In this document: one piece after another, positions 1-64,000 of the stretch
Layout of the letters: each line of letters opens with the position of its first letter
How positions within the stretch are numbered: position 1 is the stretch's first letter
From: Caldisericia bacterium
GTDB taxonomy: Bacteria > Caldisericota > Caldisericia > JAAYUI01
Direction of reading: 5' to 3'
Assembly: GCA_017999835.1 (NCBI GenBank)
Contig: JAGNLA010000006.1
Span: 1-64,000 of the forward strand
DNA: 64,000 nt
Notes under the pieces: generated by a model
Told to the model about the DNA's origin: nothing
What the model saw: the letters and a program-made list of their open reading frames with translations, nothing else
Databases searched by the model: none
Made by a program: the position numbers and the translations under genes

Positions 1-100
1 GCTGATTATGTCTGGAAGTACAATCACAGAAAAGAACCTACATCGTATCAAGTGAGATTGTTGTTGAAAATGTTGATTAACAGGAGTAATATGGTCTAAG

Positions 101-793
101 TTGGTGGCTGAGGGTGAGAATTACCCACAAATTTTCATTGATGGGCTTCATTTGATGCCTTACTTTAGCATTGTTGGTGATAAAGTTGCGATCAACACAT
201 TCCATAATGTTACATTCGATGATGGTAGAGAATCGGAATTCGTAGATAATGTCTATTTGCTCGATCTAGATGATGGCGAAATGGAACTTCTCAATGTACC
301 AGGATCGGTTAAATGTGTAGGATACAAAGACCAATTATATTTGGTAATTGACAATAAAAAGGTTGTAAAATACAACATCAAATCAAAATCCTTGGATGGA
401 GAATTATTTGACATCACTAAAAAAATCGAAAATGGATATTGTATGGTCCAACAAAACATCAGCTGGTTCAAATTCCTCGATAATAAAAATCACTACGAAA
501 ATTTCTTGTTCAATCCAAACACTATGGATATATGTCAATCAAACGTAAGTTTTACCGACGATTGGGATTATTTATACAATGACTATTTCTTAGCATGCAT
601 GCGCAAGAATGGTAAGATTGTTGGAATTGACACACAATCATTCAAAGAGACATGGTTTATTTCGACAAATAAGCTTTCAAAATTTAACAAAGTTATCCTT
701 GGTGACGAGCGTGGAATACTCATCCAGAGCGACGGCAAACTCATTTGTTTTGGGCCTCCAGATAATACTGGCAATTCCCAAACAAAACGTTAA
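101..793 (+). CDS. hypothetical protein (230 aa)
   Basis: Long ORF with coding-like composition; no recognisable motif. The start could lie upstream of the window. Confidence 0.45.
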   Translation: MVAEGENYPQIFIDGLHLMPYFSIVGDKVAINTFHNVTFDDGRESEFVDNVYLLDLDDGEMELLNVPGSVKCVGYKDQLYLVIDNKKVVKYNIKSKSLDGELFDITKKIENGYCMVQQNISWFKFLDNKNHYENFLFNPNTMDICQSNVSFTDDWDYLYNDYFLACMRKNGKIVGIDTQSFKETWFISTNKLSKFNKVILGDERGILIQSDGKLICFGPPDNTGNSQTKR

Positions 794-973
794 CGTTGGT
801 TAGTTTCAATGACAAAATGGAGCTGGTTTTGGAAGTTGTTTAAGATGCGTTTGGATCTAAGCGTAAAATCACTTTGGTTACAAGATAGCGTTGAATTGCA
901 GATTCTTGTTTTATATGATTCTGTCAGTTTACGTTGAGTAAACTTTGATGTAAACTAGCTGGCGATATGCAGA

Positions 974-1432
974 TTGGGAGAAAGAGAAGATATCATGATA
1001 ATGCCTCGCCTTATTGACAAATCCATGGTTGCACCGTGCGGAGTGAACTGTATGGTTTGCTATGTGCATTTGAAGAAGAAAAAGCCATGCCCTGGCTGTA
1101 TGTCTGAAGATGCAGCGGGAAAACCGTTACGGTGTTGCAATTGCCAGATAAAGACTTGTTCAGACAGTAGAGGAATCTCGCGTTGTTTTATGTGCTCCGA
1201 TTTTCCCTGCAAACACATCAAGTCTTTGGATAGAAGCTATAAGACACGCTACAACACAAGCATTGTTGGAAATGGGAATTCCATTTTAAATGATGGTTTT
1301 GAAGTTTTCCTTGCCAATGAAAAGCTGAGATGGTCATGCAGTAAATGTGGGGGTGTTGTTTCCGTTCATGACGGAATATGTTCTGAATGTGGTTTTAATT
1401 TCAGGGATGCTGATTTGGTGTCCTTGCTATAA
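974..1432 (+). CDS. Cysteine-rich putative zinc-binding protein (DUF3795-like)
   Basis: 152 aa with about 20 Cys in CxxC/CC clusters (CGVNCMVC, CPGC, CCNCQ, CSKCGG, CSEC). It is followed by a bidirectional terminator. Confidence 0.6.
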   Translation: MGEREDIMIMPRLIDKSMVAPCGVNCMVCYVHLKKKKPCPGCMSEDAAGKPLRCCNCQIKTCSDSRGISRCFMCSDFPCKHIKSLDRSYKTRYNTSIVGNGNSILNDGFEVFLANEKLRWSCSKCGGVVSVHDGICSECGFNFRDADLVSLL

Positions 1433-1433
1433 A

Positions 1434-1470
1434 AAAGGCCGGCAATAAACCGGCCTTTTTGTTTTGTTGA
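1434..1470. terminator. Bidirectional rho-independent terminator
   Basis: Hairpin GGCCGGcaataaaCCGGCC flanked by an A6 run on the left and a T-rich run on the right. It lies between convergent genes. Confidence 0.75.
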
Positions 1471-1474
1471 GGGC

Positions 1475-2893
1475 TTACTCTTTCTTCTCGTCAACCACTT
1501 TTGACTCGTTCTTTGCTGCAATGCCACCGACTATCTTTTCAATGTCGATGCCTGTTGCTGCCTTCATCTGTTCCATGAACTTCAAAAGTGCACCCGGCGC
1601 AGCCGTCATTATCCTTGATACCGACGAATCACCGGCCGATGATCCTCCGCCGTCGAGAGCGACAACCTTGTCGAACTTGATCTGGCCAAGAGCGTTTGCG
1701 CCCATGCCGGCAACTGTCTTGTAAGCTTCAAGCACAAGGTTGAGTCTTGCAGCCTCGCCGTAAGTGTTCCAGGCTTCTGCTTTCCTCATCAATCCTTCAG
1801 CTTCAGCGAATGCAACCAGCTTGATGCCCTGAGCCTCGGCTTCCTTGACCTTGAGGATTTCCATGGCCTGAGCTTCAGCACGGAGGATTCTGGACTGCTT
1901 TTCGGCATCGGCAGGGACGATCATCTCAGCACGATAACGCTGGAGTTCGGCGTCTGCCTTCGCCTGTTCCACACTCTGTCTGGACTTTTGCTCCATCTCG
2001 AGCACTCTCTGCTGTTCCACAACGACTGCCTGCCTGGCTCTTGCCTCGGCAAGCGGTCCCTGCTGGTCGGCTGTTTTTGTGGATGAAAGAGTTTCGCCTC
2101 TGTATGTCTCGCGGGCAACATCCCTTTGCTTCTGTGCTTCTGCGACTTGCCTTTCCTGTTCGGCCTTGACGACCTCGCCCTCGCGGCGGGCTGTCTCGGC
2201 ACTCTTCATGGCGTCCCTTTCGGCTTCGGCGCGACCGATAACGGCGTCTCTCTTTACTTCGGCGGTTCTCTTTATACCAAGTGATTCAAGATAGCCCTTG
2301 TCGTCGCGGATGTCCTGGATGTTGATGATATCGATGATGACGCCGATTTTTGCAAGCTCTTCGGAAGTTTGCTCAAGCACTTTCGAGATGAACAGGTCTT
2401 TTTCACGGTATAGTTGTTCGACAGTCATGATGCCGATGATGTCACGCAGCTGACCTTCAAGCGTCTGCTTGATGATCTGCATGATCTGCTGCTTTGTTGA
2501 CCCAAGGAATCTTTCGACTGCGCGAGCAATCATCTCCTCGTCACTACCAATTTTGACGTTTGCCACGGCGTCAATCGTGACTGGAACGCCTTCTTTTGAG
2601 TACTGATTCACTACCCTTACATCGGAGAGGTTCATCAATTCAAGCGAAATTCTGCTGACCTTTTCGATGACAGGCACTCTGAATGCAGCGCCGCCGACGA
2701 TTGCCCTCCAGCCACGGGTGACCCAGTGCTTGTTGCCCTTGTCGTCTTCAACCAGTGTCCTGTAGCGTCGTCCTGTCAGGATGAGTGCTTCTGATGGTTC
2801 TGCCTTGAGATAGTTACTGACAAACAACGAGAAAATAATTATTATTCCGACAACTCCAAGTATTGCAATCACAGCGATTGTTCCAATAGTCAT
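1475..2893 (-). CDS. Flotillin-like SPFH/band-7 family protein
   Basis: N-terminal TM helix, an SPFH domain, and a long Ala/Glu/Arg/Gln-rich coiled-coil (AEAERDAMKSAETARREGEVVKAEQERQ...) typical of bacterial flotillins (FloT/YqiK). Confidence 0.85.
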   Translation of the reverse strand: MTIGTIAVIAILGVVGIIIIFSLFVSNYLKAEPSEALILTGRRYRTLVEDDKGNKHWVTRGWRAIVGGAAFRVPVIEKVSRISLELMNLSDVRVVNQYSKEGVPVTIDAVANVKIGSDEEMIARAVERFLGSTKQQIMQIIKQTLEGQLRDIIGIMTVEQLYREKDLFISKVLEQTSEELAKIGVIIDIINIQDIRDDKGYLESLGIKRTAEVKRDAVIGRAEAERDAMKSAETARREGEVVKAEQERQVAEAQKQRDVARETYRGETLSSTKTADQQGPLAEARARQAVVVEQQRVLEMEQKSRQSVEQAKADAELQRYRAEMIVPADAEKQSRILRAEAQAMEILKVKEAEAQGIKLVAFAEAEGLMRKAEAWNTYGEAARLNLVLEAYKTVAGMGANALGQIKFDKVVALDGGGSSAGDSSVSRIMTAAPGALLKFMEQMKAATGIDIEKIVGGIAAKNESKVVDEKKE

Positions 2894-2911
2894 TTAATTG
2901 TCCTCCTCCGA

Positions 2912-3508
2912 TTACTGGACTTTTGCAAGTCCGCCTGTCACCGACATTACGGTGATCTTTTGCCCTTTTTTGAATCCGGTGTTTGCTGATGCTGACATGG
3001 CTCTTATGTATATGGTCTGACCTGTCTTGGGATCGGTTGTTCTGATCTCACCGACTGAGCCTGGAAGTATTTCTGAAGTCACGATACCTTCCGCGCTGAC
3101 CATTCTCTGTGTACTGACCAGCGAGTTGGCCTGCAGCCTGAAGAGCATCTTGAGCAGCTGGTAGACAACAAAGTATGTTACCAATCCACCAACAATACCC
3201 AATGCCCAGTGGGGGACGTATGGAATGTTGTAATACCAGCCTATATAGCCTGCAACGCCAAAGCCAATTATGAAAGCCAGAATAAGCCGCAAACCCAGAA
3301 TACCAGGGCCATCGCCAGGGATTTCTCCTGCATGGAGTTCAATTCCATGAACATCGAAATCATGACCGTTGCCTCCGATGTTTAGATCGTGGTCAATATC
3401 ATGACCTACACCGGAAAAATCGTGGTGTCCCAATCCTGTCAGAAGCATTATCAGAAGGAAGAGGGTGGCACCGCCTACCATAATCAGATAAACTGTTCCC
3501 ATATCCAT
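2912..3508 (-). CDS. NfeD-like membrane protein (flotillin partner)
   Basis: Polytopic hydrophobic N-terminal part plus a C-terminal OB-fold-like segment (GQKITVMSVTGGLAKVQ). It is immediately upstream of the flotillin gene in an operon arrangement. Confidence 0.7.
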   Translation of the reverse strand: MDMGTVYLIMVGGATLFLLIMLLTGLGHHDFSGVGHDIDHDLNIGGNGHDFDVHGIELHAGEIPGDGPGILGLRLILAFIIGFGVAGYIGWYYNIPYVPHWALGIVGGLVTYFVVYQLLKMLFRLQANSLVSTQRMVSAEGIVTSEILPGSVGEIRTTDPKTGQTIYIRAMSASANTGFKKGQKITVMSVTGGLAKVQ

Positions 3509-3602
3509 TTTCTTTGCTCTCCTTTTATTCTAAACAATGGATGGCTTTTGGCAATATTTCCATTCTCTAAGACACACTAATATTATATTTGTTTTTTTAC
3601 GG

Positions 3603-3631
3603 TTGCCAAAGAGGAGTGGGTTGTCTATAAT
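3603..3631 (+). promoter_or_regulatory. Sigma70-type promoter
   Basis: TTGCCA, 17 bp spacer, TATAAT. It ends 9 nt before the ATG at 3640. Confidence 0.5.
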
Positions 3632-3639
3632 GGTCAAAA

Positions 3640-4257
3640 ATGAGAAAGAATCTTAGCATTTCTACTGAAGCACTGGGAAAGATGCTCGCTGAGTATCTGG
3701 TTATTCAAGGATGGGCGGAGGAGAATCCCGATGGTTCAATAACGCTCAACCAAACAGGCATGGAGAAGCTTTCTGGCCCTCCATACTTTTTCTACCTGCG
3801 TGACGAGGACAGTCCTGATGAAGTCAATCAGGTAGAAATTGCTAGCACGGCAGCAACATTCACTTGGTACCAGAAGAATTTTTCCCCTGGGAAGTTCAAG
3901 CAGCGTAATGACGACAAACAAACCCAGATGCAACCTGATCTAAACAACTGGAAACCAGGATTGATATCAAATGGATCTGACAATCCCAGACCTCAACCCA
4001 TGCAAATGTACAACTCCCGACCACAGCAACAGGGTGGTAAGAAATTCTATCCAAAGCACCAAGGAAATCAGCAACATGGGCAACAGGGTGGAAAGAAATT
4101 CTTCAATAAGAACTATCAACACAACAACAATAATCAGCATTTCCAGAAAAAACAGAACACAGGCTCACAGGTGGGCGGTTCACCGATAAAACTTTCGCAT
4201 AATGTTCCCCAGATAGCAAAACCTCAACACTTCAAAAACAACAAATTCAGGAAGTGA
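3640..4257 (+). CDS. Q/N-rich low-complexity protein with an internal tandem repeat
   Basis: The C-terminal half is dominated by Q, N, G and K, with the repeated unit QQGGKKF(Y/F)xK...Q. The N-terminal ~90 aa is globular. Confidence 0.5.
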   Translation: MRKNLSISTEALGKMLAEYLVIQGWAEENPDGSITLNQTGMEKLSGPPYFFYLRDEDSPDEVNQVEIASTAATFTWYQKNFSPGKFKQRNDDKQTQMQPDLNNWKPGLISNGSDNPRPQPMQMYNSRPQQQGGKKFYPKHQGNQQHGQQGGKKFFNKNYQHNNNNQHFQKKQNTGSQVGGSPIKLSHNVPQIAKPQHFKNNKFRK

Positions 4258-4421
4258 CTTTCGCTAGGCTTTTTAACATTCTGCCTATGAGAGTTGCCAT
4301 GGCCAGGCAGACAGATAAAGGTCAATTGTCTATTTTTTTGGTGTAGTTTAAAATTACGCAGGCATGTCCAGTTGTTTTTCTATTTCGATGAACGCTTGCA
4401 TGGTTTTTCCTTTGCGGTATT

Positions 4422-7400
4422 ATGAACATGTCAGGAGGTTTTATGAAAGAACAAAAATGGTTATCAATCATCCTAACTCTGGCTTTGTTGTTACAGATTC
4501 AAGTCAATCCTGTCAAAGCCGAACCCTATACGGTGCTTAAAAGCACGGTCTGGAATGGCACTGTTGTCATGCCGGAAGGGTTTTATGTGGCGCCAGGCGC
4601 AACACTCACCATTGTTCCGGGCACGGTTGTAAAGCTTGGCGGCAATATAGGCGTGAAGGGCAAGATAAAAGCTCTTGGCAATCCAGGTGAACCGATAGTT
4701 TTCACATCTGCAAAAGATAAACCTCAAGCAGGTGACTGGGGTTATTTTGAGTTCCAGACGACTGACGGAGCCTGTGACTTCTCATTCTGCAAATTCCAGT
4801 ATGGTGGCAAAGGTGGTTTTGGCACACTCAAAATTGGCGCCCCTACGGGCATGGATGACAGAGTGCATTTTGATAATTGTACCGTTTCAGATTCAGCCTC
4901 ACAGGGAATTTGGATTGCCAAAGGGAATCCAATCATTTCAAGCTGTATCATAAAAAATTGTGCTGATCCGGCAAAAGGCGCAGGCATCTGGTTGCAGGAG
5001 GCGTCAAGTCCATCCATTTCAGGGACATCAATTGAAAACTGTACAATGGCCATAAAAACTGACCTGGACAGCACTCCGTCCATGCTTGGTAATAGAGCCA
5101 GCGGAAACAAGAAAAATGCAGTTGTTGTCGATACGGGAACAATTTCCAAAAATATTACATGGGATTCCAACATCCCATACCTGCTTGAAAAACAGATTGT
5201 CATTGCCAAGTCGGGCGTATTGACGGTCATGCCTGGCAATGTCATTAAAACTGCTTCTTCAATTGCTGTTGCGGATGGCTCGTTGCATCTGATGGGAACA
5301 GCCGAAGAACCGGTGACTGTCACCTCGGTCAATGACGACTCTGTTGGTGGTGATGTTTATAGTGATGGTCAAGGAAAAACACCACAGGCTGGCGATTGGG
5401 GACAGATAGAGTTTCAAACCCAGGCCATGCCAAGCACATTGACGTATACAAATCTGTATTATGGCGGTGGCAAGGTCGACAATAACAGTGGTTATGGCAT
5501 CATAAAGTTCGGCGCAGCTGGCGGTGTCGGAAACAACATCAAACTGTACAATTGCAATATCGCCCACTCTCAGACGACCGGTCTATGGTTCCAGGCTTCA
5601 TCGCCGTCACTTTACAACTGCTCGGTAAGCGATTGCAAAAACGAAGAGTTTGGCGCAGCTGTCTGGCTGATGAGCAAGAGCAAGCCTTTGCTTTGGGGAT
5701 GCAAACTCACAGACTGCAAGTGGGCAATCTACTCCGACGGCGACTCCTATGCCATGGGCAAGGAGATGGTTGTCGAGAAGAATCAATTCAACTGCATCTA
5801 TTACGGTGAAAGGTACGAAAGCCTTCTGCTTGACGGCGAGGTTGTGTGGGATTCTGAGTTGGTTCATTACATTCCAAAAACCATTGGTGTTCAGCCGACA
5901 GGCGTTTTAAGGCTCATGCCTGGCGTAATCCTGAAATACTCAGGCATCATCAGGGTCGACGGCAGGCTTGTAGCCATAGGCACAAAGGAAAAACCAATTT
6001 ACTTCACATCAATAAAAGACGACACCGTCGGTGGCGACACAAATGGCGATGGCACCATGGGAGACCCCAAGCCTGGCGACAACCAGGGCATTCAGTTTCT
6101 GTCATCTCGAGGAAAGTCGATTCTGAGCAACTGCATCATAAGGTACGGTGGAGAAGGTGGCAACGGAAACGTCTACTTTGGCCAGGACAAGAATGTCAAA
6201 AACGAACAAGTGATGGACAATTGTCTGATCTCTGATTCACTCAACCAAGCCATAAAGTGCAGAAAAGCCAATGTCGATATCATGAATTGCCAGATAAAAA
6301 ACTGCCAAAATAAAAACACTGGCTTTGCTGTTCAAATGGAAAACGAAAGTTTTGTCAGAATGATTGATTGTTCAATTGACAAAACCATGCACCTGTTTGA
6401 CATGACGCCTGAGTGCAGTTTCAAGACGAAAAACATAACATCAACCAACATCGGCGAGGAGCTTGTCGGTGGTTATGGCGGAATTCACATAAACAAAACT
6501 CTGGGCAAAAGGCTTCAGAAGAATACCATTTGGAACGCTGAGTACCCGTTTATCCTTGAAGATGATTTCTATGTCGACAAGGATGTCACCCTTACCATTG
6601 CAAAAGGCAACGTTGTCAAGCTTCCAAAATCATTTTATGTTTATGGCACCCTCAATTGTGCCGGTACAGAAGACGCCCCGATCTACTTCACCTCCGTTCA
6701 TGACGATACAGCAGGCGGGGACAGCAACTTGAATGGAGCTTTATCATTGCCAAGACCAGGTGATCATGGCCAGATAGAGTTCAACGGTTCTATAGGCGAG
6801 TGCTCTATAAGTCACGTTATTGTAAGGTATGGCGGAGCTGACCTCAATCAGGGAACCATCAAGATAGGTGGCAACACCGGCGTTGACAGCAAACTCAAGC
6901 TCTCAAACCTAACTGTCGAAAACAGCTCCACCCAGGGACTTTACATTCAAAACTCAAAACCCGAGATAAAAAACATAATAATCACAGGCTGCAAAAATCA
7001 GGATCAGCTCGGTGCAGCCATTTATGTCACAGGCCAGTCTGACCCTGACATCATGTACGCCAACATCACAGATTGCACCTGGGCTGCTTACAATAACATG
7101 CTCAAGGGTGGCGACCTTACAATGCAGAACGTCTGGTTTGGCGACCCATCAGGTCCAACTGATCCTGAAGGCAACCCGGACGGCAAAGGTTTGCCGATAA
7201 AGGGCAGCGTTTCATACAAACCATTTGAAAAAGAACCACTTAAGTTTGTTGGCGCTGGTGGCAAGGGCGGAGAGCTTCCGCCGTATACAAGACCGGTTCC
7301 AACGTTTGAATCGCCCGTGGAAGTTCCATTAGCCTTGGAAGTCAACCCAATGATAGTGAAAGCCAACGCTGGCTCTACGTTTGAGATTGAAGCAAAATCG

Positions 7401-8495
7401 GGTGTTGCTCCGTATAAGTTCAAATCACTTGACGATTCCATCTGCAAACTGACTGACCAAAAAGATGGTGTGGCAAAGTTCGCAATGACAGGTACTGGCG
7501 CAACAATGGTTCAGGTATCTGATTCCAGCGACCAGATGGACAACGTCTGGGTAACCAATAAAACCGTAGGTTCCCCCAAAACTTTGCCGATCCTTACTCC
7601 ACAGGCATCCGTGGTTAAGGTTGGCTGGACAACCAGTTTCAAAGTTGTAGGCAATATGTCCGAAGAACCAAAAGCAATGTTAATGCCTGGGCTTTCAGCC
7701 AATATTGTAGATTCCAACAATGGAGAAATCACTGTTTATGGCAAAAAGGCCGGAGTGGAAGCCATAAAAGTTGTTATTGGCAATGTTTCAATGGAATCAA
7801 AGATAATCATCTACGCTGACGATGGCACAACACACGAGTCGGTCTGGGATTTCAGGGCTACCCCAGGTGACGGCAAGGCCAGGCTGATGTGGAAACTGCC
7901 AAACATCCAGCAAAAAACATTCGAAGGTGTTGTGCTGATGATGAATGGGAATCCGATAACCGAGGTTGGAAACGAACAAACAAACTATACAGTCACAGGC
8001 TTGAAAAACGGTACAACCTACACCTTTGGCATAAGAGCAAGATCTGGTGGCAGCACGATCACAAAAACCTGTACACCAGGGAAACTCTCAAATTCCATAG
8101 TCCTTTGGATTGGAAAACCAGATGTCATTGTTGACGGCACCAAGGGTTTCGTCGACAAAAATAAAGCTGTTGTGCCAACCATCGTAGGTAAATCGACGAT
8201 GGTGCCGTTCAGGTTTATTGGAGAGGCTCTGGGTGCCGAAATCAGTTGGGTTGGCGACACCAAAGAAGTTGGTTTCTGGACTCCGAGAGCAGACATTAAA
8301 ATTTATATTGGCAAGAAAACGGGTACAAGCTTTGAAACACAGATAACAATAGACCCCCCTCCACAAGTAATCCTGGGGAAAACCTATATTCCTCTGAGAA
8401 CTGTTTCAGAATTGCTTGGCGCAAAAGTTGTGTATGAAGCGAAAACCAAGAAGATCACAATCACCTATGAAAGGCCATGGTCGGCCAACTGGTGA
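4422..8495 (+). CDS. Secreted right-handed beta-helix repeat protein with FN3-like and C-terminal copper-amine-oxidase-N1-like domain
   Basis: Signal peptide (LSIILTLALLLQIQVNPVKA). Four recurring modules TS(x)(K/N/H)DD(S/T)(V/A)GGD...P(Q/K/R)(A/P)GD(W/N/H)G(Y/Q)(F/I)(E/Q)F with NCxI/NCT beta-helix rungs. An FN3-like segment (TYTFGIRARSGG). The C-terminus (VLWIGKPDVIVDG...VPFRFIGEALGAEISW...IPLRTVSELLGAKVVY) resembles Cu_amine_oxidN1 stalk domains. Confidence 0.85.
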   Translation: MNMSGGFMKEQKWLSIILTLALLLQIQVNPVKAEPYTVLKSTVWNGTVVMPEGFYVAPGATLTIVPGTVVKLGGNIGVKGKIKALGNPGEPIVFTSAKDKPQAGDWGYFEFQTTDGACDFSFCKFQYGGKGGFGTLKIGAPTGMDDRVHFDNCTVSDSASQGIWIAKGNPIISSCIIKNCADPAKGAGIWLQEASSPSISGTSIENCTMAIKTDLDSTPSMLGNRASGNKKNAVVVDTGTISKNITWDSNIPYLLEKQIVIAKSGVLTVMPGNVIKTASSIAVADGSLHLMGTAEEPVTVTSVNDDSVGGDVYSDGQGKTPQAGDWGQIEFQTQAMPSTLTYTNLYYGGGKVDNNSGYGIIKFGAAGGVGNNIKLYNCNIAHSQTTGLWFQASSPSLYNCSVSDCKNEEFGAAVWLMSKSKPLLWGCKLTDCKWAIYSDGDSYAMGKEMVVEKNQFNCIYYGERYESLLLDGEVVWDSELVHYIPKTIGVQPTGVLRLMPGVILKYSGIIRVDGRLVAIGTKEKPIYFTSIKDDTVGGDTNGDGTMGDPKPGDNQGIQFLSSRGKSILSNCIIRYGGEGGNGNVYFGQDKNVKNEQVMDNCLISDSLNQAIKCRKANVDIMNCQIKNCQNKNTGFAVQMENESFVRMIDCSIDKTMHLFDMTPECSFKTKNITSTNIGEELVGGYGGIHINKTLGKRLQKNTIWNAEYPFILEDDFYVDKDVTLTIAKGNVVKLPKSFYVYGTLNCAGTEDAPIYFTSVHDDTAGGDSNLNGALSLPRPGDHGQIEFNGSIGECSISHVIVRYGGADLNQGTIKIGGNTGVDSKLKLSNLTVENSSTQGLYIQNSKPEIKNIIITGCKNQDQLGAAIYVTGQSDPDIMYANITDCTWAAYNNMLKGGDLTMQNVWFGDPSGPTDPEGNPDGKGLPIKGSVSYKPFEKEPLKFVGAGGKGGELPPYTRPVPTFESPVEVPLALEVNPMIVKANAGSTFEIEAKSGVAPYKFKSLDDSICKLTDQKDGVAKFAMTGTGATMVQVSDSSDQMDNVWVTNKTVGSPKTLPILTPQASVVKVGWTTSFKVVGNMSEEPKAMLMPGLSANIVDSNNGEITVYGKKAGVEAIKVVIGNVSMESKIIIYADDGTTHESVWDFRATPGDGKARLMWKLPNIQQKTFEGVVLMMNGNPITEVGNEQTNYTVTGLKNGTTYTFGIRARSGGSTITKTCTPGKLSNSIVLWIGKPDVIVDGTKGFVDKNKAVVPTIVGKSTMVPFRFIGEALGAEISWVGDTKEVGFWTPRADIKIYIGKKTGTSFETQITIDPPPQVILGKTYIPLRTVSELLGAKVVYEAKTKKITITYERPWSANW

Positions 8496-8504
8496 GGAGG
8501 TAGA

Positions 8505-9164
8505 ATGTATCGCGGTCAAATAATGGTAATCGATGACGCACCCTATATCTGTAACATGATCGAAACGTTGCTATCCGGTGTTGGTTATGAAGTTACGTGT
8601 TTTACAAAAGCCAGAGAAGCTTTGATGTCACTCTCCAAGGGTTCCCCTGATCTGATCATATGCGACATCGTCATGCCAGAAATGGATGGTTTTGAGTTCA
8701 GACGGGCTTTAACCGAAGACCGACGCACAGCCCACATCCCTTTCTGTTTTCTGACAGCAAAGGATGACATGGAACTGATGATTGAAGGTATGAACGCAGG
8801 TGTGCTTGACTATTTCAAAAAACCAATCTCCCCGAAAGAACTTCTTGAGCACATCGACAGGATCATGGACAACCTCAATGGTGCAAGAAACCACTTGCTG
8901 GATAGAATTTTGGCTGAAGGTGATCTTGAAACTGTCAAATTCCCCATGATTGAAAGAGTTCTGGATTCAATAAAGTACACAGGGAAGCTGATTATGGACT
9001 CCAAGTCGGTAAACCCTTTGACTATTTTTTACAGGCGTGGTCGACCAATAGCAGCCAATCGCCAGGATGGCACGACAGGACACGAAGCCTACGTGCTTGC
9101 TGACAAAATGTTTGGCCAGTTCTCGGTCGAACTGATTACCGAAGAGGTTGTGGTACAGTTCTAG
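8505..9164 (+). CDS. Response regulator, REC domain plus DUF4388-like C-terminal domain
   Basis: CheY-like receiver (MVIDDAPYI...DLIICDIVMPEMDGFEF...FLTAK). The C-terminal block (GDLETVKFPMIERVLDSIKYTGKLIM...GHEAYVLADKMFGQFSV) matches the DUF4388 pattern. It starts 10 nt after the beta-helix gene. Confidence 0.75.
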   Translation: MYRGQIMVIDDAPYICNMIETLLSGVGYEVTCFTKAREALMSLSKGSPDLIICDIVMPEMDGFEFRRALTEDRRTAHIPFCFLTAKDDMELMIEGMNAGVLDYFKKPISPKELLEHIDRIMDNLNGARNHLLDRILAEGDLETVKFPMIERVLDSIKYTGKLIMDSKSVNPLTIFYRRGRPIAANRQDGTTGHEAYVLADKMFGQFSVELITEEVVVQF

Positions 9165-9183
9165 CAGAAACATCTATTATTGA

Positions 9184-9226
9184 TAACGGCGGGATTTAGT
9201 TCTATCCTGCCGTTTTTTATTTTTAA
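9184..9226 (+). terminator. Rho-independent terminator
   Basis: Hairpin ACGGCGGGAtttagttctaTCCTGCCGT followed by a T6 run. Confidence 0.55.
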
Positions 9227-9259
9227 TGGCCTATTGACAAATCAAAAGTTGAGAATATA

Positions 9260-9931
9260 TTGAGCAATAACTCAATGAGTAAGGAGTTAATGAGTATGGA
9301 CTCAAGCCAAAGAAGCGATCGCAAGGAAAAAACGAGAAAAGCAATCATGGACTCAGCCTTCCAACTTTTCTCGGATAATGGCATTATGAGCACAACAACC
9401 CAGGAAATAGCCAGAAATGCAAACATTTCCCATGGGCTTATCTTCTCATACTTTCCCACGCGCGACATCCTCATCCTGACGATGATTGAAGACTTTGGAC
9501 TCAGGCTGGTTTCGCGCATGAATGAGCTTTCCCAGCCTTTGGGGTCGCTTGAGCAAACGCTGGAGTCTGACCTGACCGTGATAGCCGAAAACGAGGCATT
9601 TTATGCCAGGCTCATGCACGAGGGGCCGACAATTCCACAAACGGCAAGATCAAGCTACATCGTCAACTTGAACTCGATTTCTGCAAAAATCCTGGCTGCC
9701 ATTAAAAGAGAGTTCAAATCGGAGGGTATGAGCGACCAGAGCGCGCAGATGTGGTTGCGATGCTGGAATGGTCTGGTTCTTTACTACCTGATGTATCGCG
9801 ACCTTATCGACCCGGGGAAATCCGTAATAAATGAAAAAAAGGATGAGATAATAAGTTTTTTTGTCAAGTCTATAAAGGGGAGCATTTATGAAACGCTGTC
9901 AATCATGTGGAAGGCTCATCGAACTGCTTGA
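9260..9931 (+). CDS. TetR/AcrR family transcriptional regulator
   Basis: N-terminal HTH (KTRKAIMDSAFQLFSDNGIMSTTTQEIARNANISHGLIFSYFPTRD) typical of TetR. Its 3' end overlaps the next gene by 44 bp. Confidence 0.8.
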   Translation: MSNNSMSKELMSMDSSQRSDRKEKTRKAIMDSAFQLFSDNGIMSTTTQEIARNANISHGLIFSYFPTRDILILTMIEDFGLRLVSRMNELSQPLGSLEQTLESDLTVIAENEAFYARLMHEGPTIPQTARSSYIVNLNSISAKILAAIKREFKSEGMSDQSAQMWLRCWNGLVLYYLMYRDLIDPGKSVINEKKDEIISFFVKSIKGSIYETLSIMWKAHRTA

Positions 9932-10147
9932 AGACTTTGCCGGACTCGACCAATCCAGCATTTATTGCCCATCTTGCGCTGATGATCGCGGAAAGCTTAG
10001 GTCTTTTGAAGAGGTTTTGGAGAATCTCACCCAAAGGATAGCAAAAACCGATGGTTTTGATGAGTCAGCCTCAAGAAACGCAGCTTTGCAGATACTAGGG
10101 AGACAACCGGCCTGGGAGCCGAAGTTCAAACGGGAGGAAAAAGTGAA
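9888..10147 (+). repeat. 260-bp perfect direct repeat, copy 1
   Basis: By eye, identical to 12033-12292 at every base. It encodes aa 1-87 of paralog A. Confidence 0.9.
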
Positions 10148-12020
10148 GAAAAATCAATTGAGATTGAGGATTATAGCCATTACAGTGGTTGTTTCACTTG
10201 TTACGGCTGGAGTGACAATCTGGTTGACTAACACAAATAATACACCAGATAATTCTGTCTACTTAGGATATTCTGTTTCAAAAGGTGAGAATCCATTTGA
10301 AAAAACAACAACTTGGCAAACTGCAAATTATAAAGTAACAAGATTTGCTGCAAAAGGTGATCAAATTCCGACGGCTATTGATAAGGGAGTAATAAAAGTC
10401 AAATCACTTGAAGATTTCGGATCTATCTGGAAAATGACAAAGAAGCTTGAAAAGTTTGAATATTACGCGCAATTTGATCTTTTAGGAGATCGTTCAGCCA
10501 TTGTCAAAAATATGCCATACCTGTCAACATATTGGAATTCATACCTTTTCAATGTAAACAGCAAAAAGAAAGAGGGGTTCCAGCCTGAGAGGAATGAAGG
10601 TGATTCGCTGCTTAAAAGCATGGACCATCCGATTGTCTATATTGATGACAACCCAGAGCAGAAAAGGATGATTATTACAAAAAAAGAATCAGGGGAAAAC
10701 CTAGAATTAAAACGAATAATGCCGATGGATAAGTACAGGAAACAAAAAGATGAAGGAACAGTTAATGATGACTTTTTCCAAATAACTGATTTTTCATTTG
10801 ATAAATCAACATTAAACCAGCTGTTAAAGAATGGGAGGTTTTTGGATGAAATGGAAACTTTTTCACTTGATTATAAAAAATACTTCACACTGAGGATCCC
10901 ATTCAGGCAACCCAAGTATTACAACCCAAAAACTGGCAAGACCAAGACAATTCCGATGAATCTTGATAAAGACTTCGACTACATCTATAACGACCGTTAT
11001 TTTACCTGGACAAGATTAAGATATGTTAATAACGATGAAATTCCGTTTTCATATGACATAAGCAATCTCATCATTGACAAACAAAACATTGAAGACAACC
11101 GGCAGGTTGTTAAGGACCACATTGATTGGAGATTTAATCATGAGCCTGTCGATCAACCTTTCCAAGAGTTGATGTGTTTTGATATGCAAACAGGCAAAAC
11201 ATACACAATTGTATCCTTGAGGCAGATGCCAAATATGGGTCTTGATGTTAATTACAGTCCTATGGTCATCACAAACAATCGAGTTTATTTCTGGAATTAT
11301 TTCGTCAACCGGCTTTTCTCCTATGAGATGTCAACAGGCAAAATGACAAGATTTGACAAGCCATGGTTCAATGCTCCCCTTAAATCCAGAAACAGCCAGG
11401 TATTTGGCAAGATTCAGAATTTCATGACAAATGAACAAGGCAAGAAGATTAACCAGCTTGAAGATGTAGCGCTAATTGCTTTCAATGACAAAACAAGCGT
11501 TACAAGCAAAATAGCTGATGGCAAAGTGCATGATTTCTGGGTTTCGCAGAGCGATGAATCTACAAGACATTTCACTGTCTATTCGAGGTTGACCCCAAAA
11601 GTGCAAGAGCCATACAGCTATTTCTCGAAAGATATGGATAAACTGGATACACCGGAAAAACTTGTTTTCAAAGCCGAAAAGGATTCAAAGAACATTCTTG
11701 GCCTTTATGGGCCTAAGCTTGTTTGGTGCAAGATAGAAGATATAACAGTAAATCATCCCATGTTGGATTTCTCAAAGGCGATGACCTGGTTTTACCGTCT
11801 TAGCAATCTGCTCCCAACTGAATATGGGCTCGAGGTTAAAAACTCCGATAAACCTCAACTTGGCCAACTTTTCATCACCGATCTGGAAACCGGGGAAACC
11901 ATAAAACTAGATGATGGATGTTGTTGGGGTGCCATATCAGACGGGAAAACACTAACTTGGGCGAGATACAAACAATCAGATTCAGAAGATATAGATGTTT
12001 GCTATACAACTTTGGAATAA
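9888..12020 (+). CDS. Zinc-ribbon/TM/ectodomain membrane protein (paralog A, 710 aa)
   Basis: N-terminal CxxC-x17-CxxC zinc ribbon (87 aa), one TM helix (LRIIAITVVVSLVTAGVTIWL), then a ~590-aa hydrophilic ectodomain ending in ...VCYTTLE. Confidence 0.75.
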   Translation: MKRCQSCGRLIELLEDFAGLDQSSIYCPSCADDRGKLRSFEEVLENLTQRIAKTDGFDESASRNAALQILGRQPAWEPKFKREEKVKKNQLRLRIIAITVVVSLVTAGVTIWLTNTNNTPDNSVYLGYSVSKGENPFEKTTTWQTANYKVTRFAAKGDQIPTAIDKGVIKVKSLEDFGSIWKMTKKLEKFEYYAQFDLLGDRSAIVKNMPYLSTYWNSYLFNVNSKKKEGFQPERNEGDSLLKSMDHPIVYIDDNPEQKRMIITKKESGENLELKRIMPMDKYRKQKDEGTVNDDFFQITDFSFDKSTLNQLLKNGRFLDEMETFSLDYKKYFTLRIPFRQPKYYNPKTGKTKTIPMNLDKDFDYIYNDRYFTWTRLRYVNNDEIPFSYDISNLIIDKQNIEDNRQVVKDHIDWRFNHEPVDQPFQELMCFDMQTGKTYTIVSLRQMPNMGLDVNYSPMVITNNRVYFWNYFVNRLFSYEMSTGKMTRFDKPWFNAPLKSRNSQVFGKIQNFMTNEQGKKINQLEDVALIAFNDKTSVTSKIADGKVHDFWVSQSDESTRHFTVYSRLTPKVQEPYSYFSKDMDKLDTPEKLVFKAEKDSKNILGLYGPKLVWCKIEDITVNHPMLDFSKAMTWFYRLSNLLPTEYGLEVKNSDKPQLGQLFITDLETGETIKLDDGCCWGAISDGKTLTWARYKQSDSEDIDVCYTTLE

Positions 12021-12032
12021 TTAGGTGATTTC

Positions 12033-12292
12033 ATGAAACGCTGTCAATCATGTGGAAGGCTCATCGAACTGCTTGAAGACTTTGCCGGACTCGACCAATC
12101 CAGCATTTATTGCCCATCTTGCGCTGATGATCGCGGAAAGCTTAGGTCTTTTGAAGAGGTTTTGGAGAATCTCACCCAAAGGATAGCAAAAACCGATGGT
12201 TTTGATGAGTCAGCCTCAAGAAACGCAGCTTTGCAGATACTAGGGAGACAACCGGCCTGGGAGCCGAAGTTCAAACGGGAGGAAAAAGTGAA
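12033..12292 (+). repeat. 260-bp perfect direct repeat, copy 2
   Basis: Identical to 9888-10147. The sequences diverge immediately 5' of the ATG and after the codon for residue 87. Confidence 0.9.
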
Positions 12293-13715
12293 AACAAATA
12301 AAAAAAGGATAATTCTTGTTCTTACGACAACTGCACTGGTGCTTATGGCATCAATTATTACTGTATTGGTAACAAATACACAGAAGGATTTTTGGGAACA
12401 ACGTTTTGATAAATACTCATCATCTTTCCAAAATCCTTTTGATAACATTAATTCATTTGTTTCAAATGGATTTGAGATTACAGAATTTAAGTGCAAAGGA
12501 AATCAGGAAATAGAGAAACTCCAGAATGGCATACTCCAGTTTTCGAGCCTTGAATCTATTATCAGGGCAAACATCAATAATAAATTAGCAATTCCAGACA
12601 AGTCCAATTATATCTACAATATCAAAACAGGTAAATCCATGAAAATCGGAAGATTCAACAGTTTTTCCCAAAAAGAAACCGACGATCAAATATTGGAAAT
12701 AAGAAAAGTAACTGACGATAACCTATCAGAACTTACATGGATTGAGCCATGTGTGACATTTGATGGAATCTATAAACAAGATGAAGTGAAAAATATCACT
12801 TTGCCGTCAGTATTTGCAAATACAGAAGTGACTTTTTTGATTTTCAATCTTGATCTGAGAAATAAAAAGATTAAAAGTGAATTATATAAACAAACAGCAG
12901 ATAAAGATATTATTTTTAGGGATGAATCAACGATGATCGTTGCATACCCCTTCCCGGTGAATGTTTACAATCAACCATCAAAAATTCACTTATATAAAGG
13001 CAACAAATCAACCCCCTTGGCAAGTTTTGATATTGGTTTCAGATATGCTTCCCTTTATGACAGAGTTGGAAGCAAAATTATTATCAAACTTAAAAAGGAA
13101 TATATGGATGACGATTTCCAGTTGGCAGTTGTAGACTTCAATTCATTAAAATTTGTTGAATTGCCCAACACATTTGATGATCAAAAAACAAAACTTCTTG
13201 CTGGTTCAGGGAAAATTTTTTTTGTAGATGATTATGTAAGCAGGAAAGTCATGATGCTAGATTTGATCAATGGAATATCAAAACTTTTCTCTGCGATTGA
13301 TTTTGATTATGATCTGGTTGGTGTTTTTGGTGATAAAAAGGGAGCAAAATTGCTATTATCAAAACAAGTCAAAGATAACTTTTCTGAGAAGCAGTATTAT
13401 ATCTACGACATTTCTTCAAACCAATATAAACTTTTGATAACAGGGAATTTTGACATATTGTTTACTGAAAAAAATTGCCTTATATATACTGACCACATTA
13501 ATAAAGACAACAATGGTCTCCCAATCAACAAAAACCAAAAAATTCGATTGATGATAACAGAAATAAACAATGCTAAGTCAACGGTTTTAAATGATGATGT
13601 TTCGGTATCGGAAAGTGTGAAGGTGTTTTCTGATGGTTTCAGCATCGCCTGGACAAGAAACGCAGGTCCAAAAGACGACCAGTGGAAAAATGTCTGCTAC
13701 ACGGTTCTCCCATAA
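12033..13715 (+). CDS. Zinc-ribbon/TM/ectodomain membrane protein (paralog B, 560 aa)
   Basis: Its first 87 aa are identical to paralog A. It has a different TM helix (IILVLTTTALVLMASIITVLV) and a divergent ectodomain that ends with a related tail, ...NVCYTVLP. Confidence 0.75.
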   Translation: MKRCQSCGRLIELLEDFAGLDQSSIYCPSCADDRGKLRSFEEVLENLTQRIAKTDGFDESASRNAALQILGRQPAWEPKFKREEKVKTNKKRIILVLTTTALVLMASIITVLVTNTQKDFWEQRFDKYSSSFQNPFDNINSFVSNGFEITEFKCKGNQEIEKLQNGILQFSSLESIIRANINNKLAIPDKSNYIYNIKTGKSMKIGRFNSFSQKETDDQILEIRKVTDDNLSELTWIEPCVTFDGIYKQDEVKNITLPSVFANTEVTFLIFNLDLRNKKIKSELYKQTADKDIIFRDESTMIVAYPFPVNVYNQPSKIHLYKGNKSTPLASFDIGFRYASLYDRVGSKIIIKLKKEYMDDDFQLAVVDFNSLKFVELPNTFDDQKTKLLAGSGKIFFVDDYVSRKVMMLDLINGISKLFSAIDFDYDLVGVFGDKKGAKLLLSKQVKDNFSEKQYYIYDISSNQYKLLITGNFDILFTEKNCLIYTDHINKDNNGLPINKNQKIRLMITEINNAKSTVLNDDVSVSESVKVFSDGFSIAWTRNAGPKDDQWKNVCYTVLP

Positions 13716-13878
13716 GAGTAGTATCTGAACGTCGTTTGTTTGAATATGAACCCAACATTTGAACCTTTAGGATATAAACAACCTATTATATCCATGGAAA
13801 TGATAGGATTACTCTCGGTTCTTGTGCTTGTTTTCTTCCGTTTTGGCTCAAAGGTTTCCTGATTTGACAAACAAACAA

Positions 13879-14826
13879 TCAAAGCTGGGGATCAATGGCG
13901 GAAACATCGGATTTGCCTAGGTTTGACGTGGTCAGCCAGATACCAAGCAGAACCACGAACCCGCCGGCAACCGTCTGCCAGGTGATGACCTCACCCATAA
14001 AAAAGTAAGCAATCAGCGACGCGCCGATCGGTTCAAACAAAACAGCTGTCGTTGTGATGGCCGGTGTCAGGTGCTTGACGCCAATGTTTAGCGCTGTGTG
14101 ACCCAAGAAATGCGGGAAAATGCCCATGCCGATCATGGCAAGCCATGCCCAGTGGTTGAAACCAGTCAGAGCATTGCCGGCAACCACCGCTCCAACAAGC
14201 AAAACAACGGTTGCTGTTGGGTAGGACACCGAAACTGTCTGCCAGACAGTCAGCTTTTCCTGACAAACCTTGGAGAGCAGCAGGTAGGCGCAGGCAAAAA
14301 TAGCTGCAACAACCGCGTAAGCAGCGCCAAGCAGAGATGTTGACTGACCGACTCCGCCTGAAAGGGCGATGAATGTTGAACCAGAAAAAGCGACAACGAT
14401 GCCAACAAGCGTCACCCAGCCCAGTTTTTTCTTCCAGAAAAGGAACTCGGCAAGCACCGTCCAAATTGGCGTGGTTGTAACCAGCACCACGCACTGGGGC
14501 AGCGGCATCATCGACATCGCCTGAAACCACAGAACAAAATGGAACGCAAGCAGCACGCCGGAGATGATGGCAAGGCTCAGATGCAGCGATTGCTTTGAAA
14601 ACGGTCGGGAGATGTTGGCAAAAAACGATTTCCAGTCCAGCGTCCAGGGTTTGCCGATGGGGATGACGATAAGGGTTGCTGTCAAAAGCCTCCAAAATGC
14701 CATGGTGAAAGGGATGCCGTCTGCGCCGTTGTGCTGGGCGATGCGGATGAACGGAGCAGCCAGGCAGATGCCTGCTATGCCTGCTGCAAGAAGCGTTAGA
14801 TAAAAAGCCTTTGACCTGTTTTCCAT
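13879..14826 (-). CDS. EamA/DMT-family transporter
   Basis: About 10 TM helices in two duplicated halves, typical of EamA (drug/metabolite exporter). Its start overlaps the stop of the upstream gene. Confidence 0.8.
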   Translation of the reverse strand: MENRSKAFYLTLLAAGIAGICLAAPFIRIAQHNGADGIPFTMAFWRLLTATLIVIPIGKPWTLDWKSFFANISRPFSKQSLHLSLAIISGVLLAFHFVLWFQAMSMMPLPQCVVLVTTTPIWTVLAEFLFWKKKLGWVTLVGIVVAFSGSTFIALSGGVGQSTSLLGAAYAVVAAIFACAYLLLSKVCQEKLTVWQTVSVSYPTATVVLLVGAVVAGNALTGFNHWAWLAMIGMGIFPHFLGHTALNIGVKHLTPAITTTAVLFEPIGASLIAYFFMGEVITWQTVAGGFVVLLGIWLTTSNLGKSDVSAIDPQL

Positions 14827-15605
14827 CAGGGATAATTAGCGAGTTTTTGGTCAAGCAAGTCAATTAACTGTTGAGGAATATCATATTCAAAAATTGAAGA
14901 GTGGAGAATCATATCTTTAACATCAAAGCATTCTTTTATTTTTGATCGACTGTTTCCTTCTATGCCTGGAAAACAAACATATGTAAAATATTCCATCACT
15001 TTGATGCATAAAATATTGAAATCTAAAGCTATTTCTGGTTGCTTTCTTAAATCAGTTAGCAACTTGCCATCCTTTTCCATACAACTATAGATGTCCTTGG
15101 TCACATCTTTATCTAAATTCAAACCTGGATGAACAATCGAATGCCTAAGCAATGAGTGTTTAAAGTATTTCTTAATATATGACTCGTATATTTTAATATC
15201 TCTTTCAAGAATCGCATTGGTGTTATTAAGTCTTTTTCTGGCGTGTTCTGGTAATCGTTTTAATACTTTATTGAATTTCTTATTTTCACCTTGTTGAGTT
15301 TCCTTGTCCCATCTCTTTAATAAGAATAGCCAATCGTCTTTCATTTCAGTATTTAGGTGATTTGGATTAGTATTTGGATTTAAATGATCGTATATTCTTG
15401 AACCAGATATTTTAACATAATATTCTAGGGATGTGTTGATAAAGACAATCGATGAGTAGGCATAATATTGTTTAATATCATAATACAAAAAGGTGTTAAT
15501 ACCAGGCGGAACATAGAAAGCATGCAAAAGCATATAGGTAGCTATTTGAAATTGTTTGAAGTTTCTTATCAGGTTATTTGACAAATTATTCCCTTCCAGC
15601 CTCAA
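14826..15605 (-). CDS. Hypothetical protein, AT-rich, possible HEPN-like Rx4H motif
   Basis: 259 aa, K/N/Y-rich, with GC well below its neighbours. It contains LLRHSIVHPG (an R-x4-H motif). It overlaps the upstream gene by 20 bp and the downstream gene by 1 bp, indicating translational coupling. Confidence 0.5.
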   Translation of the reverse strand: MRLEGNNLSNNLIRNFKQFQIATYMLLHAFYVPPGINTFLYYDIKQYYAYSSIVFINTSLEYYVKISGSRIYDHLNPNTNPNHLNTEMKDDWLFLLKRWDKETQQGENKKFNKVLKRLPEHARKRLNNTNAILERDIKIYESYIKKYFKHSLLRHSIVHPGLNLDKDVTKDIYSCMEKDGKLLTDLRKQPEIALDFNILCIKVMEYFTYVCFPGIEGNSRSKIKECFDVKDMILHSSIFEYDIPQQLIDLLDQKLANYP

Positions 15606-17991
15606 ATATTGGGGATATCATCTTTTCTCCGTCATCGTGCAGCCAGGCAAGAGCGCGGTCGCGTCCACCGTTCATTACAATCCTAAGCCATTTGCCGTCA
15701 GTGTTTCTTGGGATGTCGATTACTTTGATGACATTTACAAAATTCTCTGCGGAAGAAACAAAAGTTAAAAGGCTGTTTGAAGAGTTTTGAATGAATTCGT
15801 TGTTGAAAATTGCGCCTTTGTCGTCCGGGTAGAGCGGCAGGTAGCTGATGTTGGCTTCAACCAAATCCTGGAAAAAATGGGTGCCAAAAGAGAGTTCAGG
15901 GGTGTAGTTACCTTTTTTCTTGGCGACTTCGATGAGTGCCGCGGTATTGTTGATATCGCTGTAGGTTACCCGAACGCCCATCTTGATGTCACCGCGTGAA
16001 CCCCATCTGCCGGGCCCAATCAGGATAAATCGGCGTTTTGCCAAGGCAATATTGAGTCTTCCAATGATTCGACCAACTTCGAGCATTTCGGTTTGGGTCT
16101 GGAGCTTGTCGTATTCGACCGGGTCAACGTAGACCAGGTAGCGGATGTTGTCGCACACTCCATCGCTGACATATCTTGAAGCCGAGAAAATCTTATCTTT
16201 TTCTGGAATGCGTTCAGGTATTTCGACACTTTCACCAATAACGTTGTGTGCCTGAGGTCTGCACTGCAGAATGTAGAGATCGGTGCCGTCAGATGCAAAC
16301 TCGACATCAACCGGAGTTTTGAGTGTCTTTGAGAGAATTTCAAGAATCAGTTTCATTTGCTTTAGGAAAGGCGTTCTGGTGAGCAAACCTTCAAAGGTGA
16401 ATACCAGATTGGGGTCTTTCGCGTCAAAGGAGATAGGGTTTAAATCAAACATATTCCCATGCTCGTATCTGCTCAAAAGCCTTATCAATCCTGGATATTC
16501 TTCACCATGGTCACGGACGAGTTTGTCAATTTCAAGTGTTTTAAACTCCGAGGTTTCAAGGTCTATGACATCGATGTGGCGCTGGCTGTATCTGGCAACT
16601 TCCTCAGGGATGACGTTAACTCTCAGGCCGGGTTGCCCGGGTGAGACCAGCAACGGATAGTCGTTCCCGACCCTATCCACTGCTCTTGTGCCCAATCCCG
16701 CGACGAGCCTTATGATTCCATCTTCCCGCTTGATCCTTGGGGACCATCTGAATTCGTTGTTGCTGAAGGCAACGCCTGCAAAACTTGGGAGATAGTATTT
16801 ACCAATTTTTGTACCGACAACCTGTTGAATAAGACAACCCATTTCCTCGCGATAATCTAACAGACCCCGCTCGGTTCTGTACTGGATTGCATCTGGATTC
16901 AGCGTTGAGGCATAAACTTCGGCGATGGCATCACCCAGTTGTTCAAGTCTGTTCTTTTTTGGACCGAGATTTGCTATGAAAAGGCTTTTATATTTACCAG
17001 AAAATGCTGCCCCAAAGCTATCTTCAAGCAATGATGAACTACGTGTGATGATCGGCTTTTCGGCCAAATCATCAAGCGCAAGACTGAAACCTGTGACAAT
17101 TTCCGAGGAGAATTCCGAGTGCTTAAAAACTTGCTCAAAATATTGGTATTGGTATCTTACCTCGTCAAGGGTGTTGTATTTCAGATTAAGCACTTCATCC
17201 AGAGCATTGAACATGATGAAGTCATAGATGCCATCTGAAAGCAGGTACCAGGTTCTTGGTGTTTTGATGTTGCTCAGGAGTTCAGGGTATTTTAGCTTTG
17301 CGTTGTTGATTATTGAATGAGCCAGGAATAACCCTGCGCCTTTTCCTCCGAGTCTGCCTGTTCCTTGCGCAGGTCCAATTACTCTTGTGAGAAGATCACC
17401 AAAATCAGCTATCGAAAGTTCATTTTTGGCGATATTGATAAAATGGAGGTCATTTTTGAGAAAACGTCGGGTCAAGCCGACTTTGACGCCCATTTCCTGT
17501 GCCTCGGAGAGGTTTCGTTCGGTTTCTGGCAGTTTGAAGTACCTGCCCATCGTATCTGTTATCTCGACCAGTGGAATGCCTATTTTTTCAGCAGCCTGAA
17601 CCAAAAATTTTGTCCTATCTTCACGTATCCATTGCATAAGGTTTTCACTAATGGCTTTTGGATCAAGCGACTTGGAGGCAATTGTGAAGGTCTCATCAAG
17701 AACTTTTTCAAGTTCATTCAGATCGAGCTTTGGATTTGGTTTGTTTTGTCCAGAGGCTTCGTCCAGCTTGAGTTCCGCCAGTACTTTATTGAAACGGTCA
17801 ATAAGCGCACCGATCTCTGGGACACCTTTTCTGTAGAGCATGTTGAGCAGTCTTCTGCTCAGACGGTTCAAAAGCTTTGAATCTGTGACTTTGAGCAGGT
17901 TGATGATGACCTGCCACTCCGGGTTCCTTGTGTAGATTTTTCTGGTTTCATTCATGCCATGGAGTGTATTGTGTTTAAACGATTTGGGCAA
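15586..17991 (-). CDS. PEP/pyruvate-binding (PPDK_N, ATP-grasp) domain protein
   Basis: A central region (GRLGGKGAGLF...ITRSSSLLEDSFGAAFSGKYKSL...VEFASDGTDLYILQCRP) matches the nucleotide-binding domain of PEP synthase, pyruvate phosphate dikinase and rifampin phosphotransferase. No obvious His-swivel domain. Confidence 0.75.
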   Translation of the reverse strand: MPKSFKHNTLHGMNETRKIYTRNPEWQVIINLLKVTDSKLLNRLSRRLLNMLYRKGVPEIGALIDRFNKVLAELKLDEASGQNKPNPKLDLNELEKVLDETFTIASKSLDPKAISENLMQWIREDRTKFLVQAAEKIGIPLVEITDTMGRYFKLPETERNLSEAQEMGVKVGLTRRFLKNDLHFINIAKNELSIADFGDLLTRVIGPAQGTGRLGGKGAGLFLAHSIINNAKLKYPELLSNIKTPRTWYLLSDGIYDFIMFNALDEVLNLKYNTLDEVRYQYQYFEQVFKHSEFSSEIVTGFSLALDDLAEKPIITRSSSLLEDSFGAAFSGKYKSLFIANLGPKKNRLEQLGDAIAEVYASTLNPDAIQYRTERGLLDYREEMGCLIQQVVGTKIGKYYLPSFAGVAFSNNEFRWSPRIKREDGIIRLVAGLGTRAVDRVGNDYPLLVSPGQPGLRVNVIPEEVARYSQRHIDVIDLETSEFKTLEIDKLVRDHGEEYPGLIRLLSRYEHGNMFDLNPISFDAKDPNLVFTFEGLLTRTPFLKQMKLILEILSKTLKTPVDVEFASDGTDLYILQCRPQAHNVIGESVEIPERIPEKDKIFSASRYVSDGVCDNIRYLVYVDPVEYDKLQTQTEMLEVGRIIGRLNIALAKRRFILIGPGRWGSRGDIKMGVRVTYSDINNTAALIEVAKKKGNYTPELSFGTHFFQDLVEANISYLPLYPDDKGAIFNNEFIQNSSNSLLTFVSSAENFVNVIKVIDIPRNTDGKWLRIVMNGGRDRALAWLHDDGEKMISPIFEAGRE

Positions 17992-18005
17992 GCGTTATCG
18001 ATTGG

Positions 18006-18046
18006 AAATAATAAAACACCCCCACAGATATCTGCGGGGGTGTTGG
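18006..18046 (-). terminator. Rho-independent terminator of gdhA
   Basis: On the minus strand, a hairpin CACCCCCGCAGAtatcTGTGGGGGTG followed by TTTTATTATTT. Confidence 0.65.
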
Positions 18047-18165
18047 GAGGAAGATGAACCCTGACTTATGGGGGTGGCGTCAGGATTCTGGGTCGGCTTT
18101 TGGCCGTTTGCGCAAGTTTCTGATTTGTATGCCATCAAAACCTTGCATCGGGTTTGCTTTTAAAA

Positions 18166-19482
18166 TCAGACCCAACCTCTGAGCTTGCATGCATCGGCAA
18201 CGCGTGTGATTGCGATCATGTAGGCTGCGTCTCTCATGAAGACATTTTTCTTCTTTGAAAGATCTGCAACTGCGTGGAAGGCTGATGTCATCTTCTTGTC
18301 GAGTTTGTCAAGAACTTCTTCCTTTTCCCAGAAGTAGTTCATGTTGCACTGAACCTGTTCGAAGTATGAGCATGTAACTCCGCCTGCGTTTGCAAGGAAA
18401 TCTGGAATCACGAAGATGCCTCTCTCGTGAAGGACGTGGTCTGCAACTGGAGTTGTTGGTCCATTTGCGCCTTCGCCGATGATCTTGACCTTCTTGGAGA
18501 TCTTGCCAACGTTTTCGCCTGTGATCTGGTTTTCTATGGCTGCTGGAAGGAGAATGTCGACTTCCTGTTCAATCCATGCGTCGCCTGGAAGGACTTCGTA
18601 ACCGAGTTCTTTTGCTTTCTTTGGATCAATTCCGCCGAACTTGTCGGTGATCTTGATGAGTTCCTGGAATGTGATTCCGCTTGTCTTTTTGAAGGTGTAG
18701 CTGCACTGATCGTCCTGGCACCAGCTTGAGACTGCGATAACCTTTCCACCGTACTGTGTGTAAAGGTCGATTGCGTACTGGGAGACGTTTCCAAATCCCT
18801 GTACTGCTGCTGTTGTGTTCTTTGGATCAATGTTCATAAGCTTGAGGGCTTCTCTGACTGTGTAGATGAGACCATAACCTGTTGCTCCTGTTCTACCAAG
18901 TGAACCACCCATGCCGACTGGTTTACCTGTGATGAATCCTGGGAAGTGTCCGCCCATGATCTTTTCATACTCGTCCATCATCCACAGCATGTGCTGACCT
19001 GTGGTCATGACGTCTGGAGCTGGAACGTCCTGGACTGGTCCGACGTTACGAACAACCTGTCTGACCCAACCACGGCAAATCTGTTCCTGTTCTCTCATGG
19101 AAAGGTTGTGTGGATCGCAAATAACTCCACCTTTGCCGCCACCAAGTGGGATGTCGACAACTGAGCACTTCCATGTCATCCATGTTGCAAGTGCGCGAAC
19201 GGTGTCTGCTGTTTCCTGTGGATGGAAACGAATTCCACCTTTTGCTGGGCCACGTGCATCACTGTGCTGGACTCTGAAACCCTGGAACACCTTTGTTGAG
19301 CCGTCATCCATCTTTACAGGAATTCTGAAATGATATTCCCTGATTGGCTGACGAAGCAGCTGCCTTGTGCCTTCATCGAGCTGGAGCATGTCTGCCACTC
19401 TGTCAAACTGATCCTGTGCCATCTTGAATGCGTTAAAACCCTTATCGCTCATTCTATCTCTCCTTTTGAGGCGGAATCTCAC
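18166..19482 (-). CDS. gdhA: Glutamate dehydrogenase (Glu/Leu/Phe/Val dehydrogenase family)
   Basis: KGGIRFHP and PLGGGKGG catalytic motifs, an NAD(P)-binding GxGNVS motif, and a length of 438 aa. Confidence 0.92.
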   Translation of the reverse strand: MRFRLKRRDRMSDKGFNAFKMAQDQFDRVADMLQLDEGTRQLLRQPIREYHFRIPVKMDDGSTKVFQGFRVQHSDARGPAKGGIRFHPQETADTVRALATWMTWKCSVVDIPLGGGKGGVICDPHNLSMREQEQICRGWVRQVVRNVGPVQDVPAPDVMTTGQHMLWMMDEYEKIMGGHFPGFITGKPVGMGGSLGRTGATGYGLIYTVREALKLMNIDPKNTTAAVQGFGNVSQYAIDLYTQYGGKVIAVSSWCQDDQCSYTFKKTSGITFQELIKITDKFGGIDPKKAKELGYEVLPGDAWIEQEVDILLPAAIENQITGENVGKISKKVKIIGEGANGPTTPVADHVLHERGIFVIPDFLANAGGVTCSYFEQVQCNMNYFWEKEEVLDKLDKKMTSAFHAVADLSKKKNVFMRDAAYMIAITRVADACKLRGWV

Positions 19483-19942
19483 CGCCTTAAATTTTGAAAC
19501 CGACGGTAGTATAGACTTGTCAATACCCCTTTCAAGTCCAAAAAATTCACCAAAAGGAAAGAAGGTTAAATTCAGCTGTTGAAACTTTTTTCGTTGCTCC
19601 TCCTCTAATTTGAGGTTTATTTTTTTTCGCTCTTAAACGCTGAATGAAACTACTTCGATACGTTTTCTCATTAACAAAAATACGTTTAAACATTTTTTGT
19701 TAAACATGTGATTTCAATAATTCACTGATCGGATAAAAATCAATTCAGAAATCATTCTTGCCGTGTTGATTGCAAAATTCTGCGTCATTATTAAGAATTT
19801 TTTCATTTGTATTGATTGAAAAGTTTAGTATTTTGCGGCAACTTCTAAGCATGCATATTATCAAAAATCATTATCTTGCACTTGTATGTACGTCCAATTA
19901 CTATAGCTTATAGAAGTTGGCACAGAAGCCATCGGAGGACTT

Positions 19943-20716
19943 ATGAAAATAATTGTCTGCGCAAAGCAGGTTCCTGATCCTGAAAAATTTCCTGTAGGCA
20001 GATATAGAGACGACAAAAGACTCGATAGGGATGCGTTTCCATTTACCGTTAACCCAATCGACAAGAATGCGACAGAGTTGGCGTTGACATTTGCAGGCGA
20101 TGAACCTGTCAGAGTTGTGACCATGGGCCCTTCGTCAGCGGTTTCTGCAATAAGAGAAATTCTTTCACTCGGTGTATCAAACGCCACCCATATCTGTGAT
20201 CCACAGCTATCCGGGGCTGATTTGCTCAAGACAGCGAAGGTGTTGACTGCAACAATAAAAAAATATGGAGCTTTTGACCTTATTGTTTGTGGTAAGCAAA
20301 CAACCGATTCCATGAATTCATCCATTCCGGCAATGGTGGCTGAGCTCCTTGGAGTGCCTTCACTGCTAGGTGTTGAACAGGCACAAATTGTTGATGGTTA
20401 TCTGGAAGCCAAAACCTTGACCGATGCCGGTTTGACAACATGGAAGCTCCAGTTGCCAGCCGTTATCTCGGTCACCAAGAATATCAACATTCCAAGACTC
20501 CCTTCATTGAGAGGTATGACAAAAGCCATGTCGGTACCCATTGATACCTTTGACCTTGCAGCACTTGATCTTTTGCTAGACGATGAGTCTTTGTCGATTC
20601 TTTCTCAGGAACCCGTGTCAAGACAGATTGAAACGGTGATGGTGGAAGGACAGACCGCAGCAGATAAGGCTGAAAACCTCGTCGCTTCTCTCAAGGAGAA
20701 AGGGGTGACACTGTGA
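19943..20716 (+). CDS. etfB: Electron transfer flavoprotein beta subunit
   Basis: MKIIVCAKQVPDPE... N-terminus, a length of 257 aa, and overlap with etfA. Confidence 0.9.
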   Translation: MKIIVCAKQVPDPEKFPVGRYRDDKRLDRDAFPFTVNPIDKNATELALTFAGDEPVRVVTMGPSSAVSAIREILSLGVSNATHICDPQLSGADLLKTAKVLTATIKKYGAFDLIVCGKQTTDSMNSSIPAMVAELLGVPSLLGVEQAQIVDGYLEAKTLTDAGLTTWKLQLPAVISVTKNINIPRLPSLRGMTKAMSVPIDTFDLAALDLLLDDESLSILSQEPVSRQIETVMVEGQTAADKAENLVASLKEKGVTL

Positions 20717-21678
20717 AAAACATCTGGGTCGTTGGTGAAATTCAGAACGGTTCCATCACGGAGTTAACCTCTGAAATGCTCGGGGCTGGATACAAGATAA
20801 GTGAAACCGAATACTCTGAAACGGCGATGGTGCTTGTCGGTTCGAATCTTCTTGAGCATTCGCCTGTTTTTGGAAGAATGGGGCAACCTTTAACCATTCT
20901 CATTGATGCAGAAAACATTGTTGGTTTTGAGGCGGATTTGGTAGCTCGTGAAGTTGCTGATCTGGCAGTAAACCGAAAACCCAACTTAATAATATGTCCA
21001 ATGACACCATGGGGTCAGGAAGTTGCAGCAAGGATTTCGGCCAGGGCAAACTATCCTCTGGTGACCGATGTTTCAGACGTTGTGTATGACGATGGCATTA
21101 AAGTTCAGAGAACTGCTTTCGGTGGACAATCAAAAACCACGCTTGCTCTTCCTGACGCAGTGGTCATAACACTCCGACCACATGTCTGCCAGGCTCCAAA
21201 ACCAGCAGAAATTACAACTACACTGGAAAGACTTGAGGCTGCCCTTGCCGTTCCGGATGCCAGAAAGAGTGTTATAAAAATTGACCCTATCTGTGACGAA
21301 GGTCCTGCTCTTGGCGACGCCCAGGTTATCGTTTCTGGTGGAAGAGGTTTGGTAAACAAAGAGAATTTTGAATTGATTAAAAACCTTGCCAAAGAACTCG
21401 GGTGTGCATACGGAGCGTCTCGCGCAGTGGTAGATGCAGGATGGGTTGATTCAACCCATCAGGTTGGTCTGACAGGCAAGATCGTTTCACCAAGATTATA
21501 TATAGCGTGTGGCATCTCGGGTGCCGACCAGCACCTGGCTGGCATGAGAACAAGCGACATCATCGTTGCGATCAATCGCGATCCGGATGCGCCGATATTC
21601 AAGATTGCAAGCTATGGAATCGTTGGTGACTGCATGGAGGTTCTGCCAGCGTTGCTTGAGGCACTTAAGAAACAGTAA
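20713..21678 (+). CDS. etfA: Electron transfer flavoprotein alpha subunit
   Basis: C-terminal FAD-binding signature [19 protein letters not shown]; 321 aa. Confidence 0.9.
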
Positions 21679-21731
21679 CCTTCAACGTCAAGGTTTTCTA
21701 TCATTTTTTATTGTGTTTTTAAAGAGAATTC

Positions 21732-23504
21732 TTGAACCAACCGCAATCTTTAGGCATACTCATTAACATGAGGTTGCTTTCACTGGTTGCGGTCTTTTTT
21801 TTACTGTTTGGTGCTATCCCAACAAACATTTCTGGGGATTCATTCTTTGAGAAAGCAGATGATTATCAAAAACAGTTTGTCGATGCCCCACCAGTCTACT
21901 CATATGCTGATGGCAAGATTATAAAAAAAGGGTGCAAAGTTCTTTCCACCCAATCTTTGGAACCAGACTCAAAGATAATTATCAATTATGATGGCAGCAC
22001 CGGTTTTGCCCCCGACGAGTTGGAGTACATTAAAAACTTTATCGAGGGTGGCGGAGAGTTTAAAGTTGGGATGGCCAAGTGCATAGAAATGGTGTTTGGT
22101 AAAGCTTTTTTTGGTGTGACTGTCAATCTGGTTAAAACCGACTCCAAGGATTCAAAGTACGATTCCCAATTGCAAACTGTTTTTCTTAAACCTGATGTGT
22201 GCAAGGCTGGTGACCTTTTTACAAAAATTGAAACCCTTGCTCACGAACTCATACATGCCCACTCGGATGTTTTGATGAAACCGATGAACTGCTACGAGGA
22301 AGGGATGACTGTTGCCATGACAGACCTTGCTGGTAAGTTGTTTTGTCAGTTTAACGGGGTAACCGGCAGGGCAGCTGAAGTTTTCGATGGACCACCAGCA
22401 GGAACCAGAGATTATGATTTGTTAAACCAGGAGGCAGCAGCAGCAACGAATGGTTTTTTCTGGACAACTTCGGATTTAACCTATCGTCGGGTCGTTGGTG
22501 CAAGCGAACGTTACAGGCTAGCTGGCACTGCCTGGTGGAAGATCTGGCGGCAAACTGTTCCTGGCAATATTGATATCGACGACCCAAACACATATGGCTC
22601 AGGCACGTTCTTTGTGGATTTTAACAAGGAATTCTACAACACCTTCAGGCCATGGGTGGACACAGGCAGAAGGTTTGTTTTTGACGACGACGTCATCAAG
22701 CTCATAAAGCTCCAGATGAAACGTGTTTTAACCAACGACAAGGGCAACTCGTTCATTGAAGGTCAGGATTTTGATGAATGGTATGAGTCACAGTACATAT
22801 TAAATGTAGGTGTCAATGAAGGGCCAAAACTCTATGTGAACCAGTCCTGGCAGCCCACGCTCGCGCCCTCGGGTGGGCTTTGGAACGCCTGTGGATTTCC
22901 ACAGATTTCATATTTCTACAAGGATGCCCAGGGCAACGAGAACCTCCTGAGTGGAAAATTAAAAGTTGAAATTTCGTCTTTGGCGCAGGTCGATTATGGA
23001 CAACCTTTGACTTGCCAGTCTCGTTTTGTTTTCTGGAACAATGGCAATGTTAAGCCAGCTGCCTGGCAGGAGTATGAGATTGAGAATGGACAGATAGCTG
23101 CACTTTCGAAAACCTCTTCAACGCTGGGCGCTTTGGACTTTTCACAGATACTCCGAAGAGGGTGCAAGATCGTTTTAACCGCGTCAACTTTTGATGATCT
23201 CTATGAGGTTAGACGTGAACTTTTCTTCCCGGTAAAGATTGGTGTGGAGAGGAATTCTGGTCTGTGTTACGGAACCATTGATGTCTCAAAACCGGGAACT
23301 TTGAGGTGTGAAAGAAGCTCTTTCCCGGAAGTAAAGCAGGTAATTCCAATTAACGGTGATGGGACATACATGGTAAGTTTTGGGCCGGCAGACATAATAA
23401 CATTTTACTATACGACCATAGACGATCTGGGCGAGGAGACAACCGAAGAGATAACCGTTGTTGCTGGCACAAAAGAGATGATCAAAAACCTAACTTTCAG
23501 ATAA
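21732..23504 (+). CDS. Secreted putative zinc metallopeptidase (HExxH)
   Basis: Signal peptide (MRLLSLVAVFFLLFGAIP) and a zincin motif LAHELIHAHSD. The remainder of the sequence is novel. Confidence 0.55.
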   Translation: MNQPQSLGILINMRLLSLVAVFFLLFGAIPTNISGDSFFEKADDYQKQFVDAPPVYSYADGKIIKKGCKVLSTQSLEPDSKIIINYDGSTGFAPDELEYIKNFIEGGGEFKVGMAKCIEMVFGKAFFGVTVNLVKTDSKDSKYDSQLQTVFLKPDVCKAGDLFTKIETLAHELIHAHSDVLMKPMNCYEEGMTVAMTDLAGKLFCQFNGVTGRAAEVFDGPPAGTRDYDLLNQEAAAATNGFFWTTSDLTYRRVVGASERYRLAGTAWWKIWRQTVPGNIDIDDPNTYGSGTFFVDFNKEFYNTFRPWVDTGRRFVFDDDVIKLIKLQMKRVLTNDKGNSFIEGQDFDEWYESQYILNVGVNEGPKLYVNQSWQPTLAPSGGLWNACGFPQISYFYKDAQGNENLLSGKLKVEISSLAQVDYGQPLTCQSRFVFWNNGNVKPAAWQEYEIENGQIAALSKTSSTLGALDFSQILRRGCKIVLTASTFDDLYEVRRELFFPVKIGVERNSGLCYGTIDVSKPGTLRCERSSFPEVKQVIPINGDGTYMVSFGPADIITFYYTTIDDLGEETTEEITVVAGTKEMIKNLTFR

Positions 23505-23527
23505 ATGGTTAAGAGAGGTAAAACTCG

Positions 23528-24007
23528 ATGGACAGTGTGTTTTGGATAATCGAAAGATCGCTTTGTGGGAGGCCTGGGCCAGCAGAATCTCCGTGGAATG
23601 TTAACGAACTCTACGATGGCGGCATCAGGGCGATTATTTCACTTGACCAAGATGACGTTGACCATCAGGCGATTAATGACGCCGGTATTGAACATATGTC
23701 TTTTGCCCTGCCCGATTCAATCCCACCAACTGATGAAGATGCAACGCTCTGGCAGAAGGTTTTGCCTCAAGCCTTCAACTATATTAAAAAGTGGACGTCT
23801 GACAGCCAAGGTGCCATAATGGTTCACTGTCATGCCGGGAAAGACAGGACTGGAGTGCTTTTGGGGTCATACTTAACCATTGTTGAAGGACTTGATCCGA
23901 AGGATGCGTTTTCAAGGCTAAGAGTGGCCAGACCTGTGGCGATGACCTCAGAAGGTTATGAAGCATTCTTTTTTGATCTTATGTATAAAATCAAGCATCA
24001 AAGATAG
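23528..24007 (+). CDS. Dual-specificity/tyrosine protein phosphatase
   Basis: P-loop HCHAGKDRTG (CX5R) and a length of 159 aa. Confidence 0.8.
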   Translation: MDSVFWIIERSLCGRPGPAESPWNVNELYDGGIRAIISLDQDDVDHQAINDAGIEHMSFALPDSIPPTDEDATLWQKVLPQAFNYIKKWTSDSQGAIMVHCHAGKDRTGVLLGSYLTIVEGLDPKDAFSRLRVARPVAMTSEGYEAFFFDLMYKIKHQR

Positions 24008-24440
24008 TTTTTTTAGAATCACTCACTAAAACATATTAGCAGTCACTAATACATTCAATTAGTTGAACATTTTGTAAGTTTTTCAAAAAATACTGAAATA
24101 TCCAGTCTTTTATCCTCGTCGAACTTTTTTTGCATCTTTATGTGGAGATAACATTCATAAAATCTATGTTTGTTGCCAATGTTAAAGACAAGGTGAAATC
24201 CTTGAACTTGGGTTTTCGACCCCAAAAACACCCCTTGGTCGTTGGCGTTCATTTTACCAAAAAATAGTTTTTTTGGTAAAAGGTTTCGGTATTATCTATC
24301 GCGTTGGCAAAATTGACACCTTGAAAGTCGAAAGTTAAACATCTTGACCCCAAAGCGGTAAATCGCAAAAGGGTCACCTGTAATAAACCTTGCATTAATC
24401 ACAATCTCTCGAGTTCGTTGACAAGGTTTAAATCAGGGTG

Positions 24441-24468
24441 TTGACATTCGGTTTCATTTTGCTATCAT
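24441..24468 (+). promoter_or_regulatory. rRNA promoter P2 (TTGACA-16-TATCAT)
   Basis: Near-consensus -35 and -10 elements about 70 nt upstream of the 23S 5' processing stem. A weaker candidate P1 (TTGACA-17-TAAACA) lies at 24314-24342. Confidence 0.55.
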
Positions 24469-24534
24469 AGAACCTCGTCACGGTTCGGTACGAACCTGAG
24501 GACTGCAAGAAGCGGTACCTTGAAAACTATGTAG

Positions 24535-27478
<2,944 letters not shown>

Positions 27479-27553
27479 TTTATATAAAACCTACATAGTT
27501 TTCAGAGCACCGCTTCGTGTAAAATTGAAAAGGCGAAAGCTTTTATTCAAAAA

Positions 27554-27674
<121 letters not shown>

Positions 27675-27748
27675 CTTTTTGCATTTCTGCCAATTACTAT
27701 AGTTGATTTTTATTTGTAATAAAATAATATCTTATAAGGTGCTAGAGA

Positions 27749-29016
27749 ATGAAAACACTACGCTTTATAGATCTTTTTGCTGGATTAGGTGGCACAAGAA
27801 TCGGTTTTGAAAATGCTTGCAAGAATAACATGTTTAACTATGAATGTGTCTTTAGTAGTGAAATAAAACCATATGCAGTTAAAGTTTATAAAGAGAACTT
27901 TAATGAATCTTCATATTGTGATATAACTAAGGTTAATTCTAAGGATATTCCAAATTTTGATTATTTATTGGCAGGATTCCCATGCCAATCATTTAGCAGC
28001 GCAGGTTTAAAACAAGGCTTTAATGATGTAAGAGGTAATCTTTTTTTGATATAATAAGAATATTAAAAGATAAGTCACCGAGAGGATTTCTACTTGAGAA
28101 TGTTGATGCTCTTTTGGTACATGATAAAGGAAAAACATTTAATGTAATTAAAGAAAATCTTGTTAACTTAGGTTATGACGTTGTTTATTCTATATATAAC
28201 TCAAAAGACTTTGGAATACCACAAAACAGAAAACGTTTATATATCTGGGGTACAAAAAATAAAAATTCTAGATTCGAAATTATTAAAAAAGAGAAAAAGG
28301 TTATTAATGATATATTAGAAGATAATATTGAAAATGATAAGTCTGCTTTTATAGACTATTTGTTAAAAATGTACCCTATCGATTTTTTAATCGGAAAATC
28401 AATAAAAGACAAACGTGGTGGACACACCAATATTCATAGTTGGGATTTAAATTTAAAAGGTGAAACAACAACTGAACAAAAACGATTGTTGAATATGTTA
28501 CTAAAAAAAAGAAGATTGAAAAAATGGGCAATTAATAAAGGTATTAATTGGATGGATGGTATGCCATTAACATATAACGAAATAAGTACTTTTTATTATT
28601 CAGAAAACCTACTATCTATTCTTAATGATTTAACTAATAAAGGATATTTAAAATATGAGCACCCTAAGGAGTTAATAACTGTAAATGGAATAAAAAAAAG
28701 AGTTTATGCAAAAGATAAAGAGAAAGGTTATAATATTGTAGCTGGAAAATTATCCTTTCCAATTGCTCGAATACTTGATCCATTTGATATTTGTCCAACA
28801 TTAGTGGCAACAGAAGTTGGAAAATATGTAATTCCAACCACCAATGGGTTAAGAAGATTTACAATTAGAGAAGGGTTAAGATTGGCAGGATTTCCAGATT
28901 CATATAAATTGGATTTTTTATCATACGATGAGGCCTTTGATTTATTAGGAAATACAATTACTCCAATTGTAGTAGAAAGCATATTAGATAAGGTAATAAA
29001 AGATGAATGCAACTGA
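27749..29016 (+). pseudogene. DNA (cytosine-5) methyltransferase, frameshifted at a T7 homopolymer
   Basis: Motif I DLFAGLGGTRIGF and motif IV GFPCQSFS lie in frame 1 (27749-28054). ENV (RGFLLENVDALL) and QNRKRLYIWG lie in another frame that continues to 29016. One extra T in the T7 run at 28041-28047 would restore RGNLFFDIIRILKD... Confidence 0.85.
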
Positions 29017-29656
29017 AATAAAAAATTTATTAGAATCTACGGTATTATTTAATAAAGGTAGTATAGAATTTACTTTAGCGAATATAAAAACGATTATAGG
29101 GGATATAAATATAGTTGGTAATGTAATCCAAGATTGGTTGAAAGAGTTCTTTAATAAAAATTCTATTTATTATCGAATTCCTTCAAACACACAAGAATTT
29201 CCAGATTTTTTATTAAATACAGATAGCGACAAGTTGGATTTATTAGAAGTAAAATGTTTTACTAAAAGTCCTAATTTTGATATTGCAAACTTTTCAGCTT
29301 ATTGCAGATCATTAATTTGTAATGCATATAGATTAAATTCTGATTATTTAATATTTGAATATTCTCAATGTGATAATAAAATGATTGAAATTCAAAATAT
29401 TTGGTTAAAAAAAGTTTGGGAAATATGTGGATCTTCAGAAAGAGCACCTATAAACTTGCGATGGAAACAAAACCAGATATACAATATTAGACCTATAAGA
29501 TGGTTTTCAGATAAGAACAAAAATAAGCCTTTTAAATCTAGATTAGAATTTATAAATGCACTCGAATCTGTCTTGAAGCAAGATTCACATTACCAAAAAA
29601 ATTGGAAAAGAATGGTCATTGATAATTACTACAGCGAAACAGGCCAAGAGTTATAA
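29003..29656 (+). CDS. Putative type II restriction endonuclease (PD-(D/E)xK)
   Basis: It overlaps the MTase by 14 bp. It contains FPDFLL...DLLEVKCF (PD...ExK), has very low GC, and has no other homology clues. Confidence 0.55.
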   Translation: MNATEIKNLLESTVLFNKGSIEFTLANIKTIIGDINIVGNVIQDWLKEFFNKNSIYYRIPSNTQEFPDFLLNTDSDKLDLLEVKCFTKSPNFDIANFSAYCRSLICNAYRLNSDYLIFEYSQCDNKMIEIQNIWLKKVWEICGSSERAPINLRWKQNQIYNIRPIRWFSDKNKNKPFKSRLEFINALESVLKQDSHYQKNWKRMVIDNYYSETGQEL

Positions 29657-29801
29657 GAACTTTGATGACTGTATGTGTTTATTATCTAAGAGATAATATA
29701 TAGTTAAAACCCAAAAATTATACTACCCACGAGATTTATTCTGGTGGGTAGTACCTGATTCAGTAATTATTAAGATAAGTGTTAAACTAACAGCGAAGCT
29801 G

Positions 29802-30143
29802 TTAGATACTAAACACCTGCTTTATCTTCGCCTCGAGCATCTGCTTTGGCACGGCACCGATGAGTGTGTCGACTCTCTTGCCGCCGTCAAAGAAAATCAG
29901 GCTTGGGATCGAGGTCACGCCGTTTGCGCTGGCTGCTCTCTGCTGCTCGTCCACGTTGATCTTGCCAAATGTCACCTTGTCGCCCATCGTGCTGGCAAGC
30001 TCCTCAAAAATCGGGGCAATCATCCTGCACGGTCCGCACCAGGGAGCCCAGAAATCCACAACAACCTTTTTGCCAGACTTCACTGCTGCGTCGAAGTCGT
30101 CATCTGTCATGTGCACTACGCTCATCATATCCTCCAATTGCAT
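29802..30143 (-). CDS. trxA: Thioredoxin
   Basis: WAPWCGPC active site and a length of 113 aa. Confidence 0.92.
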
Positions 30144-30304
30144 CTTTCAGGGATAATGCTTATCCTGAAAATGTTTTTTCGTTCTTGACATAAATTTTAG
30201 TCAAGCCATTGGCACATGCAAGTACCCAGCTGTTAAGTTTGTCAAGTTTGTATAAAGCTTTGATGCCATTGACAAAAATAACGCCTTGGGTGGCTGCCGG
30301 AAGG

Positions 30305-30781
30305 TTAAGCGATGTCAGGACGGAGCGTTTTGAAAGCATCCATGAACCTTTCCGGGTTTCTGCACGAAAAGGCGTAGCGTCTGCCGGCAAAGTCGACCTC
30401 GATGATGTTACCCCAGAAGGTGTTGTAAAGGATCCTGCCGTCGACCATGTACCTTATGCCGATGCCAAAAGTCCTGCCAAAACCGGCTTTGCTTTGGGCA
30501 ATTCTGGTCACTTTGTCAACCGGAACCTTGATGACAAACGGCGGAAAGCCGAATCTGAGCATTTCCTCGTCGAGGGTGACAATCATCTTTGAAAAAATGG
30601 CAAGCGTTACGCCAAGAATAACTATGGCGATGGCTGTTGGCAACACCGCTACCCACGTGAATCCAGTTGTTTTGTATGCTTCAACGATTGCAATGACTGA
30701 GAAAATCGCAGTCACAGTAATTGCTACGGCAAGAATCGCCAAAAGACCTCTCTGAATCTCTTCAAACAGTTTTGTTTTCAT
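30305..30781 (-). CDS. Membrane protein with bacterial PH-like domain
   Basis: Two N-terminal TM helices followed by a small soluble domain. The assignment is composition-based. Confidence 0.45.
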   Translation of the reverse strand: MKTKLFEEIQRGLLAILAVAITVTAIFSVIAIVEAYKTTGFTWVAVLPTAIAIVILGVTLAIFSKMIVTLDEEMLRFGFPPFVIKVPVDKVTRIAQSKAGFGRTFGIGIRYMVDGRILYNTFWGNIIEVDFAGRRYAFSCRNPERFMDAFKTLRPDIA

Positions 30782-30910
30782 ACAAACTTTGACACTCCAA
30801 TTAGTGATTAGTTTTCAATTTTTTATCCTAATGTGTTGTACATTTAACAAAACCCGAGTAAACCAAAGGCAAGGTGGAAGTCTTAAAGAGGAGGCGAATA
30901 TGGGAAGATT

Positions 30911-32428
30911 TTGGAAAGTTTTGCGGCAGCGGCAGTTGTAGTTGCCTTGGGAATTCTGCCGTTTGTTGCGCCAAGGAATAAAAATACTGTCAGAGATGTT
31001 ACTATGTTTGTTGCGGCCAGACGGAAACCGTTGCTGACCAACAGTGACGCAGAAACAGCGAAAAGGTTTGAAATATCCTTTGATTCGACAAGCAGTCTTG
31101 CCTATGTATCAAACCCACTTGATGGCACGGTGATGAGGTTTGACGAAAATGGTCAATATTTCTACAACACAAAACTATGCAAGACTTTTATTTTGAACGA
31201 TTGTCCACCTGTAACATGGAGTGACCTAAATGGATATGTAAAAAAGAATAACTTTATAGATATCGATTACATAACCGATTCAATAAATCACAACGTTTTT
31301 GTGCCAAACGAAGGCTACATGTTTGCCAACCCGAAAGAAGCCACGCTTTTTGAACCGGTCCAGACGGCTGTCTTTGAGGATGCCAAGAACTGGCGGGAGT
31401 ATGTGATTGATAGAGCCGGCAATAAGCTCCTGAGTTTTGCCCATTTTGAAAGCAAAGAAAAATGTGATAGATATTCAAAAGTTTTGTGGTCTGTCCCTAA
31501 AAATAAAATGATGGGTAATGCACCAATTGGAGAAGACAACTACAGTTTCTCAGGTCCATCAGGTGTGTGCGTAGATGGAGTCGGCAATGTTTATGTGGCT
31601 GACACCGGTAACGACAGGATAATGAAGTACAGCTCCAAGGGCGAGTTCCAGAGTGTTTTCCAGCCAGGATTTGACAAACCCAGGGCAGTGGCCGTAAATG
31701 CCTATGGGAGCAGCATTTTTGTATGCGATTCAAACAATAAGAGGGTTGTGGCAATTGATACAAAGACAAAAAAGACAATCCTGACTGTCACCAATGCAAA
31801 ATTTGCCAATCCTGATGCAATCTGCCTTGATGCCCAAGGGGCAATCTGGGTAGGCGATTCGGTCTCAAACACGCTTTTCAAATTTTCAGGAACAAAGACC
31901 AAAAAACCCGGAGTTCCGGTTTTTGCTGTCAACGATGTCCTGACAAGCAAGAAATTCCCCAGGACAGTTCTTGAAATGGAGCTTATGAGGTACTCCTGCA
32001 AAAGAAACGAACAAACTGTAAAAATCAGACCCTATGCGCAGTATAAAAACAAGATTCCGTGTGTACCTATAGAATTTGTCTTTGACAACCTAATTAAAGA
32101 TGAGTCCAGGGGCGGCCTCGAAGGTTTCTCTTGTACCTTCGACGTAAACACAAAATGCCTGACAGTAAATGTTCCAGAAATCCAAGTCGGTGAAGGCAAG
32201 ACACTTGAAAAAAGAACAGTGTCCCTGTGCGTCGATTGTGACATGGCCACTGTCAATGGCAAAGACGTTTTGCTTTCAGGCAAGGTGACGATAATTGGTG
32301 GATCTGTTTTTGCCCCGGCCGTTGATCTGACGAAGCTCTTTGGGGTTGAGGTGTCTTTCAAGGAACCAAAAACTGAGCCGGTAACGCGTCGTCTTTCCAT
32401 GACGCTGGTTTTTCCTCCGATAAAATAG
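30911..32428 (+). CDS. NHL-repeat protein with C-terminal Cu-amine-oxidase-N1-like domain (paralog 1)
   Basis: TTG start after a GAGGAGG RBS. NHL repeats (GVCVDGVGNVYVADTGNDRIMKY, IFVCDSNNKRVVAID, IWVGDSVSNTLFKF). The C-terminus (IRPYAQYKNKIPCVPIEFVFDNL...GGSVFAPAVDLTKLFGVEV) is stalk-like. Confidence 0.7.
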   Translation: MESFAAAAVVVALGILPFVAPRNKNTVRDVTMFVAARRKPLLTNSDAETAKRFEISFDSTSSLAYVSNPLDGTVMRFDENGQYFYNTKLCKTFILNDCPPVTWSDLNGYVKKNNFIDIDYITDSINHNVFVPNEGYMFANPKEATLFEPVQTAVFEDAKNWREYVIDRAGNKLLSFAHFESKEKCDRYSKVLWSVPKNKMMGNAPIGEDNYSFSGPSGVCVDGVGNVYVADTGNDRIMKYSSKGEFQSVFQPGFDKPRAVAVNAYGSSIFVCDSNNKRVVAIDTKTKKTILTVTNAKFANPDAICLDAQGAIWVGDSVSNTLFKFSGTKTKKPGVPVFAVNDVLTSKKFPRTVLEMELMRYSCKRNEQTVKIRPYAQYKNKIPCVPIEFVFDNLIKDESRGGLEGFSCTFDVNTKCLTVNVPEIQVGEGKTLEKRTVSLCVDCDMATVNGKDVLLSGKVTIIGGSVFAPAVDLTKLFGVEVSFKEPKTEPVTRRLSMTLVFPPIK

Positions 32429-32678
32429 CAATCCAACAATCATAGCCACGACGTAGCGTTGTAGTTCCTCGATTTTGATTGCCATGTTGTTTTTTTGATT
32501 TCATAAAAATTAAGGAAGAAAAATCAAAACATTGTGTAACTTTATAATGATGATGGATTAGTGGCGTCTGCATAACCAACGGTTTTGGTTCAGATTTTAA
32601 CAAAACACCTTGCTGGTTTCGTTGATTTTAACAGATGTTAAATTATCCTGAAACGTAACCCACCAAGGAGGTGAGTCA

Positions 32679-34253
32679 ATGAAGAGATTTTTGAAAGTGA
32701 CACTGCTAGTAGCCCTTGCAACCGTGCTTGGACTTGGAACAATTGCCATCCCGAACAACAAAACAAACGCCGAAGACGTGGAGATTTTTGGTGTGGCAGC
32801 CAACAGCTTTGGATATTACATCCTCGTGGCAAATCCAAAGACAAACACAGTCCAGAAATATGACCTTAACGGCAATTTCCTCAACGACTTCATCAAATGG
32901 TTCTCCCCACAGGAACTTGATGGCCCAGACGATCCAGTTGGCGCATGCCCAACATGGAAGTATGAAGGCCTCATCGCCGTCTCAATCTGCCGTATCACTG
33001 ACATGACAGCCGTCACTGACTATAAGCTGAGAAAAGTCTTCACCATCAACCCAAACGTCACACCTCACCACCCAATTGGCGACCCGTCAAAGAATGAACT
33101 CGAACTCCCATGGCACGCCTCGGAAACAGAAGTCTCAGACGACATCGGAAACTACGTCATCGACATGGTTGGCAACAAATATGTCAGATATGACCCGCCA
33201 GCAATTAATTTCGACAAATCCGCTGTTGAGTGCGAGGTTTATGCAAAGCCAAGATATTCAGTTCCAGCAGGATACATCAACAAACCAGCCCCGGCAGGCA
33301 CAGAGCAGGGACAGTTCAGCTCACCGGAAGGCATCGGCGTTGACAGACGTGGATTCATTCTTGTAGCAGACACTGGCAACAACCGCATCCAGAAGTTCAG
33401 AAGAGACGGCTCATTCTTTGCCGAATTCAAGGCAGACTTCAACAAGCCAGTTTACGTTATTCCTGACTTCAACGATGACTCGCCAAACAGATACTACATT
33501 GCAGACCAGGGCAACCACAGAATTGCAGTCTTTGACGAGAGAAACTTAAAGCTTGTCACTGAGATAAAGCCGACCAACGCAGATGGAACGCCACTTTTCG
33601 ATAAGATCGTCGCCGTCGCCATCGACATGGATTATAACATCTGGGTGGCAGATGTTGGAACAATGTGCCTTTACAAGCTCTCATCAATCGACTCGAAAGA
33701 GCCGGGCAAACTTATGCTCAAGATATGCAATGTTCTTGACACACCACCAATCTACACACACGTCTCAAGAATCGAACTCAAGAAGTACTCAGCAAGAGTT
33801 GATGAGTCAACCGTCAAAATCAGACCGTACGCCCAGATAGTCGGTGGCAGAACGATGGTTCCGCTCCGCTGGATTGCTGACAATGCTCTCTCCAACAAGA
33901 CAAAGAAGTTTGGTCCTATTTATAATACAACCGTTGAATGGGATGCAAAGACAAGATGCGCAACATTCACAATGCCTGAAATCAAGTTCAGTGACAAGCT
34001 GACATACCCAAAGAAGGTCGTAAAGGTTTGCATAGGAAACCAGACAGCCGAAGTCAATGGTCAGCCGGTCAAGATTGATGCCCCGCCGGTAATCATTGAC
34101 GGTTCAACGTTCGTTCCGCTTCGTTTCATTGCCGAGGCATTCGGTGCAGAAGTTAGGTACAAAGAGCCAAAGACTCAGCCGGTCACAAAGAACGGAGAAT
34201 GCATGATCATCATGCCGTCTACCGAAAAAGTGAAGGCAGCTTACGGAAGATAA
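32679..34253 (+). CDS. NHL-repeat protein with C-terminal Cu-amine-oxidase-N1-like domain (paralog 2)
   Basis: Signal peptide, then NHL repeats (GIGVDRRGFILVADTGNNRIQKF, YYIADQGNHRIAVFD, IWVADVGTMCLYKL). The C-terminus (IRPYAQIVGGRTMVPLRWIADNAL...DGSTFVPLRFIAEAFGAEV) is stalk-like. Confidence 0.8.
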   Translation: MKRFLKVTLLVALATVLGLGTIAIPNNKTNAEDVEIFGVAANSFGYYILVANPKTNTVQKYDLNGNFLNDFIKWFSPQELDGPDDPVGACPTWKYEGLIAVSICRITDMTAVTDYKLRKVFTINPNVTPHHPIGDPSKNELELPWHASETEVSDDIGNYVIDMVGNKYVRYDPPAINFDKSAVECEVYAKPRYSVPAGYINKPAPAGTEQGQFSSPEGIGVDRRGFILVADTGNNRIQKFRRDGSFFAEFKADFNKPVYVIPDFNDDSPNRYYIADQGNHRIAVFDERNLKLVTEIKPTNADGTPLFDKIVAVAIDMDYNIWVADVGTMCLYKLSSIDSKEPGKLMLKICNVLDTPPIYTHVSRIELKKYSARVDESTVKIRPYAQIVGGRTMVPLRWIADNALSNKTKKFGPIYNTTVEWDAKTRCATFTMPEIKFSDKLTYPKKVVKVCIGNQTAEVNGQPVKIDAPPVIIDGSTFVPLRFIAEAFGAEVRYKEPKTQPVTKNGECMIIMPSTEKVKAAYGR

Positions 34254-34268
34254 AAAGTTAGGAGTTTC

Positions 34269-34874
34269 GTGAATCGTATCAGCAAATGGTTTTCAAATTT
34301 TTGGGCCAGGAGAAAATGGGTCATTGTTACCATCCTGGCCCTTTGTGTTATCCTGCCAGTGTCCTGGGCAACGTTGCCAAAAGCTCAAAAGATCGAGATA
34401 CTTCGAACCTTTGGCAAGATGTGGAACGGATTGACTTCAACATGGGATACCAAATGGACAGAAATTGTTGAAGCTCTTGGGATAAAACCCAAAGCATTGT
34501 CAGGGTCGCACATACCGTGTTCTGATGATGACATTTGCAGTATGGCAATCAACAGGTCATTCAAACCGATAACCCTGGCCGACCTCAAGGCTGTCATGGG
34601 CAACAAAAACATCTCGGCCATGATTATCGACATCAGATCTATAGAAGAATATGAAAAGGGGCACATCCCCGAAGCTTTATCTATTCCAGTTGAAGACCTC
34701 AGACGGTATCTTGCCGGTGTCCCTCGGTCAACCCCGTTGATTTTGATAGGCAATGGTGATGAAAACTACAAAGAAATTGGCGAACAGCTTGTTGACCGCT
34801 GGGTTTTCTCAAATGCGAGTTTCCTGGTTGGTGGCATGAAAGCATGGGATGGAGAAATCCAGCGTGAAAAATGA
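34269..34874 (+). CDS. Rhodanese-like domain protein
   Basis: N-terminal TM helix. Rhodanese fold cues (IIDIRSIEEYEKGHIPEALSIP) and a GTG start. Confidence 0.65.
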   Translation: MNRISKWFSNFWARRKWVIVTILALCVILPVSWATLPKAQKIEILRTFGKMWNGLTSTWDTKWTEIVEALGIKPKALSGSHIPCSDDDICSMAINRSFKPITLADLKAVMGNKNISAMIIDIRSIEEYEKGHIPEALSIPVEDLRRYLAGVPRSTPLILIGNGDENYKEIGEQLVDRWVFSNASFLVGGMKAWDGEIQREK

Positions 34875-35508
34875 TTTTTTTGAACCAAAAGAGACAACAC
34901 CTGAATCGATAGCTGAATCAATACCAAACATAAAGCAGATTCTGGCCAAAAAACAAAAAAAGCAGATCTCGACCAAGCGTATAGCAGAGGTTGGAGTCAT
35001 GTCTGCAGCTCTTGTGGTGGTGTTTCTTGTTACCGCTCCTATTGTCGATACATTGCTTCCATTCATTGGATGTATGATAAGAACTATTGCCATGGCCATA
35101 TTCATATCAGGTTTTCGACATTATCCTGGTCTCGATTTCTTCCTCATAAACATGTTTGGTTCAGTGATTTATTTTGTGCTTTATCCATGCATGTGGACTG
35201 CGCTTTCAATGCCAATATCCATTGCTTTTGTGCTAATGTACAATCTTGTGAGGCGCAGGTTGCAGCCTTGGCTGTCTATCACAATAGGCGTTGCTTTTGC
35301 TTATATCGTACTTATAGCCACGCTGCCTTTTGCTGCAATGAATGAAGGAGATATCACACAATTCTGGAATTATTTCAACACCACTCTCAAATTCAGCTGG
35401 GCTTTGGTGTTGATTGTCCCTTTGGCCTGGTGGAGACAAAAAAGATCAAAAATCGTCTCATGCACTGGTTGCAACATGGATTGCAACACCGTCTCTCTTG
35501 ATCAGTGA
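34849..35508 (+). CDS. Polytopic membrane protein with a C-terminal Cys cluster
   Basis: About 5 TM helices; it ends in CTGCNMDC. Confidence 0.45.
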   Translation: MEKSSVKNDFFEPKETTPESIAESIPNIKQILAKKQKKQISTKRIAEVGVMSAALVVVFLVTAPIVDTLLPFIGCMIRTIAMAIFISGFRHYPGLDFFLINMFGSVIYFVLYPCMWTALSMPISIAFVLMYNLVRRRLQPWLSITIGVAFAYIVLIATLPFAAMNEGDITQFWNYFNTTLKFSWALVLIVPLAWWRQKRSKIVSCTGCNMDCNTVSLDQ

Positions 35509-35531
35509 TGATGGATGGATGAACAATCCGA

Positions 35532-36563
35532 TCAAGGTTGGTTTTTAGGTGTAATCGGGCTAAGTGTTGGTTGTGGTTGGCTTGGTAGTGGAATGTAGTC
35601 AAAAATTGATTTATCCAGCATCGGGTCAACTGTCCAGCCACTGATTGTTGGATGAGGGAGCAAGCCGGAAGCCGTCTTTTCATTTGGAACAAGATAAACC
35701 TGATCCCTGTCGGTGTCCATTGCAAACCTGTATTTACCAATCAAGGTTTCCCATCCAGGGGCCATCGGTTCGCCATTTTCAAGCTTGAACAATCTGTCTT
35801 GTGTCATGCGCAGAGCAACAGCCTCTTCGGATGCATTGATCTCCGATTCGGTTCTCCCTACAAACTCCTCGGGTCTTGATGGCAATCTGAAGAAGGTTTT
35901 CCTCATTAGGTCAAACTTTGGCGACATTGTTTCCCAGTCAGACTTTTTGCATTCCTGTGACATGATTATGGCAAAGCTTGAGTTTGCCTTTGATTCTTTC
36001 TCGTCTTTATAGTTGAACCACCAAACAAAGTATGTGCCTGTAAGATCGACTTCTTCCATTTTTCTGTCATAATTAATGGTGGAAAAAGATGCTTCGGCTG
36101 AAAGAGTGTCTTCAAACGTTGGCATCGGGGTTGACCAGCCGTCGATATCCTTGCGCTCGCCAAAAGAAAACGCCTTTTCGTTTGGTTTGACAATTTCCAT
36201 GTCTACAAAGGTCATGGCATCGTTAAACCCTGCGTTGGCCTTACAAAGAATGGAAAACGTTGATATGTTGTCCTTGTGTTTGAAGATGAATTCGCCAGAT
36301 TGCTCATATCTCTTCTGGTCAAATGTGAAACCGTCGGGAATATTTATAAAAGCGCCAAAGAATTCTGATGTTTGTGGGCTTTTGATAACAGTTATTGGAT
36401 AAAAGTTGCTCTCCTTGAGTTCAACTTTTGGATTCTCTGTCATTTCTTTTTTTGTTTCCGATGCAGAACCGCAACCAACTGCCAAGATAACCAGGGCTAT
36501 TACTGCTGATAGTTTTTTCATGAATGAGAATCTAGCCGAAAAAGTGGAAAATCTCAAGCCCAA
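35532..36563 (-). CDS. Lipoprotein, hypothetical
   Basis: Lipobox ILAVGC at MKKLSAVIALVILAVGCGS. The true start is probably the internal Met near 36521. Confidence 0.6.
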   Translation of the reverse strand: MGLRFSTFSARFSFMKKLSAVIALVILAVGCGSASETKKEMTENPKVELKESNFYPITVIKSPQTSEFFGAFINIPDGFTFDQKRYEQSGEFIFKHKDNISTFSILCKANAGFNDAMTFVDMEIVKPNEKAFSFGERKDIDGWSTPMPTFEDTLSAEASFSTINYDRKMEEVDLTGTYFVWWFNYKDEKESKANSSFAIIMSQECKKSDWETMSPKFDLMRKTFFRLPSRPEEFVGRTESEINASEEAVALRMTQDRLFKLENGEPMAPGWETLIGKYRFAMDTDRDQVYLVPNEKTASGLLPHPTISGWTVDPMLDKSIFDYIPLPSQPQPTLSPITPKNQP

Positions 36564-36611
36564 CTTGAACTAAAGCCATTGGATGGTAGAATTGTTCCTG
36601 TTACAAGGAGG

Positions 36612-37913
36612 ATGCAGGTGGATTATCTAATCATCGGCAGTGGCGGTAGAGAACATGCGCTCTGTCACGCTGTGGCAAAAACCGACAAGGCTTTCGTGGC
36701 GCCAGGGAACCCTGGAATGACCGATGTTGCCGAAACCGTGAAACTTGGCTCGGACTTCCAGTCGGTTGCAGATTTTGTAGGTGAGAAATCGATAAAAACA
36801 GTCATCATTGGCCCTGAAAATCCACTTTGTGCTGGTATGTCCGATTTTTTGAGGGATAAGGGAATCAATGTCTTTGGCCCATCAAAAAAAGGCGCCATGC
36901 TCGAAGGATCAAAAGTCTACGCCAAGGATTTCATGAAGCGGTACAACATCCCGACTGCCCAGTCCCAAACCTTTGACAATGCAAAGGAAGCGGTTGAATT
37001 TGTCAGAAAACATGATTTTCCAGTGGTCATAAAGGTCGATGGTTTGGCTGCCGGAAAAGGGGTTCATATTGCAGAGGATCTGCGTGAAGCAGAAATTGCC
37101 ATCAACGCCATCCTTTCAGAAAATCAGTTCGGAGAGGCAGGCAGAGCCGTAGTCATCGAGGAGTTTTTGGTTGGCAGGGAACTGTCAATGCTGGTGCTGT
37201 TTGACAACAATACCTTTGTGCCTCTGACTCCTTCAAGGGATCACAAACAGCTTGAAGACGGCAACAAAGGGCCAATGACCGGTGGCATGGGCGCATTCAC
37301 GCCTGTTCCAGACCTGGACAGCCTGACTTACAACCGAATAATTGCTGAAGTCGTCAAACCGTCAACTGAAGGCATAAACAAGGAAGGCAGCCTGTACCGT
37401 GGTGTTCTTTACTGTGGACTGATGCTCACAAAATCCGGCCCCAAGGTTCTTGAGTACAACTGTCGTTTTGGTGATCCCGAAGCAGAAGTCGTCATCCCAA
37501 TGATAAAAACTCCGTTTTCAGAGATTGCCGACGCAGTGGCCGAAGGTCAGCTTTCAAAAATAAATGTTGAATTTAGTAAAGGCTTTGCAGCCTGTGTCGT
37601 GCTTGCTTCGCAAGGCTATCCGGCAAAACCTGTGACAGGCATCAAAATTGAAGGCATGGATCAGGCAAGACAATTGCCAAACTCTATTCTTTTTGCAGCA
37701 GGAGTTGGCAAGTCAGGCGATGATTTTGTCACCTCAGGCGGTCGAGTTCTGACATGTACAGGCATGGGCTCAACTTTGCGCATGGCTCTTGGCAGGGCTT
37801 ATGCAATGACCAGGGTTGCAAAATTCCAGGGCATGCAGATGCGCGGCGACATCGGTGGAAGATACGCAAGAGGCAGGACGACTATCCTGTCGCTTAGAAG
37901 AAACCAGAAATAA
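36612..37913 (+). CDS. purD: Phosphoribosylamine--glycine ligase
   Basis: MQVDYLIIGSGGREHALCHAV N-terminus and an ATP-grasp core. An AGGAGG RBS sits upstream of 36612. The ORF-track start at 36579 is probably too early. Confidence 0.9.
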   Translation: MQVDYLIIGSGGREHALCHAVAKTDKAFVAPGNPGMTDVAETVKLGSDFQSVADFVGEKSIKTVIIGPENPLCAGMSDFLRDKGINVFGPSKKGAMLEGSKVYAKDFMKRYNIPTAQSQTFDNAKEAVEFVRKHDFPVVIKVDGLAAGKGVHIAEDLREAEIAINAILSENQFGEAGRAVVIEEFLVGRELSMLVLFDNNTFVPLTPSRDHKQLEDGNKGPMTGGMGAFTPVPDLDSLTYNRIIAEVVKPSTEGINKEGSLYRGVLYCGLMLTKSGPKVLEYNCRFGDPEAEVVIPMIKTPFSEIADAVAEGQLSKINVEFSKGFAACVVLASQGYPAKPVTGIKIEGMDQARQLPNSILFAAGVGKSGDDFVTSGGRVLTCTGMGSTLRMALGRAYAMTRVAKFQGMQMRGDIGGRYARGRTTILSLRRNQK

Positions 37914-37923
37914 GGAGAAAAAA

Positions 37924-38409
37924 ATGGAAAACATTCAGGTTTGCATAATACTTGGCTCAAAGTCTGATCTTGACGCTTGCCAAAAAGCCAATGACGTGTT
38001 TGATAAACTGGGCGTCTCTTACGAAGTCGTCATCTCCTCAGCTCATAGAACACCGGACAGAACGGCTGAAATTGCCAAAGCCCTCGAAGGCAGGGGCGTA
38101 AAAGCTGTCATTTGCATGGCTGGCTACGCTGCCCATCTTCCAGGTGTTGTGGCTGCCTACACAAAACTGCCGGTCATCGCCGTCCCGCTTGCAGGTTCGC
38201 CGCTTAACGGCCTTGACGCGCTCTATGCCCAGCAGATGCCAGCAGGCGTTCCGGTTGCCTGCATGACCATTGGCAACGCTGGCGCTACAAACGCTGCACT
38301 GTTTTGCGCAAGGATGTTTGCCACAACCGACACCCAGGTGAACAAAAAACTTGCCGACTACATCGAAGACATGAAGCAAAAGGTTATCGAAAGCTCTTTA
38401 CAAAAATAA
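37924..38409 (+). CDS. purE: N5-carboxyaminoimidazole ribonucleotide mutase
   Basis: MENIQVCIILGSKSDL...SAHRTPD...AGxAAHLPGVVAA signature. It starts 10 nt after the purD stop. Confidence 0.9.
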   Translation: MENIQVCIILGSKSDLDACQKANDVFDKLGVSYEVVISSAHRTPDRTAEIAKALEGRGVKAVICMAGYAAHLPGVVAAYTKLPVIAVPLAGSPLNGLDALYAQQMPAGVPVACMTIGNAGATNAALFCARMFATTDTQVNKKLADYIEDMKQKVIESSLQK

Positions 38410-38449
38410 ATCCCATTTAAACCAAACCCTTTGTTTAAAATTTAAAGCC

Positions 38450-39280
38450 GTGGTTTTGGTTGAACTTTTGTCAATAGGAGCTACACTCCTCTTGACAAAA
38501 GTTGATAAACAAGGAGTGCTCAAAGTGCCAAAGTTTGTTATTGTACCGGAATTGTTATCGTACCCAATTGAGATTCTCGACGTGCCCCACAGGGTCATGA
38601 TCAGGCTCAAACAAAAAGACATCCGCACACTTGAGCAGCTTTCCCAGATGTCTGAGGAAGACCTCCTTTCCATCTATCATTTTGGCAGAAAGTCTCTCGA
38701 CGACATAACAAGAAGACTCGAACTGATAAACGAATGCGCCAGAAAAAAAGGCGGACCACCGTCCGAACTGCTCGAGTGTATGAGGCTCAGGCTTTCAGGC
38801 ACAAACGGCATGATCGAGCAAATAGTCAGCTCTGTTGCTGACAGCGAAGTCGAAGAAAAGTCCATTTCGTACTTCCTAAGTGTCATCCCAACCCGTTCGG
38901 CGTTTGTTCTTGTCGAGAGACTGGGATTACGCAGGCAGGGCAGGCGAACGCTCCAGGAGCTTGCCGACATGATGAACCTCACCCGCGAAAGGGTGCGCCA
39001 ACTTCAGAACCGCTCCATGGAATTGCTCATGGACGCCGTCGAAGAAGCCCGGATACTCGAGTTTTGGGACAGAATCCTCTCCGAGGCCGCACTCGACCAG
39101 CCGACAGGCGAGCAGGCGTTCCTCGAACACATCGCAAGGTCAGGCTTTATTGGCAAGTCCACGCCAGCCGGTTTTGTCATCATCGCCACGCATCTTATCA
39201 AAGGCACCGACATTCCGGTACTGCTCAAAGCCTCCCGCGATGGAAGACTCTACAGATTCTGGGTTAGAAGGAAGAAGTAA
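38450..39280 (+). CDS. Chimeric regulator: RNAP alpha-CTD-like HhH domain plus sigma70 region-4-like HTH
   Basis: MIRLKQKDIRTLEQLSQMSEEDLLSIYHFGRKSLDDITRRLE fits the alpha-CTD pattern (L.R..N.L......DL......DLL.I.N.G.KSL.EI). GRRTLQELADMMNLTRERVRQLQNRSMELL fits sigma70 region 4.2. Confidence 0.55.
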   Translation: MVLVELLSIGATLLLTKVDKQGVLKVPKFVIVPELLSYPIEILDVPHRVMIRLKQKDIRTLEQLSQMSEEDLLSIYHFGRKSLDDITRRLELINECARKKGGPPSELLECMRLRLSGTNGMIEQIVSSVADSEVEEKSISYFLSVIPTRSAFVLVERLGLRRQGRRTLQELADMMNLTRERVRQLQNRSMELLMDAVEEARILEFWDRILSEAALDQPTGEQAFLEHIARSGFIGKSTPAGFVIIATHLIKGTDIPVLLKASRDGRLYRFWVRRKK

Positions 39281-39308
39281 GGATTGTTGTTACAGCCAAG
39301 TTGCTGAG

Positions 39309-39636
39309 TTAAAAATTTGCTACATGTTTATTCGGAAGCTTGTTAAACATTTCTTTTGCTTTATTGTATCCTTTTATACCCGTAGCGAGGTAGACATCTT
39401 CTCTAAACATTTTTGGGTCATCTCTCAAATCGATAAGGTCTACAATTTTTTTTGTATTTCTATCTTCAATATACAAAATATAGAAGAAACCAGTATCAAT
39501 TAAGTATTCATTGTAATTCTCGCTGGAAATATGTTCTCCTCTGCCAATGTTATCTGCGCAAACAATACATTCACTCAAACCGATAGTTTTAATTGTACCA
39601 CTATGCTTAATTTTTATTGATCCAATTATCATTTGA
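39309..39636 (-). CDS. Small AT-rich hypothetical protein (~108 aa)
   Basis: Internal Met (MIIGSIK...) preceded by a GGAGG RBS. It has low GC and contains a CIVC pair. Confidence 0.4.
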
Positions 39637-39660
39637 CCTCCCTTTCTTTTATTGCGAAAA

Positions 39661-39685
39661 TAAAGATAAACTAGTTTTATCTTTA
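39661..39685 (-). terminator. Perfect 10-bp inverted repeat (terminator or operator)
   Basis: TAAAGATAAActagtTTTATCTTTA. On the minus strand it is followed by TTTT. It lies 33 nt after the MFS stop and 25 nt before the small ORF start. Confidence 0.45.
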
Positions 39686-39717
39686 TAAGATAAGAATATA
39701 GTTGAAAAGTTACAAAT

Positions 39718-40968
39718 TTAATGTGCTTCTTTTTTCCGTTCATGTTTTGGCATGACTATGAAATAAAAAGTCGAAGCGACCAGGTAGGTCATGCCGGTCA
39801 TGACAAAACTGATCCAGTGCCTGCCGTCCTCAAGCAGCTGGCCGCCGATGCGCGTTCCTGTAGAATTGAGCACGTTCCAGCCGACGGTGATAAATGAGGA
39901 AACTGTCGATAACTCTGACGGCTGGCACACACCCATCCAAAAGCTGCTCCAGACAGGGCCGGTCATGTTCATCAGCGCGTTTCTGATGGCAAAGCCGATG
40001 GCTGCAACATAAAAGTTAGGCGCAAACAGCGTCAGCAACAGGAATGGGATCGAGAGGTACTGGCAATACAGCACAGTTCTGAGGTTGCCGATTTTTTTGG
40101 CAACAATTGGGGAGAGGTACATACCAAAGAAATACGGGAATTTTGCAATCGAAGCCAACGTTCCCCACTGGTCGGCGGTAGTGTTGTAAACCTTTTTGAA
40201 GTAGAGCGCAAACAGAGGAACGGTAAAACCGGCGCCAAAACCAATCAGGAACTGACCAAGCAGCAGTTTCCAGATGAAACCCCAGGACTTCACGTTGCCA
40301 AAAAGCCTTGCAAAAATGTTGCTTCCTTGAAGTTTTGGTCTCGGAACCGAAGCGACAGGTCTGAGTCTGAGGTAGAAACTCACTGACACAGCCGAGAAGC
40401 ACATGGCAATAGCTAGCGCGCACCTGTAGGCAAAGATGCTGCCTGGTTCAACATTAAAAATCTGTGACGCAAGCCAGGTCAGTTTACCGCCAATGAAGTT
40501 ACCAATGATGACTGCGCCTAGGTTTGACATTGCAATCATGGAGAGGATGTTGACGCGCTTGTCAGGATCGGAGCTTTCGACAAGCAGGGGGCCTTCAGAC
40601 AGGCTGTGGGCTGAGCTGGCGATGGTCGAAACAACCGTTGCAGTCATGATGACTGGTGAGAGCGGCAAGAAAACCTGGATGATAAACATTGGGAATGTGA
40701 TCAGCTGCGCAATAAATATTGACCACTTTCTGCCAATCTTGTCAACCAGCAACCCCATGGGGATTGAGACTATTCCGCCTGTCATCGTGCCAAGGGCAGC
40801 AAGAGTCGCAATAAATATAGGGGTGAAACCTTTTGCAAGCAGGAAATATGTGAAGTTTGCTTCGGTTATGCCACCTGAAAGCCCGGCAAAAAACGTTGCA
40901 AAAAGCACTATCCTTGTGTTAAAAGGCATCTGCCCCAGAAAAGCAAACGGTCTGAAGGATCGACTCAT
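39718..40968 (-). CDS. MFS transporter
   Basis: 12 predicted TM helices with two-domain MFS architecture. Confidence 0.8.
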   Translation of the reverse strand: MSRSFRPFAFLGQMPFNTRIVLFATFFAGLSGGITEANFTYFLLAKGFTPIFIATLAALGTMTGGIVSIPMGLLVDKIGRKWSIFIAQLITFPMFIIQVFLPLSPVIMTATVVSTIASSAHSLSEGPLLVESSDPDKRVNILSMIAMSNLGAVIIGNFIGGKLTWLASQIFNVEPGSIFAYRCALAIAMCFSAVSVSFYLRLRPVASVPRPKLQGSNIFARLFGNVKSWGFIWKLLLGQFLIGFGAGFTVPLFALYFKKVYNTTADQWGTLASIAKFPYFFGMYLSPIVAKKIGNLRTVLYCQYLSIPFLLLTLFAPNFYVAAIGFAIRNALMNMTGPVWSSFWMGVCQPSELSTVSSFITVGWNVLNSTGTRIGGQLLEDGRHWISFVMTGMTYLVASTFYFIVMPKHERKKEAH

Positions 40969-40975
40969 GGCAAAA

Positions 40976-42766
40976 TCAACACTCTTCTACCCTGGCTGTT
41001 GCCAGCCTGCCCATAGATTCGACAATGCTACCGCCAAAACACAGCCAGAAACTGAAAGCATAAGGTCTTCGGTTTAGATAGAACAGGTCTGCATGCTGGG
41101 CATGGCGCTTGAACACTCCTGCAATAACAAGAGAAATAGCCTTGTCAACTTTGGCAAGCTCTTTTTGGTCTTTGAAATCTTTTTTTTGTAATCGGCGAAT
41201 TTCCAGCAATGATTCCCTTACGTCCATGAGTTGTCTGAGTTTTTTTGCAGATTTTTTCGTCATTGGTTTTGAGATGCCGGAAATATTGCCCAGTTTTTTC
41301 AGTCTTTCCGGCAGAGGGTTTGGCAGGTTTCCATCAAGTTCAGCCAGGATAAACCTTGCAATCGAGACAAGCTGGGTCGGGTGGTAGTGACATGCCTCAA
41401 GAATATCCTGAGATTTTCCGGCTTGCGTCCTCCAGTTGTCGGCAAACCATTTTCCTTCCACCCATTCCCCGTAAAAACACGAGAGGAAGGATGGCAGCCT
41501 GAGCTTGCCCCCAACCTGGTCGAGTCTGTCGAGGGCGTCCATGCCGATGCGCAGAATTGTGCCGTTTGGGAAATCCACACCTCTTGCGATCAGCCCTTTT
41601 GTCAGGTGCCCCACCATTGGAGTGTATTTTGAGCCTTTTTCAGGTAGGGCAATTGTCAGCGGTGGTCGTGAGAGTTCGGTTATGAGGGGGCCTGCTTTGC
41701 CGATAAGCGAGATGCAGCATGGCATCTGGCTGATTGTTTTTGCTATGTCGGTGTTTGTGAAGGGTTTTGTGATGTCAAACTGCTTGACAATTTGTCCACG
41801 GTAAAAGGCTAGTTTTACATTGTTTTCTTCAAACACAGCCTTTGTTCGCCAACGAACCAGACCTTTATTGTCATCATCACACTGAAGAAAATATGGCAGT
41901 TCCATTGTCTGCTTGTCCAGCTTGAGCCTTTTTAGCGGGAGCTTGGCTTTCATCAGGGCTTCGTTGTAGGCCTGCTCAAACTCTTGAGGGTGGTTCAGGA
42001 GTGTGGTCAAGGTGATATTTGGTACCTCGGTGTTTGTGAGCTTAAAAATGTCAGAAGCCTTGGCAATTTCAGGTGAAGGTTTTTTTAGGCATTCTTCCCA
42101 CATGAAACGCCAGATGAACAGTTGAAGGTCTGAGATGGTCAGATTTGTGCCAGTTTCGAGGAATGTTTTTGCTTGGCCGTGGAAGAGTCTTGCCCTTTTT
42201 TCAACCTCAGGCCTTGAGGATGCCGGAACAGACCAAAGTGCGCCCCTGTAAGCTTTTAAAAACAAACTGGCATAGGTTTTGACTAGATTTTCATCAAGCA
42301 GGTATGACGAGATTGACCTTTGGGCATCTTCCGTTGGCACAATGCCGAAATAATTTTCTGACTCTGATATCGATTTTGGCAGTCTGCCTTTTACCCAATG
42401 AATTCCCAAATCGGCAAGCGATTCAGAAAGTTCAAACTTCTCAACAACTTCATCAAAAGTCTCGTCCAGATGCTTGAAGTGAAAACCCCAGTGTTTGAAC
42501 TGTTTTGGCTCTATAGGCAGCACATAGAACGGTCCGTACGAAATGTCCTGATGAATCCAGACTATGCCTTTGTATTTGTTGCAAAAATCGGTTGTTATCT
42601 GGTATGGATCGCTGGTTTTGACCGAAAAATCAGGTGTTCCAAACTTTTCATCCTGAATGAAGAATCTGGTATGGTTTCCCGAAAGGGCAAGCCAATAATC
42701 GGTTGGGACGGCGTCCCAAGCAAGATTCTGGTCGCCTTTGAAGATGATTTTGTCCATTTTTCGCAT
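40976..42766 (-). CDS. Hypothetical conserved soluble protein (596 aa)
   Basis: Long ORF, no secure motif. There is a weak impression of a carbohydrate-active enzyme. Confidence 0.5.
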   Translation of the reverse strand: MRKMDKIIFKGDQNLAWDAVPTDYWLALSGNHTRFFIQDEKFGTPDFSVKTSDPYQITTDFCNKYKGIVWIHQDISYGPFYVLPIEPKQFKHWGFHFKHLDETFDEVVEKFELSESLADLGIHWVKGRLPKSISESENYFGIVPTEDAQRSISSYLLDENLVKTYASLFLKAYRGALWSVPASSRPEVEKRARLFHGQAKTFLETGTNLTISDLQLFIWRFMWEECLKKPSPEIAKASDIFKLTNTEVPNITLTTLLNHPQEFEQAYNEALMKAKLPLKRLKLDKQTMELPYFLQCDDDNKGLVRWRTKAVFEENNVKLAFYRGQIVKQFDITKPFTNTDIAKTISQMPCCISLIGKAGPLITELSRPPLTIALPEKGSKYTPMVGHLTKGLIARGVDFPNGTILRIGMDALDRLDQVGGKLRLPSFLSCFYGEWVEGKWFADNWRTQAGKSQDILEACHYHPTQLVSIARFILAELDGNLPNPLPERLKKLGNISGISKPMTKKSAKKLRQLMDVRESLLEIRRLQKKDFKDQKELAKVDKAISLVIAGVFKRHAQHADLFYLNRRPYAFSFWLCFGGSIVESMGRLATARVEEC

Positions 42767-42843
42767 TTGATTTTACCCAATATGTACAAAAAAATTCTTA
42801 AAGCTCTTTAATAAAAACCGCCAAATGCCTATAATCTGGTACC

Positions 42844-44010
42844 GTGAAAAAGAATAGAATCAGAAACATTATTGTTGTCGCCATTGTGATTGTGCTTGTG
42901 GCAGCCGTGACATATGTGGTTTGGGAATCCATAAAGAATTCGAAGAACCAGCCAAAAACAGAGAACCAGATTCTCGTCCCTACGCTTAACGGCCCTGATG
43001 GAGTAGTCGCAAGAGTAGGCAAAGTCGACATTTTACTTAAGGATTATGCCGACATGGTTGCCAAAGAGCGCATCCGTGTAATGTCAGAACAGAACAAAGA
43101 TATTAATGAGCCAAATAATTCTGAACTGGCCAAGGTTGTCAGGGATTCAATACTGAACAATCTTATAGAGATGGCAGTGTACAAAAACTATGCAATCGAA
43201 AATGGACTTGAACCCACTGACGCACAGTTGACCAAGGCAGTCAACGAGGATGTGGATTCTCAGGCAAGCGAGATTGGCGGTTACGACAAGCTCGAAAAAA
43301 AACTCAAAGAGAATGGATTCAAGTCAGTCGAGGATTACAAGAACAAGCTTCGCAGTGAGAATGAATTCCTTGGTTCCATCATTACGGAAGCAGTAAAAAA
43401 AGATATCCAAAAAAATATAAAGATTTCTGAACAAGAAGCCAAGGATTTTTATGAATCCAAGCTTATTGGCATTTCTAGAATAGTTTTCTATTACAACTCC
43501 AAAGAAAATGACGAAACAACAACAAAAGAAGGCTATGAGACCATGAAAAAGTTGAGAGAGCTCATAGGAACCAAAGGTACTTTTGCAGACATAGCCATGG
43601 AATTTTCCGAAGAATATGAAACAGCGCAATATGGTGGCAAAGTCAGCGATCTTTTCATCAAAGGTTCATTGCCTGAGAGCGTAGAAAAGGTCGTGTGGAA
43701 CCTCAAAGTTGGCCAGGTTAGCGAACCGATATTGACAAGTGATTCATTTTGGATTGTAAAGTTGGACATGGAAACCTACGTTTGGCAGTATTACTTTGCC
43801 GACACTACAACAAAAAAGAAAGTTCCGTTTGAGCAGATAAAAAACAAAGTTGGTGACCAGTTGGTGACCATTAAGGCTCTTGAAGAGGAAAACAAATGGT
43901 ACAGCCAATACTCTTCAAAACTTAAAACAGAAATATTCATAGACTATAAAGAAGTGACAGCGCCGGAAAAAACAGAAAATACCGAAAATAAAACGGACAA
44001 AACAAAGTGA
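42844..44010 (+). CDS. Peptidyl-prolyl cis-trans isomerase, SurA/PrsA-like (parvulin)
   Basis: N-terminal signal anchor, SurA-like chaperone region, and a parvulin core (GGKVSDLFIKGSLPESVEKVVWNLKVGQVSEPILTSDSFWIVKL). Confidence 0.75.
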   Translation: MKKNRIRNIIVVAIVIVLVAAVTYVVWESIKNSKNQPKTENQILVPTLNGPDGVVARVGKVDILLKDYADMVAKERIRVMSEQNKDINEPNNSELAKVVRDSILNNLIEMAVYKNYAIENGLEPTDAQLTKAVNEDVDSQASEIGGYDKLEKKLKENGFKSVEDYKNKLRSENEFLGSIITEAVKKDIQKNIKISEQEAKDFYESKLIGISRIVFYYNSKENDETTTKEGYETMKKLRELIGTKGTFADIAMEFSEEYETAQYGGKVSDLFIKGSLPESVEKVVWNLKVGQVSEPILTSDSFWIVKLDMETYVWQYYFADTTTKKKVPFEQIKNKVGDQLVTIKALEEENKWYSQYSSKLKTEIFIDYKEVTAPEKTENTENKTDKTK

Positions 44011-44107
44011 TTTTGCCAGCCAGAAATCTTTAGGTTTTTGTATAGCCTCCCAATGGAGCCATTGAACTGATTTTCGGTTTGTGGTTTATTAATATCAAAT
44101 ATAAAAT

Positions 44108-47100
44108 ATGTCAGGGGATTGGCATTTCTTCCCTGGAGGTGAAATGAGAAGAACTCTGGCCTTTCTGGCATTGGCGCTTGCTTTTTCAGGCATAAACCCA
44201 ACCTGGGCAGCATCGGGTGCAGACAACTCTTTTTTCAAGGTTCTTGCTCCTTCCCAGTCAGATGGTGACTGCACTCTCAGGCTGTCTTTCCAGATAGGGA
44301 AAACCTATTACTGGAAGAACGGTCAGATAAAGGGTGTGTCTCCGGACACGACTCCACCGATGGGTACGGCTCCGGAAATCAAGAAGGGCAAAACCTTCCT
44401 GATAATCCGCTACATCACCTCCGAGGTTGGCGCCACGCTACAATATTGGAAAAAAGGGACAGGCGAGGACAAAACAAAACAGGATCAGGTCAGAATTGTC
44501 ACAAAGCAGGGCAAGATTATTGACTTGTGGATTGGCAACCCGATGGCAAAAATAAACGGTGTTTCGGTTGCCATTGACCCAACCGATTCGACAGGGCAGA
44601 TTGCGCCATACATCAAAGGCAAAGGCTACACCATGCTTCCTCTGAGGTTTGTCGGTGACAACCTCGGTGCCAAAATAAACTGGATATCATCATCAACCAC
44701 AGCAGAACTCATCTTTACCGATGAAGAGTGTATAAAAAAATGCTGTGAGTTTTCTGTAGAACCGACAGAACAGATTTCTCTGTGTCCAGGTGAAGAAAAG
44801 TCGGTTAATCTGGCAGTTAAGAATATTTGCCAGGGCAAATCCATCACGCTATCTTTTACGCCAGGCTCAGGCATTTCAGCAATTGACAACAAGCAACTGA
44901 CCATTGAGGCAAACGGTACGGCAATCCTCAAAGCGACCGTGGCGATGCCAACGGTAATTTCTGAAAAAGCGGTTTTCACGCTCAAGGTTTCTTCCGATTG
45001 CGGAGTTGACAAAGAAGTCCAAATCGAGGCGCTTTTCAGGGAACAGCAGTGCCTCAACGAGTGCCAGTGGATCTGTGGTTGCATTGGCAAACTCACCCAG
45101 TCGCAGGATGTTGTGATCGTAGAGTTTTTTGAAGGATGCGCCAAAAAGAACCAAAGAAACTACATCGATACCGGCTCAACAAAAGACCTAATGCTTGGTC
45201 TAACTTTTGGCCAGTATGTTGACAAATATGGCTCAAACCCTTGCGCGCAGATTTGTGTCGATGAAGATGGTGACATCCAGGCTTGGAGGGCTTTCCCGGA
45301 CAGAACACCCTGCTGTCAGGATCACGTGTTTGCAAAACTCGACCTTGTGGACTGCAACTTGAAAATTGCGACAGGAGTCGATCCTGAAGGCACCAGATGG
45401 GTGTTTGACCTGTCGGAGTTTGAAGGCTGTGACGCTTTTGTCGCTGGCAAATGCTACGATTTTGCTGGAACTACCGTCAGGCCCAGGGGCATATCTTTTT
45501 CAGGTTCAGGTTTGCTCGAAGTCACGTCAGTTCAGGAAAAGGATTGTCAGGGAGCGGTTTTAACCGGCAAAGTGTCAATAATCCAGTGCAAGTCGAATCC
45601 GCCAATGGCCATGCTTGACACTGGAGATGGTAGTTCAGTCGAAGTTGAGTTGTTGTGCCAGAGCATGAGGAATGCCGATGGCAGGATTGTGGACTGTCAG
45701 GAAGTCAGGGATGGCGATTGTTTGACGTTTGTCGGATACCATTCTGGAGAACGTTTTGTCGCGTGCAAAGGCGACATACTTCCGTGCATGGCAACCTTCG
45801 AGACTTTCGATTGTCGACTCGACAGCGTGGTTTTACAAAACAATGCTTTGTTGTCAGTGAAAGCGTTTATTGGATGCAAAGGTGAGCAAACCACATTCAC
45901 ATCACCGAGAATGCTTGGCGATGACCTGTCTGAATACAGGAACCTGCTCTCATACTCGGTAACCGGCAACTACGCGAGGCTGACTGTAAACGACTCGACA
46001 ATCGTCCGCTGGAAACCATTGCTGACAGGATGCGGAACCTGCGTTGAGGAACAGCTATTTGAAATCATTGAAGCAAAAATAACTGAGAAATCGGATCAAA
46101 TGATTGTCATCGCTCGAAATCTGGACGGCAGGCTTGTAACCTTTGAAGCAGCCAAGGTTGACGAAGCAATGTTGACCTATAAAGGCACGGCCAAACTTTC
46201 CATCGATGGAAACGGCAAAATTTCAGGCTGGGAAAAACTTTCCGGTGGTTGCTGTTTTGCTGAACAGGGCAGGCTTGTACCATCGAAGAAATCGCTTGCT
46301 GTAAGCTCCATTTCTACTGAAATCGTTACCGGCGACCAGCTGAAGGTTTCAAATGAGTTGGGTGACATCGAGCTTCAACAACTCAAACTAAAACTTTCAA
46401 CACAGGTCAACCCATGGGACAGTTTCCAGCAATATGGAGCAAACTGGATTGGCTCCGACCTTTCAAGTTCGGGTGACACGATCGAATTCCTGCAGTCTTT
46501 CTGCGTACCAGAGTGTACGGCTGCCAGGCTTAAAATACTGAATACTTCAACCACGCAAATTTTCCTTGATGAGGGCAAGACTCCGATGGCAACAGCCGAA
46601 GGAATTGCCCACCTTTCAGATATCTTTTTTACTGTGCCTGCTGGCAGCCACAAGCTTAGATTTGTCCAGAAAAAATCTGCATTTTCTGGATTGATGTTTG
46701 TTCTGACAGGTCAACCTTCCAAAGAGTGCAAAACTTCTAGTTACCAAATCTCCTTTGGTACAGACAGAACGCTTGAAGGCGCCTGTGCTGGGCAAAAGAA
46801 AAAATATGCCTTGCTCCTTTCAAACACTGGCGAAGAAACAAAAACTTTCTCTATAACCCCGGTCAGCGTTGGTCTGGTCATCAACCCCTCAACGGTCAAA
46901 ATCCCAGCTGGCGAACAGGAACTGGTGCAGGTTACGGTTTTGATGCCGGAAAACCCTGAAAATTCAGCTTCTGTAACATTCAGTTTCTATCTTCAGGTTG
47001 ACGGCACGCAACAATCGATGATCGATTTTTCAATTCCGTATGGACAGTGTGATGATTGTTCCCTAAAAACCGACAACACGTTGATAATTCTGCCTGAAAT

Positions 47101-48679
47101 GTGCCCGGATGATTCATCCAAAATAGAGATAAACCTGAAAAACTCATGCTCCAGGGAACTGACCTTAAAATCTGTGTCTGAGGACAAAATGCTCGAGTTG
47201 CCTGCAACAGAGATGATCCTTAAGGCTGATGATGCTCTTTCTTTCAATGTTATTTTCAAAATGCCGGCAAGAGGCGATTCAAAATTCCTCTTTGCCAGCT
47301 TTAGCTTGAAATCTGAAGATAAAACTGTCGTTTATTATGATGTTGTGGCGATGTTCAAAAACGATGAACAATGCTGCTGTGATTTTGGTGTTGAGCTTGT
47401 TACGAGGTTTGTTGCCGAACAAACCATGGAACCTGGCGAAACATTCACCTATGACTATCTGGTAAAAAACAAATGTTCGGGCAGAAAGCTGAGTTTCACA
47501 ATTTCAAAAGGCGACAACATTGTTTCAGTCTCCCCTGAAAGCTTTATTGTCGATGCTGGCAAATCCGTGCCTATGCAGGTGAAGGCGCTTATGCCAGAAA
47601 AAAAAGGCGAGTATGCCCCTTTCAGTTTTGCTGTTGCATGCGATTGCGGAAAAAAAGCTAATATCAGCTTCACAGTAAAATACAAGCAGCAGGCTGTCTG
47701 CTGTGATTATGAGGTTGGATTCACCCAGGACATTCCTCAACCGTTGATGCTTGAACCAGATACGCAGTATGTTTTTGGTATGGGCGTTAAAAACAAGTGC
47801 AAAGAAGTCACCATTTCAGCAACTGTTATCGGTGGAGATTATGTTCAGCAGGTTGAACCAGGGAAACTCATTGTTGGCCCAGGACAAATTGCCGGATTCA
47901 GACTTTTCGTCAAAATGCCATCATGCAAACAGGGCGAGATCGTAACCTTCCGGTTCAGGGTCATTGTTGATGGATGCGACGAGAAAACCTATGAAATACC
48001 TGCTGCCTGTGGAACACAGATGGCAAACTGTTGTGATTATGACATTTCCGATGTTGACGGTCAGTTGAAAAACCTGAAAATTTGCCCCGGAGAATCCAAA
48101 ACCATCAAGCTGACCCTGGTCAACAAATGTCAGGATCGTTTGCTAACCGGCTCAATAAAGAACGGTGATGGAATCAGCGTAGATCCGCCTAATTTTACCA
48201 TCCAGGCCGGGAAGTCAATTTATATCTATATCACAGTTACCATGCCACAGAATGCCACAATTGGCAGTGCCTACACATTCGCATTTCTGGTGATGATTCC
48301 GGGGTGCACTAACAGAAAATATTCGTTTGAAGTGATATGTACAAGTTGTGGTAACGAACCTGAAGGGTGCTGTGATTTTACCTTGAATCTGATTTCCAAT
48401 CCTCCTTCATGTGTCACACCTGGGAAATCGTTTGAAATGACTTTTGAACTGTGCAATTTGTGTTCAAAAAGCATGCAATTTTCGGTTTCCGGGACAGGCG
48501 TCAATACGGGTGTGTTGGCCGTAGGGGCAAACACGTGCACCAGATTTAACGTTTTGTTTTATGTTCCACAGAATGTTTCGAATGTCTATACAATCAAGAT
48601 GAGCGTGTTGATGACGTCTCCAACGGAATGCGTAGGGAAAGGCAAACAGATTGAACTGCCGTTGAAGGTTTGCAATTGA
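44108..48679 (+). CDS. Giant secreted Cys-rich repeat protein (1523 aa) with N-terminal Cu-amine-oxidase-N1-like domain
   Basis: Signal peptide. N-terminal stalk-like domain (YYWKNGQIKG...FLIIRYITSEVGATL...YTMLPLRFVGDNLGAKINW). Then at least 9 modules of ~110 aa that start with CCEF/CCDF/CCDY and carry conserved internal Cys (..LCPGE..NLAVKNICQG..). Confidence 0.85.
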   Translation: MSGDWHFFPGGEMRRTLAFLALALAFSGINPTWAASGADNSFFKVLAPSQSDGDCTLRLSFQIGKTYYWKNGQIKGVSPDTTPPMGTAPEIKKGKTFLIIRYITSEVGATLQYWKKGTGEDKTKQDQVRIVTKQGKIIDLWIGNPMAKINGVSVAIDPTDSTGQIAPYIKGKGYTMLPLRFVGDNLGAKINWISSSTTAELIFTDEECIKKCCEFSVEPTEQISLCPGEEKSVNLAVKNICQGKSITLSFTPGSGISAIDNKQLTIEANGTAILKATVAMPTVISEKAVFTLKVSSDCGVDKEVQIEALFREQQCLNECQWICGCIGKLTQSQDVVIVEFFEGCAKKNQRNYIDTGSTKDLMLGLTFGQYVDKYGSNPCAQICVDEDGDIQAWRAFPDRTPCCQDHVFAKLDLVDCNLKIATGVDPEGTRWVFDLSEFEGCDAFVAGKCYDFAGTTVRPRGISFSGSGLLEVTSVQEKDCQGAVLTGKVSIIQCKSNPPMAMLDTGDGSSVEVELLCQSMRNADGRIVDCQEVRDGDCLTFVGYHSGERFVACKGDILPCMATFETFDCRLDSVVLQNNALLSVKAFIGCKGEQTTFTSPRMLGDDLSEYRNLLSYSVTGNYARLTVNDSTIVRWKPLLTGCGTCVEEQLFEIIEAKITEKSDQMIVIARNLDGRLVTFEAAKVDEAMLTYKGTAKLSIDGNGKISGWEKLSGGCCFAEQGRLVPSKKSLAVSSISTEIVTGDQLKVSNELGDIELQQLKLKLSTQVNPWDSFQQYGANWIGSDLSSSGDTIEFLQSFCVPECTAARLKILNTSTTQIFLDEGKTPMATAEGIAHLSDIFFTVPAGSHKLRFVQKKSAFSGLMFVLTGQPSKECKTSSYQISFGTDRTLEGACAGQKKKYALLLSNTGEETKTFSITPVSVGLVINPSTVKIPAGEQELVQVTVLMPENPENSASVTFSFYLQVDGTQQSMIDFSIPYGQCDDCSLKTDNTLIILPEMCPDDSSKIEINLKNSCSRELTLKSVSEDKMLELPATEMILKADDALSFNVIFKMPARGDSKFLFASFSLKSEDKTVVYYDVVAMFKNDEQCCCDFGVELVTRFVAEQTMEPGETFTYDYLVKNKCSGRKLSFTISKGDNIVSVSPESFIVDAGKSVPMQVKALMPEKKGEYAPFSFAVACDCGKKANISFTVKYKQQAVCCDYEVGFTQDIPQPLMLEPDTQYVFGMGVKNKCKEVTISATVIGGDYVQQVEPGKLIVGPGQIAGFRLFVKMPSCKQGEIVTFRFRVIVDGCDEKTYEIPAACGTQMANCCDYDISDVDGQLKNLKICPGESKTIKLTLVNKCQDRLLTGSIKNGDGISVDPPNFTIQAGKSIYIYITVTMPQNATIGSAYTFAFLVMIPGCTNRKYSFEVICTSCGNEPEGCCDFTLNLISNPPSCVTPGKSFEMTFELCNLCSKSMQFSVSGTGVNTGVLAVGANTCTRFNVLFYVPQNVSNVYTIKMSVLMTSPTECVGKGKQIELPLKVCN

Positions 48680-48803
48680 AAATATTTTCGCCAATTTTGC
48701 GCCAATGTTTGTAAATTGTAAACAATAATAATAGGAAATTGCAAATTAATATGAATAAATATGATTTATTAACTGTATAAAATAATGAATAAATTGAAAA
48801 ATA

Positions 48804-48834
48804 AATCATCTTTTCTTAAAAATAAAAGATGATT
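48804..48834 (+). other. 11-bp perfect hairpin in a very AT-rich spacer
   Basis: AAATCATCTTTT-cttaaaaat-AAAAGATGATT within a 350-bp intergenic stretch of ~22% GC. Confidence 0.4.
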
Positions 48835-49029
48835 GGATTATCATGTTTTTGAGAAAAGTTGAATAGGGAGCTGAATAATTCAGGAATATCAATGGTTATC
48901 AAATCATAAATATTATTTTGTGTAGTACTGTTGTTTTTGGCTGAAGAATAATTCTATTATCTTTAATTATCGGTTCCAAACATCGCTTCAATGCAATAAA
49001 ATCTTATCGAATTTCTTTGGAGGTGATGC

Positions 49030-52000
49030 ATGAGGCGATTATTTATCAAAATTGCGCTGGTGGCCATGATTGTTGGATTGTTTGCCCCAATCATGCCGCA
49101 AGTTATGGCTGCTCCGTCAACAATCACGTTGACAGCAACCCCTGGCTGCGGATATGTGTTGCTCAAATGGACAGACACCGATAGGGCTTATCAATTCGAA
49201 CCACAACTTGTGCTTGATGACGGTTCGACATATCCAATTGAGGATTTTCCACTTGTCGGGAAATATGAATACAAACACGAAGGTTTGACTGAAGGCAAGG
49301 AATATTGCTATGTAGTCGTCAGTCGAGACAAGGATGCCAACAAGATTGCCGAGAGCAACAAAGCATGCGCAACACCGGTGTGCAAGGAAGATTGCACCTG
49401 GAAATGCGGATGCTTCAAAGAATTGGTTGCAACCGCTGCAAACGTTGTAAAATTCTCTGAAGGCTGCAATGACAGCGTTACACCATCGTTGCTTAGTTTT
49501 CCACCGACCCTTGTTGACCAGCTTCATAGTTGGACTATCGAGCAGTACCTCAAGATTTGCAAGGAAAAGGGCGTCAACCCATGCGTTCGGGTGTGCGTTG
49601 GCCCAAACAACAACATTGTTGCCTGGAAAGCTGACATCGAGGGCAACGATTGCTGCAAGCCGCAGACTCCAACGCCTGTCATTGAATGCTTCTGCATAAA
49701 ACTCACTGAAATCGATTGTAACCAGGTCTTTGCTCGTGGTGTGGCAAGTGACGGCGCCCCATGGTGCATAGTTGGGTTAACCACCGCCCAGTGCAAGGAT
49801 TTGAAAGTCGGACTGTGCTACAAGGTTTGTGGCGAAGAAATCATTCCTGGTCCAACTGAAAAGTGGTCATGCAGAAGGATAAAAATCGGCACGATAACAC
49901 AGGCGCAATGCGATTGCAAATGCCTGTGCGTGAAAGTGTCAAAAATCCAGTGTCAGACTGCAGCAACCAATAACCCATTCCCGATTTTCTATGGCACTGA
50001 TGAAAACGGCAACGCCGTGACAGCTGTCATCCAGGACGCCACAATCACTGATCTTTCCGGCAATGTTGTAAAGTGTGAAGACATCAAACCAGAAACCTGC
50101 TGGAACCTTTGTGGGTTCTGGAGAGAAGCAGCTACTGGCGCTGCGCCTGTGTTTGTGGTGTTGCAGGCAGAGCAGGTTGATTGCGCCAAGTGCGTCAAGC
50201 AGTGCTGCGAATTCAGGATCAAACCAAAAGTAAACCTGCCTGAATGCGTAAACCCTGGGCAACAGTTCTCTTTCTATTTTGATCTGGAAAGCTATTGTGA
50301 CTCAAGAATAACTTTCGACATGGTAATAGTGAACAACACGCCTGGCCTGACTGCTACCGTGTCTCCGACATCTGTCACTACTCCTGCTTATGTACCGCCA
50401 AATCCTGGAGTGGCCGGAGTGTATGTGACCGGAACAGTGCCAACCGCATGTGAAAAGTTGGAGTTGATTTTGCAGGCATGGCCAAAAGACAGCAAGTGCA
50501 ATATGGTTGAGTACAAGATTTCCATACCATGCTGCAACACCTGCTGCAAGTATGATGTTAAACTAAAAGGCACGTTGCCTGAATGTGTCAAGCCAGGCGA
50601 AAAATATGTTCTTACATATGAAATATACAACTATTGCGCAAATCCGATAAACTTCAGCATGGCTTACACCATCCAATCAGGTGGTGTGTCACCGATTGTT
50701 GACCCGATGATGCTGACAGTCCCAGCAGGAACGCTTGCCCCAGGCGTTGCAACCTTTACAGCCACAGTCACGGCTCCAACCAATTGCACTGGAGAGATAG
50801 CCTTTACGCTCATTGTTAACCCCAACAACATGCCAAACTGTCCAAAGAAGGAGATACCTGTAAAGCTCAAATGCTGTGGCACATGTTGCCAGTTTGAGAT
50901 AAAAAAACTTACAGAAATTCCAACCTGTCTGGATGCTGGAAAAAAAGTAACAGTAAGATACAGGCTATATAACACCTGCAATCCTTGCACGCCAATACCT
51001 TATATCATCGTGCCAAGCACAAACGTTACGGTTAATTCGGCAACCAGTGGCACCATCCCATGCGGCAACACAAACTATGTTGATATCAGCGTGACTTTCA
51101 CCATGCCAAAGCCCTGCAAGGAAACAACATTCATGTTTGTCATCTCTGCCTGTGGAAAACGTACTCCTGTTCAGGTCAAGATTCCTTGCTGCAATCCTTG
51201 CTGCAAGCTTGAAGTCAAACGCATGACCGACTTGCCAAAGTGTCTTGATGCTGGCCAGAAGACAACTATCCGTTACAGAATCTACAACCTCTGCGATCCT
51301 TGCAAACCAATTCCAATCAAGATTTATCCGGGAACTGGAGTAACCATAAATACCCCTTCAGGTGGGGCAGGAACGGTTCCATGCAAACCGAATTACCTTG
51401 ACGTAAGCGTTACTTTCACAATGCCAAAGCCTTGTAAGGACACCGTCTTCCAGTTCAAGGTTGTTGCATGTGACAAAACCACTCTTGTTGAAGCCAAAAT
51501 CCCTTGCTGCACAGTGACGTGCTGCGACTACACGGTCAAGATGACGTCGAATTTGCCAGAGTGTCTCAAACTTGGCCAAAAGTACGATCTGAAATTCGAA
51601 ATCTGTAATAAATGTTCGACAGCGACAACTCTTGCCTTGAGCAGATGCCCTGGAACAACAGGGCTGACTGTTTCCCCGGCAACGCTCAACCTTGGCCCGT
51701 CTGGATCGAAATCAGCATGCATGACTGTGACAGTTACCATCTGGGCTGACGAAAACACATGCAAACAAAACAATGGTGTTATTGAGTTCTGTCTGATGAC
51801 CAAGGTTGTAACTCCAAAAGATTGTGGTGATGGCAGCATAAAATATACAAAGTTCAGAGCAATGTGCTGCGACTATGAAAGGAAGAACTGCTGCCAGTTT
51901 GAAATCACGCCACTCAACTCGCCACCGTCAGAGCTTGCGCCAGGTGAGACATTCATGGTCAAATATCAGGTGTCAAACAAGGGAGACAGGGCCACATGTG

Positions 52001-52716
52001 CTCCGCTGAACATGTTCATAAAAAATATTCAACCAGTAGATGCCATCGTTATTTCACCGATGACTTTCACTATTGCAGCTGGCGGGATGGTCAACCTTGA
52101 TGCGAAGATAATCATGCCTGATTGTACGTCTGATACAGTTACGTTTAGTTTCGAGATATGGTTTGAAGGGTGCGAGAAACCTGCCATTGTCAAATTTGAT
52201 GTTGCCTGTACACAAGGATGCAAGCTCAACCTGATGTACAAGATAAACGTCAAGCAGTATTGGAAAAACGGTGAGTTTGTCGAGGACATGCCAGTTACGC
52301 CTGTAATCAGGTCTGACATGAATGACAGATCGTTCCTGGTTATCAGATATGTTACAAAACATGTGGGTGCCACACTTAGTTATGATTCAGCTCAAAAAAT
52401 GGTCACCATTGTCACCAAGTTTGGTAAAAAGATTGTGCTCTGGATTGGCAACAGCAAGGCTCAGGTCGATGGAAAGGAAGTGGATATCGACCCGACAGAC
52501 ACCAAGAAGACCGTCAAACCATTTATCAGTGGTCAGGGTTACACCATGCTTCCGCTGAGATTTGTTTCGACCCATCTTGGGGCGCTTCAGGTCAAGTGGC
52601 ATGGCGATACCCAGATAGCAGAGCTGATTTTTGACTGTAACACAGCAACTGACACGGCCGTACCAGCAACAAGACCAGGAAATGCTGTTAACAGATGGGA
52701 TTGTGTAGCCCAATAA
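49030..52716 (+). CDS. Giant secreted Cys-rich repeat protein (1228 aa) with C-terminal Cu-amine-oxidase-N1-like domain
   Basis: Signal peptide. FN3-like N-terminal region. A C-x-W-x-C-G-C cysteine knot region paralogous to the preceding gene. At least 7 modules start with CCEF / CCxxCC(K/Q/D)(Y/F/L) ... P(E/K/T)C(L/V).(A/P)G.K. A C-terminal stalk domain is about 45% identical to the N-terminus of the preceding protein. Confidence 0.85.
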   Translation: MRRLFIKIALVAMIVGLFAPIMPQVMAAPSTITLTATPGCGYVLLKWTDTDRAYQFEPQLVLDDGSTYPIEDFPLVGKYEYKHEGLTEGKEYCYVVVSRDKDANKIAESNKACATPVCKEDCTWKCGCFKELVATAANVVKFSEGCNDSVTPSLLSFPPTLVDQLHSWTIEQYLKICKEKGVNPCVRVCVGPNNNIVAWKADIEGNDCCKPQTPTPVIECFCIKLTEIDCNQVFARGVASDGAPWCIVGLTTAQCKDLKVGLCYKVCGEEIIPGPTEKWSCRRIKIGTITQAQCDCKCLCVKVSKIQCQTAATNNPFPIFYGTDENGNAVTAVIQDATITDLSGNVVKCEDIKPETCWNLCGFWREAATGAAPVFVVLQAEQVDCAKCVKQCCEFRIKPKVNLPECVNPGQQFSFYFDLESYCDSRITFDMVIVNNTPGLTATVSPTSVTTPAYVPPNPGVAGVYVTGTVPTACEKLELILQAWPKDSKCNMVEYKISIPCCNTCCKYDVKLKGTLPECVKPGEKYVLTYEIYNYCANPINFSMAYTIQSGGVSPIVDPMMLTVPAGTLAPGVATFTATVTAPTNCTGEIAFTLIVNPNNMPNCPKKEIPVKLKCCGTCCQFEIKKLTEIPTCLDAGKKVTVRYRLYNTCNPCTPIPYIIVPSTNVTVNSATSGTIPCGNTNYVDISVTFTMPKPCKETTFMFVISACGKRTPVQVKIPCCNPCCKLEVKRMTDLPKCLDAGQKTTIRYRIYNLCDPCKPIPIKIYPGTGVTINTPSGGAGTVPCKPNYLDVSVTFTMPKPCKDTVFQFKVVACDKTTLVEAKIPCCTVTCCDYTVKMTSNLPECLKLGQKYDLKFEICNKCSTATTLALSRCPGTTGLTVSPATLNLGPSGSKSACMTVTVTIWADENTCKQNNGVIEFCLMTKVVTPKDCGDGSIKYTKFRAMCCDYERKNCCQFEITPLNSPPSELAPGETFMVKYQVSNKGDRATCAPLNMFIKNIQPVDAIVISPMTFTIAAGGMVNLDAKIIMPDCTSDTVTFSFEIWFEGCEKPAIVKFDVACTQGCKLNLMYKINVKQYWKNGEFVEDMPVTPVIRSDMNDRSFLVIRYVTKHVGATLSYDSAQKMVTIVTKFGKKIVLWIGNSKAQVDGKEVDIDPTDTKKTVKPFISGQGYTMLPLRFVSTHLGALQVKWHGDTQIAELIFDCNTATDTAVPATRPGNAVNRWDCVAQ

Positions 52717-52734
52717 GTCAAAACGTAACTCAAC

Positions 52735-52768
52735 AAAAAACCGCACCTTTACGGTGCGGTTTTTTTGA
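52735..52768. terminator. Bidirectional rho-independent terminator
   Basis: A6-CCGCACCtttacGGTGCGG-T7. Confidence 0.8.
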
Positions 52769-52781
52769 TGTCGATGCAGAG

Positions 52782-53612
52782 TTATTTGATCTTTTGGCAG
52801 CTTGGGCAGAAGTAACAATTCCCGCCAAGCCAGGCGATCCGCTCAATCGGCGTACCGCAGTTTGGGCATGGAGCGCCAAGGTTTTTTGCGTTCATGATGG
52901 CGTTGTAGCCACCAGGATTGCCGAAGATGTCGGTTTCGGTGTCTCTGCCGCCAAGCTCGCACGCGCAGGAGACCACTTTTGCTGTCGCCTTGTGAAGGTT
53001 TGAAATATCCTCGGCACTCATGCTTTTGATTTTTGTTTTTGAGTGGAGCTTGGCTTCAAAAAGGATTTCCTGACACATACCGTTACCGACACCGGAGATT
53101 CCAGGTTCTGAAACCAGAAAGTACTTTATGCTTGGGTTTTTTGGTTCAGCTTCAAACAAGGCTTTAAAATTTTCAAGCGTGAAATCCTTTACCAGCGGAT
53201 CGAGTCGTTTCCTTGAGAGAAAGGCGTTTTTTTCAATCTCTTCTTTTGCGTAAAGTGACACAAAACCCCAGCCTGATATTGAAACCGACAGGAAACGCCC
53301 ATCGTCAAAACCGAGCAGGAGCTGGTGTTTTTTTGGAATTGTGCTTTTATCGTTGTGGAGCAGGATTTTCTCCCCACCTTCACCAAGCACGAATATCAAT
53401 CCATTGTCCAACTGGGTAAATATCAGGCAATGATGGTTGTAAGTTTTTTGGAATGTTGCGCCTGTAAACTGTTTTTCAAACTCCCCGGGCTCGCGGTTGT
53501 ACATGGCAAACTTGTGCGGTGAGTTGCCTCGAGTGCACGAAGCAACTTTCTTTCCTGACAGTTCCTTGTCTATTTGCCTGGCAATCGTGAAAGCCTCGGG
53601 GTATTCGATCAT
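52782..53612 (-). CDS. Fpg/Nei-family DNA glycosylase-like protein
   Basis: N-terminus MIEYPEAF (compare MPELPEV in Fpg). The C-terminal zinc finger CPNCGTPIERIAWLGGNCYFCPSCQ matches the family. Pro2 is replaced by Ile. Confidence 0.7.
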   Translation of the reverse strand: MIEYPEAFTIARQIDKELSGKKVASCTRGNSPHKFAMYNREPGEFEKQFTGATFQKTYNHHCLIFTQLDNGLIFVLGEGGEKILLHNDKSTIPKKHQLLLGFDDGRFLSVSISGWGFVSLYAKEEIEKNAFLSRKRLDPLVKDFTLENFKALFEAEPKNPSIKYFLVSEPGISGVGNGMCQEILFEAKLHSKTKIKSMSAEDISNLHKATAKVVSCACELGGRDTETDIFGNPGGYNAIMNAKNLGAPCPNCGTPIERIAWLGGNCYFCPSCQKIK

Positions 53613-54385
53613 TATTCAGAAATCTCACAGTCAGCGATGCCGGCAGCTGTCGTCAGGAATCCGGCAATCCAGAGTACCTGGATTGGATGGAAAATGGAGA
53701 TGCTTTCTACAAAAGGCATCCAGACGTAGTATTCGTAGACTGCAATGAAAAAACCACCGATGGCAATCATTCTGAACGGTCTGCCCATCCTGCCGGTACT
53801 AAACAGGAACACAAGCCTGATTGTGGCAACAAAAATCAGCAGTATCATTACGTCATAGACTGCGCATGTGATAATCTCTGCAGTAGAAAGTTTTGATGGT
53901 AAGAGCAGGAAAATCAGGATTGTAGCAATAACTAATGCTGCAATTATGGCAAGATACCAGATGAGACCTGATTTGGACATCTTTGCGCCAAGTTTGTTTG
54001 GGAATGTTAGCAATGCCAGTGCGACCAACACTGCACCCAAAGCAAAGAAAACAGATGCTATTGAAAAAGTGCTTGCGTCATTGCCCTGCATTCTCATCAG
54101 AAGTTCAAGCGTTGCTCCAACTGTCAGCAGAAGGCAGCCAAAACTGATAAGGATAACAGGGGTTTTAACTGATTTTAAAATGTTGCCAAAGAAACCATAC
54201 CATGCTCCAACAATAAAGGCCAAGAACGTTGCAAGAACCTTAAGTCCTTCAGCCCAGGGAGCCCAAAGCAAATTTGTGTTCCACGGGGCTTGATAGACGC
54301 CAGGCGGGTTTGGGATCATAAATAAAACTAGGCAAATCAGTGACACAGCAATAATCAATATCGTCGACCATTTCAATCTATCCAT
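53612..54385 (-). CDS. Polytopic membrane protein, hypothetical
   Basis: About 7 TM helices. Its stop overlaps the start of the fpg-like gene (ATGA). Confidence 0.5.
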   Translation of the reverse strand: MDRLKWSTILIIAVSLICLVLFMIPNPPGVYQAPWNTNLLWAPWAEGLKVLATFLAFIVGAWYGFFGNILKSVKTPVILISFGCLLLTVGATLELLMRMQGNDASTFSIASVFFALGAVLVALALLTFPNKLGAKMSKSGLIWYLAIIAALVIATILIFLLLPSKLSTAEIITCAVYDVMILLIFVATIRLVFLFSTGRMGRPFRMIAIGGFFIAVYEYYVWMPFVESISIFHPIQVLWIAGFLTTAAGIADCEISE

Positions 54386-54507
54386 TGTTACCCTCTTTTC
54401 AACTCGATGATAAATATAACAGTGGAATTTAAGAAAATCAATCGTCTGTGAACATTGATTTCGCTTTTTGTGTACTGGATTTGATTTAATATCAGCGTTA
54501 ACAGAAA

Positions 54508-56046
54508 TTAATATTGGCTAATGATTCTTTTAACCGAAAATACATAATCATTTATTTTGAACACAACATACATTTTATCAAGATAAAGTATGGTGCAGTC
54601 AGCATCATTCCAGAAAACAGTCTTCAAGCCAGTGTCATGGTTGATCAGTTCATTTTCGCCGATTTTTGGATTTGAGCAAAGGATGCCGAAAGCTCCAAAC
54701 TTTTCTATGTCCCAACCCTTGCGATTCCATAAGGATTTGCCGTCGAAAAACTGTGTTGAATCCTTAACAAAAATTCCATCCGGGAAGTTTATGTCACCTT
54801 GCCCTTCGAGGGCAAGCTCCTGAGCGGTTTCAGTTGCACCACTTTGCAAGTCTATTATTTGGGAAACTTTGTTTTCAAGTTCAAAATAAATTCTACCGTC
54901 AGAATACTTATGGCAGCTTGCGTTTGATGGGATTGAGGCCTTAACACTCCACTTTGTTTTTCCACTTGCAACCAGTTTTTCACCATCAAGCTTGAGAAAC
55001 CAACCATCGACCGACCATTGCCAGCCAGTCATGGAGTTGGCAGGTTTCATATCCATGGTGAAGGCTTTTTTGCCGGTTACGAGAAAGTCACCGGATTTAG
55101 TGATTGGTTTGTTTGTTGAGATCGAGGTTTTCTTATTTGTTCCGTCAAAATCCGCAATGTTGATGAAACCTTGGCTGTCAACCCAGTAGACTTTTTTGTT
55201 TGATGTGAAAGCTCTAAGGCTAGAGTTGATGTCTGGCGCATTAGCCGATATTTCGTTGTTACCGTCTTTGAAATACAGCTTTGTATTATCAGCAACAATG
55301 CTGGTTTTACCATCGAAATCTATAAAGTTACCTTTGTGGAACCATATAGAATTGCCAACTGCTTGCGCAACTGTGTGGATGGTGTTTGCCCCCTTTGAAA
55401 CTGTTTGTGTCCCCAAAAAAATGTGAATCAGACCGCTTGATTGCATCTGGCTAACGTAGGCGCCATCAATTCTTGCTTCAGCCTTGCCCTGCTTAAGTTT
55501 GATGCTCATCGGGAGTCTGCCTGTCGCCAATTCTTCACCATTTTGAACAATAGTTACCGGCAAGCCTCTTGGACCGTCGATGAAAGTGTCGTTCTCCAAA
55601 CTAATGTTGTTGATCTTGCCTGGCTCGATTGCCACCGGCATTGGGTCTGTGCCTGGTTTTGCCACGCTCCAGGACTTGTGGGGTTCGATTTTGGTGATAA
55701 AAACACCTGGCAAACTACCCCTAATGCCAGATGGGTCTGACAGTTTGTAGCCCTGACCATCGATGAACACAACTGTGAATGTTTCGTCTTTTTCCGGCAG
55801 GATGAGTTTCCCGTTGGCGTCTATCTTTAAAACCAGAGCGCAGACCTGCTCTGACTTGTCCTTGATGGTGACATCGTAGATTGCTTCAAAACTGTCGCTT
55901 TTTATTTTGCTGGCTTTGACAAAACCCGGAATGGAATTGAATTCCTCAGGTATGCTTCTGGATCCTGTAAAGATGATGATTGCAACAACTGAAACAACAA
56001 CGGCGATGGAAGCGATGAGCCAAATGAGCCTTGTCTTTTTTGTCAT
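54508..56046 (-). CDS. Membrane-anchored hypothetical protein (512 aa)
   Basis: N-terminal signal anchor and a beta-rich ectodomain. Confidence 0.5.
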   Translation of the reverse strand: MTKKTRLIWLIASIAVVVSVVAIIIFTGSRSIPEEFNSIPGFVKASKIKSDSFEAIYDVTIKDKSEQVCALVLKIDANGKLILPEKDETFTVVFIDGQGYKLSDPSGIRGSLPGVFITKIEPHKSWSVAKPGTDPMPVAIEPGKINNISLENDTFIDGPRGLPVTIVQNGEELATGRLPMSIKLKQGKAEARIDGAYVSQMQSSGLIHIFLGTQTVSKGANTIHTVAQAVGNSIWFHKGNFIDFDGKTSIVADNTKLYFKDGNNEISANAPDINSSLRAFTSNKKVYWVDSQGFINIADFDGTNKKTSISTNKPITKSGDFLVTGKKAFTMDMKPANSMTGWQWSVDGWFLKLDGEKLVASGKTKWSVKASIPSNASCHKYSDGRIYFELENKVSQIIDLQSGATETAQELALEGQGDINFPDGIFVKDSTQFFDGKSLWNRKGWDIEKFGAFGILCSNPKIGENELINHDTGLKTVFWNDADCTILYLDKMYVVFKINDYVFSVKRIISQY

Positions 56047-56097
56047 GTGGAAATTATATACTTTTCAACAACCGATTAAACTGCTATATTTTAACCC

Positions 56098-56922
56098 ATG
56101 CCAGAATTAGGTCAGATGATAGGTCAGGGAACATCGGGACAGGTTTATCGCTACGGTGAGGACACAGTGCTAAAGCTTTTCTATCCTGAGATTCCGCCGG
56201 AAAACATTGGCTTTGAAGCCAGAATCACCAGCTATGTCAATCAAGCCGGACTCCCTGCAGCCAAGGTTTATGACATCATCGAACATCAGGGGCGAACAGG
56301 CATTGTCTACCAGAATCTTGAGGGCAAGGCGCTTCTTAGAATTCTTGGTCATCAGGTGCATAGAATGTTTTATTGGTCAAAGGTGCTGGCAAAGCTTCAT
56401 ATCCAGATGCACAGATGCCCACCGCCAAAAGACCTTGGTCACCAGAAACCGCTGTTTGCTGACTGGATAGTGGCTGCAAGCGGACTTGACACAAAAACAA
56501 AAGACAAGGTCTTAAAATATCTGGACTTAATGCCATCCGGAACCCAGCTGTGCCACAACGATCTTCAGCCTGACAATATCGTGTTGACCCCTGCCGGGCT
56601 GGTGGTAATAGATTGGACGTACACCCGTGTTGGTGATGCTTTGGCCGACGCAGCCTACACCATGCTCATGCTCCAGATAGGCGAATTACCGGAGGGAACT
56701 GGCGGTCAAAATGGTATTGCCCTGGGACGTATGCTGTTTTCTAGATTGTATGCCAGGGATTATTTGAGAGAGTCTGGAACAGGAACGTTGCCGGAAATGC
56801 TCAAGTGGAGAATGCCACTTGCAGCCGCAAGGCTCATCTATAAATTCCCGAAAGAGAAGCAACCCTGCATAAACATTGTTCATAGTGAGATAAAGAAGAT
56901 GGAGAAGCGGGGAGTTATCTAG
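56098..56922 (+). CDS. Aminoglycoside-phosphotransferase-like small-molecule kinase
   Basis: Brenner motif LCHNDLQPDNIV and IDWTYTRVGD (metal-binding Asp); 274 aa. Confidence 0.7.
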   Translation: MPELGQMIGQGTSGQVYRYGEDTVLKLFYPEIPPENIGFEARITSYVNQAGLPAAKVYDIIEHQGRTGIVYQNLEGKALLRILGHQVHRMFYWSKVLAKLHIQMHRCPPPKDLGHQKPLFADWIVAASGLDTKTKDKVLKYLDLMPSGTQLCHNDLQPDNIVLTPAGLVVIDWTYTRVGDALADAAYTMLMLQIGELPEGTGGQNGIALGRMLFSRLYARDYLRESGTGTLPEMLKWRMPLAAARLIYKFPKEKQPCINIVHSEIKKMEKRGVI

Positions 56923-56943
56923 TTTCTACTTTTTAAAAAAACA

Positions 56944-56976
56944 AAAACCGCAGCCTTCAAAAGCTGCGGTTTTTGT
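56944..56976. terminator. Bidirectional rho-independent terminator
   Basis: AAAAACCGCAGCcttcaaaaGCTGCGGTTTTTG between convergent genes. Confidence 0.8.
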
Positions 56977-56990
56977 TTTCTATGAGAAAA

Positions 56991-58216
56991 TCAGATGTAG
57001 GCTACTTCGCCGTGTTCTGAGTCGTCGAGACCAATGTCCTGTTCGTTTTCGTTTGTCCTGACCCTTGTGAATTTGTTAATAACCCACAGACAGGCATAGG
57101 TGAAGATGAATGACCAGACGAGAGCGATCATCACTGAGCCAATCATCTTTCCAAGGAAGATCATCGATCCGCCGAATAACAAACCGGTTTGTTCCGCTGT
57201 AACGATTGGGTTTGCAAGTGGGGTTGCAAACAAAGCTGTCATGATGACGCCTGTGAAACCACCCATGCCATGAACTCCCCATACGTCGAGAGCGTCGTCC
57301 CAACCAAGCTTGTTCTTGAGGTTGACGCAAAGGTAACAGACGATTGATGCTACAGCGCCGATAATGACCGATGCCCATAAAGGCACGTAACCAGCCGCAG
57401 GCGTGATGGCAACCAAACCGGCCACAGCGCCTGTGAGCAAGCCAACGAATTTCGGCTTCTTCTCAAAGATCCACGCTATGATGAGCCAGACAACGGCAGC
57501 AACAGATGCTGCAATGTCGGTGTTGAGGAATGCAAGGCCAGTGATAGAGTTGACTGCGAGTTCCGAGCCAGCATTGAAACCATACCAGCCAAACCAGAGG
57601 AGTCCTGTTCCGAGGGCAACAAGAGGGATGCTGTGTGGTTTGTGGTCAATCTTTTTGCGTTTACCAACAAAGAATACGGATGCAAGAGCACCAAAGCCGG
57701 CTGTTGCGTGGACAACTGTTCCACCTGCAAAGTCGAGAACGCCCCACTGTGAGAACAATCCGCCGCCCCAAACCATGTGGCAAATTGGGAAATAAACAAA
57801 GAACAGCCAGAAGGTGAGGAATGTAAGGTACGGGCCAAATCTGATTCTGTTGGCAAAAGCTCCAGTGATCAGTGCCGGTGTGATGATGGCAAACATCATC
57901 TGGTAGGCAACGAAAATAATCAGTGGAAGCTGTGGATTTGCCGGTGTGGCTGCCGTCAGTGTGATTCCGTTGAAGAACGACATCCTCAGATTCCGCCGAT
58001 GTCACCTGAGAAACAAAGTGAGTAACCGACAAGGAACCAGATGAGTGTAGTCCAGCCCATCGAAATGAAGCTCTGTGTCATGATGGCAAGAACGTTCTTT
58101 CTGCTGACTAGTCCACCGTAGAAAAAGGCCAGTCCTGGTGTCATGAGCATTACCAGACTGGTGCAGATGAGCATGAATGCAATTGTACCAGTATCAAAAC
58201 CTGCTGCTATTGGCAT
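56991..58216 (-). pseudogene. amt: Ammonium transporter Amt, interrupted by a frameshift near codon 76
   Basis: The 76-aa ORF (…TPGLAFFYGGLVS…) is the Amt N-terminus and ends at a TGA at 57986. The 330-aa ORF (MSFFNG…MFAIITPALITGAFANRIRF…) continues the same protein in another frame from 57983. Confidence 0.8.
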
Positions 58217-58356
58217 TTGTCAAAAATCTCCTTCGTTTGGATTTGAAATATTAGTTGCATTTTAGTCCAAAAAGTTACAAACGCAAATTTTTAGCTATTA
58301 CTAATTTTTGTATCAGTAATTATTAGCAAATAAACGTTTGTTTGTTGACTATAATA

Positions 58357-60990
58357 TCAATCCAGCCCGAATTTCCTGACAAACCAGGTTTTGACCACCT
58401 GGGTCAAAAGCACATAGAGTATCATCATGCCAAGAACTAGAGGCCAGTACAGCCACGGCAGGGCGGTAAATCCAAGCGGAGCTGCAAGAGGCGTAAACGG
58501 AAGAATGACGCCAAACATTACGACTATTACTGACGTCAGTGAGAGTTGGAGGCTTGCAACTGACTGGACAAAAGGCATTTTGTTCGTCCTGATGACGTGG
58601 ATGATCATCGTCTGGGTCAGGAGCGATTCGACAAACCAGCCTGTGTGGAACAGCACCGGATTATTCCAGCAACCGAACACGTAGAGCATTATAAAGAAGG
58701 TCATGTAGTCAAAAATCGAGCTGATTGGACCGATATAAACAATAAATCTCCTGATGTTTGTCACCGACCATTTCCTTGGTTTGGTAAGCCATTCTTCATC
58801 GACGTTGTCGCTGGGGATGCCTGTCTGCGAAAAGTCGTAGAGCAGGTTGTTGACAAGCACCTGAATCGGGAGCATTGGTAAGAACGGCAGAAAAGCGCTA
58901 GCGCCAAGGACAGAGAACATATTGCCAAAATTGCTTGATGCTGCCATCTTGATATATTTTATGATGTTGCCAAAAACCTTGCGCCCTTCAACGACACCTC
59001 TGGCAAGAACCAGAAGTGAGTTTTCAAGCAGGATTATGTCGCTGGATTCCTTGGCGATGTCGACGGCAGTGTCTACTGAGATACCGACGTCAGCACGTTT
59101 GAGAGCTGCTGCGTCGTTGATGCCGTCACCCATGAACCCGACAACATGCCCTCTGGCTTGTAGCGCTTTGATTATTCTTTCTTTATGTGCTGGCGCAAGC
59201 TTGGCAAAAATTGTGACATTCTGAGCCTTTTCGGCCAGTTCGATATCGTCGATGTTTTCAAGCTCACCACCAAGTATGATGTTGTCAGTTGCAAGACCAA
59301 CTTCTTTGCAGACTTTCCTGGCTACGATCTCGTTGTCGCCTGTTAAAATCTTGACCGACACTTCCATGCGGATGAGGTCGGAGATGGCTTCAGAAGCGGT
59401 TTCTTTTGGTGGGTCAAGGAACGCCAGAAACCCAAGCAGCACAAGCTGGCTTTCATCGCTGACAGAATAAGCCTTCTTGTTGTCATCAAAACGTCGGTAC
59501 GCAATGGCAAGAACCCTGAAACCGTCTTCATTCATTGAGGTGACAAGCTCTCGTGCTGAGGCAAAATGCTCATCATCGAGTTGGTCAACCGTGCCTTGTT
59601 CGTCAATATGCGTGCAAACGGCAAGCGTCTCTTCGACTGCGCCTTTGCAAATTAGCATGTGGCCGCAGTCTTTTTCAGACACTACAACGCTCATTCTGCG
59701 TCTGACAAAATCGAACGGTATCTCGTCGACCTTTGTGAAATATTCGCGAACGTGAATGTCCTCTTCAACCTCTTTGTGTTCAAGAATCGCAAAATCGAGC
59801 ATGTTTCGCAGTCCGGTTTGGTAGTAGGAGTTGAGGTAACCGAAGTTGAGCACCTCTTCAGAATCTTCGCCGTAGACGTCGAGATGCTGCTCTAAAACTA
59901 CTTTTCCCTGGGTGATGGTGCCTGTTTTATCAGTACAAAGGATGTCCATGGCTCCAAAGTTTTGGATGGAGCTTAGGTTTTTGACAATGACCTTTTGCCT
60001 TGAAAGGGTTATGGCGCCTTTGGAAAGGTTGACTGTGACTATCATTGGGAGCATTTCAGGTGTAAGTCCGACGGCAACCGAGAGGGCAAACAGCATTGCT
60101 TCAAGGAAATTCCCTTTTGTAAGCCAGTTGATGCCAAACACAAGCGGGACAAGAACTGCCATGAAACCCATCATCAGATAGGTGACCTGGTTGATGCCCT
60201 TGTCAAAGCTGGTGACAACGTTTTGCCTGGTGACACTCTGGGAAAGCGAGCCAAAGAATGTGTCCTTACCTGTCAAGATTATGACTGCCATACCTGTGCC
60301 GGAGACTACGTTTGTGCCAAGGAAGCAGATATTGTTGAGTTCAAGAGGGTTTGTGCCTGGATTGTCAATTCTAGCTGCGAATTTTTCAACAGGCAGAGCC
60401 TCGCCGGTTAACGCCGTCTGGTTGAGGAACAGGTCTTTTGCCTGAACAATCCTGACATCACCAGGGACAACGTCGCCAGCAGAAAGTTTGATAAGATCGC
60501 CAGGGACAAGATCCTCAAGCGGGAGCTCGATTTGTTCGCCTTCGCGGAAAACTGTTGCTGTAGTTGAAACCATGGCTCGCAGTTTTTCGGCCGCGTTGTC
60601 CGCTTTCAACTCCTGAACGTACTTGATGACCACGCCAAGAAACACCATGGTGAGCATGATGGTGGCAGCCTTGTAGTCTGGCTCTGGCATGGCAAGCGAC
60701 ACGGTTGCAAGACCGATAAGCAATATTACAAGAGGGTTGCCGAATGTTTTGATGAGCTTGACTATCGGATGCTCTTTTTTGACCGAAACAGAAATGTTTC
60801 TGCCAAACTTCTTCTGTCGGAAGTCTGCTTCGAAGTTGTGGAGTCCTGCTGTGGACAGTTCATATGATTCGAAAATCGAGTCAATATCAGCGCATGCCGC
60901 TTCTGTCAAATATTTAGAAAGATGCGACTGTGTGCCTCTGCCAACATCAGACCTTGTCCTGACGCTGGGCATCTTGAGCCTGTATGCCAT
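58357..60990 (-). CDS. mgtA: Mg2+-importing P-type ATPase (MgtA-like)
   Basis: DKTGTIT phosphorylation site, TGDN and GDGINDAAALK motifs, an N-terminal cation-ATPase domain, 10 TM helices, and a length of 877 aa as in MgtA/MgtB. Confidence 0.75.
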   Translation of the reverse strand: MAYRLKMPSVRTRSDVGRGTQSHLSKYLTEAACADIDSIFESYELSTAGLHNFEADFRQKKFGRNISVSVKKEHPIVKLIKTFGNPLVILLIGLATVSLAMPEPDYKAATIMLTMVFLGVVIKYVQELKADNAAEKLRAMVSTTATVFREGEQIELPLEDLVPGDLIKLSAGDVVPGDVRIVQAKDLFLNQTALTGEALPVEKFAARIDNPGTNPLELNNICFLGTNVVSGTGMAVIILTGKDTFFGSLSQSVTRQNVVTSFDKGINQVTYLMMGFMAVLVPLVFGINWLTKGNFLEAMLFALSVAVGLTPEMLPMIVTVNLSKGAITLSRQKVIVKNLSSIQNFGAMDILCTDKTGTITQGKVVLEQHLDVYGEDSEEVLNFGYLNSYYQTGLRNMLDFAILEHKEVEEDIHVREYFTKVDEIPFDFVRRRMSVVVSEKDCGHMLICKGAVEETLAVCTHIDEQGTVDQLDDEHFASARELVTSMNEDGFRVLAIAYRRFDDNKKAYSVSDESQLVLLGFLAFLDPPKETASEAISDLIRMEVSVKILTGDNEIVARKVCKEVGLATDNIILGGELENIDDIELAEKAQNVTIFAKLAPAHKERIIKALQARGHVVGFMGDGINDAAALKRADVGISVDTAVDIAKESSDIILLENSLLVLARGVVEGRKVFGNIIKYIKMAASSNFGNMFSVLGASAFLPFLPMLPIQVLVNNLLYDFSQTGIPSDNVDEEWLTKPRKWSVTNIRRFIVYIGPISSIFDYMTFFIMLYVFGCWNNPVLFHTGWFVESLLTQTMIIHVIRTNKMPFVQSVASLQLSLTSVIVVMFGVILPFTPLAAPLGFTALPWLYWPLVLGMMILYVLLTQVVKTWFVRKFGLD

Positions 60991-61055
60991 GCTACACCTC
61001 CGCTGTCAGCGATTGACAGCTGATTTCACCAAAGGAAATTTACCGAGAAAAAAGT

Positions 61056-61553
61056 CTAGTTTTCCAGCGGTTTTGTGAAAATGGATTCAACAACCTGTGG
61101 AATCATCGACGGCATCTGCGATGGGTCGATAAAATGGGCGTTGGCGCTTTCCAAATTCACTTCCTGGTCTCCAACGAAAATCACCGGGATGTTTTTCGTG
61201 GAGCTGATGTAGCGGAGAGCCTGGTAAACCGCAAGCCCCTGGGATGGATTAATCGACATGTCGATAATCACCATATCAGGTGCAAATGTGCGGATAGACC
61301 TGTAGGCTTCAGATGGGTTTCGCGATTCCAGCCTGACGGAAAACCCGAGTGTCTGAAGGTCACGGGCAAGCTTTGCGCCTGTCCTGGCGTCCCAATGGAT
61401 GAGAACGACGCTGCGTTTTCCATTGAGAGAAGCCTGGTGTTTTTTTCCAAAGAATGGAAAAACTGATGACCTTGGCGGTTGAGTGTTGCCCAGGACTGAT
61501 ATCCTCTGAGCAAGCAGATTTGGCTGGTTGAGGGTTGATTTGTTTTTGAACAT
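61056..61553 (-). CDS. Single-domain response regulator (REC)
   Basis: Receiver fold (SVVLIHWDARTGAKLA...DMVIIDMSINPSQGL...) with a ~45-aa N-terminal extension. It is directly upstream of mgtA. Confidence 0.6.
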   Translation of the reverse strand: MFKNKSTLNQPNLLAQRISVLGNTQPPRSSVFPFFGKKHQASLNGKRSVVLIHWDARTGAKLARDLQTLGFSVRLESRNPSEAYRSIRTFAPDMVIIDMSINPSQGLAVYQALRYISSTKNIPVIFVGDQEVNLESANAHFIDPSQMPSMIPQVVESIFTKPLEN

Positions 61554-61845
61554 GTTTCACCTCCTGTTGTGGCCACAGACCTCGCAGGATGTGAAAACTA
61601 TGTCACATCAGACGAGACCTATGGTCGGTACTTGGCAATGGTTTGCTTTCTTTACTGTCGTAACCGTCCATATTTTTAAAGTCTCCTTCTGCCCATTTGG
61701 GCGCTACTATAGTATTGCTGTCAACCAATATGTCAACCCCTTATCGGATTAGTTTTATCATCAGTTGTTAATAATGACAAACCTTTTCCAATTCTATATA
61801 AAATCAAGTTCGTCCCCTGGCTTTTGAGAGTACCTCTTAACTTAT

Positions 61846-62715
61846 TTGAAGTTTTTGGGTGTCTGTTATGAGTATAGAATGTTTTCCCGAAATACTATTT
61901 ATGTAGGAGATGAAATGAAGTACTTCAAGTACGTTGCTGTCGTCGTTGTCTATGTCGCTCTAATGCTATGCACAATCCTTGTTCCACAGATGAAATCCCC
62001 AACGCTTGCAAGTGAAATTATCTATGATGTTGCCATGATTGGTGTAGCGGTTGCCATAGGCATCACCATGTCCAAGTTTGAACCAAATTCAAACAATCGT
62101 GTTTTCTGGAGAGATATTTTTGTTGCTATCGTCATTTTTGTTGGACTGAGACTTGGGAAAGTTTATGTTGCCGGTTTATTGTTTGGAGTTAATCAAGCCT
62201 ACCTTCAGCTTTTCAACCTTGGCTACCTGGTCTCAGGAGTTATTCTTTGTGTTGCGCTGTACAAGTCGATACGACTCTACACACTCAAGCTCAAACCGAT
62301 CCACGTTGTTGCCATTGTTGTTTCAGGTCTTGCCGCGCTTGGCTCAATGTCTGCACTTCTCCTTTCAGGAATGCTTGGCAACAATGAAGCGTCAATTGTG
62401 ACAGTTATTTCTTCGTCAGCGCTGTCGCTTGTCAGTGTCATCATGATAATTTTGTCAGTCATGCTCATTATCAAGACAATGGGTGGAATGATTCAGAATG
62501 TCTTGATAATGATCGCTGTTGGATTTGTTTTTCTTATTGCACACCAGACATTTTACATCCTGGATAAACTTCATGGACTTGCCAACGCCACCATCACACC
62601 AACGACAGCCATCCCCTACTACCTATTCTGTATCTGCTGCATTATCAGCTGCCTGATGAGAATCGACATTGCCAACAAGGAAAACGAAGCTGTAAAAGCA
62701 ATTCTCGAAGCTTAA
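61846..62715 (+). CDS. Polytopic membrane protein, hypothetical
   Basis: About 8 TM helices. The likely start is the Met at MKYFKYVAV. Confidence 0.5.
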   Translation: MKFLGVCYEYRMFSRNTIYVGDEMKYFKYVAVVVVYVALMLCTILVPQMKSPTLASEIIYDVAMIGVAVAIGITMSKFEPNSNNRVFWRDIFVAIVIFVGLRLGKVYVAGLLFGVNQAYLQLFNLGYLVSGVILCVALYKSIRLYTLKLKPIHVVAIVVSGLAALGSMSALLLSGMLGNNEASIVTVISSSALSLVSVIMIILSVMLIIKTMGGMIQNVLIMIAVGFVFLIAHQTFYILDKLHGLANATITPTTAIPYYLFCICCIISCLMRIDIANKENEAVKAILEA

Positions 62716-63285
62716 TCATCTCAGGATCATCTTGATGAACTGGCACTCGTCGACGCACAAGCCACAGCCGTAGCAGCGTTCCTTGTCAACGACGAGTTGT
62801 CCGTCCACCATTTTTCGGGCTTTGAAGTAGCATATATCGACACATCCTCCGCAATGGACGCATTCCACTGATGTTTCCTCTACCATTGTACCCTTGTCGC
62901 AAGGTTCGTTTTCGTCTTGAAAGTATCCGCAGCAATCGTCGCAGCAAAAGCAGATGCCCTCGTCCTTCGATTTGGTTTCATAATCTCTGAAAGGTCTTGC
63001 CACAAGCTTGCTTTTCTTGGCCATCTCAAAAAGCTCGTTTAGGCTCTTGCTGTCCAGAACTCTTCTACCTTCGCCTGTGGAACCGTAACCATCTTCAGAA
63101 AACGTCAGGCAAACGTCAACTGGCGACCTCTTGCAACCTTCAGGGTTGCCTTTCCTGCAACCACAGTCTGTAACGCTCCACTTGCCAAACTTGTGGGCAA
63201 GTTCCCTGGCTTGCTGGTGTGTTGTAACATAGTGCATGTTTCTTTCTTCTGTCATGTTGCACTCCTTTTGCATTATTCTATCCAA
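62716..63285 (-). CDS. Cys-rich 4Fe-4S ferredoxin-type domain protein
   Basis: Two Cx2Cx2Cx3C-like motifs (CVHCGGCVDIC, CYGCGLCVDEC) plus additional CC/CxC clusters. Confidence 0.6.
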   Translation of the reverse strand: MDRIMQKECNMTEERNMHYVTTHQQARELAHKFGKWSVTDCGCRKGNPEGCKRSPVDVCLTFSEDGYGSTGEGRRVLDSKSLNELFEMAKKSKLVARPFRDYETKSKDEGICFCCDDCCGYFQDENEPCDKGTMVEETSVECVHCGGCVDICYFKARKMVDGQLVVDKERCYGCGLCVDECQFIKMILR

Positions 63286-63375
63286 TTTCCTTTTCTAATT
63301 CCAGTTTCCGTTGCATGAATCCAGATAATTTGGTAAAATTGCAGATGAAGCTAGAATCGCTTTGGAGGCGAGAGT

Positions 63376-64000
63376 ATGGAATGTACTGATCAGGATCGCA
63401 AGTGTGTGATTTGTGGCAAGCAGTTCGATTGCCAGGAGCTGGTGCCTGGGGAGTCGGTAAGGGAAGCTATCGTCAAGGAGATAAGGAAAGACTACCCTGA
63501 CTGGAATCAGGATTGCTACATCTGTCAGCCCGATCTGGCCACATACAGGGCAAAATATGTCCACAACCTGTTGGTGTCTGAAAAAGGTGAGTTGTCAACT
63601 CTTGAACAGGATGTTCTGACCAGCATTCGAGACCATGAAATACTCTCAAAAAACGTTGATTCTGATCTTGACCAGAAATGGACTTTTGGCGAAAAACTGG
63701 CAGACAAGCTGGCTTCTTTTGGCGGAAGCTGGACTTTCCTCATCTGCTTTGGTTTGTTTCTTGTATTCTGGATAATCCTCAACACGGTCATCCTTTTGGT
63801 TAGGCCTCCAGACCCATACCCCTTTATCTTGCTCAACCTGGTTTTGTCGTGCCTTGCTGCCATCCAGGCACCGGTTATCATGATGAGCCAAAACAGGCAG
63901 GAATCAAAGGACAGGCTAAGATCCCAGCATGACTATCAGATAAACCTGAAAGCTGAGCTTGAGATAAGGCATCTCCATGAGAAAATCGACCACCTTCTGT
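63376..64000 (+). CDS. DUF1003-family membrane protein with N-terminal zinc ribbon (3' partial)
   Basis: GGAGG RBS. CxxC...CxxC at the N-terminus. ADKLASFGGSWTFLICF...ILLNLVLSCLAAIQAPVIMMSQNRQ...RDR...DYQINLKAE matches the DUF1003 signature. The gene runs off the end of the window. Confidence 0.65.
   Translation, partial: MECTDQDRKCVICGKQFDCQELVPGESVREAIVKEIRKDYPDWNQDCYICQPDLATYRAKYVHNLLVSEKGELSTLEQDVLTSIRDHEILSKNVDSDLDQKWTFGEKLADKLASFGGSWTFLICFGLFLVFWIILNTVILLVRPPDPYPFILLNLVLSCLAAIQAPVIMMSQNRQESKDRLRSQHDYQINLKAELEIRHLHEKIDHLL

Follow-up and report, generated by a model that had tools for sequence, protein, structure and literature searches.

[quoted passage not shown] The surfaceome of D. 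reducens likewise yielded proteins with the corresponding Pfam domain, PF07833 (Cu_amine_oxidN1), which were often wall hydrolases (PMC4137172). A different role has been demonstrated in Paenibacillus, where the N-terminal PF07833-type domain of a CuZnSOD (PaSOD) drives homodimerisation, as seen by SEC-MALS and in the crystal structure (PMC10432803), and a Paenibacillus fusion probe carrying a PF07833 domain left cells unlabelled (bioRxiv 2026.09.23.753664). The claim of an earlier note on the DNA analysed here, that the domain mediates cell-wall or S-layer association in Firmicutes, thus has a precedent in OlpC, and PaSOD stands against it as the only role.

We analysed a stretch of 64,000 nucleotides from a Caldisericia bacterium (the window), in which the same note had recognised one domain on five different secreted proteins, here p1 to p5. 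The features are as follows:

4422..8495, + strand: p1, secreted protein of 1357 aa with signal peptide, four right-handed beta-helix blocks, fn3 and C-terminal Cu_amine_oxidN1
8100..8471, + strand: Cu_amine_oxidN1 domain of p1 (aa 1227-1350), canonical, PxR...LGA in both halves
30911..32428, + strand: p2, NHL-repeat protein of 505 aa with C-terminal degenerate Cu_amine_oxidN1
31970..32404, + strand: Cu_amine_oxidN1 domain of p2 (aa 354-498), degenerate
32679..34253, + strand: p3, secreted NHL-repeat protein of 524 aa with C-terminal Cu_amine_oxidN1
33768..34208, + strand: Cu_amine_oxidN1 domain of p3 (aa 364-510), insertion of ~20 aa after the first helix, both Arg present
42844..44010, + strand: membrane-anchored peptidyl-prolyl isomerase of the SurA_N/PPIC type (Pfam: Rotamase 2.3e-13, SurA_N_3 1.3e-10)
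44108..48679, + strand: p4, giant secreted protein with signal peptide, Cu_amine_oxidN1, Cys-rich OB-like modules and Ig-like repeats
44276..44722, + strand: Cu_amine_oxidN1 domain of p4 (aa 57-205), N-terminal, immediately behind the signal peptide
49030..52716, + strand: p5, giant secreted protein of 1228 aa with N-terminal signal peptide and C-terminal Cu_amine_oxidN1
52225..52641, + strand: Cu_amine_oxidN1 domain of p5 (aa 1066-1204), C-terminal

Pfam hmmscan found PF07833 in five of the five ORFs, and every score exceeds the 24.2 bits that Pfam sets as gathering score: 105.2 bits for p1 (E 2.2e-30), 96.2 for p3 (E 1.4e-27), 65.3 for p5 (E 5.5e-18), 57.0 for p4 (E 2.2e-15) and a marginal 26.7 for p2 (E 5.7e-06). 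The domain envelopes, set with a custom profile built from the five window copies, differ from the ranges noted before by some tens of bases at most. A search of this profile against the six-frame stop-to-stop segments of the whole window gave no sixth copy at E<10, so that the count is exactly five, without background noise. Each copy (124-149 aa) consists of two homologous halves with the motif ...G(R)T.(V)P.R(F)...LGA.V.W..., and the conserved Arg of PxR is retained in both halves in p1, p3, p4 and p5 and replaced, by E and V, in p2. All five segments are genuine, internally duplicated Cu_amine_oxidN1 modules of ~125-150 residues, also called "stalk" or cell-surface-binding module (CSBM). 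A chance or compositional likeness to a short motif, instead of homology, has next to no probability. The p2 score, just 2.5 bits over the gathering score, would fit it, but the other four copies score at E 2e-15 to 2e-30, p2 aligns end-to-end with p3 (38% identity over 138-140 aa in the domain and 30% over 488 aa overall), the six-frame search produced no spurious match and the structure model of the p1 copy is of high confidence. Together these results refute the chance reading.

In that model (pLDDT 94) the p1 copy forms a closed intramolecular pseudo-dimer within one chain. Among solved structures its sole significant match in a fold comparison was domain D1 of the E. coli amine oxidase; a phmmer search of the p1 domain against PDB sequences gave nothing at E<=0.01, and the link comes from the fold comparison only. 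No ligand-bound structure of the domain was present among the PDB sequences and solved structures compared. Amine-oxidase catalytic and N2/N3 domains are absent from all five carriers according to Pfam; the module is not part of an enzyme in these proteins. None of p1 to p5 received a family name from NCBIfam, whose primary-amine oxidase model touches p3 at model positions 62-111 only, with 17 bits against a cutoff of 1278.

The carriers had been described from the sequence alone as beta-helix, NHL and Cys-rich giant proteins, and Pfam together with the Cys content bears this out. The payload of p1 comprises Beta_helix matches in four stretches (3.8e-29) and fn3 (7.5e-06), p2 and p3 contain NHL repeats (7e-13 and 4.1e-14), and p4 and p5 carry Ig-like repeats, with Cys contents of 4.4% and 7.2%, respectively. 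In p5 the order is signal peptide, conserved N-terminal segment, three Cys-rich OB-like modules, Ig-like CCxF repeats and Cu_amine_oxidN1; the N-terminal segment is shared with a Caldisericia protein on contig L006 and looks fn3-like by eye only, without a Pfam match. The real start of p4 is likely M13 at nt 44144, giving 1511 aa, and the gene is called with this length on a metagenome contig (L013).

Export signals were judged by a hydropathy heuristic and by inspection. All five carriers have hydrophobic, signal-like N-termini, in agreement with the proposal of five secreted proteins bearing a terminal module. Typical n-h-c regions with AxA-like sites occur in p1 (N-terminus MKEQKWLSIILTLALLLQIQVNPVKA), p3, p4 and p5, and the N-terminus of p2 is hydrophobic but weakly signal-like, without a basic n-region. 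SLH (PF00395) was not matched in p1 to p5 or in 38 other ORFs scanned in the window, other Pfam anchor families were not matched in p1 to p5 either, and the five translations and their hydropathy scan showed neither a TM segment at the C-terminus nor a sortase motif or a lipobox cysteine.

The peptidyl-prolyl isomerase gene immediately precedes p4 in the same orientation, and its product has an N-terminal TM segment by hydropathy; this neighbourhood recurs in L004 and L013. The isomerase might serve as foldase for the giant proteins. A scan for promoters and terminators between 42.7 and 53 kb gave counts near the shuffled expectation.

To place the copies relative to each other, we compared their sequences. 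The p4 and p5 copies, called close paralogs before, are mutual nearest relatives in the window, with 49.6% identity over 135 aligned residues (45% over 153 by BLASTP), and p4 is paralogous to p5 along its length; at an identity of only 45-50% the term "close" is generous. These two copies group with the L006 protein as a subfamily of their own. A recent duplication spreading one domain to five genes was rejected, since the copies belong to three old subtypes (p1; p2/p3; p4/p5) that are 32-47% identical to one another over partial alignments. The best matches of the p1 copy are proteins from other sources and not its window neighbours. The p2 copy is degenerate, since E and V stand in place of both conserved Arg, and it has probably lost whatever function these residues serve. 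In L004 and L005, the equivalent upstream members of the array show the same Arg losses.

The organism is a Caldisericales bacterium and not a Firmicute. Two uncultured Caldisericales MAGs share with it a PurD of 75% identity and a conserved gene order; for a Caldisericia MAG the PurD identity is 57%, and for the best Clostridia match 44%. Synteny with L004 covers 13 neighbouring genes, with identities of 39-84% (50% or more in 11 of them). The p3 protein, which comes last in a tandem array and is conserved there, has orthologues in L004 and L005 with 83-84% identity, and an identical protein occurs on three metagenome contigs; in exact-protein look-ups p1, p3 and p5 were found only on short metagenome (Logan) contigs. 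Seven relatives of p5 were detected. PF07833 is present in each of them except P0170 (891 aa), whose alignment does not reach the C-terminal domain region of p5. When the more divergent orthologues are compared, no other part of p5 is conserved as well as this copy: among the four most distant ones, identity is 81-94% in the domain, versus 58-79% in the Ig repeats and 66-77% in the Cys modules. A similar pattern was observed for p4, whose copy is 76.5% identical to that of the L004 orthologue, with 33-40% for the flanking segments. The NHL proteins do not show this pattern, their domain being no more conserved than the payload (80% vs 85%).

The PF07833 family is very large, with 64,462 representative clusters at E<=1e-3 in an exhaustive profile search. 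Among the top 150 members, a copy lies within 15 aa of the C-terminus in 105 and starts within 70 aa of the N-terminus in 56, and 108 of the 137 complete sequences have a signal-like N-terminus. The partner families numbered 63 in 70 proteins, including Amidase_3, YkuD, NHL and Cohesin. Near-invariant positions in the 150 sampled members are two Arg (140/150 and 144/150) and two Pro (147/150 and 150/150). Reuse on unrelated carriers is thus general behaviour of the family and not peculiar to the window: the reuse of one domain on five proteins holds as a count, with one copy degenerate, and is normal for PF07833. The window copies are further members of an already known domain family, a correct but ordinary annotation. 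Overall, the observation made in the earlier note is confirmed, and its interpretation as a whole is partly supported.

The identity, completeness and fold of the domain, its terminal position, the export signals and its conservation in relatives are established here. The most likely role of the module, to which we give a probability of roughly 0.55, is that of a non-covalent "foot" binding the cell envelope, where we infer both the binding and the ligand. The carriers would be exported by Sec and their signal peptides cleaved; the domain would then bind a conserved envelope component, either peptidoglycan or a wall-linked secondary polymer; and the otherwise soluble payloads (beta-helix, NHL propellers, Cys-rich OB/Ig arrays) would thereby be retained on the Caldisericales cell surface. 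This reading is favoured by the OlpC precedent, the PF07833 proteins of the D. reducens surfaceome, the behaviour of the family at large and, in the giant proteins, a domain that is far more conserved than the payload. Against it stand the homodimerisation of PaSOD, the dimers predicted for other PF07833 domains and the NHL proteins, with a payload at least as conserved as the domain. The literature treats Caldiserica as LPS-less and monoderm. Our literature searches returned nothing specific on the envelope of Caldisericum exile and no paper pairing Caldisericota with amine oxidase, and the extrapolation from Clostridia to the envelope chemistry of Caldisericales is uncertain.

It is possible, though we consider it doubtful, that the module serves mainly in protein-protein interaction or oligomerisation, pairing carriers (for example through the N-terminal copy of p4 and the C-terminal copy of p5) instead of binding the wall, any surface retention then resulting from assembly into a layer. 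The homodimerisation of PaSOD favours this, as do the homodimers predicted for the PF07833 domain of multi-flavinylated proteins (PMC11334425), the failure of the Paenibacillus probe to bind cells, and the separate subfamily formed by the p4, p5 and L006 copies, which is more conserved than the payload. PaSOD, however, has part of the fold only, and its two-helix, two-sheet unit becomes complete when two chains dimerise (PMC10432803), whereas both halves are present in all five window copies, and the p1 model, closed within a single chain, indicates that dimerisation is not needed for a complete fold. Oligomerisation also leaves unexplained the frequent placement of the domain on wall hydrolases and on anchorless exported proteins.

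An unlikely alternative to the envelope-binding foot is that the module has no specific ligand and acts as a passive spacer (a stalk in the literal sense) or in folding and stability, and that it was merely inherited as secreted proteins underwent lineage-specific expansions. To our knowledge, no ligand has been assigned to the homologous D1 of the E. coli amine oxidase, the sole significant structural match, which speaks for a spacer. [quoted passage not shown] The two Arg and two Pro that are near-invariant in the sampled family members, and a domain that stays 81-94% conserved while the payload drifts to 58-79%, argue instead for a specific conserved interaction, and the strict terminal preference is typical of anchoring or targeting modules.

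A broader reading, which we regard as quite improbable, is that PF07833 and not SLH is the main envelope-attachment device of Caldisericota, and that the proteins of the p4/p5 family build an outer layer or sheath specific to this lineage. The conserved module would in that case be either the foot or a head-to-tail contact between p4 and p5; it is N-terminal in p4, C-terminal in p5 and, in the L006 protein, follows the conserved N-terminal segment. If true, a phylum that has hardly been studied would possess a bacterial surface layer of a new type. Knowledge of the PF07833 family, whose biochemical role is thinly documented, is unchanged by our finding. The proteins do make the cell surface of Caldisericota accessible to tests, in a phylum of which essentially one species has been cultured and no surface proteins have been described, and the four canonical anchor-type domains together with the natural degenerate variant of p2 constitute a comparison set for binding. 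Additionally, they show that PF07833, a module mostly considered in Clostridia and Paenibacillus, is also expanded and conserved in a further lineage of Terrabacteria.

Among known systems, S-layer anchoring in Terrabacteria by SLH and a CsaB-pyruvylated wall polymer is a functional analogy only: it too relies on a terminal, reusable, non-covalent module, but fold and family are unrelated to PF07833, and we know of no partner modification enzyme for the latter. Domain D1 of the E. coli amine oxidase has a fold like that of the p1 copy; it is joined to the catalytic amine oxidase in a periplasmic enzyme, whereas the window proteins lack oxidase domains and their copies are longer (124-149 aa), have extra strands and share ~15-16% sequence identity with it. 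PaSOD is assigned to PF07833 and bears it as the N-terminal module of a secreted enzyme (PMC10432803), but its half-domain needs a second chain, while the window copies have two halves each and are not half-domain homodimerisers of the PaSOD type; the structural match between PaSOD and the p1 model is weak (Foldseek E 0.6). The CSBM of OlpC (C. thermocellum) and of ScaG (A. cellulolyticus, C. clariflavum) belongs to PF07833 as well. Their hosts are Clostridia with characterised S-layer and secondary wall polymers, whereas ours belongs to Caldisericales, with an uncharacterised envelope, and their payloads are cohesins, versus beta-helix, NHL and Cys-rich OB/Ig arrays on the proteins described here, for which binding is presumed. 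In OlpC and ScaG as in the window, PF07833 is a terminal module on a secreted protein that lacks SLH, sortase signal and TM anchor, and the payload is unrelated to the module.

The five exported-type proteins for which a shared stalk-like domain had been proposed (p1 to p5) all matched the Cu_amine_oxidN1 family, PF07833, in a Pfam scan, above the curated threshold of 24.2 bits and essentially at the coordinates claimed; chance similarity as the source of these matches was excluded. The carrier types proposed in the earlier note (beta-helix, NHL and Cys-rich arrays) were also recovered by the Pfam scan and the cysteine counts: p1 has four Beta_helix stretches and one fn3, p2 and p3 have NHL repeats, and p4 and p5 have numerous Ig-like repeats with cysteine contents of 4.4% and 7.2%, respectively. 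A profile generated from the five domain segments was searched against the stop-to-stop segments of the window in all six frames and detected no sixth copy, even at E<10.

Proteins carrying the PF07833 domain (Pfam scores; envelopes from our own profile)
p1: 4422-8495, + strand, ORF of 1357 aa; 105.2 bits, E 2.2e-30; domain envelope nt 8100-8471, + strand
p2: 30911-32428, + strand, ORF of 505 aa; 26.7 bits, E 5.7e-06; domain envelope nt 31970-32404, + strand
p3: 32679-34253, + strand, ORF of 524 aa; 96.2 bits, E 1.4e-27; domain envelope nt 33768-34208, + strand
p4: 44108-48679, + strand, ORF of 1523 aa; 57.0 bits, E 2.2e-15; domain envelope nt 44276-44722, + strand
p5: 49030-52716, + strand, ORF of 1228 aa; 65.3 bits, E 5.5e-18; domain envelope nt 52225-52641, + strand

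Every copy comprises two homologous halves (...IG...(N/D)G......G.T.(V)P.R(F)....LGA.V.W...), and among 150 high-scoring family representatives the PxR motif is near-invariant in both (P in 147 and 150, R in 140 and 144). Both arginines are kept in p1, p3, p4 and p5 and are replaced by Glu and Val in p2, so that, judged by these residues, the five reused domains, although all PF07833, comprise four canonical copies and a degenerate one. They form three subtypes (p1; p2/p3; p4/p5), between which alignments cover only 19-93 residues at 32-47% identity. The p2 and p3 domains are 38% identical, and the two proteins are tandem paralogues end to end (30% over 488 aa). The closest pair is p4/p5, with 49.6% identity over 135 aligned residues (45% over 153 by BLASTP) and paralogy also outside the domain (22-30%). 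The domain comes directly after the signal peptide in p4 and is C-terminal in p5; the description of these copies as close paralogs bracketing the giant genes therefore has the topology right and exaggerates the degree of relatedness.

The window is chromosomal, with 23S and 5S rRNA genes at 24552-27673 and housekeeping genes (PurD, PurE, glutamate dehydrogenase, ETF, Fpg and a P-type ATPase). Identity of PurD is 75% with the proteins of two 'uncultured Caldisericales bacterium' MAGs, 57% with that of a Caldisericia MAG and 44% with the best Clostridia match, and 13 genes at ~30.3-44 kb are syntenic with a Caldisericales contig (L004) at 39-84% protein identity, at least 50% for 11 of them. 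These similarities place the host in Caldisericota and not in Firmicutes, from which the earlier note took its anchoring precedent. The exact p1, p3 and p5 proteins were found only on short contigs of a few metagenome runs. No 16S gene lies upstream of the 23S gene, a dual-specificity phosphatase ORF ending at 24007, and no tRNA genes were detected across the whole window; the arrangement suggests an unlinked rRNA operon.

Searched exhaustively with a profile, a set of 1.84 billion representative proteins yielded 64,462 family members at E<=1e-3, and 45,296 of these pass E<=1e-10. Among the best 150, a set biased towards multi-copy proteins, a copy lies within 15 residues of the C-terminus in 105 and starts within 70 residues of the N-terminus in 56; a signal-like N-terminus is present in 108 of the 137 complete sequences, and 70 members carry 63 different partner families, including Listeria-Bacteroides repeats, Amidase_3, YkuD, M14 peptidase, LRR, cohesin and, in three cases, NHL repeats. 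What characterises the family is its attachment to exported payloads that are unrelated to one another, and the reuse seen here is real and not unusual.

The syntenic NHL array has two genes in the window (30911-35508), three in L004 (1568-8356) and four in a second Caldisericales contig, L005 (1-8902), with the domain on every member; upstream members, like p2, lack both conserved arginines and the last keeps both. A membrane-anchored rhodanese and a small multi-TM protein always follow. The p3 domain (80%) is no better conserved than its propeller (85%). The p4 orthologue in L004 also has an N-terminal domain, 76.5% identical versus 33-40% for the flanks. A whole-p5 search found only seven relatives, all with PF07833 except one of 891 aa (P0170), which has no alignment over the C-terminal domain region. 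The two closest orthologues are 82-99% identical throughout, with little contrast between domain and payload; in the four more divergent ones (among P0164-P0169) the domain is clearly best conserved (81-94%), ahead of the Cys modules (66-77%) and the Ig repeats (58-79%), and the short tail past it falls to 24-67%. These identities indicate strong purifying selection on the p5 domain (52225-52641) relative to the payload.

Cys-rich modules (motif C.C..I...G.D..G..W....C..VCG...CC)
p5 aa 118-395, 49381-50214
p4 aa ~294-544
Caldisericia MAG contig L006, 539-4261, - strand

There are about three modules per giant protein in the window and about twelve in the protein of the more distant L006 (1240 aa), where they come after a signal peptide, a conserved N-terminal segment and the domain, in that order. 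For the Cys-rich N-proximal region of p5 the model shows three small beta-barrels (pLDDT 78), and every structural match is a tandem OB-fold protein (such as BRCA2 OB, Teb1, HIN and SSB; E 9e-06 to 1e-3), a predicted likeness at the fold level only. Extracellular Cys-rich OB-like arrays are a puzzle in an anaerobe; the idea that p4 and p5 would make up a surface layer is appealing but improbable. A membrane-anchored SurA_N/PPIC-type prolyl isomerase (42844-44010) lies directly upstream on the same strand, in a neighbourhood kept in relatives, and may be a dedicated foldase for the giant proteins. The p4-p5 spacer is 350 bp and AT-rich, and p5 has its own GGAGG ribosome-binding site.

Elsewhere in the window, adjoining ORFs of 710 and 560 aa without a match in Pfam or NCBIfam share an identical, zinc-ribbon-like stretch of 45 initial residues (MKRCQSCGRLIELLEDFAGLDQSSIYCPSCADDRGKLRSFEEVLE) and a TM segment near residue 91; they are tandem paralogues. 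A type II restriction-modification pair occupies a low-GC stretch (0.37) at 27749-29656. The ammonium transporter frameshift recurs in the gene calls of an independent metagenome contig (L013) and is therefore probably genuine rather than an assembly artefact.

Other genes
9888-12020 and 12033-13715: tandem ORFs
27749-28054 and 28114-29016: C5 cytosine methylase, split by a frameshift at a poly-T run near 28042
29003-29656: NgoBV-type endonuclease, after the methylase
56991-58216, - strand: ammonium transporter, frameshifted into a 76-aa N-terminal piece (57986-58216) and the remainder (56991-57983)

The five copies are additional members of a known, very large family, and the NHL plus PF07833 architecture was already seen elsewhere. 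Our literature search found no paper connecting Caldisericota with the domain; the minor new points are the phylum, the degenerate p2-type copies kept across three genomes and the rare giant Cys-rich carriers.

Published evidence on the function of the module is thin and mixed. Pinheiro et al. are reported to have found that the domain of OlpC, a clostridial scaffoldin, binds cell-wall polymers, the origin of the name 'cell-surface-binding module' (PMC4582956, a secondary citation); later cellulosome surveys list it among wall-interacting modules (PMC11557425), and the D. reducens surface yielded PF07833 proteins, whose occurrence on wall hydrolases was remarked (PMC4137172). Envelope-evolution papers treat Caldiserica as monoderm without LPS genes, and our search on their envelope found nothing more specific. 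By hydropathy and inspection, signal peptides of typical form are present in p1, p3, p4 (counting from Met13, the start called on L013) and p5, and in p2 the N-terminus is hydrophobic and lacks a basic n-region; neither these checks nor the Pfam scan showed a lipobox cysteine, sortase motif, C-terminal TM segment or SLH domain in any of p1-p5. The terminal position, the export signals, the lack of these other anchors, the precedent of OlpC and the pairing of a conserved foot with a variable payload in the giant proteins make a non-covalent envelope-binding foot the best explanation, with a probability of about 0.55: payloads would be exported via Sec and held on the surface of a cell without an outer membrane by a domain whose binding and ligand are both inferred. 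The earlier surface-anchor interpretation had the domain identity right and a plausible function, and is thus partly supported, but it drew on the wrong phylum, one copy is degenerate and the paralogy was overstated.

That the domain is a passive stalk or stability module is unlikely. An oligomerisation module is a less remote, still doubtful alternative, as SEC-MALS and crystallography identified the N-terminal PF07833-type domain of the P. lautus CuZnSOD as a homodimerisation and stabilising module (PMC10432803), and dimerisation is predicted for the domain of multi-flavinylated proteins (PMC11334425). A Paenibacillus fusion probe with the domain left cells unlabelled (bioRxiv 2026.09.23.753664). 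In the P. lautus enzyme, however, the domain has just part of the fold, which is completed when two chains pair (PMC10432803), whereas all five window copies carry both halves and the predicted p1 model closes on itself within one chain, which weakens the dimerisation reading for the window.

Follow-up and report, generated by a model that had tools for sequence, protein, structure and literature searches.

The ATP-grasp domain PF01326 (PPDK_N) is common to rifampin phosphotransferase (RPH), PEP synthase, pyruvate phosphate dikinase (PPDK) and the dikinase-like protein described here. HEPN domains, in turn, are recognised by an Rx4-6H motif, with a polar N, D or H after the arginine, placed where core helix 3 ends and the loop to helix 4 begins, and by a second conserved feature, Ex3[KR], in helix 2; those that serve as binding modules usually lose Rx4-6H, and the classical partners of HEPN are MNT-type nucleotidyltransferase domains (PMC3710099). 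One HEPN family, PF18735 (HEPN_RiboL-PSP), belongs to an Abi-like branch for which a distant relationship with AbiD/AbiF is reported (Anantharaman et al. 2013, PMC3710099). A protein of the first kind and a predicted one of the second, together with a transporter of the EamA/DMT type (TIGR00950 2A78; YddG, YedA), meet in a locus of a Caldisericia bacterium that we analysed within a window of 64,000 nucleotides, the whole stretch of DNA under study. On balance, and with modest confidence, we read this locus as a layered composite of genes of different ages, without a dedicated three-gene machine.

Three successive, tightly packed minus-strand ORFs occupy positions 13879-17991: a dikinase-like gene, a middle gene (hereafter MID) and an EamA gene. 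The dikinase-like gene (15586..17955, minus strand) encodes 789 aa from ATG 17955, the position at which homologues of 789-791 aa also begin; its maximal ORF extends to TTG 17991 (801 aa). MID (14826..15584, minus strand; 252 aa) starts at TTG 15584, 1 nt past the dikinase-like TAA stop (15586-15588). This start is set by the homologues, which begin with ATG at MS[NY]N[LI]IR and align with TTG 15584 in the window, and a Shine-Dalgarno-like GGAAGGG or AAGGA(G) lies 5-11 nt upstream of the MID start in all loci. The EamA gene (13879..14826, minus strand; 315 aa) begins with an ATG that overlaps the MID stop as TGATG at 14826, an arrangement also present in loci L002, L005, L092 and L094/95; the corresponding genes of L001 adjoin without overlap. 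With these starts, a 1-nt gap separates the dikinase-like gene from MID, and MID and EamA overlap by 1 nt. The lengths of 801 and 259 aa and the 20-bp overlap (15586-15605) reported earlier are longest-ORF artefacts, because the earliest possible TTG had been taken in each case, and give way to 789 and 252 aa; the 1-bp overlap at 14826 stands and is conserved. Co-translation had been asserted on the strength of both overlaps; translational coupling of the three genes is still plausible, as an inference from their layout.

In the dikinase-like protein, PPDK_N is the sole Pfam domain (E 2.5e-51, residues 213-594 of the 801-aa ORF), and neither the swivel domain PF00391 nor the PEP/pyruvate TIM barrel PF02896 was matched at E<=0.1, which bears out the earlier description of a PPDK_N protein with no recognisable His-swivel. 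A PDB profile search gave matches confined to the ATP-grasp segments. Unlike RPH, PEP synthase and PPDK, the protein lacks the swivel, the TIM barrel and the RIF-binding domain; it has instead two unassigned domains of its own, a helical one at the N-terminus (about 1-200), ahead of the ATP-grasp PPDK_N, and an alpha/beta one at the C-terminus (about 583-789), which carries GPGRWGSRGD and SFGTHFFQD. Both motifs are invariant in alignments of 14 and 50 sequences, the former as GPGRWG-RGD at residues 647-656. The histidine of the latter, His693 in the 789-aa numbering (codon 15877..15879, minus strand), sits at the N-terminus of a predicted helix (692-700) and may serve the C-terminal domain as its phospho-carrier or catalytic residue. 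The core of its motif, G-[TA]-H-F-F, is retained in a second dikinase-like paralogue, 27-30% identical, that lies between a glutamate dehydrogenase (GDH) gene and the dikinase-like gene at 39 loci. The dikinase-like protein belongs to an uncharacterised, very large, housekeeping-type family, with more than 7,700 clusters (>7,774) and at least 600 species, archaea included, at about 50% identity across phyla. Long-form relatives in other phyla bear a C-terminal MNT-type nucleotidyltransferase domain (PF01909/PF18765); the enzymes of the three-gene loci are short forms without it.

The partner of this family lies outside the coordinates first annotated. Directly upstream of the dikinase-like gene in the window is a GDH gene (18166..19482, minus strand; 438-aa ORF), with Pfam matches to ELFV_dehydrog (E 2.7e-71) and ELFV_dehydrog_N (E 2.5e-54) and an NCBIfam match to GdhA_Arch (E 4.5e-145) that falls under its equivalog cut-off. 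A GDH homologue was found upstream on the same strand at 69 of 90 dikinase-like loci and, when only the informative loci with >4.5 kb of upstream sequence are counted (n=55), at 53. An EamA or MID homologue was found within 7 kb of the dikinase-like gene at none of the 80 loci from other phyla. GDH, not an exporter, is the conserved partner of the dikinase-like gene across phyla, and this genomic tie further sets the family apart from RPH, PEP synthase and PPDK. A terminator-like hairpin (18015..18044, minus strand), picked up by a consensus scan and by direct reading of the sequence, lies in the gap that separates the GDH stop from the start of the dikinase-like gene; its 13-bp stem has 8 G-C pairs and is followed by TTATTATTT, and it may act as a full or partial terminator. 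The genes flanking the trio are metabolic (GDH, ETF alpha/beta).

The first and oldest layer of the composite would be this pair, found in many phyla, in which a dikinase-like enzyme of 770-790 aa is encoded right after GDH on the same strand. The enzyme most likely phosphorylates a substrate with ATP, perhaps via His693, and the linkage observed suggests a function in glutamate/2-oxoglutarate metabolism or in the control of GDH. The same data bear on the proposal that the trio is a small-molecule module, in which the kinase-like enzyme would act on a drug or metabolite as rifampin phosphotransferase does, with help from MID, and EamA would export the phosphorylated product. The NCBIfam equivalog for RPH (NF041857) scored 22 bits with the dikinase-like protein against a cut-off of 999, the PEP_synth model 41.6 bits against 739.75, and the RIF-binding domain and C-terminal His swivel that belong to the three-domain architecture of RPH were not found. 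The enzyme family is about 50% identical across phyla and is linked to GDH in 53/55 loci and to EamA in 0/80 from other phyla, and older dikinase-EamA pairs manage without MID. The kinase-unknown-exporter or rifamycin-type module of the initial annotation is accordingly very improbable.

The last gene had been called a drug/metabolite exporter, and at the family level this assignment holds: Pfam EamA (PF00892) is matched by two repeats (E 1.9e-29), as in TIGR00950, YddG and YedA. The top NCBIfam match, TIGR00950 (carboxylate/amino acid/amine transporter), reached E 9e-16 and fell under its cut-off, as did every other equivalog in this comparison, so that no substrate is assignable to the 315-aa protein. 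Where it differs from known EamA/DMT transporters is in its coupling to a dikinase-like gene, an arrangement seen only in Caldisericota-like relatives. Two of these, L087 and L088, encode EamA orthologues (42-46% identity) directly after the dikinase-like gene and have no MID; the gene order is GDH - dikinase - EamA in L087 and ETFab <-> GDH - dikinase - EamA, with a 14-nt overlap, in L088. The second layer, restricted to the Caldisericota-like lineage, would be an EamA/DMT transporter joined by translational coupling to the dikinase-like gene at its 3' end, plausibly as an amino-acid or carboxylate carrier for the same metabolism.

MID is younger at this position. All six of its homologue clusters lie at the dikinase-EamA junction, and MID is considered an insertion because the older relatives L087 and L088 lack it at that same junction. 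The initial annotation had made its module depend on co-occurrence of the three genes elsewhere; the trio does recur, but only in one narrow clade, the pattern expected from a single inherited insertion. The composition of MID is also foreign to its surroundings. As noted earlier, its GC is much lower than that of its neighbours (0.31, against 0.45 for the dikinase-like gene and 0.53 for EamA), and its GC3 of 0.29 (against 0.49 and 0.61) is the third lowest among the 43 ORFs of the window, with only a restriction-modification (R-M) pair below it. MID has this GC3 of 0.29 at all the trio loci, where the flanking genes have 0.5-0.6. The mosaic origin suggested for the cluster is thus upheld for MID, which is absent from L087 and L088 and exceeded in low GC3 by the R-M pair alone.

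MID also evolves differently from the genes around it. Between L005 and L002 the flanking proteins are 96% and 90% identical and the MID proteins 39%; nucleotide identity drops from 0.87 to 0.33-0.62 over precisely the body of MID and rises again some 60 nt ahead of its stop. MID alleles have thus been replaced independently of the flanking genes. The dN of MID is 5-25 times that of its neighbours, a rough estimate since dS is saturated for most pairs, and the enzyme and EamA have dN values of 0.02-0.14. MID is nevertheless under purifying selection, with an NG86 omega of 0.17 in the closest pair and a range of 0.1-0.3.

The product of MID is predicted to be soluble, basic (pI 8.8) and all-alpha, with no transmembrane segment. 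Abi-type HEPN proteins are of similar size, about 250 aa. Eight relatives were collected, namely the six homologue clusters (among 5.8 billion), a fragment and one distant homologue, P0128 (both among 1.84 billion representatives). The window protein itself had no Pfam match, yet 6/8 members of the family matched PF18735 HEPN_RiboL-PSP at E<=1 (best E 5.3e-6; 24,736 models), and one matched PF18737. It should be noted that the PF18735 gathering threshold of 28.4 bits was not reached, the scores being 25.2 bits for P0004 (E 1.8e-5) and 22.3 bits for P0006. An AlphaFold2 model built from a 7-sequence alignment (pLDDT 76, pTM 0.81) found nothing in the PDB with Foldseek (E > 0.6).

The candidate catalytic motif of MID, R147-H-S-I-V-H152 (15129..15146, minus strand; R154/H159 in the 259-aa ORF), had been flagged as a possible HEPN-like LLRHSIVH, and the comparison supports this view: every full-length homologue keeps the R and the second H, with H, D or N directly behind the R, and P0128 carries a canonical RNxxxH (RNYIVH). 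In the model, a predicted helix (134-158) closes with the motif at its C-terminal end (R154-H159 in the 259-aa numbering), the place that PMC3710099 gives for it in HEPN helix 3; a loop, a short helix, a hairpin and then helix 186-211 come next. The candidate helix-2 motif Ex3[KR], E54-Y-Y-V-K58 (15411..15425, minus strand; E61-x3-K/R65 in the 259-aa ORF), is inside a long predicted helix (38-75); its E is invariant and followed four residues on by K or R in the seven close sequences, and P0128 has D-E...H at the aligned position, so that the motif may not be kept there. MID thus resembles PF18735 proteins in the R-[HDN]-x3-H that ends the third core helix and the Ex3[K/R] of the second, and also in being AT-rich, quickly evolving and sporadically distributed; if its model holds, it would share the insert between helices 2 and 3 and the all-alpha bundle as well. 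It differs in scoring under the gathering threshold, in having neither an L-PSP RNase fusion nor a ParB neighbour, in being coupled by stop and start codons inside a metabolic operon and in numbering only eight known sequences. That MID could instead be a lineage-specific helical protein with a coincidental R-x4-H seems unlikely, as six of the eight members single out one HEPN family among all the Pfam models.

A HEPN-type MID might also assist the dikinase-like enzyme or EamA as a non-catalytic or regulatory subunit that binds a ligand or substrate, much as HEPN domains do for nucleotidyltransferases. Its junction position and stop/start coupling are kept in all six homologue clusters, it is under purifying selection, and long-form enzymes carry an MNT-type domain, the classical HEPN partner (PMC3710099). 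The trio enzymes, however, are the short ones without a nucleotidyltransferase domain; the Rx4-6H that binding modules usually lose (PMC3710099) is invariant in MID; and its dN is 5-25 times that of the supposed partners, with allele exchange in MID independent of them. P0128, the distant homologue, has an MrfA/Hrq1-type helicase gene as its coupled neighbour in place of a dikinase; it follows this gene and overlaps its 3' end by 1 nt. Most enzymes of the family, moreover, do without MID. We regard an accessory role as improbable.

Could the whole trio be an anti-phage cassette in which the kinase-like protein is the sensor, MID the HEPN effector and EamA the membrane part? The HEPN-like signatures, hypervariable alleles and AT-richness of MID, the last shared with the R-M genes of the window, would suit such a cassette. 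The three proteins and the two downstream neighbours had no match in PADLOC-DB 2.0 (E<=0.1), and PHROGs gave none either. The enzyme belongs to a highly conserved, GDH-linked, housekeeping-type family; like EamA it evolves slowly and pre-dates MID at the locus, and the flanks are metabolic. The three-gene defence cassette of the initial annotation is, in our view, most improbable. MID also differs from HEPN-MNT type II/VII toxin-antitoxin modules (for example Shewanella SO_3166/SO_3165, PDB 5yep): it is twice the size of those toxins and has no adjacent MNT nucleotidyltransferase gene, neither neighbour is antitoxin-like, and no antitoxin, MNT nucleotidyltransferase or other HEPN-toxin regulator is visible in the trio.

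In the layered composite that we favour, the third layer would be confined to one sub-clade that includes this MAG, where an AT-rich 252-aa gene of a very small, new HEPN-type family entered the locus precisely between dikinase and EamA and would be expressed through stop/start coupling on both sides. MID is predicted to be a metal-independent endoribonuclease using R147/H152 with E54. Its AT-rich composition, a rate of evolution several-fold above that of the flanks, the replaced alleles and the unrelated setting of P0128 are the marks of a conflict gene, and we see MID as a putative one, of the toxin/abortive-infection type, that rides the host operon, not as a pathway subunit. What speaks against this reading is that no antitoxin or other HEPN-toxin regulator is visible in the trio, that PADLOC and PHROGs gave no match, and that the retention of MID at the junction under purifying selection would equally suit a functional tie to its neighbours.

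A broader and more tentative proposal, which we hold to be possible though doubtful, is that MID founds a new class of operon-embedded HEPN RNases and that, independently, the GDH-linked dikinase-like family is an undescribed ATP-dependent phosphotransferase. MID-type genes would then insert at host stop/start junctions, such as dikinase-EamA or the 3' end of an MrfA-type helicase gene, owe their translation solely to host-gene coupling and be swapped as hypervariable alleles; each would be a toxin/abortive-infection effector without a cognate antitoxin, its dose set by a core metabolic operon. The dikinase-like family, for its part, would have glutamate/2-oxoglutarate metabolism or GDH itself as its target, via a new type of phosphohistidine domain.

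In this window of a Caldisericia MAG, three consecutive minus-strand ORFs occupy positions 13879-17991 and encode a dikinase-like enzyme (789 aa), a middle protein (252 aa) and an EamA/DMT transporter (315 aa). The initial annotation had recognized this cluster, and the ORFs are real, but its coordinates needed correction: the lengths of 801 and 259 aa assigned to the first two proteins, and the 20-bp overlap between their genes, are artefacts of picking the first possible TTG. Homologs of the large protein are 789-791 aa long, and their alignment begins at the Met of the ATG at 17955. Those of the middle protein begin with an ATG at MS[NY]N[LI]IR, the equivalent of which in the window is the TTG at 15584, 1 nt past the TAA stop (15586-15588) of the enzyme gene. 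A Shine-Dalgarno-like GGAAGGG or AAGGA(G) lies upstream of the middle gene start in every locus. The 1-bp overlap at 14826 (TGATG), where the middle gene stops and the EamA gene starts, is real and was found again in four of the five other lineages; at locus L001 the two genes abut. These junctions fit the proposed coupling, and the middle protein would be translated by coupling to the enzyme gene. The much lower GC content of the middle gene was also confirmed (GC/GC3 of 0.31/0.29, vs 0.45/0.49 for the large gene and 0.53/0.61 for EamA); among the window's 43 ORFs, it has the third-lowest GC3 and EamA the highest. A strong terminator-like hairpin (18044-18015) separates the enzyme gene from the upstream glutamate dehydrogenase (GDH) gene. 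No convincing promoter was detected by a sigma-70 scan between this hairpin and the start of the enzyme gene, and an Rfam scan of the region gave no match.

In the large protein, Pfam detects PPDK_N alone (E 2.5e-51), and the NCBIfam equivalogs for PEP synthase (PPS), PPDK and rifampin phosphotransferase (RPH) score 13-42 bits vs cut-offs of 456-1300; the likeness to these enzymes is confined to the ATP-grasp domain. An AlphaFold2 model (50 sequences; pLDDT 83, pTM 0.81) begins with a helical domain, continues with the ATP-grasp domain and ends in an alpha/beta domain. The family is very large: more than 7,774 clusters share ~50% identity across 97% of the length, and there are matches in at least 600 species, from bacteria of many phyla and Thermoplasmata archaea. 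Two motifs, GPGRWG-RGD (647-656) and SFGTHFF (689-695), are invariant, and His693 caps a predicted helix in the model. The earlier statement that the protein has no recognizable His-swivel domain stands; the enzyme has a divergent histidine-bearing domain with a presumed functional role. Long forms of the family have two additions, a module at the N-terminus and an MNT-type nucleotidyltransferase domain at the C-terminus. In P0054, P0062 and P0117 (alignment A2), this module spans ~150 aa (LxERxKELNCLY...WQYPE), and it also opens a histidine kinase encoded by a neighboring gene of locus L047 (1779-3077). The sharing of this module with a histidine kinase, together with the MNT domain, suggests that the family may be sensory or regulatory in function.

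The usual partner of this enzyme is GDH. A GDH gene precedes the enzyme gene on the same strand at 69 of 90 loci, and at 53 of the 55 for which the available upstream sequence exceeds 4.5 kb. The core is the same in the window, where GDH (18166-19482) is directly upstream of the enzyme gene, with the divergent ETF beta and alpha genes beyond. At 39 loci, a second, shorter dikinase-like paralog (27-30% identical), which keeps the G-[TA]-HFF motif, is located between GDH and the enzyme; no such paralog was found in the window. A convergent ORF of ~286 aa, forming a conserved cluster, is located just downstream of the enzyme at 21 loci; by eye, it was judged metallophosphoesterase-like. We propose that the enzyme could be an ATP-dependent phosphotransferase, possibly working via His693, whose target belongs to glutamate/2-oxoglutarate metabolism or is GDH itself. 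A literature search using the domain names and 'water dikinase' found no published link between this family and GDH, although such an absence is not proof that none exists. The family is one of the larger uncharacterized ATP-grasp 'PEP/pyruvate-binding' families, and its near-universal, cross-phylum linkage to GDH is a testable starting point for assigning its function. This side result may be more useful than the finding on the middle gene.

A tblastn search within 7 kb of the enzyme gene at 80 loci from other species revealed neither an EamA nor a middle-gene homolog. The nearest relatives lacking the middle gene allow the order of events to be reconstructed. Locus L088 (enzyme 54% identical) has the order ETFab <-> GDH - enzyme - EamA with a 14-nt overlap; in L087 (61%), GDH and the enzyme are followed by a 287-nt spacer and EamA; and L090 (64%) lacks both EamA and the middle gene. 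The L087 spacer contained no remnant of the middle gene. These gene orders indicate that, in a Caldisericota-like lineage, the enzyme gene first acquired EamA as a neighbor and that the middle gene was inserted later at the junction. As such, the trio amounts to a juxtaposition particular to one lineage, not to a new system. For the transporter, the best match was TIGR00950, below threshold; DMT/EamA carriers are its closest known kind, and it might carry an amino acid or a carboxylate. What had been suggested as a resistance or export module is not one here, given the equivalog scores and the absence of EamA from the other-species loci, and a tempting misannotation is corrected. The alternative of a three-gene defence cassette fared no better, with no match in PADLOC. 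The initial annotation's overall reading is partly supported: a HEPN-like middle protein, coupled genes and a mosaic origin all hold.

The middle protein, identical to NCBI 'hypothetical protein KA140_04195 [Caldisericia bacterium]', belongs to a very small family. Homologs were found in 6 clusters among 5.8 billion, and when 1.84 billion representatives were scanned with the full profile in HMMER, a fragment and a distant homolog of 257 aa (P0128) were added. No new members were found with a wider alignment (A4), no relatives in metagenome contigs scanned with the family alignment and with P0128, and no tblastn match in plasmid and phage collections. Its conserved length and reading frame, with an NG86 omega of 0.11-0.31 (0.17 for the pair with least saturation), indicate a real gene; the product is predicted to be soluble and basic. 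An R-[H/D]-x3-H motif is invariant, with RNYIVH in P0128, and an upstream E-x3-[K/R] is conserved. In the AlphaFold2 model (pLDDT 76, pTM 0.81), the third long helix ends with the Rx4H motif, the second contains Ex3K, and a helical insert separates the two, an arrangement that has been described for HEPN domains (PMC3710099). Pfam HEPN_RiboL-PSP was matched by six of the eight family members (best E 5.3e-6) and HEPN_MAE_28990 by one, all below the gathering score. The window's own protein had no match in Pfam, NCBIfam, PADLOC or PHROGs; a sequence-profile search of the PDB with the family alignment returned only coiled-coil and de novo-design noise, and Foldseek found no match in the PDB. The motifs, their placement in the model and the sub-threshold matches bear out the HEPN-like nature proposed earlier, and the protein is quite probably a HEPN member; a predicted RNase activity stands at even chances. 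We class it as a small, new family of a known superfamily, the closest known kinds being Abi-like HEPN families (RiboL-PSP-HEPN) and HEPN-MNT toxins.

The middle gene also evolves unlike its flanks, with a dN 2-25 times theirs. Between loci L005 and L002, which both carry the trio, identity is 96% for the enzyme tail and 90% for EamA vs 39% for the middle protein. Nucleotide identity falls from 0.87 to 0.33-0.62 exactly at the middle gene start and is regained ~60 nt before its stop. In this pair, synonymous divergence is saturated in the middle gene vs a dS of ~0.8-1.3 in the flanks. These contrasts indicate replacement by a divergent allele, beyond fast change in place. The mosaic origin is upheld; the idea that mosaic GC marks a recent transfer had to be modified, as low GC is retained at all trio loci despite protein identities of 39-78% among them. 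This persistence points to an AT-rich gene pool or allele exchange and not to one recent event. The only window ORFs below the middle gene in GC3 are a mobile defence pair, a C5 cytosine DNA methylase and an NgoBV-type restriction endonuclease (28114-29656; GC 0.26-0.27, GC3 0.17-0.20), the most AT-rich genes of the window. These two genes overlap by 14 nt immediately downstream of the rRNA genes, and the methylase ORF leaves the N-terminal third of the Pfam model unmatched.

That purifying selection acts on the middle gene and that it is retained would fit a subunit of the enzyme's pathway, a reading we keep alive. Its AT-rich, fast-evolving and allele-swapping behavior, together with the different genomic setting of its distant homolog P0128, leads us to favor a conflict-type gene riding host operons. 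In locus L091 (510-4389), the P0128 gene shares 1 nt with the 3' end of a helicase gene (TIGR03817; DECH-box, MrfA/Hrq1-like, with an MZB domain) and is followed by a convergent PLD/NucT/DrmC-like nuclease gene; this locus may be a small helicase-HEPN-PLD module. As a conflict-type gene, the middle gene might encode a metal-independent, probably dimeric RNase with a toxin or abortive-infection-like role; no antitoxin-like partner was visible in the trio. It illustrates how a translationally coupled metabolic operon can take up a small gene of this type with precision, the gene then evolving as a swappable cassette, which bears on where defence and toxin genes hide outside classical islands.

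Other features of the window were noted. Two plus-strand genes in tandem, of 710 aa (9888-12020) and 560 aa (12033-13715), carry over their start regions a 286-nt direct repeat (9872-10157 and 12017-12302; 97% identical). The first ~86 residues of the two proteins, with a zinc-ribbon-like CxxC...CxxC, are identical, and the remainder is divergent and AT-rich; the pattern suggests either an N-terminal module common to both or gene conversion. A homolog of the 560-aa protein occurs at the equivalent place in L005 and L002. Complete 23S (24552-27478) and 5S (27557-27673) rRNA genes are present on the plus strand; no 16S rRNA gene was found in the window, so it must lie more than ~24 kb upstream or be unlinked. 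Between the ETF genes and the rRNA operon, a gene for a 590-aa protein without a Pfam domain (21732-23504) is followed by one for a 159-aa dual-specificity/tyrosine-phosphatase-like protein (23528-24007; Pfam DSPc, E 3e-11).

Follow-up and report, generated by a model that had tools for sequence, protein, structure and literature searches.

A Type II restriction-modification cassette, probably in decay, between the 5S rRNA and trxA genes of a Caldisericia bacterium

Background

Orphan and decaying restriction-modification (R-M) cassettes, in which a methyltransferase (M) or restriction endonuclease (R) gene is solitary or pseudogenized, are common in REBASE-annotated genomes, and the usual expectation is that R decays first and that an orphan M remains. 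Phase-variable methyltransferases, in the form of phasevarions and of phase-variable R-M genes, are found in Neisseria, Haemophilus, and Helicobacter. NlaIV, an endonuclease of Neisseria, recognizes GGNNCC and makes a blunt cut (PMC3388099).

The locus described here lies in a window of 64,000 nucleotides, the whole stretch of Caldisericia DNA that was analyzed, and consists of an M gene followed by an R gene related to those of the NlaIV and NgoBV systems. The original prediction saw a paradox in this pair, because M is broken at a run of seven T residues while R appeared intact, and an inactive M next to an active R should be lethal. It offered three ways out: a sequencing error, a phase-variation switch, or an R that is itself inactive or lacks targets in this genome. 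We argue that the locus is most likely an ordinary dying defense cassette, and neither a lethal paradox nor a switch, which would explain an apparently lethal genotype in a MAG without anything new and with little import beyond annotation.

An AT-rich cassette between rrf and trxA

The cassette follows a 23S rRNA gene (24552-27478, plus strand; Rfam RF02541, 2609 bits, full length) and a 5S rRNA gene, rrf (27557-27673, plus strand; Rfam RF00001, 92 bits, model positions 1-120); no 16S gene and no tRNA gene (ARAGORN) were found within the 64-kb window. The 5S gene is enclosed by a long stem, the 3' arm of which (27664-27684, plus strand) is an inverted repeat of 27545-27565 and pairs with it in an RNA fold of 27540-27700, so that host sequence extends to approximately 27684. 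The acquired block, delimited by its GC content and by contig comparison, occupies roughly 27685-29790 on the plus strand, and its right edge is the point at which homology with strain L004 stops. Beyond it lies the host thioredoxin gene trxA (29802-30143, minus strand; Pfam Thioredoxin on an identical product). On its 3' side, at 29721-29753, is a minus-strand hairpin with 14-bp arms (inverted repeat, fold z-score -2.9), after which a T-rich run follows on the same strand; it is probably the trxA terminator. The prediction of an AT-rich M-R pair directly after rrf, with a GC content near 27%, is borne out: GC is 27.4% at 27685-29800 versus 44.7% in the host part of the window. Over the 64 kb, 2-kb windows have a mean GC of 0.448 with a standard deviation of 0.027; the lowest value, 0.27, belongs to those that start at 27.6-27.9 kb, and elsewhere the minimum is 0.35.

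M and R are the only genes in the block. An independent contig, L002, carries 5S, island and trxA in one piece, and a chimeric assembly is rejected for that reason. In strain L004, the flank of which is 98.9% identical, a DUF4411 gene adjoins trxA in place of the cassette; the locus shows two features expected of a genomic island, atypical GC and presence or absence between close strains. The suggestion that the rRNA 3' end served as an integration hotspot did not hold up, as there is no integrase or recombinase gene in the block and there are no flanking, att-like direct repeats around it, and site-specific integration at an RNA gene is rejected. In this Caldisericia population the defense genes at the rrf-trxA gap appear to vary from strain to strain, an observation that could be of modest use for mapping defense-island hot spots in uncultured phyla. 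The 23S-5S operon and the cassette directly 3' of it share one orientation, no terminator-like site was detected in the interval, and a promoter and terminator scan returned nothing beyond shuffle expectation. A search of genome contigs for species-level relatives through the neighboring 505-aa NHL-repeat protein yielded only an unrelated Planctomycetota match at 32% identity, and a scan of metagenomes for the 5S 3' junction gave no match.

The methyltransferase gene

By its profile matches M is a C5 cytosine DNA methyltransferase of the Dcm family, and it is split as originally described. An N-terminal fragment of 101 aa (27749-28054, plus strand, frame 1) carries motif I (DLFAGLGG) and motif IV (GFPCQ) and ends at a premature TAA (28052-28054), shortly after a run of exactly seven T residues (28041-28047, plus strand), for which the ancestral, in-frame state is T8 (AAT CTT TTT TTT GAT). 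The rest of the gene (28048-29016, plus strand) continues in another frame with ENV, QNRKR, the target-recognition domain, and motifs IX and X, up to a stop at 29014-29016. Insertion of one T restores a full-length M of 422 aa, reading RGNLFFDIIRILKD across the junction. The repaired protein matches essentially the whole PF00145 profile (positions 1-323 of 324, aligned to residues 4-417; E 2.5e-81, 274 bits, cut-off 22) and TIGR00675 dcm (E 1.8e-96, 323.7 bits, cut-off 100.65), and it aligns to full-length homologues without a gap at the repair point, where R95, G96, L98, F99 and F100 are invariant. In a 62-sequence alignment DLFAGLGG, GFPCQ, LENV, QNRKR, and LGNT (motifs I, IV, VI, VIII, and X) are invariant columns, and the repaired M deviates at no column conserved in at least 99% of sequences. 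M is therefore free of further lesions, and its decay would be recent.

As it stands, M is not a single uninterrupted ORF, and its two fragments do not jointly hold all motifs. The first canonical start (ATG, GTG or TTG) in the second frame is a TTG at 28114, past ENV, and consequently neither fragment encodes motif VI. A split, two-subunit methylase is rejected on the same grounds, since ENV comes after the premature stop and ahead of any usable start codon in the second frame.

The T tract is a simple repeat inside the ORF, the length of which sets the reading frame, and the question is whether that length varies. The comparison was made on assembled contigs, which come from no more than three or four samples. 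L002 (ERR14064717) and L008 (SRR11088395), each assembled independently from another sample, also have T7, and these and the window are three haplotypes that differ from each other by SNPs and show no length polymorphism at the tract. The T8 allele of M is absent from 5.8 billion proteins and from every contig found. That protein collection contains no intact, near-identical M: its best match has 60% identity from end to end, while a partial sequence reaches 66%. Exact-sequence clusters hold only the 101-aa and 300-aa M fragments, plus 75-aa products of a 260-bp, 100% identical M relic that JGI contigs L009 and L010 carry beside a different methylase gene. A metagenome scan for a tract of variable length (GTAAGAGGTAATC N5-11 GATATAATAAGAAT) gave no match. 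To judge from these assemblies, the M frameshift is genuine, a lesion fixed in every sampled population.

The in-frame state is found in two other Caldisericia contigs with 70% nucleotide identity, L011 and L012, which have T8 at the same place (AATCTTTTTTTTGAT) and read CTTTTTTTTG at the slippage site. T8 is thus kept in one clade of close relatives, whereas the farther relatives L006 and L007 interrupt the run (TTATTCTTT) or have T6 only (TTATTTTTT). The island contains three homopolymer runs of seven and two of eight, and T7 or T8 would be unremarkable at 27% GC.

The endonuclease gene

R is an open ORF of 217 aa (29003-29656, plus strand) that encodes a PD-(D/E)XK endonuclease of the NgoBV/NlaIV family, matching PF09564 RE_NgoBV (E 2.9e-48, 164.8 bits, cut-off 25) and the solved NlaIV structure 6qm2 (E 4.9e-41, residues 9-209); its NCBI name is NgoBV family restriction endonuclease (MBP7732957.1). 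The last 14 nt of M are also the first of R, and a TAAGG Shine-Dalgarno-like sequence lies 9 nt upstream of the ATG. The M homologues closest to the window copy (L006, L007, L011 and L012) always have an RE_NgoBV gene next to them in the same order. Both genes have relatives in many phyla, and those of R occur on plasmids and in phage contigs as well, which together with the low GC speaks for a foreign origin. By family membership R would be specific for GGNNCC.

The claim that R is intact stands in part. The ORF is open, and the catalytic motif, P67-D68 ... E82-V83-K84 (29201-29254, plus strand), aligns to the PPD...EVK of NlaIV; a loss of conserved catalytic residues is excluded, with D68, E82 and K84 present and identical in 118/118 homologues. 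Codon 153 (29459-29461, plus strand), however, is CGA (Arg), where all 118 homologues, NlaIV, and the sister strain (CAA) have Gln, and R consequently does not retain all family-invariant residues, although it is otherwise intact at the other 25 invariant columns. The replaced glutamine, equivalent to chain residue ~163 of 6qm2 (INLQVK), shares its C-terminal strand with the invariant K155, N161 and R163. A single change of this kind is not proof of inactivity, because 13 of those 118 homologues likewise show one departure at a column with at least 99% conservation.

A second lesion is seen in the sister strain. The A7 run of the window's R (29407-29413, plus strand) is A8 in contigs L002 and L013, an allele reproduced in two runs, which truncates R to 162 aa in a gene that has kept CAA at codon 153. 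Over 2.7 kb the window and L002 differ at three positions, two of them in R and both radical. Each of the two sampled lineages thus carries a different R lesion, Q153R in one and A7 to A8 in the other. The R of the window has an open reading frame but looks damaged, and Q153R, or another shared change, may well abolish cleavage. An open reading frame is thus an insufficient test of an "intact" restriction gene.

Target sites in host DNA

Host DNA makes up 62 kb of the window and contains 100 GGNNCC sites, approximately 1 per 620 bp. An active, unprotected R would be lethal in the face of so many sites, which vindicates the reasoning behind the paradox, and a lack of targets through GGNNCC avoidance is rejected. 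The host strongly avoids other motifs, with 114 GGCC observed versus 234 expected, 63 GGNCC versus 172, and GATC depleted as well; GGNNCC itself shows a modest deficit, most of which is accounted for by hexamers with one of the strongly avoided motifs GGNCC and GGCC inside them. No other DNA methylase was found in the 64-kb window by a crude motif regex and tblastn.

Alternative explanations

That M is really intact and T7 a sequencing or assembly error is highly improbable. Miscounted homopolymers are frequent artefacts, and the sequence comes from a MAG, but the same T7 in two other independently assembled samples, each with SNPs relative to the window, effectively refutes this explanation, and the R A8 allele seen in two runs also speaks against it. 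It is rather unlikely that R is active but harmless, either because another methyltransferase covers GGNNCC or an overlapping motif, or because R is hardly expressed. The open R with its catalytic motif and invariant residues would fit an active enzyme, and the avoidance of GGCC, GGNCC and GATC points to other R-M systems, and hence other methylases, in the history of the lineage; a protective methylase is nevertheless missing from the window by the searches described above. Poor expression of R could follow from translation of M stopping ~950 nt upstream, and coupling is conceivable because the genes overlap by 14 nt, but R has its own TAAGG. Moreover, neither version explains radical R changes in both sampled lineages.

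A system still in use is likewise unlikely, whether through slipped-strand phase variation of M and perhaps R, or through slippage of RNA polymerase or the ribosome at T7 (U UUU UUG). In its favor, the homopolymer that holds the lesion is T8 and in frame in the nearest relatives, the rest of M is undamaged, and R contains another homopolymer, the length of which differs between samples. Transcription of the cassette could also be high, since the 23S-5S operon directly upstream runs in the same direction and no terminator-like site was detected after it. Against this, all three samples have T7 and no T8 allele was found, runs of seven or eight are common by chance at this GC content, the run is interrupted or shortened to T6 in farther relatives, and Q153R is not a reversible switch; the phase-variation part of the original prediction is not supported. 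For slippage during expression, no stimulatory structure lies downstream of the run (z = -0.6), and a ribosomal -1 slip would place Leu at the invariant F100. A programmed -1 frameshift as a designed feature is rejected on these two points, with the relatives being simply in frame. Quite improbable, too, is a more elaborate scheme in which T8/T7 in M and A7/A8 in R are two slipped-strand switches, read through from the 23S-5S operon and cycling through the states R+M+, R-M+ and R-M-, the transitions between which would be bridged by leaky slippage during transcription; if true, a deep-branching, uncultured phylum would have a Type IIP system that is phase-variable.

The account we consider probable is that of a recently inactivated, decaying Type II R-M cassette of the NlaIV/NgoBV kind at a strain-variable intergenic spot. 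A two-gene Type IIP cassette, consisting of a C5 methyltransferase followed by a PD-(D/E)XK blunt cutter from a family whose members recognize GGNNCC, would have been gained horizontally by the Caldisericia lineage and now sits between rrf and trxA. M would have suffered a T8 to T7 slippage deletion, with translation ending after motif IV, and R would have been damaged by Q153R in the lineage of the window and by the A7 to A8 frameshift in the sister lineage. The cell would survive because R no longer works, with R presumably inactivated before or along with the loss of M. Of the three ways out of the paradox, an R that is itself inactive is the one best supported by the sequence comparisons. 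Several points count against decay. If T7 is shared by descent, then the lineage-specific R lesions imply that M was lost before them, and loss of M first needs either an earlier cause of R silence or parallel T8 to T7 events. The catalytic PD...EVK and the remaining invariant columns of R are intact, and a second protective methylase may lie elsewhere in the genome, of which only 64 kb is visible. If decay is the correct reading, the locus illustrates on a small scale how an R-M system decays in nature, with R lesions that differ between two sister lineages and one homopolymer lesion in M common to both.

Comparison with known systems

The cassette resembles the NlaIV/NgoBV systems of Neisseria in an R of the same family (PF09564, 6qm2) with a conserved PD...EVK and in a C5 methyltransferase partner. 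It differs in its Caldisericia host, in an R with only ~39% identity to the Neisseria gonorrhoeae copy, in the frameshifted M, and in R153, which is Q in NlaIV and in all relatives. Its nearest relatives are the intact M-R pairs on Caldisericia contigs L011 (GCA_023145025.1, JAGLEM010000087.1) and L012 (ENA ERZ23498500, scaffold_11415), which have the same gene order, 66% aa identity in M and 64% in R, the same AAT CTT TTT TTT GAT codons at the slippage site, and a GC content below that of the host. Unlike the pair described here, both of their genes are open, with M in frame and R carrying Q153 and an A6 run in place of A7, and they adjoin genes with Cu_amine_oxidN1 domains at other loci rather than lying between rrf and trxA.

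With phase-variable methyltransferases the locus shares a homopolymer in the methylase ORF that sets the reading frame. Unlike in those genes, the tract is not polymorphic in the three samples, is short and of a length that is common by chance in this DNA, and is not conserved in the family beyond the one clade of close relatives; moreover, because this is a Type IIP system with a separate nuclease, an OFF state would be lethal unless R were also off. The closer parallel is with orphan and decaying R-M cassettes, which the locus resembles in one or two point lesions within a well-preserved M-R pair of atypical GC, in its strain-variable presence, and in relics elsewhere. It departs from the usual course of such decay in that the plain break is in M, while the R of the window strain shows only subtle damage.

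Locus and composition

The bacterial 23S rRNA gene (24552-27478, + strand) and the 5S rRNA gene rrf (27557-27673, + strand), both assigned by Rfam, are followed by an AT-rich block of two genes, both on the + strand, encoding a C5 DNA methyltransferase (M) and an NgoBV/NlaIV-family endonuclease (R), with trxA (29802-30143, - strand) directly after it. Because the downstream arm of the long stem enclosing the 5S gene (27545-27565 paired with 27664-27684) ends at 27684, host sequence reaches to about that position, and the block extends from there to ~29790. Its GC content is 27.4%, versus 44.7% in the remainder of the window, and it holds the lowest-GC 2-kb windows of the 64 kb (0.27; minimum elsewhere, 0.35). 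Such a composition marks the block as foreign, and the originally noted AT-rich cassette with a methylase broken at a T7 run is confirmed by these values and by the reading frames. The 23S-5S pair, whose upstream neighbor is a dual-specificity phosphatase gene (23528-24007), stands without a 16S rRNA gene or tRNA genes in the whole 64 kb, so rRNA genes appear to be unlinked in this Caldisericia MAG.

A single-nucleotide lesion in the methyltransferase

The N-terminal fragment of M (101 aa, 27749-28054, + strand) contains motif I (DLFAGLGG) and motif IV (GFPCQ), and ends at a TAA immediately past the T7 run (28041-28047). The remainder, in another frame of the same strand and extending to 29016, supplies ENV, QNRKR, the target-recognition domain, and motifs IX and X. 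Adding one T restores M, as originally predicted, to a 422-aa protein that matches PF00145 over the entire profile (E 2.5e-81) and TIGR00675 (1.8e-96), and that aligns without gaps to full-length homologues at the repair point, where R95, G96, L98, F99 and F100 are invariant. Because the repaired protein has no deviation at columns at least 99% conserved in a 62-sequence alignment, the frameshift is the sole visible lesion of M. A split, two-fragment methylase was rejected, since ENV precedes the earliest canonical start of that second frame (TTG, 28114) and the fragments could not make a complete enzyme.

The frameshift is real. T7 is repeated in two independent Logan assemblies of other samples, ERR14064717 (L002; aligned to window 27588-30278, from which it departs by 2 SNPs and 1 indel) and SRR11088395 (L008; 27731-28644, 1 SNP, I67T), which makes the suggested sequencing error highly improbable. 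Furthermore, the L002 contig runs from the 5S gene across the island into trxA, which rules out chimeric assembly of the junctions. A collection of 5.8 billion proteins held no intact near-identical M, the best full-length match being 60% identical; the sole entries in the exact-sequence clusters were the two M fragments, of 101 aa and 300 aa, and a pair of 75-aa products from a 260-bp relic of M. The closest relatives are intact M-R pairs of other Caldisericia (L011, GCA_023145025.1 JAGLEM010000087.1; L012, ERZ23498500 scaffold_11415), sharing 99.9% identity between themselves and 70% nucleotide identity with the window. Both read AAT CTT TTT TTT GAT in frame, and T8 is, by this comparison, the ancestral state. 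More distant relatives have TTATTCTTT at this position, or TTATTTTTT, where the run is only T6, which suggests that the long run arose from codon usage in AT-rich DNA rather than serving as a conserved device. Within the island there are three 7-nt and two 8-nt homopolymers.

Independent changes in the endonuclease

R (217 aa, 29003-29656, + strand) matches PF09564 RE_NgoBV (2.9e-48) and the solved NlaIV (6qm2; 4.9e-41, residues 9-209), and is annotated by NCBI as "NgoBV family restriction endonuclease" (MBP7732957.1). NlaIV cuts GGNNCC to blunt ends (PMC3388099). The description of R as intact holds for its open reading frame and for the catalytic residues P67-D68 and E82-V-K84, whose possible absence had been raised; all 25 columns invariant across 119 sequences are also kept. 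It does not hold for the sequence at large, as position 153 is Arg in the window and Gln in 118 of 118 homologues, in NlaIV, in L011, and in the more distant relatives L006 and L007. The window codon is CGA (base 29460), versus CAA in the sister strain (L002 and L013), which sets the direction of change as Q153R. In the sister strain, instead, the A7 run at 29407-29413 is lengthened to A8, and R is thereby cut to 162 aa. Only three differences separate the two over 2.7 kb, two of them being these changes in R; the two sampled lineages thus combine the same broken M with different radical changes in R. Q153R by itself is no proof of inactivity, because a departure at one near-universal column is also seen in 13 of the other 118 members of the family.

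Target sites were counted in host DNA of the window (1-27684 and 29790-64000) and compared with Markov expectation. GGNNCC, the assumed target, occurs 100 times (~1 per 620 bp), versus ~150 expected, with the shortfall mostly in hexamers containing GGNCC or GGCC; the other hexamers are only slightly low (88 observed, 106-120 expected). As the deficit comes mainly from avoidance of these shorter sites, the proposal that R lacks targets in this genome was rejected, and an active R would matter to the host. Short palindromes fall far below a second-order Markov model, with GGCC at 114 versus 234 expected (z -7), GGNCC at 63 versus 172 (z -8), and GATC at 177 versus 293 (z -6), a pattern suggesting that other restriction systems have long acted on this lineage.

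Mobility and the variable rrf-trxA gap

Relatives of M and R are scattered over many phyla; homologues of M occur in cyanobacteria, for example, and those of R on small plasmids as well as in phage contigs. In a Rickettsia endosymbiont (L006, AP029170.1 813916-823184), M-R lies within the structural module of a prophage, flanked on one side by a capsid/protease gene and on the other by terminase and portal genes; prophage carriage is one way such cassettes travel. Intact M-R pairs in other Caldisericia (L011 1-1688, L012 8491-10421) occupy other loci, indicating that the family circulates within the class. These pairs lie beside Cu_amine_oxidN1-domain genes, and window 30911-34253 carries two neighboring paralogous genes for NHL-repeat beta-propeller proteins with C-terminal copper-amine-oxidase N-terminal-like domains. 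The domain, common to both settings, seems to typify these Caldisericia genomes. Two JGI contigs (L009 934-1193, 3300045340; L010 900-1159, 3300045339) contain 260 bp of mid-M, 100% identical to window 28062-28321, in unrelated surroundings adjoining an N6/N4 DNA methylase gene and an IS1595-type zinc-ribbon ORF; the fragment is a relic of the same cassette, eroded in another context.

Next to rrf, the island is present in L002. Another strain (L004, SRR30230058_200981, Logan) is 98.9% identical through trxA, after which the R-M block gives way to a DUF4411 gene, represented by its 3' end; at 961-1186 a different hairpin stands where the block would be, followed by DUF4411 (PIN-like, E 2.6e-8). 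The rrf-trxA gap therefore seems to take up defence-type cargo that differs between strains. Foreign composition and a variable gap agree with the suggested rRNA 3'-end island, but neither an integrase within the block nor flanking repeats were found, leaving site-specific integration at the 5S gene unsupported.

Probable inactivation of the cassette

Most likely, the cassette is a Type IIP system that was inactivated recently and is now decaying. One T would have been lost from M by slippage, with that state now fixed, and R would be non-functional in both lineages, the window lineage owing this to Q153R or to an unseen earlier cause and the sister lineage to its frameshift. We propose that cells tolerate the broken M because R is non-functional; of the three explanations originally offered, an inactive R is the best supported. 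The order of the M and R lesions we infer: R may have been silenced first in each lineage, the mutable T8 then slipping in parallel, or T7 may have been inherited by both lineages with R already inert, and neutral damage followed.

Phase variation or leaky slippage at the M tract would gain from the position of the lesion in a homopolymer, from a second, polymorphic tract in R, and from the lack of a terminator-like site between the rRNA operon and the cassette. The homopolymer does set the frame, as the in-frame T8 of the relatives indicates, but a switch should vary, and T7 was found in every sample; moreover, a stimulatory structure downstream of the run is absent (z = -0.6) and the missense change in R is irreversible, so this reading is quite unlikely. 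That R is active, with the genome shielded by another methylase or R weakly expressed, is also unlikely; the part of the genome covered, the 64-kb window, has no other methylase-like ORF.

What is mildly instructive about the decaying system is the pairing of independent R lesions with a single shared homopolymer lesion in M. The cassette itself is a damaged new member of the well-known NlaIV/NgoBV restriction-modification family, which NCBI annotation already recognizes.

Follow-up and report, generated by a model that had tools for sequence, protein, structure and literature searches.

Several heat-shock repressors are encoded together with the chaperones that they control, including HspR with the dnaK operon and HAIR, RheA with hsp18, and HrcA with CIRCE. 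The HspR operator HAIR has the sequence CTTGAGT-N7-ACTCAAG, and hsp20 is under HspR control in Deinococcus-Thermus. These repressors bind DNA through domains of the MerR, TetR-like and HrcA types respectively. Within RNA polymerase (RNAP), the -35 hexamer TTGACA is read by sigma-70 residues R584, E585, R588 and Q589, as established with E. coli sigma-70 and the Taq sigma-A/-35 complex, and the C-terminal domain of the alpha subunit (alpha-CTD) has a natural contact with sigma region 4 through alpha D259/E261 and sigma R603.

Here we describe a gene, X, located in a 64,000-nucleotide stretch of DNA from a Caldisericia bacterium (the window). From its sequence, X is best described as a putative HTH transcription regulator built from the promoter-recognition modules of RNAP. 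Its likeness to HspR, RheA and HrcA is one of analogy: the gene lies beside a chaperone gene in most lineages, and inverted repeats are positioned over the -35 and -10 elements of its promoter. The sigma-4 and alpha-CTD modules of X are unrelated to the DNA-binding domains of these repressors and, unlike their operators, the candidate operator half-site of X is the -35 consensus itself.

Domain organization of X

The longest open reading frame at this site (38450-39280, + strand) is present in the ORF list of the window as first reported, but its start was placed 75 nt too early. The true start is almost certainly the GTG at 38525, because a ribosome binding site (AAGGAG, 38511-38516) is located 8 nt before it, all of the homologues (n = 12) have N-termini of the form MPKFVI or MPKF(V/I)I, and the 25 codons between 38450 and 38525 are not conserved, with a stop codon interrupting them in the related locus L153. 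The X coding sequence therefore occupies 38525..39280 (+ strand) and encodes 251 amino acids plus a stop. We number residues of X from this GTG, and give the positions of Pfam and NCBIfam matches as ORF residues counted from 38450. X shares 82% and 77% nucleotide identity with two close orthologues, and since most of the differences (105 of 138 and 120 of 173) affect the third base of a codon, X is a real gene under purifying selection.

Residues 8-70 (38546..38734, + strand) form a helix-hairpin-helix domain of the alpha-CTD type, identified through Pfam and PDB matches. Pfam RNA_pol_A_CTD (PF03118) matches ORF residues 34-91 with 53.3 bits against a cutoff of 23.8 (E 2.3e-14), and a PDB sequence search returned the B. 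subtilis alpha-CTD entries 1z3e and 3ihq with E of about 2e-6; the N-terminal domain of X has the alpha-CTD fold and scores above the curated Pfam threshold, bearing out the helix-hairpin-helix assignment of the preliminary description. The turn given there as G-K-SL-EI is present in its first part as G-x-K-S-L (FGRKSLDDI), followed by DI and not EI. The NCBIfam rpoA models align to ORF residues 32-94 and score far below their whole-protein cutoffs, the equivalog model TIGR02027 reaching 35.9 bits against a cutoff of 227.8. The N-terminal dimerization and assembly domain of alpha is absent from X, in which the alpha-CTD already begins at residue 8 and sigma-4 is fused downstream of it. Together with the low TIGR02027 score, this rules out X as an RNAP alpha subunit.

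Manual residue mapping places R23, G54, K56 and S57, all invariant in the X family, at E. coli alpha R265, G296, K298 and S299, and the invariant D19 at alpha E261. In contrast to the alpha-CTD of RpoA, the N268 position is occupied by I, V or S, and C269 is replaced by an invariant R. Thus four of the six positions of the '265 determinant' (R265, N268, C269, G296, K298, S299) have invariant equivalents and two are replaced, so that binding of the UP-element type by the alpha-CTD of X is not assured. A helical linker, defined from the family alignment and the structure model, extends from residue 71 to 109 (38735..38851, + strand), and the predicted structure in this region has helices at residues 55-75, 80-90 and 92-104 with lower pLDDT values (61-79). 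The alignment shows two invariant cysteines in the linker, C71 (38735-38737, + strand) and C85 (38777-38779, + strand), and this pair could conceivably have a redox or metal role.

The second module, a sigma-70 region 4 with both its 4.1 and 4.2 parts, is contained in residues 110-170 (38852..39034, + strand) and is recognized by Pfam, NCBIfam and PDB searches. Pfam Sigma70_r4 (PF04545) matches ORF residues 158-191 with 31 bits against a cutoff of 24.1 (E 1.8e-7), and the segment TLQELADMMNLTRERVRQLQNRSMELL that had been read as region 4.2 lies at ORF residues 167-193. NCBIfam models for RpoS, RpoD and sigma-32 cover ORF residues of about 127-205, spanning regions 4.1 and 4.2, with scores far under their whole-protein cutoffs, as an isolated domain would give; many SigA, RpoS and Taq sigma-4 chains in the PDB also match. 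The residues R124...V128..E131-R132-x-G134...R141-T-L-Q...L152-T-R-E-R-V-R-Q-L-Q161 are invariant in the family, and these include the recognition helix T153-R-E-R-V-R-Q159 (38981-39001, + strand). In the PDB alignments LTRERVRQLQ of X pairs with VTRERIRQIE of SigA, and all four equivalents of sigma-70 R584, E585, R588 and Q589 are retained. X therefore shares regions 4.1 and 4.2 with the group 1 and 2 sigma-70 factors (RpoD, SigA, RpoS), with TRERVRQ identical at the positions that contact the -35 element, and its HTH is predicted to read TTGACA with a helix matching that of primary sigma factors.

More distant structural relatives include the LuxR/GerE proteins, the WhiA C-terminal domain and UPF0122/YlxM, each with its own recognition helix. 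GerE (PF00196) has no Pfam match in X at E values up to 10, and the resemblance is at the level of the fold; unlike these HTH proteins, X is a bona fide Sigma70_r4 protein by sequence and has the primary-sigma helix.

X lacks sigma regions 1.2, 2 and 3. The absence of regions 2 and 3 had been noted in the preliminary description, and neither Sigma70_r2 nor Sigma70_r3 has a Pfam match in X even at an E value of 10. The general sigma-70 model TIGR02937 scores 23.9 bits against a cutoff of 42.9 and covers the region-4 end alone, and X is thus ruled out as a sigma factor. Without regions 1.2, 2 and 3 it has no means of binding the beta-prime coiled-coil, of melting the -10 element or of initiating transcription, and lacking also the alpha N-terminal domain, it is unable either to act as sigma or to join core enzyme as alpha. 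Both of the domains first proposed for X are nonetheless upheld by Pfam, NCBIfam and the predicted structure.

A third conserved domain, overlooked earlier, occupies residues of about 176-251 (39050..39277, + strand), as defined by the predicted structure and by conservation. Folded alone, it is confidently predicted to be a five-helix bundle (pLDDT 87.4). This C-terminal domain has no Pfam or PDB sequence match, is missing from all 150 other alpha-CTD/sigma-4 proteins that we retrieved, and is novel. X is probably a transcription regulator specific to the Caldisericia lineage and composed, in order, of an alpha-CTD helix-hairpin-helix, a cysteine-containing linker, region 4 and this C-terminal domain.

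The X family and its larger relatives

A word-indexed search of 5.8 billion proteins yielded an X family of 12 clusters at 90% identity, with members of 251-268 amino acids that are 48-94% identical, and both Pfam domains are present in all 12 clusters. The named sources are all Caldisericia (one Caldisericota MAG cluster and one Caldisericia bacterium MAG genome match). In an exhaustive HMM search of 1.84 billion representatives the family appears as a single 50%-identity representative; the only other close match, second-best overall (P0013, 292 aa), was set aside as an apparent scrambled version of the family from a short contig. We also scanned genome contigs and recovered two full-length X-family loci (L006 and L007), the pattern LTRERVRQL otherwise pulling out ordinary sigma factors. 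Matches from Streptomyces and Gaiella that extend past region 4 are ordinary sigma genes and not relatives of X. Among phage records and viral contigs there was no member of the X family, and the matches there were to phage sigma-4 alone.

The combination of alpha-CTD and sigma-4 is itself neither unique nor rare. The exhaustive search gave 403 representatives below 1e-10, and alpha-CTD followed by sigma-4 is the dominant order among the best 150 of these, 108 of which retain the motif [ST]RER[IV]RQ. When domain HMMs for alpha-CTD (A) and sigma-4 (S) were applied to the best 150 together with the family members, the most frequent arrangements were A-A-S (69), A-A-A-S (32) and A-S (21, of which 14 are X-family proteins). 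By Pfam, the large relatives (436-1181 aa) have one to three alpha-CTDs and Sigma70_r4, sometimes with HARE-HTH. Proteins of this alpha-CTD(n)-sigma4(-HARE-HTH) type form hundreds of clusters, notably in Patescibacteria, which are also the source of the relatives of P0145, the nearest example outside the X family with a single alpha-CTD; these are annotated as hypothetical, as 'alpha C-terminal domain-containing', or as a 'sigma factor-like HTH DNA-binding protein'.

The same order of modules is common to X, to these uncharacterized proteins, to a module of PglW and to the C-terminus of MzaA. The PADLOC models for PglW (positions of about 780-990) and MzaA (C-terminus) match the module in the large alpha-CTD-sigma4 proteins. 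X itself has no match to the PglW model and a marginal one to MzaA (positions 593-677 of 683, E 9.6e-4) in its sigma-4 part. A 2026 comparative study describes PglW as having an alpha-CTD-like domain followed by HTH modules (PMC12839542). The relatives are 400-2200 amino acids long, usually with two or three alpha-CTD repeats and often with HARE-HTH or enzymatic parts, whereas X has a single alpha-CTD, its own C-terminal domain and the cysteine pair. We place X in a large, uncharacterized alpha-CTD-sigma4 superfamily, as its compact member; the architecture had initially been presented as uncharacterized, and in a literature search we likewise found no paper characterizing a stand-alone alpha-CTD/sigma-4 protein.

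Gene context and promoter boxes

Upstream of X in the window are purD (36579-37913) and, directly before X, purE (37921-38409); the genes downstream are convergent, and the neighbors include a SurA-like gene as well as an MFS transporter. An hsp20 gene is located immediately upstream of X on the same strand, 21-106 bp away, in 10 of 13 lineages (L002, L003-5, L006, L007, L087, L088/89, L090, L091, L155 and L156), and the other flanking genes vary, purE, a polysaccharide deacetylase and an aminotransferase among them. The window belongs with L001 and L153/154 (84-94% protein identity) to a subclade whose X genes have purE, and not hsp20, upstream. Neither hsp20 nor rpoA was found within the 64-kb window.

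The promoter of X, or of hsp20-X, contains clustered CTTGACA(AA) boxes in both orientations that overlap the -35 element, the spacer, the -10 element and the start region. It is found in front of hsp20-X in most lineages, and of X by itself in the window. A bottom-strand CTTGACA, which cannot be a -35 element for the X or hsp20-X genes, is retained in all 11 promoters examined, and further TTGACAAA boxes are present in most of them.

The boxes follow one of two arrangements. In clade A, a -35-like TTGA(A/C/T)(A/C/T) is followed by TTTTGTCAAG(A/T)GG and then by a -10-like hexamer, the first two elements making up a 17-18-bp palindrome whose TTGACA half-sites are 9-10 bp apart, center to center. 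This spacing is about one helical turn. The palindrome is perfect in L091 (CTTGACAAATTTGTCAAG, 18 bp, half-site centers 10 bp apart), and has the sequences CTTGAAATTTTTGTCAAG in L003, CTTGATTTTTTTGTCAAG in L087, CTTGAAATTTTGTCAAG in L088, and GTTGAACTTTTGTCAAG in both L001 and L153. The window has an imperfect form, GTTGAACTTTTGTCAAT (38459..38475, no strand assigned), orthologous to the L091 palindrome; it sets a top-strand TTGAAC, which resembles a -35 element, against an opposing TTGACAAAA on the bottom strand. Clade B promoters (L002, L006, L007, L155) share the core TGTCAAGGTCTTGACAAAA and have extra TTGACAAA boxes upstream and just past the -10 element; L006 has three of its six TTGACAA heptamers inside 60 bp. 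The geometry therefore differs by clade, with convergent half-sites in clade A and divergent half-sites plus a 9-nt-spaced pair in clade B, and because both spacing and orientation differ, recognition by one rigid dimer would be awkward.

In the window subclade a second box, CTTGACAAA, is present downstream of the -10 element. A larger inverted repeat (38463..38503, no strand assigned) has 18-nt arms at 38463-38480 and 38486-38503 that are 94% complementary and separated by 5 nt. The putative -10 element TACACT (38482-38487) lies at its center, and its outer TTGACAAAA boxes are at 38467-38474 (- strand) and 38492-38499 (+ strand). We consider this repeat to be a candidate operator for X. L001 and L153 retain the outer boxes and have an inner arm sequence different from that of the window, which favors protein-binding boxes over a hairpin. 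Only the right arm of the window repeat would be transcribed.

Since TTGACA doubles as the -35 consensus and the window as a whole has an excess of TTGACAAA (19 matches, with 7.4 expected), the top-strand boxes could be ordinary or tandem promoters. Loose TTGA-N7-13-TCAA inverted repeats show no enrichment there (30, 8 and 9 counted where 25, 11 and 7 were expected), and the case for an operator therefore draws on conservation between orthologues and not on window-wide statistics. Scanning metagenome contigs for CTTGAHWWWTTTGTCAAGWGG gave 61 matches, none of them near hsp20 or an X homologue, and no further regulon members; many are parts of longer CCTCTTGAC...GTCAAGAGG hairpins on unrelated contigs. 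A similar and suggestive group of boxes is present in the promoter of a thioredoxin gene in the window (30184-30276), to which no convincing -35/-10 arrangement could be fitted.

Proposed function and alternative explanations

The simplest reading is that X would bind and repress its own promoter, because its HTH is predicted to recognize TTGACA, the promoter is packed with TTGACA, and the boxes stayed in place after hsp20 was lost. We regard X as a DNA-binding regulator that controls its own expression, probably by repression and in competition with holoenzyme for -35-like DNA, a proposal that we put forward tentatively and rate at a little short of an even chance. Of the functions initially suggested, that of a promoter-DNA-binding transcription factor is the one favored by the -35-reading residues, which are those of a primary sigma, and by the boxes at X's own promoter. 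All of the steps beyond the domain calls we infer from sequence. The sigma-4 HTH of X would bind the CTTGACA boxes, probably within a dimer or oligomer that the C-terminal domain holds together, and the alpha-CTD-like domain would contact adjacent A/T tracts. Binding would occlude the -35 and -10 elements from sigma-A holoenzyme; that the outcome is repression is suggested by the position of the boxes, where X would compete with region 4 of sigma-A. The small heat-shock protein (sHSP) operon would be autorepressed until a stress signal, which may be heat or an oxidation sensed by the invariant cysteine pair, releases X, and Hsp20 may feed back on X.

A broader form of the proposal is possible, if doubtful. 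A free-standing copy of the alpha-CTD and sigma region 4 modules would recognize the -35 hexamer, together with flanking A/T, and compete head-on with holoenzyme; in Caldisericia this would constitute a new type of heat- or redox-shock sHSP repressor, and the alpha-CTD-sigma4-HARE-HTH superfamily would use this module to target DNA. If this mechanism is correct, it would reveal a simple route to a regulator, in which a duplicated -35 reader blocks promoters through the same hexamer, and would name a heat-shock regulator for a deep-branching and barely cultured phylum. X would then offer a tractable 251-residue entry to the hundreds of uncharacterized alpha-CTD-sigma4(-HARE-HTH) proteins and to the equivalent modules of the defense proteins PglW and MzaA. 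Even if the mechanism is wrong, X represents a clean and conserved family that lacks annotation and whose C-terminal domain is novel.

An alternative explanation, which we think unlikely, is that X is an RNAP-associated or decoy factor and not a site-specific DNA binder. Its function would then be that of an anti-activator, or of a 'sigma appropriation' factor encoded by the host. The beta-flap tip, an anti-sigma or an activator would be the docking partner of its sigma-4, and its alpha-CTD would titrate factors that touch alpha-CTD. In favor of this, X conserves the hydrophobic core of regions 4.1 and 4.2, and alpha-CTD and sigma-4 are the RNAP modules that regulators target most often. HARE-HTH is a domain of the RNAP delta subunit, and its presence in the larger relatives hints at an RNAP-centered role for the superfamily. 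However, a pure protein decoy has no need of an invariant TRERVRQ or of the equivalents of alpha R265, G296, K298 and S299, and the clustering of TTGACA boxes at X's own promoter would be left without explanation. The alpha D259/E261-sigma R603 contact pair is also just half retained in a manual alignment.

The boxes could instead belong to another heat-shock repressor of the HspR or MerR type acting at a HAIR-like site, since the half-site CTTGACA resembles the HAIR half-site CTTGAGT; X would then be merely co-regulated and have its own targets elsewhere. The location of the boxes before hsp20 in most lineages is consistent with this, but the arms are separated by N4 in clade A and N9 in L002 and L006, compared with N7 in HAIR, and such variable spacing is unlike the rigid sites of MerR-type proteins. 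Moreover, the boxes remained with X once hsp20 was lost, and no hspR-like gene adjoins any X locus. The sole MerR gene seen (L001, 1218-1991) is TipA-like, lies at a distance of 6 kb, and has no counterpart in the window. We judge this explanation distinctly improbable, somewhat more so than a role for X as a decoy.

Two-subunit sigma factors have precedents in B. subtilis SigO-RsoA and in phage T4 gp55/gp33, and X could in principle be the sigma-4 half of such a pair, providing -35 and UP recognition to a region-2 partner. X does have a complete region 4 with -35 readers of the primary-sigma type and no region 2, but there is no adjacent gene encoding region 2 alone in the window or at 13 related loci, and the sole small sigma-like neighbor (L003, 3744-4103) is also a region 4 protein; we consider this very improbable. 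Finally, that X is a pared-down relative of the anti-phage proteins PglW (type 2 BREX) and MzaA, acting in defense, is the least credible reading, since despite the weak PADLOC MzaA match in the sigma-4 part, the PglW-model matches of larger alpha-CTD-sigma4 proteins and the published alpha-CTD-like and HTH modules of PglW, a defense role is largely refuted by gene context: X keeps a stable position beside purD-purE-hsp20 across lineages, has no BREX or MZA genes nearby, no kinase, nuclease, ATPase or STAND part, and no phage homologues.

Returning to X as a putative repressor of its own operon, we note the region between the two genes where hsp20 is present. A stem-loop before a distal regulatory gene is a usual means of lowering the expression of that gene. 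Between hsp20 and X there is a stem-loop with folding z-scores of -4.7 in L002 and -3.2 in L090, and weaker scores in the other lineages.

Candidate second target and the surroundings of X

The thioredoxin gene of the window (29802–30143, minus strand) is preceded by sequences similar to the -35-like boxes of the promoter of X, the 251-aa alpha-CTD/sigma-4 protein. Its upstream region (30184–30276) contains CTTGACATAAATTTTAGTCAAG together with two further TTGACAAA boxes in opposite orientations, and there is an inverted repeat, TCAGGATAAGCATTATCCCTGA, within the thioredoxin 5' leader. From the likeness of the boxes, this region could be a second target of X, and we regard it as a candidate.

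Upstream of X itself we identified a second, weaker inverted repeat (38417–38464), with directly abutting 24-nt arms that are 71% complementary. It is located in the A/T-rich stretch that extends from the purE stop codon to the -35 of X, and could correspond either to the purE terminator region or to an UP-like element. On the other side, X is convergent with a 144-aa open reading frame (39309–39743, minus strand) without a Pfam family. This frame is situated in AT-rich sequence, and 26 nt of it overlap the end of an MFS transporter reading frame. In the related locus L001 a 665-aa gene is present where the window has the 144-aa reading frame, indicating that the spot 3' of X is variable.

Stem-loops are present in the short hsp20–X intergenic spacers of four related Caldisericia loci, and are strong in two of these (L002 1405–1470, z -4.7, and L090 335–450, z -3.2) and weak in the others (L087 3160–3215 and L155 4945–5004). 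These structures may set the ratio of hsp20 to X, either by partial termination or by serving as processing sites.

Other proteins with sigma-4 and alpha-CTD domains

A viral contig (IMGVR_UViG_3300028048_000052, 175 kb) contains a match to X, in which residues 20–161 align with 27% identity to positions 3001–3447 of locus L192. Both the alpha-CTD and sigma-4 regions are covered, and judged by this alignment the segment may encode a phage alpha-CTD/sigma-4 protein.

Alpha-CTD repeats and sigma-70 region 4 are joined to HARE-HTH, the domain known from the delta subunit of Gram-positive RNAP, in many proteins (P0015, P0030 and P0165–P0235), such that one chain carries three RNAP-accessory DNA-binding modules. 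These proteins are common in Patescibacteria and are without annotation. The P0008 lineage (L003–L005) has a second small, sigma-4-only protein in its neighbourhood, a 119-aa product with a weak Sigma70_r4 match, encoded about 4 kb upstream of hsp20–X (3744–4103, minus strand).

Other features of the window

A complete 23S rRNA gene (24552–27478) is followed by a 5S rRNA gene (27557–27673), and neither 16S rRNA nor tRNA genes are present across the whole 64-kb window; 16S is thus unlinked to 23S–5S here, at least within 24 kb upstream. Immediately following the 5S gene is a low-GC island (28114–29656; GC 0.30 versus ~0.45) with overlapping genes for a C-5 cytosine DNA methylase (28114–29016) and an NgoBV-type restriction endonuclease (29003–29656), probably a type II restriction-modification system gained horizontally.

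Several very large proteins of 505–1523 aa (encoded within 4422–8495, 30911–34253 and 44108–52716) combine Cu_amine_oxidN1 domains with beta-helix, NHL, fn3 or Ig-like domains, and are probably cell-surface proteins. The Cu_amine_oxidN1 domain is seen again in related Caldisericia loci.
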